DNA of 64,000 nt from Oikopleura dioica (taxonomy: Eukaryota > Animalia > Chordata), in contig OU015569.1 of NCBI GenBank assembly GCA_907165135.1, forward strand, positions 12,400,001 to 12,464,000. The letters are read 5' to 3'. Below the pieces are notes generated by a model, which was not told the DNA's origin, did not search any database, and saw nothing but the letters and a program-made list of their open reading frames with translations. Shown here in pieces: positions 1 through 64,000 of this stretch. Position 1 is the stretch's first letter. Every line of letters begins with the position of its first letter. Both the position numbers and the translations under genes were made by a program.

Positions 1-351
1 TCTACAAGCTGAAGTTGATTTGTAAACAACTGAAAATAAGATAAACTGATCGAACTAAAATTCTCTAGAAAATTATTTATTCATCTTGGCTTTCGCAAAC
101 TTATGGTTCCTAAAATTCTCCGTTAATAAACAGCAATCTTCCATCTTTCCTTCTATTTATGGGGTGAATGGTATTAATTTAATTTTGAAGGAGGCGTTTT
201 TCAAAAAATGGCAATTTTGAACCAATTTTCGGAATAAAAATCAAAATGAAAAAATCCGCCTTTTATGAATCTTAAATTAGGGCATCAACAGTCGATTTGA
301 CTACAAAAATAAGGGCATCAATTTTTTAATTTCATAAAATAATAAGATGAA

Positions 352-765
352 TTATTCTCTAGTTGACCATGTCGTTATCTCTAGTCGCTGCCAATAAATG
401 AAATAAGATGAATGCTTGAAATTCTCGTTTTTGTGTAAATTTCGAACTTTGCCCGAAATTTCTAAAAAGTCGTCTTTAAAAATATTCGCAGTATCATCAA
501 CAAAACAAAAAAGTAGCTCCTTTCTATTGCCGAGCTTTAGAAAGAAAGTTGAGTGATATCAACGTGACCTGAGCTCGGCAGGTGACCCGCGGGTGACGAT
601 CTTCCGTTCTCCAAAACACTTCCCACAGTCGTTTACCTTTTTCGAGTGTTGTTATTCCCAATTAGCTTTCTTGCTTTGTTTCTTACTTTTTCGATTACCG
701 AGAAGCTCGTTCGCCGGGTTCGTCGCCAGTTGCCAGAACTCACGCGGCCCGGCGCAGTGTACGGT
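352..765 (-). CDS. 3' exons of an unidentified gene (TVHCAGPREFWQLATNPANELL-GKRLWEVFWRTEDRHPRVTCRAQ-LGNRKELL...TTWSTRE*)
   Basis: Three segments join in frame through GT-AG boundaries; no family recognised and 5' exons not located. Confidence 0.35.
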
Positions 766-819
766 CTTTTAAAGAGCTCTAGAGTACTTTTAGGGCATTC
801 GCTAAAAATGAACACAGCA

Positions 820-1068
820 ACACCCTTAATCGATTTCAGCGAAAATAAGCTCTAACCTCTGTCTTATTCTTTTTCTTATTTTGGTTTTAAAAATCGAGAA
901 GCCGCTTGCGGCTTCGAGTCATTCAAAATTAGAGCCGCGCGACGCGCGGCTTTTTATTTGTTTGCTCGAAGCCGCAAGCGGCTTATCGATTTTTAAAACC
1001 AAAATAAGAAAAAGAATAAGACAGAGGTAAGAGCTTATTTTCGCTGAAATCGATTAAGGGTGTCGCTA
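820..1068. mobile_element. Foldback MITE with (G)TGACACCCTTA-type termini and internal AAGCCGCnnGCGGCTT palindromes
   Basis: Near-perfect inverted arms of about 100 bp (acccttaatcgatttcagcgaaaataagctct / agagcttattttcgctgaaatcgattaagggt). Confidence 0.8.
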
Positions 1069-2639
1069 TGTTAAAATTTGGAAAGAAAAATTTGGAATGG
1101 TGTCTGGAACCGACAAAAAATTTCGACAAATTTTGCGTTGGCGGCTACTCGGCTGCTGATTGGCCGATATGCCGAATCCAGGCTTCTGATTGGTTGAAAA
1201 TTTCCACGCAAAATTTGTCGAATTTTTTTTGTCGGTTCCAGACACCTCCCCAAAATTTCAACCTTTTTTCGAATTTTAGTTTTAATTTTTTCGAAAAAAT
1301 TATTTGAACTTTCGCTGTTTCTAGCGACTCTTCAATCGACTGGTTGTTCTTTCTGAACAAATAATTTACAGAAAGCCGTGTTGAGCCGCGTTTAAGATCG
1401 ACAACTCCAAAAAGCAAAAGAAAGAAAAAAGCGAAATCGAAATCGTATTTTAAATGTCGAACACGTTTTTAGATAAACTGGTGCGGGAGCGGTACATTCC
1501 AGCGCCAGAAAAAAAGGTTGAAAAAATTGTTGAAATGTGAAAACCACCCGATAATGTCACGTTAGACTCAGAATGATAAACAGAACGCCCAAGAGCACCT
1601 CAGCCGATTAGAAAGACGCGGATTCTAGAGCCAGGCCTTAGAAGACGCGAGCAACTGGGAAACTGGATCACGGCGGCAAAAGGGAAATGAAAAATTCGCA
1701 AAAGAACCGCTAAGCTACTTTCTCTTTTTGAAAAAAGCGACAATTGGCAATCGCTAAGGGGGTAGACATCATCAACGAGATTTTTGTTAAAAAATTAACA
1801 AAGTAACACCCTTAATCTGGGCTCGGCAACCTGTGTGCAAAACCTGAGTCATGGCCTGAAAAGCATATTTAAGCTCTATCAGGTCCTGACTCAGGCTTTG
1901 TACACAGGTTGCCGAGCCCAGATTAAGGGTATTACTTCGTTAATTCTTGAGGAAAATTGTGGTTGATGATTTCTCCGCCCATAACCCTAACCCTTACCCC
2001 GAGAAATAAACATATTTTTGGTCAATTATTACTAAAAAATAAATTTTCTTGGATTTGATTTTTCTTAAATAAGGGTGTCACTATGAAAGATTTGGAAAGT
2101 TGCAATCGGATGATAATTTGATTATTTCCTCTCCCCTTAAATGACAAAAAAGCTCTGAGTGTTTCGACTTGCAGGTGCGCGTGATCCGTAACATTCGTCG
2201 TGCTTGTTCGGTTTGTCCTGTCCATGTGGCCTGTGGTTCTTTGCCGAGCGTTGTGGTCGTCCCTTAAGCTTTTTCACGAAGAAGAGACCCTCTTGCATAT
2301 CGCAATCTCCATAACGCTGACCGCATTCTCTGTCCTCCACGCTGCTTTCTAAAATCGACAATCGCAACTTGCCGTTAAACCTTTTTGGACAAATTTTCCA
2401 TTTATTTGGCATCTGATTCGGTTACTTTTTGATTGGACCAGAATCTTCATTTCGCAATAGCAAACAATATTTCTACTAATTTTATTATCTCTAACACTCT
2501 CGCTTTAGAAACAAAGACGAGCTCTGAGTTTCTGCTGGGTCGACCCTTAATCCACTTGTTTCAATTATTTGCAAGCGAGCACTTGAAAGTCCTTCGTTTT
2601 GTCCGGACTTTCCCTCAATCAACATTTTTTTCTTTAGTT

Positions 2640-3565
2640 TTTGTTTGAGAAATATGATCATTAGTTTATTTTCTACCACTATCATTCATAATAGTTGGAA
2701 AGAATCCTCTGGGGATGATAGTTAATGTTTGACAAAGAAAGTTTCTAGACAAAAATATAGGTTCGCGAGTTGATATTTCAGGCTTATGGTCTTTCCAAAT
2801 TCTAGTAATGTTTTTGCGAAAACCTGATTCAGAGGCCTGAAAACCGGATTCGGCGACCTGTGTAGAAAACCTGAGTCAGGGTCTGATCCATGGTTTGATA
2901 AGTGAAAGATCTTTAATAAATAGCCGCGTGAAGAATTAAAAAAGAATTAAGGACCCCCGTCAGCTTTTTTCGAAAAATGGAAATGGATTCTACGTGTCAA
3001 AAAACGATTTTGAGGCTTCATTTTTGGGGGTCTATCTCGACTCTAACACCCTCAAAATCGCGTTTGAAAATTGGACTTTTCGTCGAAAAATGACGAAAAT
3101 GTGCAATTTTTGGTAAAATTTTTGAGTTTTCTTGGTCAAAACTTGCTTATATCAAGATTTTATACTTAATCTAACTTCAAGACGCATTCAGAACAAAAAA
3201 TATGGCATTTTTAAAAATTTTCATTTTTTGAAGAAAAAAGCTGACGGGGGTCCTTAAAAGTAATTTTCATTAAAGATCTTTCACTTATCAAACCATGGAT
3301 CAGACCCTGACTTAGACCCTGACTCAGGTTTTCTACACAGGTTGCCCAGTCCGGTTTTCAGGCCCCTGAATCAGGTTTTCGCAAAAATAATCACTAGAAT
3401 TTGGAAAGACCATAAGTCTGAAATCTCAAGTCGCGAATATGTATTTTTATCTAGAAATTTTCTTTGCCAAACATTTACTATCATCCTTAGTTGATTCTGT
3501 CCAACTGTTATGAGTCTTAGTTGTAGAAAATAAATAAATGATCATATTTTTCAAACAAAAAACGG
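2640..3565. mobile_element. Large foldback element (arms about 280 bp, contain family-A TIR motifs) with a nested TTAA element
   Basis: 2640-2920 is the reverse complement of about 3270-3565. Confidence 0.75.
2951..3253. mobile_element. Kolobok-like non-autonomous element
   Basis: TTAA|GGACCCCCGTCAGCTTTTT ... AAAAAGCTGACGGGGGTCC|TTAA. GG..CC termini with TTAA TSD fit the Kolobok superfamily. Confidence 0.7.
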
Positions 3566-4057
3566 AAGAAAAAAGTTGACTTCAGTCAAGGCAAAGTCAA
3601 CGACCCTGACTCAGGTTTCTGTACAGATTCCTGAGATTAGGCCAAGCTCTCGATCTTTTGGTTTTTTCTATTTTCTTGGTCGGAATCTTGGAATATTCGG
3701 AATTTCGTGAAGCAGCTTCTAATTCTCATGTTGCAGGAAAAAGGAGACGAGTTCGCCGGCGCGCAATTTTTCCCACGTGGGATAAAAGGCGACGTCGCTC
3801 GAGTATGTTGTCAAGCTTTGGGGCTTCAGAGGGATGGTGCTTCCGCCCTACTCGATGGAACACGCCGCCGACTCAGGAAGCGAAGAACTGATGTAAACTC
3901 CCCAGCAAAACCACCCATTACGTATCCGCACGGCAATTAACAAGCACAAACTCTCACCATGTGTTTCCGTTTTTTCCTGAAAAACAGGAGAAAGAAGAAA
4001 GGAGAAAAATCACTTTGAAAATATTCAATAACATAATTTTTAAGTTAAAAATTTTAA

Positions 4058-4167
4058 CCCGTTGCCGAGCGCTTAGCAGTTTCGGTGCTACGACACGCCC
4101 CGAGGCTCGAAATACGGCACACTCATTGGCGTAGAAGGCAAATTTACGCCTACCGCTCGGCAACGGG
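4058..4167. mobile_element. piggyBac-type MITE (110 bp)
   Basis: TTAA|CCCGTTGCCGAGCG ... CGCTCGGCAACGGG|TTAA; sister copy at 34054-34163. Confidence 0.85.
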
Positions 4168-4600
4168 TTAACTTTATTAATTTTCATAAAATCGAGAAGA
4201 GCCGCTTGCGGCTTCAAGAAATTAAAAGAAGCCGCTCGGCTTTTTATCTTTTGACTCGAAGCCGCAAGCCGCTTCTCGATTCTAGTCGTGGGATGAAAGT
4301 GAAAAGAGATCGCTGAGGAAATTTGAATTCAATGTGATGCGTATTGACATTTTTTTACATAAATTTTTTGACATAATTTTAAACCTGATTAATTTTCCTT
4401 CCATGTGAGAAAATAGGAAAAAGCTTAAAGAAAAATTGGACACGTGGGAAAGTGGACGTTTGGGCACGTCCGGTTTGGGCAACATGAGCGTTAGAAAGAA
4501 GTCCGAGTGACACCTTGGACGTTGATTCCATTTACCTTAACACGAGTCAGACTTTGACGAGTTTAGAGCAGGAAGGAAAACGTTTTCTGGAAAGCAGCTA

Positions 4601-4761
4601 CAGTGGGTTGCGCAGGTAGTTGCCCCTTTGCGATTGCCGCTTTGGTTGCCCCTTCGCCCGCGCTTTTTCTATTGTTCCTTTCTAGACTTGTTCAAAGTGA
4701 TTGCAGGATTGGTTGACCCTTCGCCCGCTCTTTAGGGGGCAACTACCTGCGCAACCCACTG
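4601..4761. mobile_element. Tc1/mariner-pogo-type MITE (161 bp)
   Basis: TA|CAGTGGGTTGCGCAGGTAGTTGCCCC ... GGGGCAACTACCTGCGCAACCCACTG|TA; perfect 26-bp TIR with TA TSD. Confidence 0.9.
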
Positions 4762-4884
4762 TACGACAAGCAGATTACATCCGTCGCCCCAATCCCTGGG
4801 AAAAGACTAATTCGAAACACTTTTTCTAAAAAATTTCCAAAAAATTGAAAGTTCATTTTTCGTGTTTCCTAGAAATTCTGATCC

Positions 4885-5260
4885 AACTGAACCAGCTCAA
4901 AACTCAGCTCAGCTCATTTTCAAAATGTTTATTTCGGCTCGATTTGAGCCAGCTTAGCTCAGCAAGATACCTGAGCAACCTGCGGCTTCCAGAAACTAAG
5001 ATTTAGCGCGGCTTTTTCCTTACTTCGCTCGAAGCCGCAAGCGGCTTTTCAATAATTATCTATTTGAGCTGAGCTGGCTCAGATTTAGCCGAAATAACCA
5101 TTTTAAAAATGAGCTGAGCTGAGTTTTGAGCTCAAAAACGCTCTGGAGAGAGGAGTATACGCGAAAAACCGAACCAGCTCAAAACAGATCATTATTAGAA
5201 AAAGAGGCTGAGCTCGCTTTTGGCAACAAGCTGAGGACGTTGATTTTTGTGAAAATTGCA
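4885..5260. repeat. (GCTCA/TGAGC)n pentamer-rich element
   Basis: Clusters of agctcagctc / gagctgagct in inverted arrangement; related tracts at 5990-6060, 35547-35817 and 37365-37405. Confidence 0.6.
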
Positions 5261-5656
5261 GTTTGCTTTAATCCCACTCTCGTAACTCGTTGCCGCAATC
5301 GCTGCTGCGGGTCACCGTCACCTCAAAACAAACTGGAAGCCTGTGTGTTACCCTTAGCAGCTAGAAGGAGCCAGCTCCGACTTCTAAGCTTTCTTAATCG
5401 CTTTCTACCACTCTCTTTTGCACAAGAATCAAGCAGCTTGGCGCCGCATTTGTTGAAACACAAATATTTCACGCGTTAGAAATGCACCAACAATTGCCCA
5501 TCATGCAAAATTTTTCAGCATTGTTGATTTTTGTAGTAGAGATCTTCATTCAAACCTACCTCCGAAAGTTTTCATTGTGATACCCTTATATTTGTATTAA
5601 AAAAAGGATCAAAACTGCATTTCTTTCCTCTGAAAGATTTGATTAAAATAAGCGTA

Positions 5657-5786
5657 GTGACACCCTTATTCTATTTTACGAAAAGAAACTCTTTTAAATG
5701 TTAGTTCATATGTACTGTATATTTACTGTATATATGAACTAACATTTAAAAGAGTATCTTTTCGTGAAATTAAATAAGGGTGTCAC
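5657..5786. mobile_element. Hairpin MITE family C (TIR GTGACACCCTTATT, TA TSD)
   Basis: TA|GTGACACCCTTATT ... AATAAGGGTGTCAC|TA; the motif recurs about 25 times in the window. Confidence 0.85.
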
Positions 5787-6608
5787 TAGAATAATTTTAA
5801 TAGAAGAGAGAAGGGGCATAAGACGGCTTTAATCCTTCTTTTTAATGCAAAAAATAAGGGTGTCACTTTGAAAACTTTCGAAAGTAGGTTTAAATGTAGA
5901 TCTCTACTGATTTACTGTAGTTCATCGGATAGCCAAAATTTCATAAGTTGAATATATTTTTTAACAAACATTTTAATCAAAGATCTCAATGATATTTGAG
6001 CTGGCTCAGCTCAAAAGCAAGAAATTTGAGCCAGCTCACTTTGAGCGAGCTCAGTTTTTAAGAAGAATTTTTAAAAAAATATCAATGGCAACTTTTTTCT
6101 GAATAAAAATGAAAATTTGACTCACGTGGCGTGGCAAAAAGGTCAATGTAGCGTTTCGTTAAGCCAATTTCTAGAGCGGGGCGAAAAAATGCCTCCTCGG
6201 ATTGCGGTTTTGGCAACTGGCTGATCTGTGTTCGGTTGAGTTTCTAAACAGCTCGCCGACTCGTCAATCAAATCAATTTCCTCCTGCATATACGTCCCTA
6301 TTTGGGAAACAACAACTCGCTTCTCGACTTTTGTTTTCCAGCGCCAATTCAATCTTCATCAACGAGACAATTTCTAAATCGCTTTTTTTTTCTTCGTTAA
6401 CTTGCGCCTTGTTTTCCAAAAAATAGAAATAATTGGCGTTGAATGGATTTCACTTATTTGTAAACTGGACTCGGCAAATCTGAGCTGCGTGGAAAACCTG
6501 AGTCAAAAAACCTAAATAAAAACTAATCAAAAACTAATTAAAACATTTTTTATTAAATAAGTGAACATAAAGGCACAGAAAAAGTGAAAATAGATAAAGA
6601 GACAGAGA

Positions 6609-6890
6609 TTAAAATTGTCGTTTTTTTATGATTGGTTTGATTGGGCCTCCGTGGTTGTTGAAGTTGTTGAAGTTATTGGAGTTGTTGATGGGTCGGTTGG
6701 GGGCAGAGAAGGTAAATTTCGACGGAAGCCGTCGAGGGACGAACTCTGGCGTTGGTGAAAACTGCGTGGTGGTGTGTCGTGTGTTGAAGTGATTGTACAG
6801 GTAGTGGGTGAAGGCAGCTGTGAAGACCAATATTCCGAGTGCGAGGAGGACTCCTGGGAGATCAATGATGATGATGATGGGGTCCATCAT
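6609..6890 (-). CDS. Putative small single-pass membrane protein (MMDPIIIIIDLPGVLLALGILVFTAAFTHYL...)
   Basis: Intact ORF with a hydrophobic N-terminal segment and an upstream GT-AG 5'UTR intron; no homology recognised. Confidence 0.35.
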   Translation of the reverse strand: MMDPIIIIIDLPGVLLALGILVFTAAFTHYLYNHFNTRHTTTQFSPTPEFVPRRLPSKFTFSAPNRPINNSNNFNNFNNHGGPIKPIIKKRQF

Positions 6891-7544
6891 TGCGGCATTC
6901 ACCTCCGCACATACGCAGCATTTCTCTGGGATCTAAATTATCCTTTTATTTTAGTATATTGATAAAAGCCTACCTGAGCCGGAAAGGTGAAGCCGACAAT
7001 AGATGACGCCAATAGAAATCTCTGCATTATCGCCAATTTCTTTAATTGCTTTTCAAAACTCTTTTTGATAAATATAATTTAAAAAAAAATTAAAAAGCAT
7101 TCCTGAGACGTCAGAACTAGGCGAATGAATTACCGGTCACTTGAAAATTTTCAACGCGGCATGGCGCAGATGGCAAATTTTCGAAGCAACTTCCATAAAA
7201 GGAAGTTTAGGAAAACGAAATAAATAAACATGAAAACAGGGGTGATGCGGGTTTTTCTGTATTTCCTAAAAAGGAAAAAATGAGTGGCAGGGAATCTCAG
7301 ATGATTGAATGAAAATAAAAAATGCAATTATTCTTCATAGATTAGTTGGCTCAAGATGAATTCTTGACTCCGACTGTATTTAAATTTGTAGTTTTGATTA
7401 TTTATTGAAGTGTAAAGGTTCAAAAAAGCACAGTTAGTGAGCAGATAAGGAAAAACTGAGCTGATTCGTATCATAAGTCGGCTAATAGGAGGGCTTTCCG
7501 TATCCATTGTCAGGGCCTCTATGAAAAATAGTAATAAAAACATT

Positions 7545-7965
7545 AAACGATAAAAATATATTTCCTGAGAAATTACAAAATAGCGCGTTTTGACCCTTCT
7601 TGTTTCAAGCTTTTCGAGTACTATCAGTGCTGAACTATGCTTCATAATATATCAAAAGAAAGCTTGTAGCCTATTCTAGGGGGATTCGAATGGAAAACTG
7701 AAGAAAATAAATTGTGTAACTAACAAATGAAGCCGGAAGTACCCTTTAATCACCGTCAAAGTAAAGTATCTAAATGGTATTAAAATAATTTTTCGGGTCC
7801 GTTATTTCTCTTCTTGAATTCAAATCCCCCTAGAAGAGGCTCTAAGCTTTCTATTGGTATATTATGAAGCATAGTTGAGCACTGATAGTACTCGAAAAGC
7901 TTGAAACAAGAAGGGTCAAAACACGCTTTTTTGTAATTTCTCAGTAAATATATTTTTATCGTCCT
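7545..7965. mobile_element. Foldback element with about 160-bp inverted arms
   Basis: gacccttcttgtttcaagcttttcgagtactatcagtgct... recurs as its reverse complement at about 7860-7925. Confidence 0.75.
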
Positions 7966-9927
7966 TTGGAATGTGACTTACGATTGATAAGATGGAACTG
8001 GGAGGTATTCTGGAGCGCTGCTGCTCTGATAGCTGGAGACTGACGAAGACTGGCTGCGGGAGTACTCGTTGCGGCGCTGGTCCCGCGAGTCTACCATCGC
8101 TCGTGGAGGTCTGTCGTACGGATTTGGGTGTGGGGTCGAGTTCGAGCGCGAGTAAGTTTGAGCTGAGTTGAATTAATAAATCATGCATTCCTAATCGAAC
8201 TGTTACTGGAGCTGTAAGGGTCTCGCGGCGCTCTGGATTCACGAGGAACCGGTTCTTGCACTGGCGATCTGTTCCGGCTTCGGTACATGTTTCTTTCTCT
8301 TTCCATTCGTTCTCTATTCAAAACAACCGTCAGTTGCATTCTTCTAACTTTTAATATCAAACCTCTCTTCAGCAAAGCGCCTTCTCTCCTCGGCCAACTT
8401 CGTAGTTTTTGCGCTCATCGCGGTAAAAAACCTTAATCTCAGGGTCTGCTTTTTGCTGGTCGGGAAGAACTTGGTTATTTTTCTGGAGACTAGAAAATGA
8501 GCGGATGGCGAGGAAGGTCTAATTAGCTGTCGGGCGGTGGTGCTTTCGTGAAGGCGCAGAAAAAGGGTCGAGGTGCTCAAAGGAGGCAGATAAGGCGCGT
8601 ATCACACGCTGCAAGATTTCCTTCCTCTCGTTCCTAAAGATTGATTGACAAAAATAAAACGTGTCATCAATTTTATCATTAATCGGCCAGCGATTTGTTC
8701 CGCCAAGTTAAATTTACTTGAGAATTTTCGAAACTGTCAAGGCAGCATTCTTAGCAAGGCTTGGCAATCTAACTTTAAAACCTGAGTCAGGGTCCTAAAA
8801 GATCATTTCACGTTTTTTCAGGACCCTGACTCAGGTCCTCTACACTGGTTGCCGGGCCCAGATTCAAAGTAACCAAGGTTTCCTTTTTTCTTTGAGCCTA
8901 AAACAACCAGCACTGTCGTTTTTCTTTTTTTTGGTGAGCTAAGACAACAACTCGAGTCTTGAGCCCGTTGCTGAGAACAATAAATCAAAACTCGCTGAGT
9001 CGGAAAGATTCGTCGTTTTTATCAATTTTAACGACATTTTTCTTTTTTCATCGAGCGCCTTTCACAGAGTCGCTGTATCCACGACAAAAACGAAAGAGCT
9101 TATAAGCTTCTTTTTCTTTCCCGGGAGCCGTTTTCTTGACGACCAAGCCTCACTCACACCGAGAGAAAAATAATAAAAATATGACCGTCACTTCCCAACC
9201 ACAAAGTAAGCTCAGAAAAGCGGCAAAAAAATGACAGTGTAACTCAAATGACAGTAATGTACTAAAAGCACAATTACAATATACGAAGATTCTTGTTGCT
9301 AAGTTCGGCATCCTGTGTAGAAAAACTGAGTTCGCGGCTTCGTTTTCAAAAAGCCGCTAAGCGGCTTTTAATTAAACTGGGCTCGGCAACCTGAGTCAGG
9401 GTTCTAAAAAAACTAAATTGAAAAGCCGCGCAGCGGCTTTTTTTAAAACAAAGCCGCATAGCGGCTTCGCCAAAGTTACCAAAATTTTAACTAGCGAAGC
9501 CGCTTTGCAGCTTATTTAAAAAAAGCCGCTACGCATCTTTTCAGTTTACTCTTTTAGAACCCTTACTCAGGTTTTTTACTCAGGTTGCCGAGCCCACCAA
9601 TCAAACGCCTTTTAAGAACCTGACTCAAAATTAATTGGGGATCCCTTTTTTTCATTTTTAGTAGAAAAATTAGTGTCACTGTGTTAACGATGGGGAGAGG
9701 TGACAAGAAGGATCAGTTTTTACGATACTATTCCGACGGTTATTGAGGAAGTAGACTCATAGAGTTGACATTTTTTCGGAAAGTTATTATAGTGACACCC
9801 TTAGCTTGGCTCAGCAACACATGTAGAAACCTGAGTCAGGGATCTGAAAGCGCAGCTTTTTATTGAAGCCAAGACCCTTATTTAATAATTGAAACCTTTT
9901 TGATTTCGTCAAAGGCCGGCATTTTGT

Positions 9928-10361
9928 ATGAGTAATGATATAAAAGAACTTCTGGTCGAATCATTTTTAACGATTTTCTTGAAGGCGGCGACTGGAAATA
10001 CGGCCTCTTCGGCTGCTGCGGCGACGTAAAAACCTGCTGCTTCGTTTACTGCTGCAGTTGTCTTTCTCAAAAGCGAGTTGCCGAGTCTCTGGGCGGCAAT
10101 GGAATGGCCATGTGTCTTCTTCACTTTTGCTTTGCTCCGGTGAGCCATCTTTTTCGACAAAAAAACTGATGGTTTTTCTAGTGCATTACTTTCTTGCATC
10201 GCGGCCAGCTGAGAGCGCGGGACGGAATTGATGGGGGAATGCTCGGGTAAGCGAAAAACACAAATAGAAAAATCAGAATTAAAAATTCTAGTGACATCCT
10301 GGCCGTCTGCTGCTGCACCCTGTGCGCCATGGTCCAGCAAGATCGCCAAGTCAAAGACTAA
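9928..10361 (+). CDS. PLAC8/cornifelin-family Cys-rich protein, 4 exons, about 97 aa
   Basis: Spliced product MSGDWKYGLFGCCGDVKTCCFVYCCSC...LRARDGIDGGMLGDILAVCCCTLCAMVQQDRQVKD* has the W-x-x-GLFxC and CCCxxCAxxQxxR PLAC8 motifs; all introns GT-AG. Confidence 0.88.
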
Positions 10362-11574
10362 AAAGAAAAGATTCTTCAACGATCGAACTTCGAATCAAGA
10401 AGCCTTAAACAGTCATCAGGAACAGTATTAACCCTTAACAATACATTTTTAAAAATACTACTGTAGCTTTTTTCTATTAATAAAAAATGAAAAATATACT
10501 TTTCGCATTGTTCCTGAGTGTCAATTACAAAAGAGAATATATTCCTTTTTTGAACAATTGAAAGTTAAATTTGCCCGGGAAGCAGCATCCGTAGGAGTTG
10601 CCCTTCCCTAGATTTTTCAATAGAAGATCGAATTACTGTTTCAAGCTGAAACTTTCAAGCTATATTTTTAGCTGCAAAAATAAGGGTATCTGTCGGATAA
10701 ATAAATATTCTCGTAATCCGAAATCTACGGCTTCGGCTTAAGGGGGTGGATACCAAGAATCGGGTTTCTTGACAGAGTTTTGTCAAATTTTTAACATGGT
10801 GACCTCCTTATTTTTTCTGCTAAAAATTTACTTCAGGCAATTACCTTTTTCCTATCGAAACAAAAAATTTAGATTTCTTGAGCTTTCGAGGTGCTACAAT
10901 GCAAATCTGGCACCTTTGATTGTCGCCAAAATGACCATTTTAGCAAAGTAAGCGATCTTTGAAGAAAAATTTTGTTAAAAATTTTTTTGAAATTCTAAAT
11001 TTCAGCTTCCTTAGGAAATAGAGAAAGGTCTAAAGTTTTTGTTTCAAAAGTAAAATAAGGGTGTCACTATTTTAATTTTGGGAGAAAAATGTGACAGAAA
11101 ATGGCGATTTTTGATATCTACCTCCTTAATATTTTCGTAGTTTATTTTGAAGTTATGAAATTTCAATGAGTTGTGTTTTTCTTGAGATTTTATTTGGACT
11201 CACGTTGAGCGGAATTGAATCTTGGAAAGTCGGTTTTCTTTTTGGCGAAGTGTATTTTCACAGTTATGAAATGAAAAAAGGGCTTTTCCACTTTGTTATC
11301 TCTGCCCGCCAGGTGTGGCAATAGACTTGTGTATGCAACTTTTACGAAATCGGAGAGCACGTTTTCGCACTGTCAAACTAGCCAGGGAGATAAAGACAAC
11401 TTCTAGCCTGTCTGCTTCTTTTTCTGGAGCCAGAGTCGATTTGGCTATCACCTGGGAAGATAAAATTTGCAATTTGCATTGAACAAACCTTTTCGTTTCT
11501 CAGCAGAAATTCTGACTCAACAAATTTACGAAAGAAAATCATTCGTAGGACGTCAAATGATAGTAAAAAGCAGC

Positions 11575-12085
11575 TTCTCCTGCTCCTGCAACTCAGGCTA
11601 CACTCTTCAATGCGATGGCCACACTTAAGAAGACATAGAAGAGTGCGCTGCTGATATTCGCGGAGACAACGCTAGCTGCGTAAATATTTCTGGTAGCTAC
11701 ATCTGTGACTGTGATAATTTTTACGAGCAAGCTCTGGAGAAAGACTTCTTTCACTGTGTTGATGTCGACGAGTGCGCTTTTGAAGAGGTTTGAGATCATT
11801 TGAATGCGCCGGCTACGAGTATGATTGCGATTGCGATATTAATTGATGGTAAATGCACAGATGGCAGTAAATGCATAGATACCTTCAGTAACCCTTACTA
11901 ACCCGCTGGAGGAGAGCGGCTAATTAGAAAGACTCCATTAACTACAGTAGGCCTTTGATCTCATTTAATAATGCGAAAATTCGACTCTTCTGTTAGATGA
12001 AACAAATTGCATCAACAGTGATGGCGGTTTTGACTGTAAGTGTAAGGCTGGATTTGAGTTAATTGATGGTAAATGCACAGATGGT
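11575..12085 (+). pseudogene. Decayed calcium-binding EGF repeats (fibrillin/fibulin-like fragment)
   Basis: SCSCNSGYTLQCDGHT*EDIEECAA...CVNISGSYICDC...CVDVDECA and NCINSDGGFDCKCKAGFELIDGKC; in-frame stop and an 80-bp local duplication (11840/12060). Confidence 0.7.
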
Positions 12086-12343
12086 AGTAAATGCAAAGAT
12101 ACCCTCAGTAACCCTAACTAACCCGGTGGAGGAGAGCGGCTTCGCCCCCACTTCCATGCCAATTTACGACAATTGGGTAGAATCGACGTGAAATTTTCCA
12201 AATTCTCCAAAAAAGAAAAATAACCTCCGACGATGTCTCAGCACAGATACTTCACTGTACTTCCGAATCGGACTAGGCTCTACTGCAAAATGTAAAAAAA
12301 TGAAAGTAATTTTCACAATTTTTATTTTCACGATCACGTGTTT

Positions 12344-15136
12344 TTAATAAAGGAATGATTGTTTTTTCAGTGATCGAGTTCTAGTCAGAGTAATTGAATA
12401 AGCTTGAGGCAGAAGATACCATTTTTCGGTTTCCATGTTGAATTCTTCGTTCACTAACTCAAGAAACTCGTTGTTGTCTCCACAATAGACGAAATCTTGG
12501 TAGCTATTGTAACAGTCTTCCATCATTTCGTAAACGGCGTAGTATTCTCTGGAAACAGGAATTCTGATCTGAGAGCCGGAATGGTCGATGAGCGTGTTTT
12601 GGAGAACGAATTCGGAGTTTTCGATTCGGTCCAGCACCATTTGGTGGAAAAGTATTTCTCCGTTGCTGTTCAGATAGGCGCCGGTTACAGTTAGAGGACG
12701 AGAGAAGACGAAGTTGCAATGGAGGAGGACTGAATTTTTAATTTTATTTGATTTTTAGTTTTGAATTTTTACCTTGCTCGAAATCAAAATTGGCATTTAT
12801 CCGGCGCATGCCTCTGTTTTCTTTTATAATTTGCCAACCGTTTTTATTCAAATAAGTCTTTAATTTCAATCTTCTGAGAAGCATTTCAATTTCGTTGTTT
12901 TGAAATTTTTGTTCTTCAAATTTCGGATTTAGGTTGAAGCCAGCCAAACTCCGCGGATAAATTATCATCGTCAGTTTTGTGAAGACTTTTTCCAGAGTAA
13001 AATCTCTTTCCATTTCAGAATCATCAATTCCCAAATCATTTTTGAGTGCCCATCTCAAAAGCACCGAAACAGAAATGGGTACACAAAGATCGCTTTCTTT
13101 TGGTTTAAAACATTCTTGGTCACGTTTTTGAAGTCGCAATCGATCTGTTTCGTCAGTTTCTGTTTCAAACTGGCCACTGCAGTTGATTTCGTTAGATTTG
13201 GATCGTCCAAGCAAAAATCAGAAGACGCGTTTTCGAGAGAAAAGATTTTCGACAAGTTTTCGATTTCTTCGGTGGATGGTCTTCCTTCGTTTGAGAGCCA
13301 GCCAGCATTGCAAGTCTAAATACGTTTATTTTTTTATAAAAAGTAAAGACTTACCTCAAGTTCTTTTTGATGATTTCTCTTTCTTTTTCTTCGATCGGTT
13401 TGAATAAAAGAGTCCAGGCCGTCTTCCACTCGCAAAGAATAAAAATATGAGGACGAGATCTATACTCTCCGTAGATTCCGCCTATCTGCGAGCCATGAGA
13501 AAAGGCAGGAGACCCCGCATCTATAGGGAAACTCGATGAAAATTGAGCTTTTTCTGGGATCAGTAGAGAGGGAGTATAATACAGCTTTAGAAAGCCCAGA
13601 AGCTGAGGATCATTTTGACTATTTACAGTGTGGGGTTTGGGTCATGTCCTGGGGCGTTTTTGGGCGTCTAAAGTCCGGAAAATGGGGGCAGTTCCAGAAA
13701 AGGGATTAAAAAAGTACCGGTAGTCCATCCTAAGAACGAGCGGCTTGGCTAAGTTGTAGAGGAGGCTCTGGCGATTCAGAATCTGTATAGAAACCTATTG
13801 GGACCCCCACATTCTAGAGGCGCTAGAGGCTCTAGAAGTTGAGGAAGTTACCTCAAAATCGGTACTTTTTACGAAAAATTGCGCTAAGGGTTATATTTTT
13901 ATCCGAAATAGTCCTCAAAACGTTCCAATCAATTTTTGGATGTCAAAAATATCGTTTGGGGTCATTTGAGGTTATTCGGGTAGAGTATCGGCCAAATTCT
14001 ATTTTTCCTCAAAAAATGACCCTAAGTGACCAATTTTTCGTAAAAAGTACCGATTTTGAGGTAACTTCCTCAACTTCTAGAGCCTCTAGCGCCTCTAGAA
14101 TGTGGGGGTCCCAATAGGTTTCTATACAGATTCTGAATCGCTAGAGCCTCCTCTACAACTTAGCCAAGCCGCTCGTTCTTAGGATGGACTACCGGTACTT
14201 TTAATCCCTTTTCTGGAACTGCCCCCATTTTCCGGACTTCAGACGCCCAAAAACGCCCCAGGACATGACCCAAACCCCACACTGTAAATAGTCAAAATGA
14301 TCCTCAGCTTCTGGGCTTTCTAAAACTGTATTATACCCCTCTCTACTGATCCCAGAAAAAGCTCATTTTTCATCGAGTTTCCCTACGCATCTACGGAAAA
14401 AGAGATAAAACACGAGCATTTTTCATCAAGCTCAAAACTTACATAAACAGGTTAAATTTGTAAATCTGCTTCCTCTCCTCGAGTAACCCATCTCCCGGTA
14501 ACTCTCTCGTCCAGTTTGTTCGTATATTATGCTGAAATCGATCCATTTGGCTTCTCCATTTTTCAAAAGGACATTTTCCGGCTTCCCATCGAAATGCAAA
14601 ATTCCAATTTTCCACAAATACTCCAATCCCTCTTCGACGCCAATCGCAATTTTCTTCCTTTCTTCCAGATTCAAATCATTTTTCTTCAATTTTCTTCTCA
14701 AGTCCGAGTCGCATTTCTCCATAATCGTGATCCAGCCAAGACAGTCTTCTTTTCTAAAGTCGCTGCTCAAAAAGACTTCGATGTTGCAGAAATTTTTGAT
14801 CACGTTTTTGTGAAAAGGAATCACTCGAGCATTCTCATATTTCCCCTTTTGGGCGATTGCGTATTCTAAAAAATAATAAAAAATATAAGAAAAATTACCT
14901 TCTGAAAGATGAATTTCAAAACCCAATTCTTCTTTCCCCACAAACAGCGCCGTGTCAAAAGCCTGAACTCGAACGGCCACTTCCAATTCTCCGAATTTTT
15001 CTTTCAAAACAATCGCTTCTCCTCCAGCTGAAATCAATTCAAAAGATTCATCGAGAATCCATTCTCCGGTTTCTTCTTTTAATTCAGAACGTTTGATTTT
15101 TCGTACTTCGAAGCCTGGATTTTTGTCGAGAATCAT
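12344..15136 (-). CDS. Atypical protein kinase-like gene with long C-terminal region; probably frameshifted downstream of the kinase domain
   Basis: SAGGEAIV, VAVRV, WITIMEKC, HFDGKPENVLL and IDFS motifs; 33-nt in-frame intron 14866-14898; apparent 1-nt shifts near 13320 and 13100. Confidence 0.7.
13524..14385. mobile_element. hAT-like foldback element (862 bp, TIRs about 360 bp, 8-bp TSD CGCATCTA)
   Basis: CGCATCTA|TAGGGAAACTCG ... CGAGTTTCCCTA|CGCATCTA; arms nearly identical. Confidence 0.92.
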
Positions 15137-15559
15137 TTTTTGAAAAGAAGTTACTCTCCATTCTTCCTGAACTTTCTCTCCCCGAAGTCAGTTAGCTTCG
15201 CTCGCGAGTGCCAAGAAAGAGCTAGAATTGGCGCGAGAAAGTGTTCCAAATTGGGCGAAGAAAATCAAGTCGCTGGACATTCCGCCGCTGAGCTCAACGA
15301 GAACAACAAACAGTAAGTTTTTACTCTCAGCTTGAAAAGTAATTTTGAATAAGGATCGCTTCTGATATTGGTCAACTCGTCGAGAAGCAGAAGCAATATG
15401 AAGCTCTTCTCGTCCCCGAAGATAATTGAGACACAGTATTAGTTTGAATGTCAATCAAGAAAATCTCATGCAATTTTCTACGTCTCTTCGTCCCCCTTAA
15501 ATATTTTGATAACTTGTTCCTGAGTGTCAATTACAAAAGAGAATATATTTCTTGTGACG

Positions 15560-16290
15560 ATTATATTTTTACTAATTGGCAGTGTATGTATTTGACAGTG
15601 AGGATTGATAATTCGCTTGGAATGAACTGAACCGTGAAGAAGTGAAAAAGTGAACTTTTTGAACGTTTTTAAGAATTGTTTTTTAAGAATTGACTTCGAT
15701 GATGTTGTCCTTTCGCTTCTACTCGAGGAGGTCTTCAAAGTCGTCGTCTTCGAACAGCAGCGCCTGGTTGTGCAGCTAAACTCTCAAGTCAACCCTTTTC
15801 CCTTTTTTCAATTTCACCTGGAATTTGGCCTCTTGCTCGGCCTTGGCTTTCTCCTGCTCGTTGTCTTCCGTGTCCATTTGCTCCTCCGGACGGGCTTCGA
15901 CCACGTCTTCGTCGTCCCTCACGCATCTGTAGCCCTCTTCTTCTTTGATGACGATTCCTTTGTGGACCCAGAACTGAAGCCGCTTTTCGCAGATTTCGCT
16001 GGAGACACCTGACAGCTCTGCGATCTTCTCCAACTTCAGGGAATCGGGCTCAGAGAATAAATTCACCAGCACAGCCTTAAAAGAAGTAGTTTAGTTACAA
16101 TAACTTAAAATTATCAAACCTGTGTGGGAGTGACTGTAAACTCTCTCGTGACCTCTCCAACACTCATTTTCAAAGTGGCAGCTCCGATTTGATTGTCGTG
16201 ATCGAGTTGCCTCTTCGCTCTAATTTCGCCGAATCGTTTTGGCGAGATCTCGGCCTTTTCCTTGATTTCTTTTCGCAAAATCAAGACTTC
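15560..16290 (-). pseudogene. Partial duplicate of the ANAPC2 3' exons and 3'UTR
   Basis: Collinear with about 17820-18640; has an internal deletion and a premature stop (LLE*KRKDNIIEV). Confidence 0.85.
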
Positions 16291-16407
16291 TTCTAGCGCG
16301 ACTTTGTCTAGTCTGAAAGTTCCAAAATAGTATTCATTAACTTCGAACAAAGTTAACTACCTTTCTTGCTTATCGTCTTCATATCGAGTCAGCTCGGCAG
16401 GACTTAA

Positions 16408-17377
16408 GGAGGGGGTCGACGAGAATCGGGATTTTGTGACCAAGAAAGGGAAAACCTGCTTAGATGAGCAGATTCTCACTTATCAGGTGGAAAGAAAAGG
16501 ATTTTAAAAATCAAGCGGGGAAAACTAGAAAAAAATTTTCGAAAAAGTTTCAAAAAATTGGGTCAAAGTGGGGGTATCTCGTAACCAAAAAATCTCGTAA
16601 ACGGGATTTTTTTTTCTCCATCAAATACAATAATAAGCAAGTTTAAACCCTTGAAAATACAGCGGCGACAATAAAAAAAGGGATGCATCTCCTGAAATTT
16701 TTTTTGATGATTGAAAATATGAGATTTTCCTAAAAATTGTCTTTTTTGCTCATTTTTCACAGAGAATTTTGCCAAAGTCGCGGAGACTCGGAATTTTTCA
16801 CTGTTAATTATTTAAAAAACATAAAAAAGCAATATATAGCAGATAAAAATCGGATAAAGATTGTTTTCGGTTGAAATCACCAACTTAAAAATTGAGAAAA
16901 ATCTCAAATTCCAGACAGAAAATCGTAAATTAAAAAAATAAGTTAACTAATGCGCAAAAAGCTAGAGACCAACAAAATGCTCCTTTTTTATTATGGAATT
17001 TATAAATATAACCAAAATTTTGAAAAAGCGGGCTATGGTCAATTTCAGGAGTTAAGAAGATTTGGAGTAAGCTAAAAGGAGCAACTTTATTTTCCGGAAA
17101 TACTCCAAATCGGAGCAAAATTTCAAAGCCGATTTTAAGGATGTTGCAGAAATATTAAAGGGTATCTGAATAGCTCAAAAGAAAGCCCGGGCCCCGAGGC
17201 GCGTTTTCGCCGGGTTTTGAAAGGGCCGGGAGGCCCTTAACACCATTATAATCGACTTTGAAATTTTGCTCCAATTTGGAGTATTTCCGGAAAATAAAGT
17301 TGCTCCTTTTAGCTTACTCCAAATCTTCTTTGGAGTAAAGCCGAAAAAGCGAAATAATTTTTCTCGTCGACCCCTCC
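16408..17377. mobile_element. Non-autonomous element with TIR GGAGGGGGTCGACGAGAA and internal 75-bp inverted repeats
   Basis: Left TTAA|GGAGGGGGTCGACGAGAA, right TTCTCGTCGACCCCTCC; inner arms about 17060-17135 / 17250-17335. Right TSD is degenerate. Confidence 0.6.
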
Positions 17378-17654
17378 AAATCGCGCGGCGCCTTAATTTC
17401 TTTTCTCTCGCCGCTGTGATACTTTTTGTTTGTACTCTTCTCATTTTGAAAAAAAAATTTTTGTGAAATCAAGTTGAGGCGAATGATTAAGATCTAAAAA
17501 AGCAAGTGGCGAGTTTCGTTCGTTAGAAAAAATCGCAACGGCGATCTTAAATTTAGGCTTTTCCTTTTAGCTCTTTCAGACCCTGACTCAGGTTTTCTAC
17601 ACAGGAAGACCAACAATCAGGGAATAATGGGATTAATCAGGAGACAAAATGGGA

Positions 17655-17795
17655 TCTTTTTCGACTCTCGAAAGAATCTTCACAATTTCTACAATGATGA
17701 TTTATTCACGAAGTCTGGCTGGCTGCAATCTCAATCGGAAAAGGGAAGAACAAAAATTTCAAAACAACGAAATTGACTTGCTTCTCAAAAGAATG
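17655..17795 (+). pseudogene. Isolated fragment paralogous to the kinase-gene C-terminal exon (12744-13214)
   Basis: FSTLERIFTISTMMIYSRSLAGCNLNRKREEQKFQNNEIDLLLKR vs FTLEKVFTKLTMIIYPRSLAGFNLNPKFEEQKFQNNEIEMLLRR. Confidence 0.8.
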
Positions 17796-17927
17796 ATGAT
17801 AATAAGCATCATTATTTCTTTTCTTTATTTCACATTACTAGCGTGTATTTGACAGTGAGGAATGATAATTCGCGTGGAATGAAGTAAACCGTGAAGAAGT
17901 AAAAAAAAGTGAACTTTCTGAACGTTT

Positions 17928-20686
17928 TTAAGAATTGTCTTTTCTGAGTTTGTAGCACTCGCCGTCGACTTCGATGATGTTGTCCTTTCGCTTCTGCTCG
18001 AGGAGTTCTTTCAAGTCGTCGTCTTCGATCAGCAGCGCCGGGTTGTGCAGCGAGAGCATTTTCAGCAGACTGCTCAGCCGCTCGAACTTGATTTCGTTCA
18101 TGTTCTGGATCATTCCGCGCACAAACACCCACGTCGCCTGAACACTCAAGTCAGCCTTTTTACGCTTTTCAATTTCACCTGGAATTTGGCCTCTTGCTCG
18201 GCCTTGGCTTTCTCCTGCTCGTTGTCTTCCGTGTCCATTTGCTCCTCCGGGCCGGCTTCGACCACGTCTTCGTCGTCCCTCACGCATCTATAGCCGTCTT
18301 CTTCTTTGATGAGGATTCCTTTGTGGACCCAGAACTGAAGCCGCTTTTCGCAGATTTCGCTGGAGACACCTGACAACTCTGCGATCTTCTCCAACTTCAG
18401 GGAATCGTGCTCAGAGAATAAATTCACCAGCACAGCCTAAAATCAAATTAGTTTTAGTAACAAAAACTTAAAATTATCCAACCTGAGTGGGAGTGACAGT
18501 AAATTCGCTCGTGGCGTCTCCAACAGTGATTTCCAAATTGACAGCTCCGATTTGATTGTCGTACTCGAGTTTCCTCTTCGCTCTAATTTCGCCGAATCGT
18601 TTTTGCGAGACCTCGATCTCTTCCTTGATTTCTTTTGGCAAAATCAAGCCTTCTTCTTTCCTATCGGCCGGGTGGACCAGCTCGGGCCAATACTGCTCCG
18701 AGTAAATCAGCGTCTTGAATTTTTCGGATCTCTCGTTGAAGCGGATCGTTTCGCGACTGTCTTTGATCATCACTTGCGGATCGCTCATTGCGTCGTCGCC
18801 CAGCTTGTTTCGAAGCTGATCCGCTGTGCGACTCAGGAAGGAGGGCAGAAGACGGTTCACTTCGTGCGTCTTGAACTGCTCAAGAAGCTTCTCTCCCAGC
18901 TGCTTTCTGTAGAGACCTCTGAATTGCTCCGCGTTCCCGAAGATTTCTGAAAAACAAAATTACAAATTTCCAATCGAAAATTAGGAAAAGCATCTTTCTT
19001 TCAAATGGTTTCAAGATAATAAAGACTTTCTTTTATAGCATGAAAAGCTTACCAATAAGATGATCCAGCGCATTTTGTCTATTATCAACCGCCAAGTCGA
19101 CATTTTCCATTGCGGCTTCGCGGCGGCGGCTTCCACTCAAAATCGTCTTCGAAGGAATCGTTGATGCTGTTTTCCAGCTCTTCGTTTCCGACCTGGTTCA
19201 TGATGTGGTTGATGATCACTTCCGCCGAGTCGATTCGCTTTCGAACGTATTTCTGAATCGGCGCGCAGACGATGTTCACCATCGTTCCCGTCGGGTCCAG
19301 GTGGTTCAGCGACTGGATCGTGAAGAAATAGAACTGGATGATCAATTCTGTAAACGCCCCGCCTTGAAGCAGCCGGTCGCGAATGCGCCCTTCCAAAGTC
19401 GACGTTAAATGGTCGCGCGTGTACTTGATCGACTTCTCCAAGCAGAAACTGAGTTCTTTGATGCCCGGAACCGAGTCTGGAAATAACTGGATCATGGTGA
19501 ACAGCTCGGGACGCCGCTCCTCGATCAGTGAGTCGATGACGAGCTCGTTCATCCAGGCAAAGTTGCGATCGCGGTCTTCGCTCGGGTCCAGTTCCAGCAT
19601 TATGTCCAGGTGCAGCTCGATCATTTCTGAATAAAAACAATGTCAATCTATAGATTCACCTTAAAAATTTTTAAATTTTACCTTCAAGGATATCTAGAAC
19701 ATTTTCTTCAAACATCTGAGCCACGACAATCACCAATCTTTTAAGATTTTCTTTCACAGCGTATTTCGTATGCATGGCAAGCAACTCCGAGTAGCCAAAA
19801 ACCGCCAACCGCGAGGTCACTTCCCTGTAGCTCGCAAGTCTCTTTCCCAATTTTTCTTGAAGGAAAAAGATTCTTTCTTCGTCGCGGAAATCTTCCTCGC
19901 TGTCTTCGAACTCGTCGCTTTGGAAAAAAGTGGAGAAAAGGTTGATTCTTTGGGCGATGTCGTCCGACTGGTTGCAGTAAACATGAAGAGAAATGAACAG
20001 GCGGATGAAGTCTTTTCTGGGCTCGGCAACCTGTGTTCAAAACCTGAGTCAGGGTCTAAAATAGCTCTGATGAAATGCTCCTTTTTTTTGAAAATATAGC
20101 CGCAAAAATAGCCGCAAAATAGAAAAAATGCTACGCTGCTTTTCATTAAAGCTCTTTTAGACCCTGACTCGGGTTTTAGACACAGTTTTCCAAGCCCAAG
20201 CCTTTGTGCTCAACTTCGAAAGCGTGCTTTTTGCACAAAGTCCGGAGAACAACTCCAAAAGCCGAAATCGTATTTTGAACAAGAAATGTCCGCAGCCCAG
20301 TCTTTCCAAGAAAGCTCTTTTCCACTCGCTCGTCGAGTTGATTTTTCAGAAAATCCATCGCCTCGTAAAAACCGACTTCCCAGTTTCGCTCTTGCATCTC
20401 TCTTGCCATTTCAACGGCGGTTGATTCTGCCACGATTTTGCTCTTTTTTCGGCTCATTTTTTGGTCTTTTTAGAAATTCGAATAAATCTTAATAATGATT
20501 CCCGCCGATTTCCTTCAGAGCTTGTCCAAAAAGCGCTAGAACTTTCTCCTCCCCCTCTTCACCGCCAGTAATTTTCCTCCAATCGTCAAGCAGCAATTCC
20601 TCCTTCGTCAAAACGCAGTCCGGGCTTCCGACAATCGCCTGGATGATCCTTTCCCATCCATCAGTCAAATCTTCCTCTTTTTCCAT
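17928..20686 (-). CDS. ANAPC2: Anaphase-promoting complex subunit 2 (cullin-like)
   Basis: RLLQGGAFTELIIQFY...LDPTG, EWKPPP...LDHLIEIFGNAEQFRGLYRKQLGEKLL, C-terminal WVFVRGMIQN...IEVDGECYKL. One unresolved +1 shift near 19125. Confidence 0.9.
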
Positions 20687-20689
20687 TTC

Positions 20690-21004
20690 TCTTTTTCCAA
20701 GAATTATTCTCTCAAAAATTTCAAACTCGAAGCGGCGCGGCCAATCAGCGCTCCCAAATTATTCTCAGACCAGTTTTCTTTCTTTCACCGCGTTTTCGAG
20801 CCGCTCATCCCTTTTTTTTAATAGGAATAAGGAAAAATAGTTCCTGTGACTGATTTACAGAGAAAGAATACAATAAAAAATCTTAAAAAATACGCCAAAA
20901 ATGTATTTTCTAATTTTCATTTCTGTAAATTTTATGTCAACTTACAATTTTACTGTACAAATACTAAAAAGCGAAAAAAGTTCAGAAAAAAAGAAACTTT
21001 AAAA
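20690..21004. promoter_or_regulatory. Probable bidirectional promoter between ANAPC2 and 4E-BP
   Basis: Head-to-head starts about 320 bp apart; GC-rich island with CCAAT (ggccaatcagcg) at about 20740. Confidence 0.45.
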
Positions 21005-21646
21005 ATGTCGTCTTCGAAGCCAATCCGTCGACTCCAGATCAAACACGAAAACGATCTTCCCAGCGACGCCGCTGCTACTCCAGGTAATTGCTAGAATTTC
21101 TTTAGCTCCGACTGTAAATTGCAATTCAGGAGGAACGATGTTCGGAACTACTCCCGGCGGATCGAAAATCATTTACGATCGACTCTATTTGATGCGAATG
21201 AAGTCGTCGCCAGCATCAAACGTAATTGTCGATTTTTTAAGGGCGTACCCATCGAAAAACGCACTTTTCTGCAGACTTGAATTCAACACGAGAGTGACGC
21301 CCTTAATTTATTTCTCGAAAAAAGAGATCTCTTCGATCTATTTTATCGTAAAATAATTAAGGGTGTCACCGTGGTAAATTTTTATATGAAGAAATGTACG
21401 GTTTTCGATGGGTACCCTTAATCTCTGCACTCAATCAACAGTGCAAAGCTGTAAACTGCTTTTCAGACACCTCCAAAGGGCATGACTCCCGTGCGAGGCA
21501 TCACCTTAATCCCCGAGGCTGCTAACGAGCAAAGCGCCTCAGGCGACGCGCAAAAGACAAAAACGATCCCGGAGGCGAGCGCCGAAGAGATCGAAAAAGC
21601 CAACGCCGAAGCAGACATTACTCCAGCCGACGACATGGAATTGTAA
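21005..21646 (+). CDS. EIF4EBP: eIF4E-binding protein, 3 exons
   Basis: [24 protein letters not shown] (YxxxxL-phi motif), SP and TPP sites; GT-AG introns. Confidence 0.93.
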
Positions 21647-22870
21647 AAAGCGAAAAAAGAAAAACGAACCTCGAAAAAAAAGAATCTCCTGAAAATTAAA
21701 ATTTGCAATTTTAAAAATTTTTAAAGCGCCACTGTTTTTATTCTTTAAAAACGCTTCTTCTTCTTTCCTCAAAACCCCGCTTGTCTAATATCTAAAATTC
21801 GCGTACCCTGATCATTTGGGTACTGCCCCTTTTCCAGTTTCTTGTAGTCGATTTTCCCCAAAAAATTATCATTTTGATAAAACGCGTTTCTTATATTTTC
21901 TTAAATTTATCCTAAGGTGATCCCCTTTCTCTAATAATAGCTTGGTTACCTTAAATCTCTTACCGCTCCCCTTAAACTACCAATAAGGGTATCTCCCTTT
22001 TGTTTTGGTAGCGTAAGGGACCGGACCTGTCTGTTCCCTCTTTTGAGTTAATATTTTTCAAACCGGGGTGAAAGATGAGGATGTTTGGGGAGGTTTTCTA
22101 TCGAAAGTAAAGTAGTGACACCCTTATTTGATTTTACGAAAATATTGATTGAAACTTCATCTACGGGGGGATCTTTCAATAACGACCGGGGCGATTCCCA
22201 TCATGAAGCATTATTCTGTGCTCTGATTGGTCAATCATGCAAATCAGCCCGGTCGTTGTTGAAAGACACCCCCGTAGTCCCTATTGAAGTCAAAAATTTA
22301 AGGGGGTAACCCCCTTAAACTTTATGCTTTGAACTTATGTAGGATCTAGATAAAAGGTTAATATTTCTTATCGCCAAATCAAATAAGGGTGTCCCTATTT
22401 TAATTTAGAGAGAAAAACCACTCGGAAAGTCCTAATCCTAAGGTCTACCCCCTTCACCTATTGCTGACAGTTTGAATGAAACGCGGCTCAACCCTCTTTT
22501 TTTTACTGAAATGTCGTCCTCGGCCGATAAGCCTTGCAGGACCATTTTCTTTCACTTTTTCTGTAGTTCAAAAAATTACCCTATTTTAAAAAACACGCGC
22601 TGTACTTTCTGCTTTTCGGAAATTTAAAATTCGCCGAAGAAAAATAGACGGAGGCACGAAAAATGCTCCTCAAGTTCAAAACATAAAAAACAGTTACAGT
22701 TATCGCTCGAGATACAGTACGGTGCTCAGAAACCAAAAACACGAAAAAATGATTGATTTTTGTATCTTTTTAGAATCGATAGCGGATTTCGGGAATTATG
22801 GGAAAAGCAAGAATTTCGAAACTCCTCTCGCAAAACGTCAATTGAAAACGAAGAAAGAAGAAGAAAAGGG

Positions 22871-25800
22871 ATGAGTACAGAATCGGCTTCCAGCTGGGAA
22901 CGAGTTCCGTCCGACTACGACATTGGTAAGTCTGGATCCGATTTAGGAGCATTTTTGGTAGCGACTTCTTTATTGCTTCTGTCGGAAATAAAGATTAGAC
23001 ATTAGATAAATGACTTGGCTTCATTTGAGCGGGAAACTAAGGGCGTCACTCTGAGACACCTTATTTTTACGCTCAATATGAAGTCTAGTTCTTTAACTAG
23101 TTCCTAGACTTTATGATGGACAAAGGCGATAAGGATGTGACTATCTTGGGTGTTTGAATCATTCTTTAAATCGTCCTCTTTGTCGAAAATTAATGAATAA
23201 TTGTTCAGTTTCAGTGTCATCGCCTTCAACTTCTCTCTCCCGCGCCGACTCTCCGAACTCAAGCTGCTCCGAAGAGCCTGAAATCGCGCTGCCTCTTCCT
23301 TCATCCTCCAAGAAGATCGTGATGGAAAGAAGCAAAGAAACGCGACCGATCTTCTCGACCTTCGAAAAAGCGCCTTCGCTGGATCCTTTTTCGCTGGAAT
23401 GGAAAACACGACGAGAAGCGGCGATCGAAGAGCTTCCGAAGCTGACGTCCGAGATGATCGAAGCGACGCCGTTTTCGAAGATGCAATGGAGAATGGTCTT
23501 TTTATGCTTCGTCGGAGGCGTGGCAGATGGCATCGAACTAATGTGCATCTCCTTCGTCTTGCCGCACATAAGATGTTCCTTCGCGCTCTCCGCTGTTCAG
23601 AACTCGCTTCTCTCTTCCGTCGGCTTTATTGGACTTCTTCTTGGTAAGAAAAAAAATTAATATCTCTTAAGAGAGAAGCCACAAAAAAGATATTCATTAT
23701 GAATTTTAGGAGGTCTGGTTTGGGGCTCAATCGGCGACGCAATCGGCAGAAGCGCGACTCTCTCGCTTTGCATGGCGGTGAACGGCATCTTTGGCCTTTT
23801 GACGGCTTTTTCGACGAGTTGGTTTTCAATCCTGCTTTGTCGATTCATGGCCGGAGTTGGCATCGGCGGCTCTGGTCTCCTCTTCACTTACGTCTGCGAA
23901 ATCGCGCCCAAGCGGCGGGTTGGCTTGTTTCTCTCGATTCTGGCGACGAGCTGGATGCTGGCGAATGTTCTAGCCTCGATTTTGGCGTATTTAATTCTTC
24001 CCTTCGAGCTCGTCGTTGGCTCCTGGCGTATCTTCATCACACTCTGCACTTTACCTGCCATCTTTTCTTCAATTTTATTCATGACAGCTCCAGAATCTCC
24101 CAATTGGTTAGCGTCCCAGGTAAACATGGCCACCCTTGATCTCCCAAAAGAGCTCTTTTAATGCTTTTTGTTTAGGGACGAGTGACCGATGTGATTTCGT
24201 CGTTGACCGCCTTTTTTCCTCAAAAATCGTTCAAGCATTGTAAGAATCAGCTTCTTCTTTGAATTCATTTCTAACTTCGTTCTAGTCAAAACTCTGCAGC
24301 CATTTGAGAAACTCGCCTCTTCTTCACCAGTTTCTGTTTCGACCTTTCTTTTCGAAAACCTGAATCTCTCCGCCTCCTTCAAACAACTTCTCAGCCCGCA
24401 GCTCATCAAAACAACCGGTAAGCAGCGTCCCTCAAACTTGAATTAATGGACTTGGTGTAGTTCCACTTTGGACCATCAATTTCTGCATCTCGTTTGGTTT
24501 CTACGGCCTCTCGCTCTGGCTACCCACGATTTATGCGAAGATGGAATCGGCGCCAGAAGAAAGCTTTTGCCAAGTTATTTCCAGCAATTCAAGGAAACAG
24601 TTAATAATCACCCTTATTTTTTGCGTCATATAAAGCTCAATTTTCAATATAGAGCCACCCATAGAACTTTTGCTTTGCGATAAGAGGTAACTCTCTTAGA
24701 CAGGCTTTTCGTGATCGAGTAAAAACGGAAAGTGGATTTGCGAGTGGCCATAAGCGGCTGAAAAGTGCTGAGAGAGCGGAATGACGCGCGAATTAAAGAG
24801 GTTTATTAACTTGTCTAAAGTAGATTTGGCTGCACGAATCTGGACAAGAAGCAATATATGGACTCGCTCTTCTTCGCCTTCGTCCAGCTTCCAGGTAATC
24901 GGCGAACGTTTACGCAGTTGCGCAAATTCGCTTCTGACTGATCAGCAGCGCTTTGCCGCGCACATCCCCTTAAAACATCGCTCGTTCGTATGTTCCTTTC
25001 CAGACTCTTTTTACCTTTGAGAGTCTCTCCAGGAGAAAGCAGAATCGAGTCAGCTCTTTTCATCGTTTGTCCATTTGAAAGGTCCACTTCTCCTTCCTAA
25101 ACCATACTCTTATCATAGTCTAACAAAATGTCGACTTGTTAAAATCAAGAGGCCGCGCTTTCCGCGGCTTTTTTCCATGATTTAGCTCTCCTATTACCTG
25201 AAAACTCGCCAAAGATAGGGTTGAAAGTAACGTAATAATATAGTGACACCCTTATTTAATACAACAAAAAAACATTTTGGAATCAAGGAAGATAACAACT
25301 AATACTTACAATAACATAAATCCACTGGTTAATTCCGTCTGGATTTTCATCAATTGCGCAGTCGACAGCGACTGTTACTTGCATCTGATTTTGTCCCCCA
25401 AAGACGGCGTGTTTTCCCTTCGAAAGCGTCGAGTAAAACTTTTCAAAAAGAAAAGGCTCGTCTAAACTGCGCTGAGTGTCGATTTCCCAGGGAAGGTCCA
25501 TGACTGAGTCGCTTTTGGGCTTTCCAGTTTGGAATTCTTCCGAAGCGAAGTAATCCTTTATGATGGGTCCTGTAAGAGGTTTTTTTCAGGAACTGATTAA
25601 GTTTTCACCCCATCCTTGATCGAAAACGGAGTCTTTTTTATCCAATCAATCAAATTGTCAATGATCAACCTCGGCCTAATTCCTTGCCCAGATCGCGGCA
25701 CATAAATACTTTTTGGTATAAGATCGTCTTTTTGTCCTGTTTCCAGCATTTTAAATTGCCCATTTTTATTAACCGCGTTCTAAGTTACTAGTGCCCGAGT

Positions 25801-27268
25801 CGCTCTCTGATTTTAAATTATTCAGCTGGTAATTTAAATTCGCCCTTGATTCGAATATTGCCTTATTATCGATTTTATGCTGTTTTTCCTTGCAGTAGTA
25901 TCTCAATCCGTCCATTTCTTCGCCCTCGACTCTTTGACGCTCAACGACGAGGCCGATGGAGTTGGCGGATCTTCTCGGCGAATGGGGAATCTTCCCGGGC
26001 AGCAAGAACATTTCCCCTTCTTTGATCGGGATTGACTTTTGCTGGCCTTTTTCTTCGACGACGAGTTCCATTTCCCCCTTGAGCTGCCAGAAGAGCTCCT
26101 CACCTTCCTCTAAGTGAAAGTCGTCGCGTTGGTTTGGCCCACCGACGAACATCACGTCGAGTTGCGTGTGATGCATTAGTTTGTTGCAAACGGGCGGAAC
26201 GAAGGACGATTCGTGCGCTTGTCTCGGTTCGAACTCGCAAGTCGAAAAAAATGATCGGAGAAATACGCATTCTCGTTTGATCATTTGCGATTCATTAATC
26301 TCTTGCTGTACTTATAGAACTACTCTCGTAACCGAGTTTCTTTGAGCCACTGGTCGACATTGATGATTTCGAATTTCTTCTTGATTTCAGAACTGTTAGC
26401 GGAGAGTTCAATCTGCGCCATCAGCTGAAATTTTAAGCATCAAAGCTGCAGTTTTTTTTATCTGTTTTAACCTGAGCGAGTGCTTCTTCGTGGTGACGAG
26501 CCTTGCGCACGAATGGCTCACTTCCAGAAAGAGGTGATTTCTGGCTCATTCTTTCCTTCTTCGATCCTCTTTCTTTTCTGTTGAAAAGTGGTGCTAGGAT
26601 TAGGATTGTTTTTACGATAGAGAGAGAGAGTAAGAGCGAGTGGGCGTATCACTTCGTAACATTTATTCTTCCTTGACGATCTGTCGCTCCTTCCGCTTTC
26701 GATCAAGGCCATAAATCGGCAGTTTCATCCTTGTTTTGCTCTTCCCCTCAAATTCTAATTCAGGCAACTTCATCACGATGACGCTTCTGGACCGAGTTGG
26801 CCCGCGCAAGATTCTGGCCGTTTCTTTATTCTTCAATGCGTTGGTGACACTTGGCTTACTGTACTCCGCATCGGCGTGGCAGTCGTTTTCGTTGTCGATA
26901 CTGTTTTCCGCCTCGAGTGTTTTCAGCTGGAACTCGCTCAACGTTGCCAATACCGCCTTCATGCCAGTTCGAGTTCGATCCTTCGCCACCGGCTCCTTCA
27001 ACGGTAACCAGCCAAAATATTCTTGAAAAGACTTTAAATTACATATCAGCTTCGAACCGACTTGGCGGCCTGTTCGGCTCTCTCCTGATCGGCGTCTTCA
27101 TCGAATCCGGCTGCGGCTACTCGGTGCTCAGGTAAGAAAAGTGAGGTTTTAGTTTCGCTTATTCGCAAATTCGCATTTGCAACTCGCCCGATGGATCAAC
27201 TCCTATTTAGCCTGTTCACGATGCTGATATTGGGGGCCATTTGCTCGACTCTCTTGCCCAAATCCTGA
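22871..27268 (+). CDS. SV2/SVOP-like major facilitator transporter, multi-exon
   Basis: [77 protein letters not shown] motifs; large intron 24895-26763. Confidence 0.88.
24910..26549 (-). CDS. HAAO: 3-hydroxyanthranilate 3,4-dioxygenase, nested in the transporter intron
   Basis: [63 protein letters not shown] plus the C-terminal second cupin. Start may instead be ATG 26421. Confidence 0.93.
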
Positions 27269-27762
27269 TTTTACCTGTGCTACTTATTTCAGATTAACCC
27301 CTGTCTGTATCTATTCGCGTGTATTCTTACTTTTCCCAAATAAACATCAACAAAAGCGTTATCGTTGTTGATACGGTATCAATGATACCCTGTCTGAGCT
27401 CGGCAACCTGTTTAGAAAACCTGATTCAGGCTCCTGAAATAGCTCTCTCAGGACCCTGACTCAGGTTTTCTACACAGGTTGCCGAGCTCAGATCGACGCC
27501 TATCGGAGATTCTTCGCAGTAAATTTTGAATATCTAAAATCCTCCCATTTTTCGCCTGAAAAAAGTGAGCATATGTAAAGTGATTGTTGGAACTACTGTG
27601 CTGCAGCCTGTAGGTACATAGATATAGCTTCAGCAAGTGTAACTACACATTTGACACGAGGTAGAACTACGGCCACATGTATGAGTATGGCAACTTGACA
27701 ACTAAGCACATGCAAGTTTTATTAGCAAGAAACCGAGTGCGCAGAAGAGGGAGAGAGAGAAT

Positions 27763-28647
27763 CTATTCCTCCGGCTGCTTGACGTTGATGGTGCAGTGGC
27801 CGGGAATCCTCTCCTTCGACTCCAAATCGCCGTCGATCTCGACATCGTGGTATCTGTACCAAGTAGCACCGTCGCATTCGCGGCACATAGTTCCGATTTC
27901 TAAGATGCGTGTTTTCGTTTCTCATTTTTTTTTTCAATTGTGGCTTACTGTCGCACTCGCCCTTGGTGGTGGTCTGGAGGTATCGAATGCTAGGCAAATC
28001 GGTGGAGTACTCGAATCGACACTCGTGCGAGCGCTGAGAAAGTGGCTCCGACATTGACCCGCATCGGAAGTCGGGCTGGTTCTTGATCAAGTTGACCGAG
28101 GCGTGGATGTGGTGGTGGTGGCACTCGTGGCGTCGCTTTTAATGGTTAGTAAATTCGTCCGATTTTGAGAAGTTGACAAAGTGACACTTTGTTCCTCTTT
28201 GGAGAAATAAAATAAGGGTATCACTTCGTTAGCTCTTCTAAGAAAATCGTAATTCTTGATGCTTATTCCTTTGAAATGCCCGCTTGCAAAATCCCATGAC
28301 TTTCGAATTCAATTTCTTTTTTGAAAGATTAACCTTGCCTTTCCATCAGCACGGAGTCTGTTGTCGAAAGTCCAGAACTGGCAAATTCTGTTCAAGTCGC
28401 AAGTTGCTTTGAGTTAAGCTCACAAGATCAAAAGCCGAATTAATTGGGACTCCAAGCGCGAATTAATTCAACTCCAAGTCTACTAGTCACAATTTAATTT
28501 GAGCTGATTCCTTTGCACTCCTGCTCGCCATTGGTATGGAACATGTAGTTGGCTAAAACAAGCATTTTTATTTTTTCTCGAATGAAAATGAAGAAAAATC
28601 TCACCAGAAGCGCTGCTCAAAAGAAGGAATGAAAAACCGAGCTTCAT
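27763..28647 (-). CDS. Secreted Cys-containing protein of unknown function
   Basis: Signal peptide MKLGFSFLLLSSASA; last exon KIGTMCRECDGATWYRYHDVEIDG...CTINVKQPEE*. Middle exon phases uncertain. Confidence 0.55.
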
Positions 28648-29683
28648 CTTTTTTTTCGGTCAAAATGGTCGAATGGCGAAGTTGCTGTCAACCACCAGCA
28701 GATGGAAAAGTTCATGACTTGGAGCAGCCGCTACTTTCTCAAGAAAATTAGAGTTGAGGAATCGGCAGTGGTGTGACCTTTAGATGATCATTTCCGTCTA
28801 AAATATTCTGAAATCTGATCAGATTGGATGTTTATCGAGGAGAATTCAGTGTTACAGTTGCTTCATTATTTACTGGGCTTGTCACGTGGCAAGTTGCGTT
28901 CTAAGTGTTCGAAACAAAGTATTCCCTCTTTTTTAGATTTTAAGGAGGTTACTTCCAATACAATACAGTGGTTTGACCGGTTTTGGTACCTCCGAGATTT
29001 CAAGAATTTTATTTGACTCTTGAAATTATTTGAATCATTGTTGTTTTTTAGGAAGATGATGATTTTAAAGTTTTTAAATCCTTTTTTCAGAAAGAAAAAC
29101 TCTGGACCTGTAAATATGAATTTTTAAAGGGGGTCTTTATCCGTCAATCCCGTCGGCGACCTGTGCACAAAACCTGAGTCAGGTTCTGAAAAAGCTAAAA
29201 TAAAACCTGACTCAGGTTTTCTACAAAAGTTGCGGAGCCGAGCGCATAGGAATCATCACTTTTGACGCTTCAAACTTACTGTAATGATAAATTATTGCTA
29301 CAGTAAGGTTGACGTCAAATCGCCAGTTTTCATAGCTTCTACTTTCGCAGTTGACGGTCTATTTTTTCCTGGAAGCGGTTGAGAAAAGGTAGCCTAGGAA
29401 TACTGTATGTTTTCTTCTTTTAATGAGGGTGTATTAGAGGTATTACATCAGTCACAGGCGCTGACGACAAAAGCGATTTTGGCAAGTTCGCGAAGGAAAA
29501 GAAGAAAAAGAGGTTTGGTCTCGCGCGCCATCGCGGATGTCACAAAATCGGCGCCATCGGAGTCGCAAAAAAAAGCTATAAAGAAGAAGATCTCCTCAAA
29601 ATTGCTGAAGAGCTCTTTCTTGCACACTTTCTATTTTCTTACTTAACAGAGCAGCTTGTACAGGGCAGGAAATACAACCGAGG

Positions 29684-32120
29684 ATGAAAATCGTGCTGTT
29701 TCTCGCGAAGCTGGCGCTCAGTCTCACCTGCAGCTCCATAGACGGACTCGCCGAAAGTTGCAAAGGTAAAATATTTTAATGGAGGCCAGTTTGTTAATTT
29801 AAAATTGATGAAAATGCTCTTTCTGCCCTAGATGTCAAAATGCGATGCATTTTTTCATTGACGATCATGAATTTTGAATCATTCAGAGTCCCCAAAAGTA
29901 ACTTTGTTCTTGGAAAAAGAAGCAACCTGCTATAAACTAAGTATTTGTTCATTTAGTCTGCAATTATCTTGGACCGCGAAATGCAAGAGTAACGAACGAC
30001 ATCATGAGTGCTTGCTTTGGGATCGCTAATTTGCTTAATTCTAGTGACTAGAAATTCAAGCGACGCAAAAGATATTTCTAGGAGTAAGAAATACCTAGGC
30101 TCGGCAAGAAAACCTGTGTAGAAAACCTGAGTTAGGGTCGAAAGGAGCTGAAATGAAACGCCGCATAGCGGCTATTCTATTAACGAAGTCGCTAAGCGGC
30201 TTCGCTAAAATTTTTTATAGATTGTAATGGTAATATTATATTATTAATATTTTTATTAATTAATTTTAGTAATAATATTTATTATTATATTATTAATATT
30301 ATATTACCATTACAATCTATAAAAAGTTCTAGCGAAGCCGCTTCGCGACTTCGTTAATAAAAAAGCCGCTGCGCGGCTTTTCATTTCAGCTCTTTTGGAC
30401 CCTGACTCAGGTTTTCTACACAGTTTTCTTGCCGAGCCCAGAGAAGTGCTCTCTTCTCAAATAAAACAATATAGCCGAGTACACCCTTAATCAAAAATCA
30501 AAAATAAAGCGATCCCTGAATCCAGCAATACTTTGAAGACTCTGGAATGCTGCGAACCGAAAATGGTGACCCGAGACAACCGCTTTTTAATGCCCTATTT
30601 CGTCAAAAGATCTCCCTCCCTTTTTTAAATACACAACGCTTTTGTCGTGATATTTTTTTGTGAGTTATTTTAGGCTGATATTGTTTCAAAATAAAATTTG
30701 CCTACTATAAGACTCGTTGACTGCGACTCTAGCGACGAACTTTGCAAACTCTTTGCATCCGTTCTCGACCAAGTCCAGCGCGTGTTCGATCAAGTAGTTT
30801 GTGCTATTCCCCTCGCTAAAGAGATATAAGACTTTGAAACCAACTGGACAATAGAATTATTAATCGCAAGATAAAAATTAATTCTGGAATTAGAAAATGA
30901 GATAGAGACGATGAGCGAGAAGGAAAAGATGGAGCAGGTTAAAACTTTCCTCTTGCGTGCACTATTACGATGCTCAGTTGGTCCATAATCGAGTTCAAGG
31001 ACGCGTTTGTAGCAGCTGACGAGTATGAGAAGATACTTCGCGAGCTCAAATGGGGAACTGATTTCTAAGGCGCATATTTCTAAATTTGAGCTTGTCGGAC
31101 TCGTCGGTGATCCTCATTTAGACCACAAGACATGGATGCGCCCAGAAGATCCAACATCGCCAAAGACACCAACTTTTATTATTGACGTTGATAACCCTGG
31201 ATCTGAATTAGCCGCAGAAGCAAGTGCTGCACTTGCAGCAGCGCACCTTGTTTTCCGTTGGGAAGAGCAAGAAGATTATGCTGATTTGTGCTTGCAACAT
31301 GCTCTGGAGTTGTTTGAATTCTAGGATACATATCGGGCCAGCTATCATAACTCCATTCCTAATAGCCGATCTGGCTATTCGGTGCTACCTCCGATAACGT
31401 CATCCTAACAGCTTCGATGGCGTTCTACAAAAAATCGGGCCAGTTGAACAGAAAACCAATCGACTGGGACAACAAATGGCCAGGTGTCCGTTTGCTCTTA
31501 GCCAGACAGACGAAGGACGAAGAGCTTGCGCGGTAATCTCTCAGTAGACTTCGGAAGACAATTTCTTCAGCTAGATACACCCCAAAAGGGTTGATCTTCA
31601 TCAATGAGTGGGGACCGCTTAGACACGCAGCAAATCATGCGTTTTTGGCCTTTATTTCAACAAAACTCGACCTCGACAATTCAGACGACCTTCTTGACTT
31701 TGCAAAGAAGCAAATGTTCTACATCTATGGCGACGGCGGAAGAAGTTACATAGTCGGCTTTGGAAAGAACTATCCGACAAAACCTCATCACAGGTGATTT
31801 TTTTTTTCAAGTACTTTTTAACGCATTTTTTCAGATCTTCTAGCTGCCCTGTTTCGCCGCAAGAGTGCGGCTGGGATGTTGCCGACGACAAAATGAGCCC
31901 GAATCCATTGATACTTTTTGGGGCGCTTGTTGGAGGACCTGATCGTTTTGACTCCTTCATAAACAATAGGAAAAATCATCAACAAAGCGAGGTCACACTG
32001 AGTAAAACTGATGAAATTTCACATGCGCCACGATAAACTTTAGACTACAATGCGGCTCTTGTCGGAGGAACGGCCGGCCTTCTTTACTACATCGATCTCA
32101 ACTACCTAACGGGAGTATAA
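29684..32120 (+). pseudogene. Glycoside hydrolase family 9 (cellulase) pseudogene
   Basis: FPLACTITMLSWS...KWGTD, VGDPHLDHKTWMRPED, PGSELAAEASAALAA, SYIVGFGKNYPTKPHHR, GALVGGPD, QSEVTL-NYNAA. Frameshift at about 31065, TAG at 31322, DAGD motif deleted. Whether the 5' signal-peptide exon belongs to it is uncertain. Confidence 0.85.
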
Positions 32121-32357
32121 ATCCTTCCTTGATAATAAAACATCACAACTCAATGCTTGCCTGCATAAAATATAGACTCGGGAAATATTTTCTGATGGCT
32201 CTTGTTTGTGGTGAAAGAGGCAGTTCGTGATGTGGAATGGAGATGAGTGACCAATACACATGTGAGAAAAATAGTGAGTTAAAGAGTCGAGATGCTTTGT
32301 ACTGCGTGTCGCTTGGAGTCGATGAAAGTTGACGACGTTTTTCTGCCATCATTTCCT

Positions 32358-33033
32358 TCATCTTTCTGCGTCTCTCCTCTGCAGCCTAGAAAATTAAGTT
32401 AGTTATTGTATGCTTTAGTGCTTTAGAAATTTACCTTTTTCGCTGCAAGAGCTTTTTCTTTTGCTCTGCCTTCTTTTTCGCGGCGAGAGCTGCCTAGAAG
32501 AAGTTGGATTAAGTTGCCAAAAGATGTGTTACCTTTTCTGGGTCCTTTTCCGACTCTCTTCGACCTAAATGGTCGATGGGCTTGACCCGTGGCTTGGCTG
32601 GCGACTGGCCGATGTTGGTCTTGGGCATGGAGTCTTTTTCTGTCTCCGGGAAGTTTAGCTCTGACGCGCGGAGAAGCCAGTTCGACTTGGCGCTCCAGTC
32701 GGTAACGACCGGGCCGATCTGTGCTTCCCAGTACGACTAGAAAGAATGGTTGTCCAAAGAAAAAGCAAAGAAAATACTCCCTTGAGATCGTCTTCTGTGG
32801 CAATGCCTAAACCAACTTCGACATCTTCCGGCTTCTCAATCATGATTCTGAATTTGTGAAGCCGCGATTTTCGCCCAGCAAGTAGCTCGCCCTCTGCGAC
32901 AATGACACGAAGTTGCTCTTCCCAGAAAGGGCTGAAGATTTATCAATATTCAATGCGCTACAAAAATTTCCACTTACGAAATGTTAGAACTGTTTATATC
33001 CTTGAGCTTATTGAGTGCAGTTTCTATCATCAT
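32358..33033 (-). CDS. Unidentified protein of about 165 aa with basic C-terminus
   Basis: Five exons joinable in frame (MMIETALNKL...PFWEEQLRV...SYWEAQIG...KKKLLQRKRLQRRDAER*). Confidence 0.5.
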
Positions 33034-33134
33034 TTTCTGGTCACATTGGTACTCGCGCCAGTGTTTTAGATTCAGCTCTAAAATGAATTATTACTCGACG
33101 AAAATGCAAATTTGAGACTCACTTTTTCCAAATC

Positions 33135-33345
33135 GCTTTGAACAGAATGGGCGCGTTGGGTCCATTCGTCCTTTTCCGGATCTCTTCGACCTAAATGGTC
33201 GATGGGCTTGACCCGTGGCTTGGCTGGCGACTGGCCGATGTTGGGCTTGGGCATGGAGTCTTTTTCTGTCTCCGGGAAGTTTAGCTCTGACGCTCTCTAA
33301 CCCTTTGAACAGAATGGGCGCGTTGGGTCCATTCGTCCTGCTTCG
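33135..33345 (-). repeat. Duplicated exon fragment (about 110 bp shared with 32555-32665) flanked by a 35-bp direct repeat
   Basis: ctcttcgacctaaatggtcgatgggcttgacccgtggc... occurs at both loci; gacgaatggacccaacgcgcccattctgttcaaag occurs twice. Confidence 0.75.
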
Positions 33346-34053
33346 AGTAACGGCCCCTCTCGCCATGCTTCGAGTAACGGGCCCCTCGTCGCTATACATC
33401 CCTAAACAATCAGATATTACGAATTTTACTTTAAAATAAAATTTTTTCATTTCAAGTCAGGTCCTACCTAAAATTATGTCTAGAATTCGATTCTGACGTT
33501 TTTTTAATTTTTTCAAAGAAAATTTCTCTCTGGAGCGAGTTTAAGGTACGGTTCCTTTTGAAATGAAAAAAATTAAAATTAAATATCAAGAAGCTGTTTA
33601 CCTCGGAATGCAATATCTCGCAACTGAAGTGCTTTTGTCACTTTCGGTTTGTCGTGTTTTGCAAAACGCGCCCCTTGCGAGAAATCGTCTGATAGAATCT
33701 GCGTATTTCGCGGAAAAGAAATTCATTTTTCAGTTGGAGAAAAAAGCCATCGTTTCACATTCAGCGCGGTCTCTTCCTTGATTTCAGAGGTTACTGTGAT
33801 TTCAGTAGACTCTTCGACATTCAAGGGCTTTTTTGTTTTTATTAGTTTCAGGCTGATATTGTTTCCAAACATGCAAAGTGGTAGAAAAAGAGAGAAGGGT
33901 CAACAAAAAGAAAAACAGAAAAAATAGAAAATAATTTTGAGGTTTTTTCAAACGCGAGACTGGGATTTTCGCGGAGGGACAATTTGGTTCAGTTGTTGTT
34001 TACTATTCCGAGCTGGAAAGAAATTATTTGAAATGAGCTCTTAGGCTGTTTAA

Positions 34054-34163
34054 CCCGTTGCCGAGCGGTAGGCGTAAAAATTCGTTCTACGCCAATAAGA
34101 ATGCCGTATTTCGAGCCCCAGGGCGTGTCAAAGCAACGAAACTGCAACGCGCTCAACAACGGG
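34054..34163. mobile_element. piggyBac-type MITE (110 bp)
   Basis: TTAA|CCCGTTG ... CAACGGG|TTAA; homologous to 4058-4167. Confidence 0.85.
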
Positions 34164-37100
34164 TTAAATTAGTTTGAGCTCGATCCTTGAGTTGATAGAG
34201 GAGTCGTCCCAGTCCGTCACATCCTGGTTTGGAATCGGAACGAAGGAGTTGTCGTTTGCGTTTTCATTCAGCTAGAATTCCGTCTAGAAGAGTCGAAGAA
34301 GGTGCTCTTTACCTGGTAGAGAATGTATGCCGAGTAAGTGGCGACTCCTTCGGAAGGCGAATGGACCAGCCGTTTCAGATCGCTCTGAAGCTCTTCTTTT
34401 GATCGAACAACGGAGAGGACGTCCGGGATCTTGAACAAGAGCATTTTTTCTGAATGAGAACGAATGGAACTACCTTGATGAACTCTGCTATGATTCCAAG
34501 AGCTTCTCGCTGGCACATGGGCGAGTCTTTTGGAAACCTGCGCCTCTCTCCCTCCCCAGAGAGCGAGACAAACTCTTGTAGGTCTTGGACGAGATCGTCG
34601 AAGCGGTCCGGGCTCGTGTACGCTGCCACCAGTTGCTCTCGAATATTTTCATCCTAGAACAAATTTTTCGTAATTTTTTCCTACCCGTCTATTTTTTTTG
34701 TACCTTGACGAAAGTGTGCAAACAGGCGAGAGCGCGTTTTTTCAAAGTGTGAAGATCCAAATGAGCGTAAATCGGTGCGTACTCGGCGGATAAATTCATT
34801 GTCTTGAATTTGGCTCTTTTTTTAGAAATTTCGATCGTCCAATCAGAAGCCTGATGGCTTGATGGAAAAATTTGTTATTGAAAGACACAAGGATAGAAAA
34901 TGAAGAAAAACCATTTCCTGAGCAAGTAAGTCGCGAATAAGCGTAACTGCTTTGTTTTGGTAAATGATTGCGCGATTCTTCTTGTTGAGTGAGAGCGACG
35001 TCAAAAGCCCCAGCGCGGAAATAAGGAAATCGCAGGCGAGACCTGGGTTCGAAGAAGCTTCGCTTTCCTTCATGTCGATCTCGAGAATCGCCATTTGGAC
35101 TCGGGTGAGTTTGATGAGGAGCTCGAGGAGGCCGGACTCGCCGATCTCGTCGCGAATCGAACGAGCATCGGAGGGCAGGTTTGAAGAGCAGTTTTTGATC
35201 AAGCCTGTTTAGGACTTCTTCTGAAACTCTTAAACAACACTTTCAAACAGAAAAAGTCCCTTTCCTAAAAGCGGAATCGCCAGTCGAACATGCTCGTCTG
35301 AATGATCCGAGCTCATCGTCGCCAAAACTCTCTTCGCTAGCGCACTGGCGTACTTGATCCCGTCCTTTTCCAGGAAACATAGTTTGTTGTGCTTGAAGTT
35401 CGCGGTCAGATTGCACAGCATTCCCGCGGCAAGGATTTGCGAGTTCTTCATTTCTTCGTCGTTGTTTGCCAAAATTGCTCGGCCGATCTTAAGTAAAACA
35501 GTCATTATCGGGGATGTTGGGCGCGTAGAGTTGCAAATTTTGTGAACTAGCTGAGCTGAGCTATCTGAGGTGTCTGAGGTGTCTGAGCTGTCTGAGCTAG
35601 CTGAGCTACAGCTCAGCTGAACGATTTTGAGGTGAGGGTCAGCTCAGCTCAGCTCAATGGTTCTTCGAAATGTGCCAGCTCAGCTCAGCTAGCTTAGTTT
35701 CAGAAATCGTCAGCTCAGCTCAGCTCGATTTTGAAAAAAAAACAGCTCAGCTCAGCTCAGTGGTTTCTAAAAGAAGCCAGCTCAGCTCAGCTCAGACGAA
35801 TTTCGACCTCAGCTCAGAAAAAATTTTCAAAAATTTGCAAATCTGATAATCTGAACTTGTCTTGTTCCCTAAATGATTTCTGCCTCTAAAAGTGAATTTT
35901 CACCTGAATAAGAGCATCACAGTTGTCCTCTTGTTGCCGATCGGACAAGTTGCGAAGCGTAATCAAAATGCGCTCGCGAATTTTAACGCTCGAGAATTCT
36001 GCATAAACGGCCATGCACGACTCCTGCGCCCCCTTTTCCAACAACATTCGCTTGAGATCGTCTTCCGTCGACAAAATCGCCAGGAGATCGGCAAGTCCCG
36101 TCGCCAGCGAAGGCGTGTTGCCCAGACCAGGGTTGCGCATTAGCACTAGAACTCGTTCGACGCCGGTCCTTGTTCGCGCCATTCTGATTCTCGACTTGGA
36201 GTCTTGGCTGCAAACCAAGATCAAGCTGCTCAAAGCCAGAAGAAGGATTTTGGGGTCGAGGCTGTCCAAAAAGCCGGTTAGGATTTCGATCAACTCGTGG
36301 GCTCTCAACGGAGCTGCTATTTCGCCGCCAAGTGATTTCATCAATTTGTTGAGAATCGAGAGACAGTTCTTGATCGTGTCGACGTCTTGGCTTTGGCTCT
36401 TGTATTCTTGCTTGAGAATGTAGGTGATTGAGTAGAAGAACTGGCTGCGGAAGATGATAGATCGGCCGAGAGGATAGGAGGCGAAAATGTTCAGAACTTT
36501 GAAAAGAATAACGATTTTTTATTCAAAAAAAAGAATAGAGAGAAAACGAGCTTGGTTATTTTTGTTAAAAACAACTGAGTCAGGGTCTTTCTGGATCCTG
36601 ACTCAGGATTTCTGAACAGATTGCCGCTGAGCTTAGCAGCCTGAGTCGGGGTATGAAAGAGCTGAAATGAAAAGCCGCACAGCGGCTTTTTTAAAAATGA
36701 AGCCGCAAAGCGGCTTCGCCGGAATAAATTTCTAGATTTTTATCGTAATATTTACGAAGCCGCTTTGCGACTTCATTTTTGAAAAAGCCGCTGCGCGGCT
36801 TTTCATTTCAGCTCTCTCAGACCCTGACTTAGGTTTTCTACACAGTCTGCTGAGCCCAGAACTACCGAGTCTAGTCTTTAGTTTATATCTAAAAATGATG
36901 TTATCCTTAACTTTGAGCGCCAGAATAGAATTGCTGGATCTCGTCCAGGCGACATGCAGCAATGCCGGGCAGAGATCGAGGCTGCTGATCAAGACGGTAG
37001 CGAAGCTCTCCGTCTTGGCCAAGTGCATAATCTTCCTCATGCTGGCCGAGCACTGCTCCGCGTCTTCCGAGTAAAGCATCTTGACGAAGCTGGGCAAAAG

Positions 37101-37588
37101 CGCCTCCACTTGAACCGAGTCTTCTTGAGCGGTAAAGGACTTGCGGACGATGGTGATTTGGTTTTGGATCGACGCTTCGAACTTCTTGATGTCTTCGTCG
37201 TCGATCAGGTCGTTTGACTGTTGGTAGATGTTGTTCCAGCCGGGAATCAGGTCTTCTTCTTTCAAATCGCCGAGGCTGGAAATCGGACTTGAATCTACCA
37301 GACGGTTTCCTGATTCAAGAAGACTGCAGACAGATTTTTAAGGCGGCTCAAAGTTGCGCTTTTCTGAGCTGAGCCAACTGAGCCAGCTCAATACTCAGCT
37401 CAGCTCAAATTTATAGATTTTGAGCTTAGTAAGAAATTAGTTTTTGGACTAAAATTATTATTTTTATTTTCGCGGAAATTATTAATTATTAAAAATAGAT
37501 TGAATTGTTTTGTTTTTTTTTTAAATCTGTTCCTCGAAGAAAAGTCATTAGCTTCCCTGTTGATTTGTCTCTCTCCAGTGGAAAACAT
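34164..37588 (-). CDS. Divergent beta-catenin/plakoglobin-family armadillo protein, 9 exons
   Basis: ITLRNLSD, AAGMLCNLTANFKHNKLCFLEKDGI, QREALGIIAEF and LVHSPSEGVATYSAYILY align with beta-catenin arm repeats (WTLRNLSD, AAGILSNLTCNNYKNK, LLHSRNEGVATYAAAVLF). Confidence 0.82.
35547..35817. repeat. (GCTCA)n-rich element in intron 3 of the armadillo gene
   Basis: Inverted clusters of agctgagct / agctcagct. Confidence 0.7.
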
Positions 37589-37875
37589 GTTCTTTAAAAA
37601 GGAGAACTCGGACTCTAGTAATTTTTATATTTTCATAAGATGCGGATCATTTACTACCAAGTCCTCGGCTCGTTAAATCAGCCCTGAGTAATCAAAGCAG
37701 CCACTTCATTATTTTCAAAAGGTAAAATTCTACCATTCTACTTTTTATTTATTTCCACTTTTACAGCGACTTTGGCGCGAAGTTGGAATCAAGGAAGACT
37801 ATTTTTCGGCAATTTTTTATTTCATTAATTGAGAATTTATTTTTGACAATTTTGGAAGGATAATAAAAAAGAGGG

Positions 37876-39770
37876 TCAGAGCAATTCGGATTGGGAGTGT
37901 ATAATTTCGTTGTCGCTGCTGTGAGTGTGGCGGGTGGAGTTGCTTTTGTCGTGGTTTTCGCTGAGATTGGGCGGCGTGAAACGCTGCGGCGGCCCCTTTC
38001 CTTCCGAAAATTGGCTCAGCCGATCAATGATCTCGTCCAGCTGGTCTCGGTGCCGGATCAAGTCGCCCACTACGTTTGGAATCGGCAGAACAGTCTTGAA
38101 ATTTGTATTTAATAAGTCGCTTTTCAAGCTCATTTTTACCGGCAAGTCATGTTCCGACGCTTCTTGGAGTTTTTCTAGCTTCTTTTCTAGCAACGCCGCT
38201 TTTGCTTCAAAACTGATACTCGACTTCTTCAGCTATTTTTTGGAAGATGTTATTATTGAACTGAGAAAGAGTGATTTCTAAGCTCGGGAACCTGTCTAGA
38301 AAGCCTGAGTCAGGTCTTGCTTCTGACCTGACTAAGCTCTACTAGACCTGACTCAGGCTTTCTAGACCTGACTCAGGTTTTCTAGACCTGACTCAGGCTT
38401 TCCAGACCTGACTCAGGCTCTCTAGACCTGACTCAGGCTTTCTAGACCTGACTCAGGCTTTCCAGACCTGACTCAGGCTTTCTAGACCTGACTCAGGCTT
38501 TCTAGACCTGACTCAGGCTTTCTAGACCTGACTCAGGCTTTCTAGACCTGACTCAGGCTTTCTAGACCTGACTCAGGCTTTCTAGACCTGACTCAGGCTT
38601 TCTAGACCTGACTCAGGCTTTCTAGACCTGACTCAGGTTTTCTAGACCTGACACAAGCTTTCTAGACCTGACTCAGGTCCTCTACACAGGTTCCCAAGCC
38701 CAGAGTGATTTCATACCTCTGAGACTTTCAAATGCGTTTCTTTCAGTTCCAGCTCCAGTTTTCTATTTTTCACTCTATTATTAAATTTTTACTCAACTTT
38801 TAATTTCAGAAAAAAAAAACCTCAGGTCATTAATCTCTTCGTCTTTGAGCGAGATTTTCTGGCGGAGGCGGTCGTTTTCCTTGGCGTGATCTTGAAATCC
38901 TCGCCGATCCTTTTTCTTTTCGTCGATAATTCCCTAAAGAGCTCCTTCAATTCTTCAAATCCGACGATTTTCGTTTCCCATTCGAAACACTGTTCTTTTG
39001 AAAATTACCTGGATCATCGCTTGGAACTGTTTTCGATCCTCTTCTTTTCGGAAGCCAAAGCCGTAGACGTTGCATGGCTCCGGCGTGTTCAGTTGGACGA
39101 ATTTGGAGGAGGTGCAGGCGACGATGGTTGCTGCTTGGAGCGTGATTTCCTCTGTTCGTGGATTCAAACGATTTTGATATCAGAGCGACTCAATTACCAA
39201 TCTGAGTAAAAAAACCTGAGTCAGATTCTGAAGTAGCTTAAAATCTGAGTCAAGCTCTTAAAAAGGTAAAATGAAAAGCCGCATAGCGGCTTTTTTAAAA
39301 ACGAAGCCGCAAAGCGGCTTCTCAAGTATACGGTATACTGTATACCTATTTTAATCGTTATTGAACTCCTCAACTTCTTTGCGGCTTCGTTTTTAAAAAA
39401 GCCGCTACGCGGCTTTTCTTTTTAGCATTTTTAGAGCCTGACTCAGGTTTTAAGCTACTTCAGAACCTCACTCAGGTTTTTTACTCAGGCTGCCGAGCCC
39501 AGAGTTGTTTGCTGTTGTTATGAAGACTGCTTATAATCTGACTGGGAATCGGGGATTTTAGTTTGAATCCGTTTCCTATCAATTTCGAAGCATCAGAAAC
39601 TCGTACATTTTGGCCTTCAACGACCACGTCAAGACCCGTTTTCTTGTCTGCAAGAGGTTGCCACGACTAGAAAGAAAGATGAACTGTCATCTTCTTTATT
39701 TCTCTCTTACTTTAGCGTTGTCGACGTCGACTCGGAAGACGTGGCAAGTGCTGGCCCATTTTCTGCTCAT
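37876..39770 (-). CDS. EVH1-domain plus coiled-coil protein (Homer-like)
   Basis: STCHVFRVD...SWQP...DASKLIEEITL...CTSSKFVQL...NVYGFGF matches the Homer EVH1 register; C-terminal coiled-coil exons. Confidence 0.75.
38341..38680 (+). repeat. Tandem array of 17 x 20-bp units (TCTAGACCTGACTCAGGCTT) inside MITE 38278-38703
   Basis: Units counted directly; 16 retain TGACTCA; no spacers. Confidence 0.95.
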
Positions 39771-41379
39771 TTTCGGGAGTTCTGAAAAAACAAGTTCTCG
39801 TTTCTTTGCAACTTCTTGTGGGAAACTGGCGAAGTAGCTGGGAAAGAAGAAAAAGAAGAAGGCAGAGCGCGCACGTGACTGTGATCGCGCGCTGAGCCCA
39901 GTTCAGCTCCTCGGATCAGATGCGCTCAATTAACCTTGCTTGCCTCTTCCGAACTCTCTTTCTTTCCCAGCTACTTCTCCGCTAGGTACTCATTCTTAGC
40001 CGCTGCTTTGAGTTTTGAACTAGCACTGCTTGTTCCTTTCTTTTTTTATTTTGACTTATTCTGAATTCATCAATTTTCAATTTCCAATTTCAAATTGCAA
40101 ATTTAAAGTTCGCGAAATAAAATTCAAAATAAATCCAAAATTGCTCTCTTTTTTTTTCTCCTCGAAATCACTCATTTTCTACCTTTGAAAAAAAAAATGG
40201 AAAAGACGGTTTAGCCGAGAGTACAGGCACTTTAGATTGTAGAGAAGCAAGTAGTGTGTTCTGTCAAGTACGAGTGACTGTAAAATCGATAGCGCTCTTT
40301 ATCATTTCTGCAAATTCGAAAGCAAGAAAGCAGCCAATATAGTCCTTTACCGACTTCATTAGTAAGTTCAGCTTCGAAGACGAGAAAAAGCGAGTTTGAA
40401 TTAAAGTTTGACGCTTTTTCGATTCTCGCTTGACACTTCAATTTGCGCGTATTGCATTCTGTCGCCAGTGATTAAAATTACAGTTGCTCCTGAATTTCGC
40501 GAAATTGATCGGAACAGTCGCAAATTACTTCAGCCAGATATCTCGCTTTCAAACGTTCAACAACCTATGTAGAAAACCTGAGTCAGGTTCTGAAAAGCTA
40601 AAATGAAAAGCCGCGTAGCGGCTTTTTCAAAAACGAAGCCGCAAAGCGGCTTCGCCAATGTTTCAAAATATATAGGAGTGATCGTTCAGCGGCGTTTCAT
40701 TTTTGCTCTTCAAAGCCTGACTCAGGTTTTCTACGCAGGTTTCCGAGCCCGACCTTTAGAAAATCAACAACTTTCTTCGTTAAAAATGTCAGATATGATT
40801 CTGCTGAAAATACACTGCTGCAATAATTCAATCACTTAGTATCAGTTTTCAATTTCATATCAAATAGAATCTGCTCTAAAAACCGCTTTCTCTTTGAATA
40901 TTCATCGAAAAATATAAGCCGATATTTGTACTTGCCATAAAGCCTCATACTCATCCGTATGAGAAGAATGAATGCATCTTCTCGCCCGTTTCTTTGCTCG
41001 TTCTTGTTTCTGCTCTTGAAGGTTAAACGCTAAAAAGCTGTTCGCTTAATTCCGTGTTTCGAGTAATTTCGTTTCTACTATTTTCGATAGACATATATCA
41101 AAGACAAGGCGGCGTTCTCCTGGGAGCTGCCACTTTTTCTGTATTGATTTGGAGAAAAGAAGAGCACTCTTTCAATCAATCAGCCGAGCACAACCGAGCC
41201 CGGCGTCCTCGCGGTCGTCCTTGCGGTTTTTTTCAAATTTGAAAACATAATTTTCTTCTTTTGAAAAATATCAATAAAAAACATTCAGTTCTTCTCGCTT
41301 AAAACAGTCAGAATGAAATCATGGAAGAGAACCAATCTTAAAGTCATTCCAAATCTTAACTAATCAATGATTCATTGGT

Positions 41380-41550
41380 AACGGTGGGATATCATTTAAA
41401 ATTGAAATTCAAGCCTTCGATAGACTCTTGAGTGGACGACATTGACAACAACGCGGAAATCAAAACCTCGGCGAAGAAGTTGCGAACGGATCAAGACGGA
41501 ATAGTGCGATTCAAAGGATACGGAGCTTGGGTCCGCTGGAAAATAACGTT
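41380..41550 (+). pseudogene. Orphan coding fragment also present at 56320-56505
   Basis: VDDIDNNAEIKTSAKKLR(T/M)DQ.G.VRFKGY(G/*)AWVRW. The 41k copy has a short deletion and the 56k copy a TGA. Confidence 0.6.
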
Positions 41551-42478
41551 GAAAAATTAATTCAGCGCACTAAAATCAAGGAAGAAAATGCGCAAAATCT
41601 GCATAAATCGTAACAAATAATCCAGCAGCGAATTTCAGAATATTGAAGACTGAAAATTTGCCGATCAAAAGAAGTCCAGGCAAATGTCGTTTATTTTCAA
41701 GTGTAGTAGAGAAACGAAAAATACGAAATGGTCATAATTAATAATGTGTACATGTAGAATATACTCAAGCATCGAAAGAATCACCTCTGGTAAAGAATAG
41801 ACGCTGAAATGGCAGTAAAGAGCTCTAGTAGTAGCGAGAAGCTCAAAAACAAAAAAGTAAGTTGAACAAAAATGTCTCAATCGAAGGAGAAAACTTAAAT
41901 TAATAAACTCAAAAGTAACTGAAAAGCAAAGAAGGGAAAATAGTGGAGGCACCTTTTTGCCTGGGGTCGGCAACCTGTACAGAAAACCTGAGTCAGGGTA
42001 ATTTAATGAAAAACAAAGCGCCTTCGCCAAATAATCAGTCCACTCGTTCAGACCCTGACTCAGGTTTGATACACAGATTGCCGAGCCCAGTCCAAAAGAC
42101 TGTTTTCGGTGGCCACGAAAATTGAAAAATCGAAAGAAAAAAATGAAAATTGAAGAAAGACGAATTCAAAACAGAAAAAAGGGAACGGGACGGAGGAAAT
42201 AATTTTAATTTCAGAACACTGAAAGTTGAGAATCCAGCATTTCATTTTTTTGCATCAGAAAAGAGTGAAGTTCGAAAAAGAGTTCTGGACGATTTGTGGG
42301 ATCGATTTCTTTGAAATTTTTAAAAAGCTAAATTTTGAGGATTTCTCAATTTCTGTCCAGCTGGGGAATTTCGGCAGTAGAGTAATTTGAATATACAACC
42401 AAGGAAAAGCTGGGTAACTGGCGATTTTAAAGAGAAAAGAGTAGCACCAAAACTAGAAAGAAAAAGAACGGAGCGGCT

Positions 42479-45400
42479 CTACTTCCGCTGCTGCGCCTTC
42501 ATCAACTGCTCGATCACCTTGGCAGGGACGTTCTTGCCTTCGTCCGCCATCGCCTGCGTCTGCCCCGTCAACTAAATCCAGTTACAGTCAGAATTAGAAG
42601 AGAATGGCGCACCTGGGACAAGTAAATCGGCGCTAGTTGGGGATTCGCGTTGATCAGCACCATCACCTGCAGCTGGAAGGTTTGTTGCACCATCGTGTAG
42701 TTCTGAAGATGCCTTTTCAAATCGTCAGTTCCTTTGCCACTTACCGAGTAAGCGTCTTGTAGTTTCTTTTGCGCCCTATCTCTTTGTTTTTGCGTTTCAG
42801 CGAGAGCCGCAGCGGCGATTTTCCGCAGCTCTGAAATCAAAACTAACCGACAACGAAGCCAGTCTCTTCCTTACCGTCTCGGCTAAGCGCGGCGTAGATC
42901 GAAGTCGAAGCCATCTTCTCGACCAAGTCTTCTGTGCTCATCGAGTCTAGCGAAGTATCTCCAGCGCCCGCCTGTTCTGCTTCTTCTTTCGCCTGCTCGA
43001 GCTCTGTGTGCCGCTGGATCACCACTTGTTGCAGCGCGTTGAGTTGATTCATCGAGTTCTGGAACTCCTGCGTAGCACCAATGATTTGCGTCAGCGCGTT
43101 CAAACTGAAATATAACAATTTATACTCTTCTAGTTTTATCCCTGTTTTTCGGCTCGGCAACCTGTGTAGAAGCCTGATTCAGTGACCTGTAAGAGCCTGA
43201 TAGAAAGCGGCTTTCGGCAAATTATCTTAGAGCTATCAGAATCCTGTCTCAGGTTTTCTATGCGGGTTGTCGAGCTCCGACCCCGTAAAAGTCCCTCGCT
43301 CAAAAGGTTAGATTACCTGGTCAAGTTGTTGCCTGACTGTGTGGTAGTCGGCTGGCTCTTCTTCTGCTGCTCCTTGCGCTTCTGCTCCTGAGCCTGTTTC
43401 AAAAGAACCTGTCGCTGTCGCTCTGCCTCGCGAGCTTGTTTCAAAAGCAGCTGCTGCTGGGCTACAATCAAAGATGAGGATACCACTTCGAAAGAAACAA
43501 CTACCTTGCTGGTTCTGGACATGGTAATTGTAGCCGTTTGTTCTTTCGGCTTCGTATTCGGCCCAGGCGGCGGCGCGTTCTTCCGGGCTCAGCTCTTCGC
43601 TTTCGATGTGATCCAGTAACGAGTCGTGCTAGTTTTTAAATGTTACTGTATTGGACTTAGATTCTCGTTGAAATTACCTCGTGGTACTTAGAAATTCGCC
43701 TAGCCCAGTTGCCCTGAAAGAGCAAATCGGCGAAGACGCCATCTTTCGGCTTTTTGAAGCGTTTTCCACCGTCGTCTTCCGTTTCAGGCGTGTTTTCGCA
43801 CTCGAACATGTAGAGTTCTTTCAAGTCCCCTTGGCTGAAGAAGCGGCCGACTTGCTGCTCGTCGAGCACGCGCTGTGCCAGCCCTTGCTTCTGCACTTGA
43901 CGCCGGTAGACTTTTTCTTCCATCGTTCCTTGCGCCACCAATCTGCGATTTTAAGTTTAGATGGTGGGTATTTAGCAGAGATGCTCTAGATTCTAGAGGC
44001 TAGAATGCAACCAACGAGCTTTCTTTTTGAGGCTTTATAGAGTCCGAAGCGATTAACTATACCTGTAAATGAAGACAGGTTTGGTCTGCCCGATTCTGTA
44101 GACTCGGAAGATGGATTGAATGTCATGCGTCGGATTCCAGGAAGCGTCAAAGATTACAACGCGCGTCGCCGCCACCAAATTCACGCCCAAGCAGCCAGCC
44201 TTCGTCGAAATAAGAAACAGACGAGATCGAAGGTTCAGAGGATCGTTGAATTGCCCGATGAACTAAATAATGCTCAAGAAACTTATTGACAGTATGAAGC
44301 AATTCACCTCGTGGCGTTTTCCTCCAGAAGTAGCACCATCCATTCTGAAGTAGTCCTCGTTCTTGACCCATTTCCCGGAACCAGCCGGCGAAGGGAGGCC
44401 ACCTTCGACGAGAGTAGTGCACTGCTGAAGGAACTCTTCGATCAAGTCCAGCGACATAAGCGACTGAGAAAAGACGAGCAGCTTCTCGCCACGCATCTCG
44501 CAAACGCGCATTAGTTCGAGAAGCACTTGGATTTTGCCTGAATAATTGATAGAATTAATAGCAATTGGAGTGACTAACTAGAGTGGTGGAGTCCGTTGAG
44601 GTCGACTTCTTTGCTGAGTTTGCCCCACCATTCGAGTTTGCTTCGCTGCGCGCTCTCGAGCGTTTGAAACTCGCCGATGTCTTCCTCTTCTTCGAGACCG
44701 CGCAGTTTATCATCGTTGCGTTTTTGGCGTCTTTCGGCGCGACTCAACTTCTTTTTCGGCTCCTCGGGCTCATCCAGCTCGTACTGCAGCGGCGCGTCTT
44801 CCCCGAAGTTGAACTTGTCGCTGCCTTCTTCGTCTGTCGAGTCCAATCCTGGATCGCCGTCTTCAAGAATCGCGATCTGAATCGACAAAATCAAAACTTT
44901 TATTCCATCAAGGCATCAGCAAATATTTATGATCCAAAGTTTTGAGTGCAATTTCACGTAAATACCTGTAACAGGTCTTTTAACATTATGAAACATAAAG
45001 AGATATCTTCATGAATTAAGAGCCTTTAAAAATTAGCTAGAAACACCTACAGATGCATCCAAATGCATTTAGATAGAAAATATACATTGATATAAATCTA
45101 AAAAGACCGACCTGTTCATCCTCGGAGTTGATGTTCTTTGCCAATTCCTCGAGATCGGACTCGGCTTCTTCGTGCTCGACGAAAAGATCCGCGAATTCTC
45201 GTTTGAGCGAATGCGTCTCCAGCAGCTTAGGATGCGTCCAAACACGCATCAGGTTTTGATAATCGGCAAAGAGGCCAGAAACGCCTCGACCTTGCTGGTT
45301 CTCCACTTTTTCGCCCTTGTTCGATACGTTTTCCAGATAAAACTAAAACGAAGGGAGTTAATAACTTTTGCTCTCGATTTTGCTTTAGTTACTTTGTAGA

Positions 45401-47925
45401 GCTCTTGCTGGAAGGAAGTGAGTCGTACGGAAATGATATATTCGTACTTTTCCGGCAAATGCTTCGACAGGACGTGGTAGTCTTTTCGCTGGACGCAGCC
45501 GGACAGGAGGTTATGCAGGACGTGTGCGCGACGCTTCATTATCGTCACATCGTACTAAATAACTCGAAAATTAAGGGCGTATCCATCGTTTTTTTACTTT
45601 TACGAGGTAGATATCTAAGATATGGGTTGGATATGGTTTTCTACTGAGGCAATAAAAAAGGGTGTAGGCGCGAGGGATGTTTTTGGCTTATTTGCACATG
45701 ATTCCCGCAAAGCGCGCGCTAATAGCTCCGGATTACTGATTCTTACCACTCATTCAATGATTCTCATTAAACCCCATGAGCGAAGTTTTGTAGAGAATTG
45801 TCTGGGCTTTTCAGTGAATGTAATTATAATTTAATATCTTGAAAAATGAAAGTGCTGAATCCCTTTGAAGTTGAACTTCTCTTTTCGGCCATAGCGACTG
45901 AATTACAAATGATAAAGAAAAGCTGAAAACTGGAAAAGAAAGAGGAGTGTCCGTAGATTATGTCACCAAAAAGATTTTTCAAAATATCTCAAGTCGAAAA
46001 CGAATGAAGCGCTCGTGAAGTTGCGCAAAAGTATGCTCGACAAGGTCCCTTAATTAAAAGCCAGAGAAAAATACGATGGAAGATCAAGTAATATCGTGTT
46101 GAAATAAACTTACGCTGGTAGAATCAGCATGTTGCCCGTTTAAGATTGGATTGACGAATCTGTTTCTGAACTCCTTCAGCGTTCCGAGCAAATTGGGTTT
46201 CACAAAACTGGCCATGCAGTGGTACTCGATCAAGTTGTTTTGCAGCGGCGTTCCGGTCAAAACGCAGCGGCGACGAGTCCGGATCTTTGAGAGTACTTTC
46301 GCGATCGCCGCTTCCGAGTTTTTGAGTAAGTGTCCTTCGTCGCAGATGATGATGTCTGGCCCTGGATCGAGGAGGGCCGCTTTCTGTGCCTTTTTGTATT
46401 TCGGCACGCGGGTCCGATTGCCCGTGGCTAACATTCTGTACATGTCGTAGCCCATCACCATTATTCCGCCCTGATTCTGCCAGCGCTGCAGTTCCTGGAC
46501 ACGTTCTTTCGGCGTCGGCGAGTCGTTGAGCGAGTAGCAGGCCAGCTCCGGCCGCTGCAGTTCGTCCAGCCACTCGTGCAGCTCGCGAAGCCAGTTGTGC
46601 AGCGTGTTCATCGGGCAGAGGACGAGCACGTTTTTGCACCAGTCCAGATGCTCAGAGCAGAGAACAGCCTGGAGAAAGGAAAGGGTTTGGATGGTCTTGC
46701 CGAGGCCCATGCAGTGGGCAAGGATGCAGCCTTGGCCGTCGCTGCTCTTGCTCCTGTCGACGCGCTCGACCATGTTGGCGAACATGAACTTGACGCCGCC
46801 ATTCTGGTGCTCTTTTAACCGCCGCGCTATCCGATAGTCGACTGCTACGCGCGGCTCGTGCTGCAAAACAAGCCCTGTTTTCTCGACGCCCTTCTTTTCG
46901 CCATCTTTTTCGTCCTCGTTGAGTTTCTTTGCTTCTTCCTCTTCTTCCTTTTCGATTTCGAGCAGTCGCTGGCGCCGGTCTTTTTCTTCTTGCTCCGCTT
47001 TCACCGTTTCTTCGGCCAGCGAGTTGACTTCGATGATTTTGCGCAGTTTGTGACGCGTGTCTGGAACTTCTTCTTTGGGCTTTTCGACTTTTGGCTTCGG
47101 CTTGCGGCCGCGTTTTTTCTTGATCGGCTCGCCATTCTCGTCTGTAACCGGGCTCGACAAAAATTCAAGAGGAAACCTTTAAATTTTTTCATCTTAAAAA
47201 TAAATCAAGCTCAAAAGAGTATTGCGAGCCCGTGTTCTAGTTCCACAGGCTTCTTCGCTTTTTTCTTCCTTCCCCTTTTCTTCCTCGGCGAGGCGTCTCT
47301 TTCCGAGTCCGAGTCCGATTTCGCCGCTTCTTGATTTTCGTCCACCGCTTTTCGCTTTCTGCCGCGCTTCTTCTTCACCGGTTTCTCGTCTTTTTCTTCT
47401 TTCGACTTTTCGGCTTCGACTTTTTTGGCTTCTTCGAATTCAGACTCGTCGTTTTCTCCGCTTGACGAGGTTCCTCCTGAGTTTCCATCGCTTTCGCTTG
47501 ATGTTATTGCAGAGTCGTCAGATCCTGAAATTTTTTCTGTATTTTTGGACATTTTTAAGAGGATTTTTGGCCAATTAAGAGAAGCTTTGAACATTTTTAG
47601 ATAATATCTAGACTTTTTTAGACATTGCTGATATCATTTGACATCTGCGACCAAAGTTTTGACCATTTTTGGACGTTTTAGGACATTTAAGACCACTTTT
47701 GAACGGTTTATAGAGGGTTATCAAACCAACCGATTTGCTTGTGCTGATTTTGATCGAGCTGCTCCTCTTCCTCCAACTTCGCGATCTCCCCATTGCTCGT
47801 CACTGCATCTTCGGCTGGATTCGTTCCTCCCAGCGCCACGGGAGTTTCCACTACTGGGCCCTTGTTTCATCAGTAAGAACAACAATAATATAGCACGAAG
47901 AACTTACGATTGTGTCGGTGTCCAT
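42479..47925 (-). CDS. ATRX: ATRX SNF2-family chromatin remodeller (no ADD domain)
   Basis: [49 protein letters not shown]...[49 protein letters not shown]. Confidence 0.93.
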
Positions 47926-48106
47926 TCCCATTTTTTAAAAAAGCGCCTCAGCTCTTTTTCATTTTTTCATTTTTGAAAAACGGAACGGGCAAATTTTGTC
48001 TCTAAAAAGGAGAAAAGGGGTTGAGTCTTGTCTGTAGAATGCGATTTTAGGTACAGAAGGGAGTTGGTTTCGTTCGAATATAAATAGAAATTGGAAGAGA
48101 GCTGCT

Positions 48107-49091
48107 TTAGGCTTCCTCGAGTTCTGTCTTTTTTGGGCTCGCTATTTCGTATTTGAAATTTTTACGCTCCGCCGATTTCTTTCTACTTTATAATTATCGA
48201 AATATATATTCAGTTGACGCGTCGGATTTTCAGGCTTTCTTTATTTCAGCGACCCTTTCCAGAACTCCGTTGCAGTCAGCTGGATGCAAAAACACAATTG
48301 GTTTTCCGTGCGCTCCGATTTTCGGTTCCTGAAAAGAGTAGTTGAATTTTAAGGGGGTAGAAGGCGATTGACCTCATTTTCGACCAACAAAGGAGTTAGA
48401 CAAGGGTTTCAGCGAGTTACTAACTATGCAATGTATTATAGAACGGAAATCAAGAGTCTTGATTCAAGACTCTTGAAACGATTTTATACTAGCCTTAAAT
48501 TAAGACTCTTAATGAAGTGACACCCTTATTTGAAGGTAGGACATTTACCAAGAGAATGAAGCTTATTTTAAGAAGAAAAATAAGGACCCTTAACACACTG
48601 TCACTAATTGACACCTGTCAATAAGTTAATTCTAAGAAGAGCAGTTCCCTTGAATTACCTTGTTGAGAAGTCTAATTCCAGCGTCGGCGCAAGACTTCAT
48701 CGCTGCTCGAATGTCGTCGACTTCGATGCAGATGTGATGAATGCCGCCTTTTTTGTTCTTCTCCAAAAAGCCGGCGATCGGGCTTTTTTCGCCGAGAGGA
48801 TGGAGCAATTCGAGCTTCGTGTTCGGCAAGTTGACGAATACGGTGGTGACTCCGTGCTCTGGAAGGTCGTCTTTGCCGGAAACTTCGGCTCCGAGCGTGT
48901 CGCGGTAAAAAGCAGTAGACTCGTCTAAATCTGGAACGGCGATTGCGACGTGGTTCAGTCTTCCTAAAAAACGAGGTTGGAAAGAAGTGTCTCTCTTTTT
49001 GGAATTTTGACTGACCAAGAGTCCAGAGCTTCGCGTTGCTCCTTCTCGCAGCGGAGAGACAAGTTGACTGGAGCACGCGGCGAGACAGCAT
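48107..49091 (-). CDS. MCEE: Methylmalonyl-CoA epimerase, mitochondrial
   Basis: LNHVAIAVPDL, KLELLHPLG, GGIHHICIEVDDI, KIGAHGKP.VFLHP; terminal exon TELEEA* reached through a GA-AG intron. Confidence 0.93.
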
Positions 49092-49774
49092 CGCCCAGAC
49101 TGAAATAAAGCCCAAATTCAGACAAAATAACATAACAACCCAAAAATAATCGACCAGCGTTTCACAAAGCAATCAAATTCCGTTAAATAACTTAACTTCT
49201 GGGGGTTTCTCGAGGTCTTGGCTCGGCAAGCTGTGAAGAAAACCTGAGTCAGGGTTTGAAATTACCTCTACAATCTTTAGATTCTTTGGACCCTGACTCA
49301 GGTTTTCTACACTGGTTGCTCAGCCCTGCTCGAGGCTTCTTTTGCTTTTCGGTCGTTGAAAAAGAAATAAGACGCGTTTTTTAGTGTTCCTTGGTTTATA
49401 TGAATTTATAATTGATGCTCGAGCAAATAAAAGGACTACAGAATCATTGAAGAAAATAAAAACGAAAGAAAAGATTTTTCGTGAATTCGCACAGTTGAAG
49501 AATTTTCGAACTTTCATTGAACGAAGAAATTGAATTCCAGAAATTTGATTATAAAAACGACTAGACGTACGAAAAGAGGGTAAATAGCGCCAGAAGTATA
49601 ATTTTTTCGAAGTGAACTTTTCAGAATTTTGAATTTTTCAATTTGAGAATTCCAAAATTCGAGAATTCGAAACAGGCAAAGAAGGTGATAAGAAATACAA
49701 TTGATTAATAATGCTAGAAAAGAGAAGACTTGAAAGGCTAAAAAGACACCAGAAGATGAATTCGATCTTGATTT

Positions 49775-51059
49775 TCATTTCGGGCAGTTTTGGCAGGCTT
49801 TCGCCACGACGCCCAAGTAGTTTGGAATGCCGCTTTTCGCCGCCCAGTTGATCAGCGAAGAAGGGATCTTCCCGCCAGGACGGTCTATGCTAAAACAATA
49901 CTGTTAGTTTTACACTCCTGTTTTGCGAGAAATCAGGGTAAAATTCAGAGTCTGAGTGATTCTGAATGACGACAGTTTTTGATCAGTTACCCTATTTCAT
50001 CCCTGTTTTTGGCTGTTTTTTTCCTGTAAAACAGGTCCTGTAACCCTGTATTCTGCCCTGTGCTGAGCTCGGTAACCTGTGTAAAAAGCCTGAGTCGGGG
50101 TCCTGAAAGTTTTTAGATAAGCTCTTTCAGGAGCCTGACTCAGGTTTTCAACACAGGTTGCCGAGCCCAGGCCTTGTCTGTCTGTGAAAATCAGTCTAAG
50201 TTTTACCCTGATTTCTATAGAAACATCCCTGTTATCATTAACTTTTCCCTGTTCTCTACTCTCCCGATCTTCAATAAAGTTGTCATAATCGTAGGGAAAC
50301 GATGAATTACCTGTGCATGTAGATTTTCGTTCCATTTTTGGACTTCTTCAGAACCATGAATTGCTTGAATCCTTCAACGCGGACCTTGTTTTTATGAGGC
50401 GGAACAAGCTCTTTTCCAGAATCGTAAGTTTTCGACAAAATCACGATGTACTCGTCCTCTTCTTCTTCTCCCTTCACTTCTTCAATCCCCGTTTTTAAAA
50501 ATAGAAAAGTGCGAAAACAAACCTCTGAATTCGCGGCAGTAAACGTAGTCGCGGTTGCTCACCATCGGAATGCCGTATTTGACGTCCCAGTAGATGATGT
50601 CCAGATTGTTGTTGGATTCGAGCATTTCGATTTTGGCGACGTAGGAGTCCCACTTCTTCCGGTAATCAACGTCCATCAGCGTCTTCTTCACCACTTCGGG
50701 CTCGTACTCGATCTCGCCGAAGACCTAGACAATTTTGCTTTTTAAACCGCCCTTGTTTCAATTTACGGAAAACTAGAATTTACCCTAACGCGACATACAT
50801 TTCTGTGTGACTAAATGTCCTCTAAGTCAAATAATTAGCAGTCGATCAAAACATTTCTTTGCGAAAAAAACAATTAATCGAAAATAACAAAAAAATAGCT
50901 TACCTTCCACTGAAAAAGACCAGTTTCCTTGTCGAGCCAGGCGTAGACCTTGATCTGGTTCTTGTCGACAAAGAGCTTCCATTCTTGCGACTCGGGCTTT
51001 CCCAGCTTCAATTCCCGGACCGGATAGTCGAAGTCTTCGGCGGAGAAGTGTACACTCAT
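49775..51059 (-). CDS. PCTP: Phosphatidylcholine transfer protein (START domain)
   Basis: MDVDYRKKWDSYV, YWDVKYGIPMVSNRDYVY, PGGKIPSSLINWAAKSGIP. Confidence 0.88.
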
Positions 51060-51874
51060 TTCTTCGGCTCAGTTCTCTGCAGCGGATCAGCCAGCAGCGC
51101 CCACTGAGCTCGCGCTTGTCCGCCCACGCGCCTTATTTTTCAAGTTGCAATTATTGCTTTTGAAACTCAATCTAGAACTTAAAAGAAATAAACAGAACAG
51201 TATATTAGTGTAAATAAAATAAATAGTGTATAACAGGTTTTGAAAACGTGCATTTGCAAATTACATGATGATTTCAAAAAAAAATTTCGCGGGCCCGAAA
51301 ATCGTCAAAAAACTTCTTGTCTAGTTTTGTAGAGCTCGTCGAGACGAGTCGAATGATATATAAAACTCCTCATGGTTTTAAGATTTTCCGCCAAAAAAAG
51401 TGATAAGAAGGTGTCATATCAAAAATTTTCCGACCAGCGCCGTTTTTGTTCTAGAAAAGCTGAGGTCATGCTTGACCCCGGAAAATGATCATCATGATCT
51501 GTTCTATTACAGCAAAAAATTTCAGCCCCTCATCATATACTCAGCCGAATTTATCGTTAAATTTCATTTTCCTCGGAGAATTGGACCGAAAGTGGTCCAG
51601 AAATTAGGAACGTGCAGCGACAACAAAATGCACTAATTTGCTAGAAGACAGATATACTGTATATCATATACATGCAGGGAAGTTATTGCCATTTTCGACT
51701 TGATTCTATCAATTTCTGCCTGGAGATTTCTGAAAATAATATTCAATAAATTGCCTGTCTGGTCAAATAATTGCCGATCGCCTTTCAACCATAAACAATA
51801 CAACAGATAAGGAACGTACCTAAACACATTTTCTTTTTTTCGGAGAATAAATCCAAATACGACTTTTTATCTTA

Positions 51875-53816
51875 CAGTCGAAACGCACAATTCCGGAACT
51901 TTTTTTTTCAGCAAAAAGGGCAAAATGTCCGGAATTGTGCGGATTCTAGATGGAAAAAAATTTTTTTTTCAAAATGTTTGTTTTTCATTCAAAACGTACA
52001 ATGTCGAGAAAAAAGCAGAGAAAACGGCCTGGATTCACCCGTGTCGATGCAGAATTCAAGCAAAGGCAATTTTACTGTAGATTAATCAAAGCAGGCGCCG
52101 GATACAAGGAAGTCAACAAGCATTATGAGAAGAAAGAACAGAAAAAGCTTGCTACTTCAACATTCTACGACTGGAAAAATAAAGCAGATGAGATTCTGGC
52201 TGCTGGAAGGATTGCGAACCGTTGCCGACCAAACTACAAGCAGACTGACATTCGGAAAGAGTTTGACGATGATCTGTTGGCTGTAATTGAATCTTCGACT
52301 GTAGACATTGAGGGCGTTGTAGGCCTGCAAGATGAAGCTCGTAAACTTGCAGCTACGGAGAAATATAAAGACAAGGAAGAAATTACGTCAATGTCTTTCC
52401 ATCAAGATTACTGCAACCGAATAATCAAGTCGTTCAATTTGAAAATTACACGGTCAGTTAGTACGATGGTCATTCTTTCTGATGGGGAGATGAAAATGGA
52501 ACTAGCTCGGCTGATGGCAATGTGCAGTGGTTTTGATGATGGGAACATTTGGAACTTAGACGAATCCGCCTGTTTCATTGCGTATGCTCCAGAAAAACGT
52601 TTAATCATTCGCAAAAATGAATTTTATCGAAAATCAAAAGCGAAAGATGAGCGCCTTCGCTTCACCCTTACTCCGATCGTTTCCGCTGATGGCGATGGAT
52701 CCTTTTTACCAGGGGTCATCGTCAAAGGTACTCAAAACTATAACATTTACCTTTTTCCTTTATTTTATTTTACCAAAAGAAAAATACAGCATTTATCAAT
52801 CAATTTATGAAAAATAACAAAAAGAAATTCTGGGCCATAAGAACCTTGGTCCGGAAATTTCTTGGCCATAAGATAACTTGGTCTGGAAATTTCTGGGCCA
52901 TAAGACCTTGGTCCGGAATATAAAATTTTGAATATATTTTTAGCAAATAAAATGACCACTTGGTCTGGGCTGGAAAGCTCCCGTACTTTTGTGTCCAATG
53001 GCACAACGATGGTGGCGAAAAAATTTCCGGGTTTCGTTGCGTACTCCAACCAGAACGGCTGGATGACCCGGGAAATTTTCAAGGAGGAGCTTAAGAGATT
53101 CTCTCGGTTCTTGGCCCGGGTAAAACCGGGTCAAAAGAACTTGCTCCTCCTTGATAATTTCTCGGGTCATCTGAATGTTGACCCTTCTGCGCTTGGAGTT
53201 ACGAACGTAACCCGTGGTTTTTTCAAACCCGGGACAACTGGGGCTTATCAGCCTCTTGATCAAGTCTTCTTTGCCTGTCTTAAAGGCGGGGGTTAGTCAA
53301 AACTTCGTTGAAAAAATAATCAAAGATTAATTTATTTATTGTATATAAAATTATAAAATTTTGATGATCCTCTCAATAAAAGAAAGTACCGAAAATGGCT
53401 GCGGTCTTTCCGGCAAGAGCACCAAAAGACTTCGCCCGGACTTGAGTTGGGAGTCAAAACAGCAGTCAAGCTCGCCTCCGAAATTTCTCCCAATATTATA
53501 CGGGCATGTTGGCGAAAATCCGGCATTCCTCGATTCCAAAAGTATCAGGTATAATCAAAACATAATTACTTTCTTTGTTTACTTATCAATTTAGGAAGCG
53601 CCTATCGATAATGAAGATGAAGAGCTCCAGCGCCAACAGATCGAAAAAGTGGAAGAAGAGCTGCTTATGGCCCGGGATTTTGCGCAACTTGATCTTGGAG
53701 ATGATCGCGAGCAAATCGATGAACAACCAGAAAAAGCCATGGAAATTGCACCTCAAAAGAAGCCAGAAAAGCCGAAGAAACAAGCAAGCATTCTTAGTTT
53801 TTTTGCAAAAAAATGA
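51875..53816 (+). mobile_element. pogo/Tigger-family transposase gene (CDS about 52001-53816, 3 introns) with left TIR only
   Basis: TA|CAGTCGAAACGCACAATTCCGGAAC; two HTH-like segments; NLDES...LLLDNFSGH...QPLD (DD34D); C-terminal QASILSFF PIP box. Confidence 0.88.
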
Positions 53817-54022
53817 TCGAGTAAAATAAAAATTTCAGTTAAAATTTTTGGTCGAATTCTCCGTCTCAAGCGCGAAATTTGATCACGAAGGGGGTCTGTG
53901 TGTGTGAAATGCTTGCGACGGTGTCTGCTCGAAAAGAGGAAGATTGGGAGAATTATAAAAATCGGTAACTTTGAGAAAAAATAATTTGAATTTGATAAAT
54001 AAGGTTTCTTGCCAAAGAACCG

Positions 54023-54490
54023 ATGAGTTCCACATTTATTTCGGCTGAGCATTGGGTCCCCTATTCTTCATTCGGTTCACCTATTCTTCCTACAGCTTCG
54101 AAGCTTGGCGCTTCTACTACGTCAACTACTACTACAGCTACAGCTACTTCGATTCCCTCGCTTGAATCGAAGCCATCTTTCTTTGAAGAGTTCGAAATTG
54201 ATCCCGAGATCGAATTTGTTGAAGGTTCAAAGGAGGCAGTTAGTCGTCGTCTTGCCCTTGATTTGGTAGAATATATTTGATGATTTGTTAATTAAAAATT
54301 TCGCAAAGCTAAACTCCAAGAAGATCTCGAAAAAACTCAAAAAGCGTGTCGTGAGAAAAAATTTAGACGAGGTCTTGGCTGAAAAAACCGTCGACAATCA
54401 CTACAAATGCGGACGCTTGATGGTAGTTAACGATATCAGCCTGTCGAAAGCCGCGCGAGTTGGCGACTGTACGTACACATTGAAAAAAGA
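54023..54490 (+). CDS. Possible small gene with Ser/Thr-rich N-terminus
   Basis: Two ORF blocks (54023-54280, 54285-54490) with coding-like composition, but frame continuity is unclear. Confidence 0.25.
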
Positions 54491-54531
54491 GGTAAAAAAA
54501 AGGTATAAGAGAGAAGAAAACCCCTTTTTTC

Positions 54532-54870
54532 TTAGTTTTCGTCAGTGCATTCTGAAGATATACAGCTGCATTCCTTGGCGACTGTAAGCTCGTATGTGAA
54601 TGATGAGCCGTCTGGGCAAATGATATCGACGAGCTTTGTATCGGTCTCGGTGCAGATGCAGCAAGAGCATTGCTTATGGTATTTGTTCATGGCTTCTGAC
54701 CAGATAGAAGTTGAAGTGCATTCACCAGAGCAAAGAGTCATCTCGACGACCTCCTTGGAGATGCATCCATCAGCTTCGACGTAGTCGGTGTAGTCGACCT
54801 TGACGCCGCATCCAGAAGTTGTTTCTCGCTCGCAAGTGTCTTTAGCTTTGAGCTCCAGTTCGAGAAAAAA
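54532..54870 (-). CDS. C-terminal cystine-knot (CTCK) exon, mucin/VWF-like; upstream exons not found
   Basis: GC...C.S.E.V....CSGEC.S......CSCC.......V...CPDGS...Y......C.C cysteine spacing typical of CTCK domains. Confidence 0.75.
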   Translation of the reverse strand, partial: FFLELELKAKDTCERETTSGCGVKVDYTDYVEADGCISKEVVEMTLCSGECTSTSIWSEAMNKYHKQCSCCICTETDTKLVDIICPDGSSFTYELTVAKECSCISSECTDEN

Positions 54871-57128
54871 AGTATCTGTAGCTTGGTTTTCCTCCCTCTC
54901 TTTCACTCTGGGTCTCAATACTCAATATATATTTATAAATTATTATTAATAAAATCGAGATTCAAAACGTTTGATTTTCAAGTCCTAAGTGAAATTTACT
55001 CAGGGTTTGATAAACTTTATCGGATCAAGGATCAGGTTTTCTTTTATTGTGATTCTCAATTTTACACAGGCCCGGGCCTCTTTACTTGGGACTCCTGAGT
55101 CACGTGGTTTTAACACAGGACAGGTTGCAGAGCCAAGTTCCTGCTCAGACTCGTATTTTTTGGCACAATCTATTTCGGCAGGAGAAAACGACAGTTTTGC
55201 AGGTAAATTCGACTTCTGAAGCACAGTTACAGTTGCTTTCTGATTTGCGCGTTTCTCTCGTTCGTCGGGGTCTTCTCCGGGTCGATTTTTGCCGCAACCC
55301 TCGTTTCCTCCTTGATTTCAATCACTTATTTATTTCACGCTTTTTGGAAAAAAGTTACCGTCGGGCGCATTCTCCGTCCGTAGAGCCGGTACTCCCCGAG
55401 AAACTCTTTTATTGACACTTCAAAAGCTCTAAAAATTAAAAACAACTTTCGCTAGAAAATTAAAATACTCGAAATGAATTCTCTCCTCCTCGTTGTTTGG
55501 CAACATGACTTTGAAGATGCTCTGGAGTTCTTCTTCTGAAGTGAGCGGCAGGATCTCTTTGAAAGCTCTCTTGACGTCCGCGAAGGAGAGGAAGCCGTCT
55601 TTGTCCTTGTCGAAGTAGTCGAAGATCAGCTTCATCTCGCAATCTGCGACTTTGCTTACTAAAGTGCAGCTGGAAAAAGAAACTGACCTGAGTAATCGTC
55701 GGTGGAAATAATGTCCATATCAAAATGGCGCGATTTGATCACGTGCGCCCATTTGTTCTTCTTCGGCGAGTTGGTCAACTGCTACAAATGCGCATTAACC
55801 TCAAACTCGCCATACTGTATATTTTCTTAAACGCTTCGTTTTACTCTTGCATCATGTAAGAAGCAAGCGTCAACGCAGATTTTGATGGTCAAAAGAAAAT
55901 TTCAACTCTTCTCTTTTTCTCACGAATAAAGAAGAAAAGAAGCTTCTCCTTCGAAAGAAGTAAGGTTCGGTGCATCTTACTGAAGACGGGCGAGTGGCGG
56001 CAGGCTTATTTTCCATCTGCGACATAGTCGGGCGATTATCTCCTCTGAATGCAAATCTGAGTTGCCGTTTCTAACTGTGACAGCTTGCAGCAGAACAGGT
56101 CATCTTCTGGGGAGTGTTGGTTTGTCAATCTCTCTGCCATGAATAAAACAAAGGACGAAATGGCGCCTTCGGAATCAACAGGATTTCGCTCTGAATGCTT
56201 AATCCGATGGAAGCGATCCTCTCATTAGCCTGGCTTTTACTCTCGCGATTTGCGATTGAGCACAAATCTACATTTTCCCTACAGTCCTTCAACTCGATGA
56301 ATGCTGCTATGAATATAATTGGTTACAGTGGGATATCATTTTCAAGCGTCCGATAGACTCTTGAGCCCTGCCGAATTCGAAGCTGACGTGGACGACATTG
56401 ACAACAACGCGGAAATCAAAACCTCGGCGAAGAAGTTGCGAATGGATCAAAGCGGAATGGTGCGATTCAAAGGATACTGAGCTTGGGTCCGCTGGAATAT
56501 AAGCTACATAACTTATGGGCGATGACGAAGAAAAGCGAGTCCTTCTCCATTCTTAAAATAAAAGAGTTTCTCGGGGAGTACCGGCTCTACGGACGGAGAA
56601 TGCGCCCCATGGTAACTTTTCTCCAAAAAGTGTGAAATAAATAAGTGATTGAAATCAAGGAGGAAACGAGGGTTGTGGCAACAATCGACCCGGAAAAGAC
56701 CCCGACTATTAGTCTCGTTAAACGGGGAAACGCGCAAATCAGAAAGCAACTGTAACTGCTTCAGAAGTCGAATTTACCTGCAAAACTGTCGTTTTCTCCT
56801 GCCGAAATAGATTGTGCCAAAAAATACGAGTCTGAGCAGGAACTTGGCTCTGCAACCCTTCCTGAGTTAAAACCACCTGAGTCAGGAATCCCGATTTAAG
56901 AGGCCCTGGCCTGTGTAAATAAAAGAAAACCTGAGTTTCCTTTATCCTGAGTTTATCAAACCCTGAGTAAGTTTCACTCAGGACTTGAAAATCAAAAGTT
57001 TCGAATCTCGATTTTATTAATAATAATTTATAAATATATATTTAGTATTGAGATACAGAGTGAAAGAGAGGGAGGAAAACGAAGCTACAGATACTTTTTT
57101 TTCGAACTGGAGCTCAAAGCTAAAGACG
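54834..57128. repeat. Inverted duplication, arms 54834-55413 and 56557-57128
   Basis: Arms are reverse complements with scattered mismatches; no TSD found. Confidence 0.9.
55322..56025 (-). CDS. Small EF-hand calcium-binding protein, 4 exons
   Basis: FDYFDKDKDGFLSFADV canonical EF loop; exons join by GT-AG from MSQMENKP... to ...KREINK*. Confidence 0.75.
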
Positions 57129-57242
57129 CTAGTCAATCTTTTTTTGAAGACGCAATTTCTAGCAGGTGGCAAGTGGTTTAGGTAAAAACGAAAAACATAT
57201 TTTGTGCGGCGATTTGACAGATAAATAAATTGACTAGTACAG

Positions 57243-58874
57243 TCATAGTTTCGAAGGCGACCCGGCGGCGAACGAGTTTGGCAAGAGATCTTTTTTGGGT
57301 TTGGCAGGTAACGAGTACAAATACACGGCGCAGATTACCAGCGCCGCGCCTGTCACAAACGAACTCTGTCATTTCAGTTCAACACATTTTCAAAAGATGG
57401 ATTCATTAAGACGAGAAGCCCTAACAGAAAGAGCACAAGGCTGTGTATTGAACTGTGCCTGTATTTGGAAGCCGAAGAAGATGACGGAAAGGATGGTGGA
57501 GACGATGATGGCTATGCTGGTTGCGAAGCCCTTGACAATGTTGTCCGCGTACTTGATGACGACGGCGATCAACAGGCCCCCGAAAGCCTGGTTGAAGACC
57601 ACAGCCAGGGCGATGCCGTTGAAGCCAAAGAAAATTCCCTGAAACAGTCTTTAGCGCGAGAAATAGAAGAAAAACCGAGAACGATGAACTCGGCTTTTTG
57701 AATTGTTAATTTTTCTAAAAAGAAGAGTCGCTTACTTTTTTGGCAATTTGTTCTCCGTCTTTGGCGATCATTCCAATTCCGGCGAGAACAGCGGCAAAGA
57801 GGCCGAGCTGTATGTTCCTCAGCCAAATGGAGACTTGTCCCGTCTTGAGGATTTTCTCAAGGTAGACGCCGGCGAAGCCAGAAAAGAGGCAGGAAATGAG
57901 GACTGCGGAGAAGCCAACGAGCCGGTTTTGCGAAGCGGGATCGACGGAGGACTCGCTCGTTTCGTGGCTTTGGACGATCGCCACGCCAAGAAAGAGAAGC
58001 AGCATCGAAATCCACTGCGTCCGCGAGAGCTGTTTCTTCAGCAGGGCGACGGAGAAGAGAGCAGTCGTCAGGATTTTCAGCTGGTAAGAAACTGAAAACA
58101 TCGATTTGACTTTTTACTTCTTGATTTAAAAAACGGGTGACACTATTTATATGATCAAGGAAACGCTCGCGGAGCCAGCTGAGCTCGGCAACCTGAGTGG
58201 AAAACCTGAGTCAGGGTTCTAAAAGAATAGAATGAAAAGCCTCGTAGCGGCTTTTTTTTATAAAAACGAAGCCGCGAAGCGGCTTCGCTAGTTAAAGTAA
58301 TTCATTGAGTTGGTAACTGGCGAAGACGCTACGCGGCTTTTCATTTTACTCTTTTAGAACCCTGACTCAGGTTTTTTACTCAGGTTGTCGAGCCCAGCCA
58401 CTCAGCAATAAACTTGCTCAAACAAAAACCGAAAAATCAAGTAGTTTAAAGTACCTTGAAAGGTAGCTGCTGGAAGATTGGAAACCGCCAGATAAAGCAG
58501 GTTGTTCTGGACTGTGTAGATGAAGCTGGGAACGGCGACTTTGAGCGTGTCCCAGGGCCGGTTGATGATCTCGCTGCTGATTTCGCCGTAGAAAGAGAGC
58601 ACATTGCACTAGAACGGTTTGAGCTTAGGCGAGAAAGGCTGGAAAGGTACCTTGTGGCTGCCGACGAGGAGAATCAAAGAAGAAGCGACGATTTTTAAGA
58701 TTTCGCAAAAGAACACTGCTGCGGTATTGAAGAACTTGTCTCCCTAAAACTTTGCTAAGGAGATGTTTTTAAATAGAGAATTACCTCGTCTGTTCGTGCT
58801 TTGCGCATCGTGAGCACCAGGGAGGCATTTTGAGCGACTAAAAGGACGAGGGCGAGCGTCTTGACCCATCCCAT
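57243..58874 (-). CDS. SLC35A: Nucleotide-sugar transporter, SLC35A2/A3-like
   Basis: [67 protein letters not shown]. Confidence 0.92.
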
Positions 58875-60321
58875 CCCGCTCGAGTCTGAAAACAAAATTC
58901 TCGTTTTTTTAATTTTGCGCGAAAAAGGGAAAAAAGCTTGCGGCGATTATAAAGTTTTACAAAGCGTAAAGAATAAAAATTCAGGAGCGCTTTTGAAGCA
59001 TTCTCACGCCTCTTTTATTTTTTATTTTGACTTTTGATTTTTAATTAATAAAAAATCAGTCCAATTTACCAGAAATAAAAATAAATCTAGCTGAAAATTC
59101 GGCAAAGCCAGATCGTTTCTAAAAAAGCCGCTGTGCGGCTAAAAATGCTGGGACCGGATTCTACACGGATTTTCGAGTCCTGAGCTCGGCAGCCTGTTTA
59201 GAAAACCTGAGTCAGGTTCTGATGAGCCAAAATGAAGCCGCAAAGCCGTTTCGCTAATCTAAAAATAGATTAAGTAAGTTGTGTTGCAAAGCGGCTTTGC
59301 GGCTTTATTTTTCAAAAAGCCGCCACGCGGCTTTTCAATTTAACTCTTCAGAACCTGACTCATGTTTTCTACGCAGGATACCGAGTCCAGAAGTCGAGTA
59401 AAATCGCTACCTTTGTGGGAATTCATTTTCTGTCAATTTCGGATTCTCTCTCGCTGCGCGTTTTTTATCTTATTTTTAATCTTATTTAATTTGGCAAGTG
59501 AGTCAACTCAGATGCCTTCATCTTTGGGTCAGGAAAAAATGTACGCGAGATGTCCGATTCTGTAGGCCTGCGGGCAGACTCAAAAGTCTACTGCAGAAGA
59601 AAAAATCCGATTAGAGCGAATCGGTCAGCCTTTTTTCCAAAGTCGGGGATCTTATCTTGCGCGGATCTGCTTCTTTTTATCCGATTTTAAAAGTATTCAA
59701 TAATTTATTTTCTTTAAAAAATAATTGAAAATAATGAGTGTTATTGATGATTTTTAATCAGATTTTATTTTTTTTTAATAAAAAATATTAAATAATTATT
59801 TTTAGAAAAAATGCCTTTTTAATAATTAATAAAGAAAAATAATACTAAATAATTAGTAATTATTATTTATTAAATAAAAATTGTGATTTATCAAATAATA
59901 ATTACTTATTATTTAATATTATTTTTCTTAATAACGAAAAATAACGTAAAATAAATATTTTTTCCTTAATAAATAATTTAATATTTTTTGTTTAATAGTT
60001 TGCGAGGAACTTTGAAAAATTTAATTAGTCATAAAAATATAATCCACGATTTCTAGAATTTCTGATAAAAATTTATCAATTGAACAGTTATCAATCAATT
60101 TTTCTCTTGAACAGAAATAACTTCATTTTCTTCAAAAACGAGAAGCCGGGATTTTTCCCTTTTCTCGATTTTTATCATTTCCCTCGGCTCCCGATTGGGC
60201 GACCAATCAGCTGCGCGCTGATAAAAGCGGCCGTGGGAATTTGTAGAATTTAGCGAATTCGCGAAAAAGGGAACGGAAAAAGAAGACAAGAAAGAAAAAA
60301 GAGAGAAAAGAGAAGAAAATT

Positions 60322-61323
60322 ATGAAAATCGGCTGGTCGCTATTTGTGATTTTGGCAGTGACGAATTTTGGAGAAGGAAAGGCGAAATTGGCCTGCTGGG
60401 AAACTGAACGTAAGTAGCTTATCGGCTCGGCAACCTGTGTGGAAAACCTGAGTCAGGTTCTGAAGGGCTAGTAGCGGCTTTTTTGAATACGAAGCCGCTG
60501 TCGGTATCAGGATCTTTGTCTAAATACTGGCGAAGTGAGGTCTCTTCAGAACCTGACTCAGGTTCCCACACAGGTTTCACATTTTTTCTAAATCAAATTA
60601 AAAACTCACCAGATATTCGAGGAGGAGAATATGCCATCTCTGAGATTTCTTAATTTCCCGAATTTATCAAAAAAAAAATAATTATTTTCAATTTATTTTC
60701 TTCGAAGTTTGTGGAAAATAATCTAGAAATAAATTCAACTTTTAGGCTTCGAAATCGAGAACGCGTGCCGTGCCTGCCGCAGCAAAGGAGACAATCAACG
60801 CATTTGCGCAGAAACTGGCTTCATCGAAAAGGTTTCTTTCAATTTCAGTCTCTGCAACTCGGCGAATTGAACTCGCTTTTTCCCACAAGAGTTACGTTCC
60901 CAGCTTGACTCTGGGCTCAGCAGGCTGTGTAGAAAGCCTGAGTCAGGGTCTGAAATGAAAAGCCGCGCAGCGGCTTTTCTTGAAACGAAGCCGCGAAGCG
61001 GCTTCGCTAATATTACTATTACACTCTATCAAAAACTCTGGCGAATTTAGCTTTTCAATATATAAACACTGACGTAGGTGTTTTTAGGTGAAGTGCAACA
61101 GTGGCCAAATCGAGGCCCGTTCGTGCACCGAGCTGCCAGCAGACCAGAAAAAGAAATTCATCAAGTTTGAGCTGTTTTGCGCGCTTTTTGGAACCGGCTG
61201 CGGTAAGCTTAGATTTCCGGCTTTTTCGTCAATAAGTTTTCAGCGTATTTCACCTTCCAGCGCATGAGACAGCTCGACCGCGAGCACGATGAGCGAATCA
61301 AGAAACAACTTTCCTCTCTCTGA
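60322..61323 (+). CDS. JTB: Jumping translocation breakpoint protein, 4 exons
   Basis: Signal peptide, CWETERFEIENACRAC, CAETGFIEKVKC, RSC, FIKFE, TM segment and RQLDREHDERIKKQLSSL align with JTB. Confidence 0.85.
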
Positions 61324-63503
61324 GTTTTCCAGCAACTACCAACCTCCTTTTCAAAACGTCATTTGCTTCTGTGTCTATTCTTCAAGTCTGGGCTCGGCAA
61401 GCTGTGAGACTCATATTAAATTTGTTTGAGGAACCTGACTCAGGTTTTTAAACAGTTTGCCGAGCCCAGCCTCAAGTTGCAGTTCCAGCTCGCTTCTCCT
61501 TCATTTCGAGCTCGACGCTTCTGGCTGCTTCGATCTCTCGGCGGCGCAGGAAAAACGCTTCGACTCTCCAGACTCAAAATATCACTGCTCAAGAATGGAG
61601 AAGGACTCGCTTTTCTTCGTCATCGCCCACAACAAATGCTCTCTCGTCAATCTTGAGTCGCACGTCTCCTTCTTCAAATACTGTAAGTATTCATCTCTCC
61701 TCAAGGCCTTTTTTCTGGATTCCGATAGATCAAAGCAATGGGCAGCTCTCGGAATCACTCATCTTTTTCAGCCTTCGAGCTAACAGCTGGAGAGCGACTA
61801 ACAAGCGACTCTCTCGTCCGAAAGATCCACTTCGCCTACGAAATCCTGGCGAAGTACTTCCTCTTCGGCGCGCGTCAGGAATGCTCCCTTTCGAAAATCG
61901 CCGCCTCCTCCTTTTTTCGTCCAAACTCGACGGCTGTCTCGACCAAGCGCGGCTGGTTCGGCGCTCAAACCACCACCATTGCGCCCCTTTCTCCTCATGT
62001 CATGCTTTTTCTTCACGTATGTTAACCGAGACTCGAGGACGAATTAAAATTGATTTAGGAAGAGATGACTTTTCTGCTCAGCGCAAATCTAAATAATGTG
62101 CGAGTCACTGGAGCTCTCAATCTTCACTCCTCCTCGCTGCCCTCGCTCAGGTTCGAAAAAAGTAATTCCGCTTTTCAAAGCGTAATCTTTTGCTTCAGCA
62201 CTTGTTCCCTCGGAGTAGATCTGTCAGGGCGGCCGAATCTCGTTCCATCAGAAGACGTCTTCATCGACTTTACTTCTTCCTCCAGCGCGGCCAAGCTCGA
62301 CTGCTGTCTCAGCAACGAAAATCTATTTCTGGCGCGTTACGACGTCGAAAACATCTCCTGTCCTCTCAAACTCAAAGTCACGGTCAGAATTAGGTTCGTT
62401 TTCCTCCTGCGTGTTTTCGTGCACATTTTATTCTGTTAATCAATTTTTAGAGAAGCGGACAAGATCGTGGAGACGTCAATTTGTTGCAAAAGCGAGCTTC
62501 CGAAGAACGTGCGGATGCAAGAGTTGAAGCTTCGTTTTCAGCTTCCGGAAGGGACGGTCAACGCCATCCTCCTCGGCGGCGGAACATCGCTGCTGGCTTC
62601 TTTTTCGATGGAGAAGGAAACGAACGAAGGCATCTGGCAAGCGAAATCGCTCTTTGGCGGTGCTGAAGTCGACTCCACCATCTCCATCGCCGTTTCAACC
62701 GTCGACGACGTCCAAAGCATCAAAAGAAGACTCAATAACTTCGTCTGTTCTTTTCACGTCGAGGACTTTTCCTTCTTCAGGTAAAGTGTGGCCTCGAATA
62801 AGACTTAAAATGCCGTGCAGCTCAATTTTACGTAAACTCGAGTCTGGGCTCGGTAACCTGTCTAGAAAACCTGAGTCAGGCTTTGGAAGATCTTAAATCA
62901 AGAGCCGCGTCGCATGATTACAATTACGCTTTGCGGCTTTTCATCCAAGATCTTCCCAAGCCTGACTCAGGTTTTCTAGACAGGTTGCCGAGCTCAGACT
63001 CGATCCCGCAAACGGCTTCTATCTTAGAATCTAAGTAGATTTATTCTATCTAAAAATGTTTAACAGTCGAAATCTCGCGAATTTTTACTCTATAAAAAGT
63101 GCACCTTTTGCAAAAAAAGTGACAAAAGTGATAAGTGAAAGTGAGGTGATTTCCCAAAAAAGTGCACTTTAAGGTGCACCTTCAAAATGCTTTTTTCAAA
63201 AAAGTTTAAGGTGAAGTGAAAGTGCTAAAATTTCCCAAAAAGTGCACTTTTAGGTGCACCTTCAAAGTGGTCTTTTTGAAAGATTAAAAGGTGAGGTGGG
63301 TGAGGTGATAATTTCACTTTCGATCACTTTCCAAAAAGTGCACCCTAAAGTGAGGTGATTTCGAACCCTGTTTCAGGCTAGCAGTTTCCAAGTTCAAAAT
63401 CTGCGATCAATCGCGTTCGCCGATTCCCGTCGAGAGAAAAACGCGTCAGCGGCTTTCCTGCGCCAACGCTAGAATTAATCTGTACACCGAAAACACGCCT
63501 TAG
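61289..63503 (+). CDS. AP4M1: Adaptor complex mu subunit, AP-4 mu-like; start codon uncertain
   Basis: LTSDSLVRKIHFAYEILAKYFLFGARQ (mu-chain N-terminal motif), GWFGAQTTTIAP (cf. AP4M1 GLFGAETQQSKVAP), mu-homology-domain exons ending at 63503. Confidence 0.7.
63065..63370. mobile_element. Degenerate element with GTGCAC/AAAGTG subterminal repeats in the last AP4M1 intron
   Basis: Repeated aaaaagtgcac...aggtg motifs; right end TTCGAACCCTG resembles a hAT TIR, left end eroded. Confidence 0.5.
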
Positions 63504-63941
63504 TCCAGTAGTTCTTTCTCTTCTGTCCTTTTCATTCGCTTTACAACACTTGTACTTATATTTACCTGCTCTGCGAAAAATAACTTAGTGATGCGCTTCA
63601 TCAACTATTCAGTTCAATAAAAATAAATACATACAGATTCAAAAAAAGTATTCGCTCTTGAGTTCTCCTCTCTCTCAGAAAGAAATCAGCAGAAATAATG
63701 ATAGTTATTGTTAGTTTTTCTGCCCAATTTGGTGCAAGAATCGTTCGAAACTCGCTGCAGGGAAAAATGCTCCAGGCCGAGTTTTTGTTAAAAGGAGCAA
63801 TACAAGATGGAAGAGTTGTTTTGACGAGAGTGCTTTTTAGAATGTGTTTCCGGCTGGTGATTTTATAGTCCTTTCCCTTACTTCTGGCCTTGATAGCTTA
63901 GAAGAGACTCTCCCAACTTGTCCGTAGGAGAAACAAAAAAG

Positions 63942-63983
63942 ATGTCGCAGAGTGACAATTCGCCGCCTTTGCAAAATGCCCCG
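63942..63983 (+). CDS. First coding exon of a gene running off the window (MSQSDNSPPLQNAP)
   Basis: Acceptor tccgtag just upstream, ATG, then GTGAGT donor. Confidence 0.4.
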
Positions 63984-64000
63984 GTGAGTATGCTCGCTCA

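Follow-up and report, generated by a model that had tools for sequence, protein, structure and literature searches.

The 64-kb window (the whole stretch of DNA analysed here) holds an armadillo gene, an EVH1-like gene, and genes for HAAO, SLC35A (a nucleotide-sugar transporter), MCEE, and ANAPC2, in which an earlier note had listed 12 introns lacking a GT donor, all on the minus strand (as are all coordinates below). We re-read the sequence and found the coordinates, terminal dinucleotides, and inverted repeats of all 12 to be as listed. Seven introns are GA-AG and three are GC-AG, and a G at +1, a non-T at +2, and a 3′ AG are found in 10 of the 12. Neither of the two exceptions can be read as G*-AG: the ends of arm_i2 are TT-AG (GT-AA with a 1-nt slide) and those of HAAO_c are AA-AG (GA-AA if slid). 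As G(A/C)-AG introns, most of the set fall in the permissive “G*-AG” class known from Oikopleura dioica. The helix formed by the inverted repeats is preceded by a spacer of 2–6 nt at the 5′ end (median ~3.5) and of 5–9 nt at the 3′ end (median ~6.5), and the claim that the stems lie at these offsets holds generally, failing for arm_i5, where the duplex optimum is fuzzy. The helix arms differ in sequence in every intron, and start with CAG in 3 of the 12.

Four of the introns lie in the armadillo gene. The first, arm_i1 (37324..37532; GA-AG; 209 nt), has spacers of 2 nt (5′) and 6 nt (3′), and its helix (ACAGATTT, 37523-37530 / AAATCTGT, 37330-37337) is among the weaker stems. arm_i2 (36497..36910; 414 nt; helix AAGGATAAC / GTTATTCTT) is bounded by an 8-nt direct repeat, TCAAAG|TT, which allows the 1-nt slide, and its interior (intron positions ~41–284) contains a nested family-A-like MITE. 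arm_i4 (35205..35264; GA-AG; 60 nt) has a 13-bp helix (GGGACTTTTTCTG, 35248-35260 / CAGAAGAAGTCCT, 35211-35223) with 4 nt and 6 nt left unpaired, and in its fold this helix closes the whole intron (z=-3.2). The helix of arm_i5 (34803..34917; GA-AG; 115 nt) is weak and rich in G-U pairs (TGGTTTTT / AAAGAGCCA). The intron of the EVH1-like gene (39152..39575; GA-AG; 424 nt) also carries a nested MITE copy in its interior, and has a 10-bp helix (GGATTCAAAC, 39561-39570 / GTTTGAATCC, 39160-39169) with 5 nt and 8 nt unpaired.

The HAAO gene has three: HAAO_a (25737..25888; GA-AG; 152 nt), with a 6-bp helix (CAGCAT, 25877-25882 / ATGCTG, 25744-25749) and spacers of 6 nt and 7 nt; HAAO_b (25570..25675; GC-AG; 106 nt), with the helix GAGGTT / AACCTC and 3 nt and 6 nt unpaired; and HAAO_c (26218..26339; 122 nt), with the helix CTCGGTT / AACCGAG plus inner pairs and a 3-nt boundary repeat, AAG, that makes a 1-nt slide possible. 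The SLC35A intron (57366..57458; GC-AG; 93 nt) has a 12-bp helix (CAGTTCAATACA / TGTGTTGAACTG), spacers of 3 nt and 9 nt, and an ACAG direct repeat at its boundaries. In the MCEE intron (48128..48259; GA-AG; 132 nt) the helix (GGGTCGCTG / TAGCGAGCCC) has one bulge, 4 nt and 7 nt are unpaired, and the ends are similar to those of family-A MITEs. Of the two ANAPC2 introns, APC2_a (20443..20512; GA-AG; 70 nt; 3′ end GAGCCGAAAAAAG) has a weak, interrupted helix (TCGGC...TCATT / AATGA-GCCGA; z=-0.4), and APC2_b (20012..20201; GC-AG; 190 nt) is essentially a single copy of an abundant MITE: matches to positions 4–186 of its 190 nt occur at more than 50 sites in the window, the element ends being CTGGGCTCGG...CCGAGCCCAG, and the 16 pairs of its terminal helix are the inverted repeats of the MITE. 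We found one further candidate, not listed earlier, in ATRX (47142..47237; GA-AG; 96 nt), which was placed by reading frame only and has low-complexity flanks; its helix (CGGGCTCG / CGAGCCCG) is built of family-A inverted-repeat sequence.

Support for the splice junctions

Independent support for 8 of the 12 junctions comes from a cDNA-like contig of a sibling species (L004), from intron-less orthologues, and from gap-free alignment to PDB homologues. Reading frame is the sole basis for the other four (arm_i1, EVH1, APC2_a, and APC2_b), and the claim that protein homology places all 12 was therefore overstated. Homology support for arm_i1 and for the exons around APC2_a and APC2_b was sought and not found, and the EVH1 junction depends on reading frame because its flanking pieces have no Pfam match.

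We considered whether the junctions might be misplaced, with nearby GT-AG sites being used and the stems being chance pairings or inverted repeats of ordinary introns. Five introns (arm_i5, HAAO_b, HAAO_c, MCEE, and SLC35A) contain an in-frame, stop-free GT between +5 and +7, and there are other in-frame GT alternatives in EVH1, APC2_b, and APC2_a (one in APC2_a, which would delete 10 codons, stays a candidate). However, such alternatives are contradicted wherever they can be tested. The exons of L004 are 100% identical to those of the sibling genomic contigs (L005/L006), and L004 joins the exons exactly at HAAO_b (GGAATTAG|GACCG), where the sibling intron starts with GCGGAGGTG in L006; the GC site is used and the GT at +6 is skipped. 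The HAAO_c orthologue is likewise spliced out exactly. Against this, L004 retains the GA-AG intron a, and the transcript evidence is limited to the orthologues of two introns in one sibling species, each excised precisely where predicted. For six further junctions the support is indirect.

The protein alignments agree, in that intron-less orthologues and PDB homologues show no gain or loss of the two to four codons that the GT alternatives would entail. Gap-free alignments to intron-less orthologues are available for HAAO_a, HAAO_b, and HAAO_c, which are all missing from L007 and L011, and for arm_i5, which is missing from L001 and L063 and present in L062 and L064. Aligned to the CMP-sialic acid transporter (6oh2/6oh4), the exons flanking the SLC35A intron meet between residues 296 and 297 with no gap, the 40-residue downstream piece giving a weak match (E=0.74) in the correct place. 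The upstream MCEE exon stops at residue 128 of human MCEE (3rmu_A, 134 residues) and the six-codon last exon corresponds to residues 129–134, which argues against GT donors at −6 and +6. Finally, arm_i1 (within ±36 nt), arm_i2, and HAAO_a have no in-frame GT-AG alternative at all. Misplacement of the junctions is very improbable, and we conclude that the listed introns are very probably real non-GT spliceosomal introns of an Oikopleura-type larvacean.

End pairing in non-GT and GT-AG introns

We compared pairing between the first 22–25 nt and the last 27–30 nt of each intron by RNAduplex energy, a comparison similar to one that the earlier note had proposed genome-wide. The 12 non-GT introns had a mean of about −13.8 to −13.9 kcal/mol (range −8.3 to −27.2), and when their 5′ and 3′ partners were permuted, the mean was −7.2 ± 1.0 and none of 5000 permutations was as low. 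Because permuted pairings never reach the observed energy, the stems are not due to chance, which is a further argument against misplaced junctions. Individually, arm_i1, arm_i5, HAAO_a, and APC2_a were weakest, each ranking 2–5 among 22 mismatched pairings. The control was a curated set of 24 GT-AG introns from the same window, and their mean of −4.0 kcal/mol equals their own permuted control. Nine of these are at least 60 nt long (75–559 nt); none of the nine has a terminal helix or passes −7.4 kcal/mol. The two classes differ in energy (Mann-Whitney p=2e-6 with all 24 GT-AG introns and p=7e-5 with the nine long ones), a comparison in which the criteria for GT-AG introns were reading frame and donor consensus whereas the non-GT introns were the earlier reader's pick, so that stemless non-GT introns in unmodelled genes may have been overlooked. 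In full-length folds, the helix closes six of the seven non-GT introns of up to 150 nt, and among four folded GT-AG introns only one (apc_gt2, 18947-19089) shows a helix near its ends, which is A/U-rich.

The classes also differ in length and composition. All of the non-GT introns are at least 60 nt long, whereas the GT-AG introns are mostly 41–55 nt (the mode). The fraction of A at −8 to −3 is 0.49 in non-GT and 0.22 in GT introns, and the pyrimidine fraction at the 3′ end is 0.42 and 0.63, respectively (p about 0.002); non-GT introns usually start with GAAA and end in an A-rich tail without a pyrimidine tract. In most of the 12, positions +3 and +4 both match the A of the U1-complementary consensus. 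A G at +1, a 3′ AG, and U1-complementary positions are requirements of spliceosomal chemistry. An exonic AG precedes 11 of the 12, as had been reported, but it also precedes 15 of the 24 GT introns (Fisher p=0.11).

The length difference raises the possibility that the helix is a general device for bringing long introns closer to the size, about 45 nt, to which the spliceosome would be tuned, and so depends on length and not on the donor. This would suit the size of the 12 introns relative to most GT introns, the helix of the long GT intron at 18947-19089, and the presence of a stem in a GT intron of L007. However, the nine GT-AG introns of 75–559 nt have no such helix, and the stem-bearing intron in L007 is only 52 nt long; we regard a purely length-dependent device as improbable. 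The helix is a feature of the non-GT class that is missing from GT-AG introns of the same genes in the window, and non-GT introns with this helix constitute a distinct architectural class.

Origin of the introns and persistence of the helix

The earlier note derived the introns from MITE insertions at AG-containing targets, citing offsets that often sum to 7–9 nt, the length of a target-site duplication. The sum of the two spacers ranges from 7 to 13 nt and lies within 7–9 in only 5 of the 12 introns. Except in arm_i2, no more than AG or AAG of the upstream exon recurs in the 3′ spacers (5–9 nt), which are therefore unrecognizable as target duplications and have the appearance of an A-rich acceptor motif. 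Direct repeats at the boundaries are 1–4 nt long and mostly AG or AAG; the one in arm_i2 is longer (8 nt), and in APC2_b the exon and the intron both end in AAAG. Repeats of AG or AAG are also predicted by the exon consensus.

MITE insertion as the general origin is not supported by the window, in which only APC2_b is a copy of the abundant MITE and the spacers are not recognizable as target-site duplications. Such an origin is evident only for APC2_b, where the AAAG repeat fits a duplicated target that supplied the 3′ AG, and for the additional ATRX candidate. MCEE, APC2_a, and the ATRX candidate have look-alike GAGCC(C/G) ends, and in arm_i2 and EVH1 the MITE copies are interior and lie away from the stems. 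For the other introns, a hairpin-forming insertion is a plausible origin.

The stems might then be mere relics of hairpin-forming insertions (MITEs or foldback DNA) with no role in splicing, non-GT donors and stems coinciding since both mark a recent insertion. In favour of this, APC2_b is a whole MITE, and many stem-bearing introns are restricted to some lineages: HAAO_a, HAAO_b, HAAO_c, and arm_i5, as well as an exon-3 intron that occurs only in L001 and L063. The newly gained 52-nt GT-AG intron of L007, which has a perfect GTAAGT donor and, in the same register, a 9-bp helix, also agrees with it, as does one site at which relatives have a weak-stemmed GA-AG intron and the window has a GT-AG intron with no stem. 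On the other hand, 9 of the 12 introns are single-copy in the 64-kb window, which holds about 40 ends of the abundant MITE, and arm_i4 and arm_i2 are shared by lineages with about 60% protein identity in which the intron interiors are unalignable, yet both arms persist in register with compensatory changes.

The register of the helix is constant in up to five larvacean lineages. Orthologues of arm_i4 with the helix are present in L062 (GC-AG), L001 and L063 (both GA-AG), and L064 (GG-AG), and across the five lineages 91% of cells are paired, compared with 27–53% when the register is slid. The changes include GU/AU/GC at pair 1, UA/UG/CG at pair 7, and AU/UG at pair 8; covariation was not significant in shuffles (59/500) of this small sample, in which five of nine pairs are invariant. 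At the identical phase-1 site, L063 has an orthologue of arm_i2 (GC-AG; 61 nt), and the helix of this orthologue (CGGATA/TATCCG) shares the core GGATA/TAT(C/T)C with the window intron in the same register. In L064, the arm_i5 orthologue (GA-AG; 142 nt) forms a perfect 10-bp helix (GTGGTCAGAT/ATCTGACCAC). In the sibling species, the HAAO_c orthologue (L005/L006) is GG-AG and has the helix TCGGCT/AGCCGA, with a compensatory T-A to C-G change, and the HAAO_a orthologue (L006/L004) is GA-AG with the helix GAGAG/CTCTC at −8 to −12 from the 3′ end, three pairs being altered on both sides in the same register.

Pairing energies in relatives agree with this pattern: 12 non-GT introns chosen independently of the earlier reader averaged about −12.7 kcal/mol, versus −5.9 for mismatched ends, these introns spanning only seven positions, five of them orthologous to listed introns. 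Polymorphism within the species is as low at intron ends (3/141 positions) as in exons (9/550), and lower at the ends than in intron interiors (18/239, p=0.034). In-register conservation with compensatory changes, together with low polymorphism at the ends, makes a structural role plausible and supports a functional helix in these introns; we consider it unlikely that the stems are relics alone.

Comparison with other intron classes and a proposed role in splicing

G*-AG introns (GA-AG, GC-AG, and GG-AG) make up about 11–12% of introns in O. dioica (Denoeud et al. 2010, via PMC8008620; PMC7072748), and the introns described here resemble them in their terminal dinucleotides, their G at +1 and 3′ AG, and the compact larvacean genome in which they occur. 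In PMC8008620 and PMC7072748, which give dinucleotides and flanking logos only, we found no description of a terminal helix, an A-rich tail, or a length difference for O. dioica G*-AG introns; Denoeud et al. 2010 itself may mention them. According to summaries of Henriet et al. 2019 (PMC11282704, PMC13326754), the larvacean Fritillaria borealis has MITE-derived noncanonical introns, which are likewise non-GT with terminal inverted repeats and boundary direct repeats, and whose species-specific positions have been attributed to transposon insertions that a modified U2 spliceosome can tolerate. By these summaries, the Fritillaria introns mainly have AG/AC or AG/AT ends, with YAY preceding the 5′ site and again as the final triplet, whereas the introns here are G(A/C)...AG, and none of the 12 has a YAY triplet upstream or at its end, even with a 2-nt slide to AG...AC. 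They differ further in that only 1–3 of the 12 are tied to a repeat family and in that the helix is conserved between species.

Introner elements of the dinoflagellate Amoebophrya are noncanonical introns whose 5′ and 3′ ends carry inverted repeats of 8–20 nt, with boundary direct repeats of 3–5 nt, and their hairpin, which also occurs in a minority of canonical introns, has been proposed to join the exon ends (PMC7789003). There, splice positions vary relative to the hairpin, the elements form multicopy families, and no U1 was detected (PMC7789003), whereas the present introns retain G...AG and vary little in register. Mirtrons, short introns whose ~22-bp hairpin begins at the splice sites and has one conserved ~22-nt arm, were considered and rejected: arm_i4 conserves only its basal 6–9 bp, the rest of its hairpin is unalignable between lineages, and most of the introns are far longer than a mirtron.

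A very similar geometry is that of euglenid nonconventional introns, in which a helix lies inside both ends behind spacers of 3 nt (5′) and 5–6 nt (3′) and belongs, according to experiments, to the splicing code (PMC12501133; PMC11282704). Those fixed spacers are very near the medians found here, and two introns, arm_i2 and HAAO_c, lack a G*-AG reading, so removal by a helix-measuring, nonspliceosomal route of the kind discussed for euglenids deserves mention. However, Euglena introns share a core motif, CAG/CTG, and their terminal dinucleotides are not conserved, whereas the arms here all differ, and the G at +1 and 3′ AG of 10 of the 12 introns, along with the A at +3 and +4 of most, make such a route extremely improbable.

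A structural role for the stem is plausible; that it compensates for the missing GT, as earlier proposed, is unproven, and the link between helix and non-GT donors is not absolute, given the L007 GTAAGT intron with a stem and the GA-AG intron i3 of L001 and L063, whose helix is weak. The reading that we favour, and hold to be rather probable, is that in these introns the helix closes the intron and aligns weak splice sites, replacing recognition by GT and the pyrimidine tract, with APC2_b being a MITE. From comparative sequence we infer that the helix acts in splicing. In the architecture of the class, an exon-final AG is followed usually by GAAA and then by a helix of 6–13 bp, the 5′ arm of which begins at a distance of 2–6 nt from the splice site. 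The loop can have any length and may contain nested MITEs; it leads to the 3′ arm and to a purine- or A-rich tail of 5–9 nt that lacks a pyrimidine tract and ends in (C/A)AG. Closing of the intron by the helix would place the weak donor and weak acceptor side by side, leaving single-stranded outside the helix only the nucleotides that the spliceosome reads, and would thereby replace the cross-intron recognition otherwise given by GT and the pyrimidine tract. Retention of the helix in related species makes it probable that it helps the spliceosome of these larvaceans to find weak introns.

Terminal helices of the non-GT introns

The earlier note had described 12 introns in this gene-dense, compact DNA (G+C 39-46%, genes mainly on the minus strand) that begin without GT and carry short inverted repeats just inside both ends. 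They lie on the minus strand in an armadillo gene (arm_i1, i2, i4 and i5), an EVH1 gene, HAAO (HAAO_a, b and c), MCEE, ANAPC2 (APC2_a and APC2_b) and the nucleotide-sugar transporter SLC35A; exons of HAAO, MCEE, the transporter, ANAPC2 and ATRX are recognisable in the window. The ends and inverted repeats were found as written in all 12 introns, which confirms the observation itself.

We measured terminal pairing with RNAduplex, using the first 25 nt and the last 30 nt of each intron. The mean was -13.9 kcal/mol, a value reached in 0/5000 permutations in which each 5' end was matched with the 3' end of another of these introns (mean -7.2 +/- 1.0). Between the helix and the intron ends, 2-6 nt (5') and 5-9 nt (3') stay unpaired, and in full-length folds the helix closes the entire intron in six of the seven introns of 150 nt or less. 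Taken singly, the helices of arm_i1, arm_i5, HAAO_a and APC2_a are weak. A window-wide search for G[ACG], a 7-bp stem and a terminal AG was discarded because chance matches ran into the thousands.

Codon-usage scores alone leave junctions hopelessly ambiguous, so an intron was accepted as a GT control only if its donor was strong, its acceptor plausible and its reading frames compatible. Twenty-four GT-AG introns of the window were chosen by these criteria (donor consensus, acceptor, frame); several are also supported by Pfam continuity or by relatives. The earlier note had said that most GT introns it checked lack such stems; the mean of the 24 was -4.0 kcal/mol, equal to that of their own permuted control. 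Among the nine controls of 75-559 nt the lowest value was -7.4, and all non-GT introns pair more strongly (p=7e-5). Within the window, the non-GT introns are never shorter than 60 nt, and the GT introns have their mode at 41-55 nt. Most non-GT introns start with GAAA, and their last 8 nt are A-rich (e.g. AAACAG, AAAAAG) rather than pyrimidine-rich. An exonic AG does precede 11 of the 12, but it is not distinctive, as it also precedes 15 of the 24 controls. Two neighbouring minus-strand stretches (15785-16350 and 17937-18947) resemble tandem paralogues; their short GT-AG introns (16076-16119 and 18437-18482) are near-identical and are followed by a common exon start, gctgtg.

Placement of the junctions

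Evidence on the junctions was drawn from a transcript-like contig of a sibling species, from intron-less orthologues and from PDB homologues. The nearest public metagenome contigs for HAAO are 97% identical in nucleotides (conspecific), followed by contigs with 92%, 82% and 75% protein identity. Those for the armadillo gene, reached via one 102-aa fragment from a search of representative homologues, show 86% nucleotide and ~60% protein identity. A metagenome scan with the SLC35A query found no larvacean locus.

The exons of JGI contig L004 are identical to those of the genomic contigs L005 and L006 of a sibling species. An upstream GT-AG intron is precisely missing from L004, as are the orthologues of HAAO_b and HAAO_c; intron a is still present. 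We interpret L004 as an incompletely spliced transcript of that species. At sibling HAAO_b the GC site was used despite a GT 6 nt downstream. The retained GA-AG intron a (L004:762-859) has the weakest helix (5 bp) and may be a slowly spliced intron. In the window, HAAO has an additional upstream coding exon that ends at 26472 and is connected by a 47-nt GT-AG intron at 26425-26471 (-) (region 26425-26480); since the sibling transcript reads through this exon, translation probably does not start at the ATG at 26421.

All three HAAO introns are absent from contigs L007 and L011, and arm_i5 is absent from L001 and L063. Proteins align without gaps to these intron-less orthologues, which fixes the four junctions to the codon. 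The MCEE exons run on from residue 128 to residues 129-134 of human MCEE, and in the transporter the exon junction falls between residues 296 and 297 of the CMP-sialic acid transporter. Relatives carry introns orthologous to arm_i2 and arm_i4 at identical codon phase. Rival in-frame GT-AG sites, whose use would explain away the non-GT donors, do adjoin several introns, but every testable one is contradicted by relatives or homologues. The statement that protein homology places all 12 introns is overstated; homology or transcript evidence supports eight. Searches of PDB and Pfam returned nothing in support of arm_i1, the EVH1 pieces or the N-terminal exons of ANAPC2; because these exons match nothing, it is the reading frame that places arm_i1, EVH1, APC2_a and APC2_b.

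Two introns are stranger than the class described in the earlier note. Their boundaries slide within direct repeats, so that arm_i2 can be TT-AG or GT-AA and HAAO_c can be AA-AG or GA-AA, the sequence alone being compatible with either. Five introns (arm_i5, HAAO_b, HAAO_c, MCEE and SLC35A) have a GT dinucleotide 5-7 nt from their start, inside the 5' arm of the helix. With the same acceptor it could serve as an in-frame donor in all of these except HAAO_c, and it is unused wherever tested. Pairing might conceal this GT, but five of 12 introns is near chance expectation.

Conservation of the helix and its link to the donor

Orthologues of arm_i4 in four further lineages have GC, GA, GA and GG donors and unalignable interiors. 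Across lineages, 91% of the 9-pair helix is paired, a figure that drops to 27-53% once the register is slid. Pair 1 is G-U, A-U or G-C, pair 7 is U-A, U-G or C-G, and pair 8 is A-U or U-G. A shuffle control, limited to five sequences in which five of the pairs are invariant, was not significant (59/500). In L064 (178-205) the 3' arm is tandemly duplicated (TGAGTCC TGAGTCC), giving two alternative pairing partners.

Between HAAO_c and its sibling orthologue a T-A pair has changed to C-G in a compensatory manner; in HAAO_a three pairs have changed on both sides, and the helix lies at equal distance from the 3' end. The GGATA/TAT(C/T)C pairing of arm_i2 is retained in L063, and in L064 arm_i5 forms a perfect helix of 10 bp. 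In relatives, 12 non-GT introns, all outside the original set, gave a mean of about -12.7 versus -5.9 for mismatched pairs, although they represent only seven intron positions, five of them orthologous to introns of that set. A statistic that moved stem positions between orthologues with free shifts was dropped; its null was inflated because all introns of the class pair in the same register. Compared with the conspecific contig L065 (96.6% identical), differences occur at 3/141 terminal and 18/239 interior intron positions (p=0.034) and at 9/550 exon positions. Taken together, these comparisons argue for selection acting on the paired intron ends, though from a small sample. A mirtron reading was ruled out, as conservation is confined to the basal pairs.

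The earlier note had the helix compensate for the missing GT. The comparative data support a structural role, which is plausible, but a strict tie to the missing GT is limited by two cases. L007 contains a newly gained, lineage-specific 52-nt GT-AG intron (start ~654) whose donor is a perfect GTAAGT and whose ends form a helix of 9 bp in this same register (AAATGGTGT/ACACCATTT, 6 nt inside each end). Conversely, the helix of i3, a GA-AG intron of L001 and L063, is no more than weak, and the window orthologue of i3 is GT-AG without a helix. Because of these cases, we suggest that the helix and the non-GT donor may both be traits of inserted introns, the helix being kept where splice signals stay weak.

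The window intron at 35488-35903 (-) is GT-AG, 416 nt long, with GAGCTG repeats throughout; two relatives have a 58-nt GA-AG intron at the same position (L001:621-678; L063 start ~770), so the donor dinucleotide has switched at an orthologous intron. Arrays of GAGCTGAGCTG and its complement, which form long palindromes, lie inside two armadillo-gene introns (~37370-37410 and 35550-35800 (-)) and in an intergenic stretch at ~4880-6060.

Origin of the introns and significance

One palindromic MITE family, with termini CTGGGCTCGGCAACCTGTGTAGAAAA...TCTACACAGGTTGCCGAGCCCAG, is extremely dense, with ~40 recognisable ends in the 64-kb window (copies include 62842-62999, 58177-58399, 40561-40754 and 20012-20201). 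TCGA is present on both flanks of one full copy. APC2_b (20012-20201) is itself a copy; both the exon and the intron end in AAAG, consistent with a target duplication that provides the acceptor. MITE-like ends are found in MCEE, APC2_a and a candidate ATRX intron (47142-47237) that is not in the earlier note's list. The MITE copies in arm_i2 and EVH1 are nested in the interior and unrelated to the terminal helix, and the arms of the remaining introns are unique, no second copy having been found within the window. In the ATRX GT-AG intron at 43142-43504 (-), the 3' end is a MITE end followed by AAAAACAG, a tail type shared with APC2_a and MCEE, and the 5' end has no matching arm.

The proposed MITE origin is thus shown for a minority only. 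The idea that the two offsets sum to a target-site duplication fails, because no repeat of the upstream exon is seen in the 3' spacers. As many stem-bearing introns are lineage-specific, origin by hairpin-forming insertions, shown for one intron only, is otherwise still plausible. Overall, the earlier interpretation is partly supported.

O. dioica is known to have GA-AG, GC-AG and GG-AG introns (PMC8008620, PMC7072748). In Fritillaria borealis, introns derived from MITEs also carry inverted repeats and boundary repeats, but they have AG/AC and AG/AT ends and YAY triplets (PMC13326754, PMC11282704). Amoebophrya has hairpin introners (PMC7789003). In Euglena, experiments have shown that a helix flanked by spacers of 3 nt and 5-6 nt serves as a splicing code (PMC12501133); the spacers of the window introns are typically ~3-4 nt (5') and 6-7 nt (3'). 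For Oikopleura-type G*-AG introns (G at +1, non-T at +2), none of the papers searched describes a conserved helix of fixed register, although Denoeud 2010 or Henriet 2019 may already do so.

It is possible, if rather doubtful, that larvaceans have a second, structure-based intron definition, in which a helix with these fixed spacers is required for cleavage, and positions it, where GT and pyrimidine tract are both missing. If true, the U2 spliceosome of animals would have convergently acquired an equivalent of the Euglena helix-plus-spacer code, and the immediate conversion of transposon-like insertions to harmless introns would be explained. Gene finders built around GT-AG plus a pyrimidine tract will mis-model such introns, which could be predicted from their helix, their A-rich tail and the GAAA at their start. 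We know of no mechanistic explanation so far for the recognition of ~1/9 introns without GT by Oikopleura's single spliceosome; a conserved helix of fixed register is a concrete, mutable and testable element for it. It would join three observations that have been treated apart: the permissive G*-AG splicing of Oikopleura, the MITE-made introns of Fritillaria and the hairpin-dependent introns of protists.
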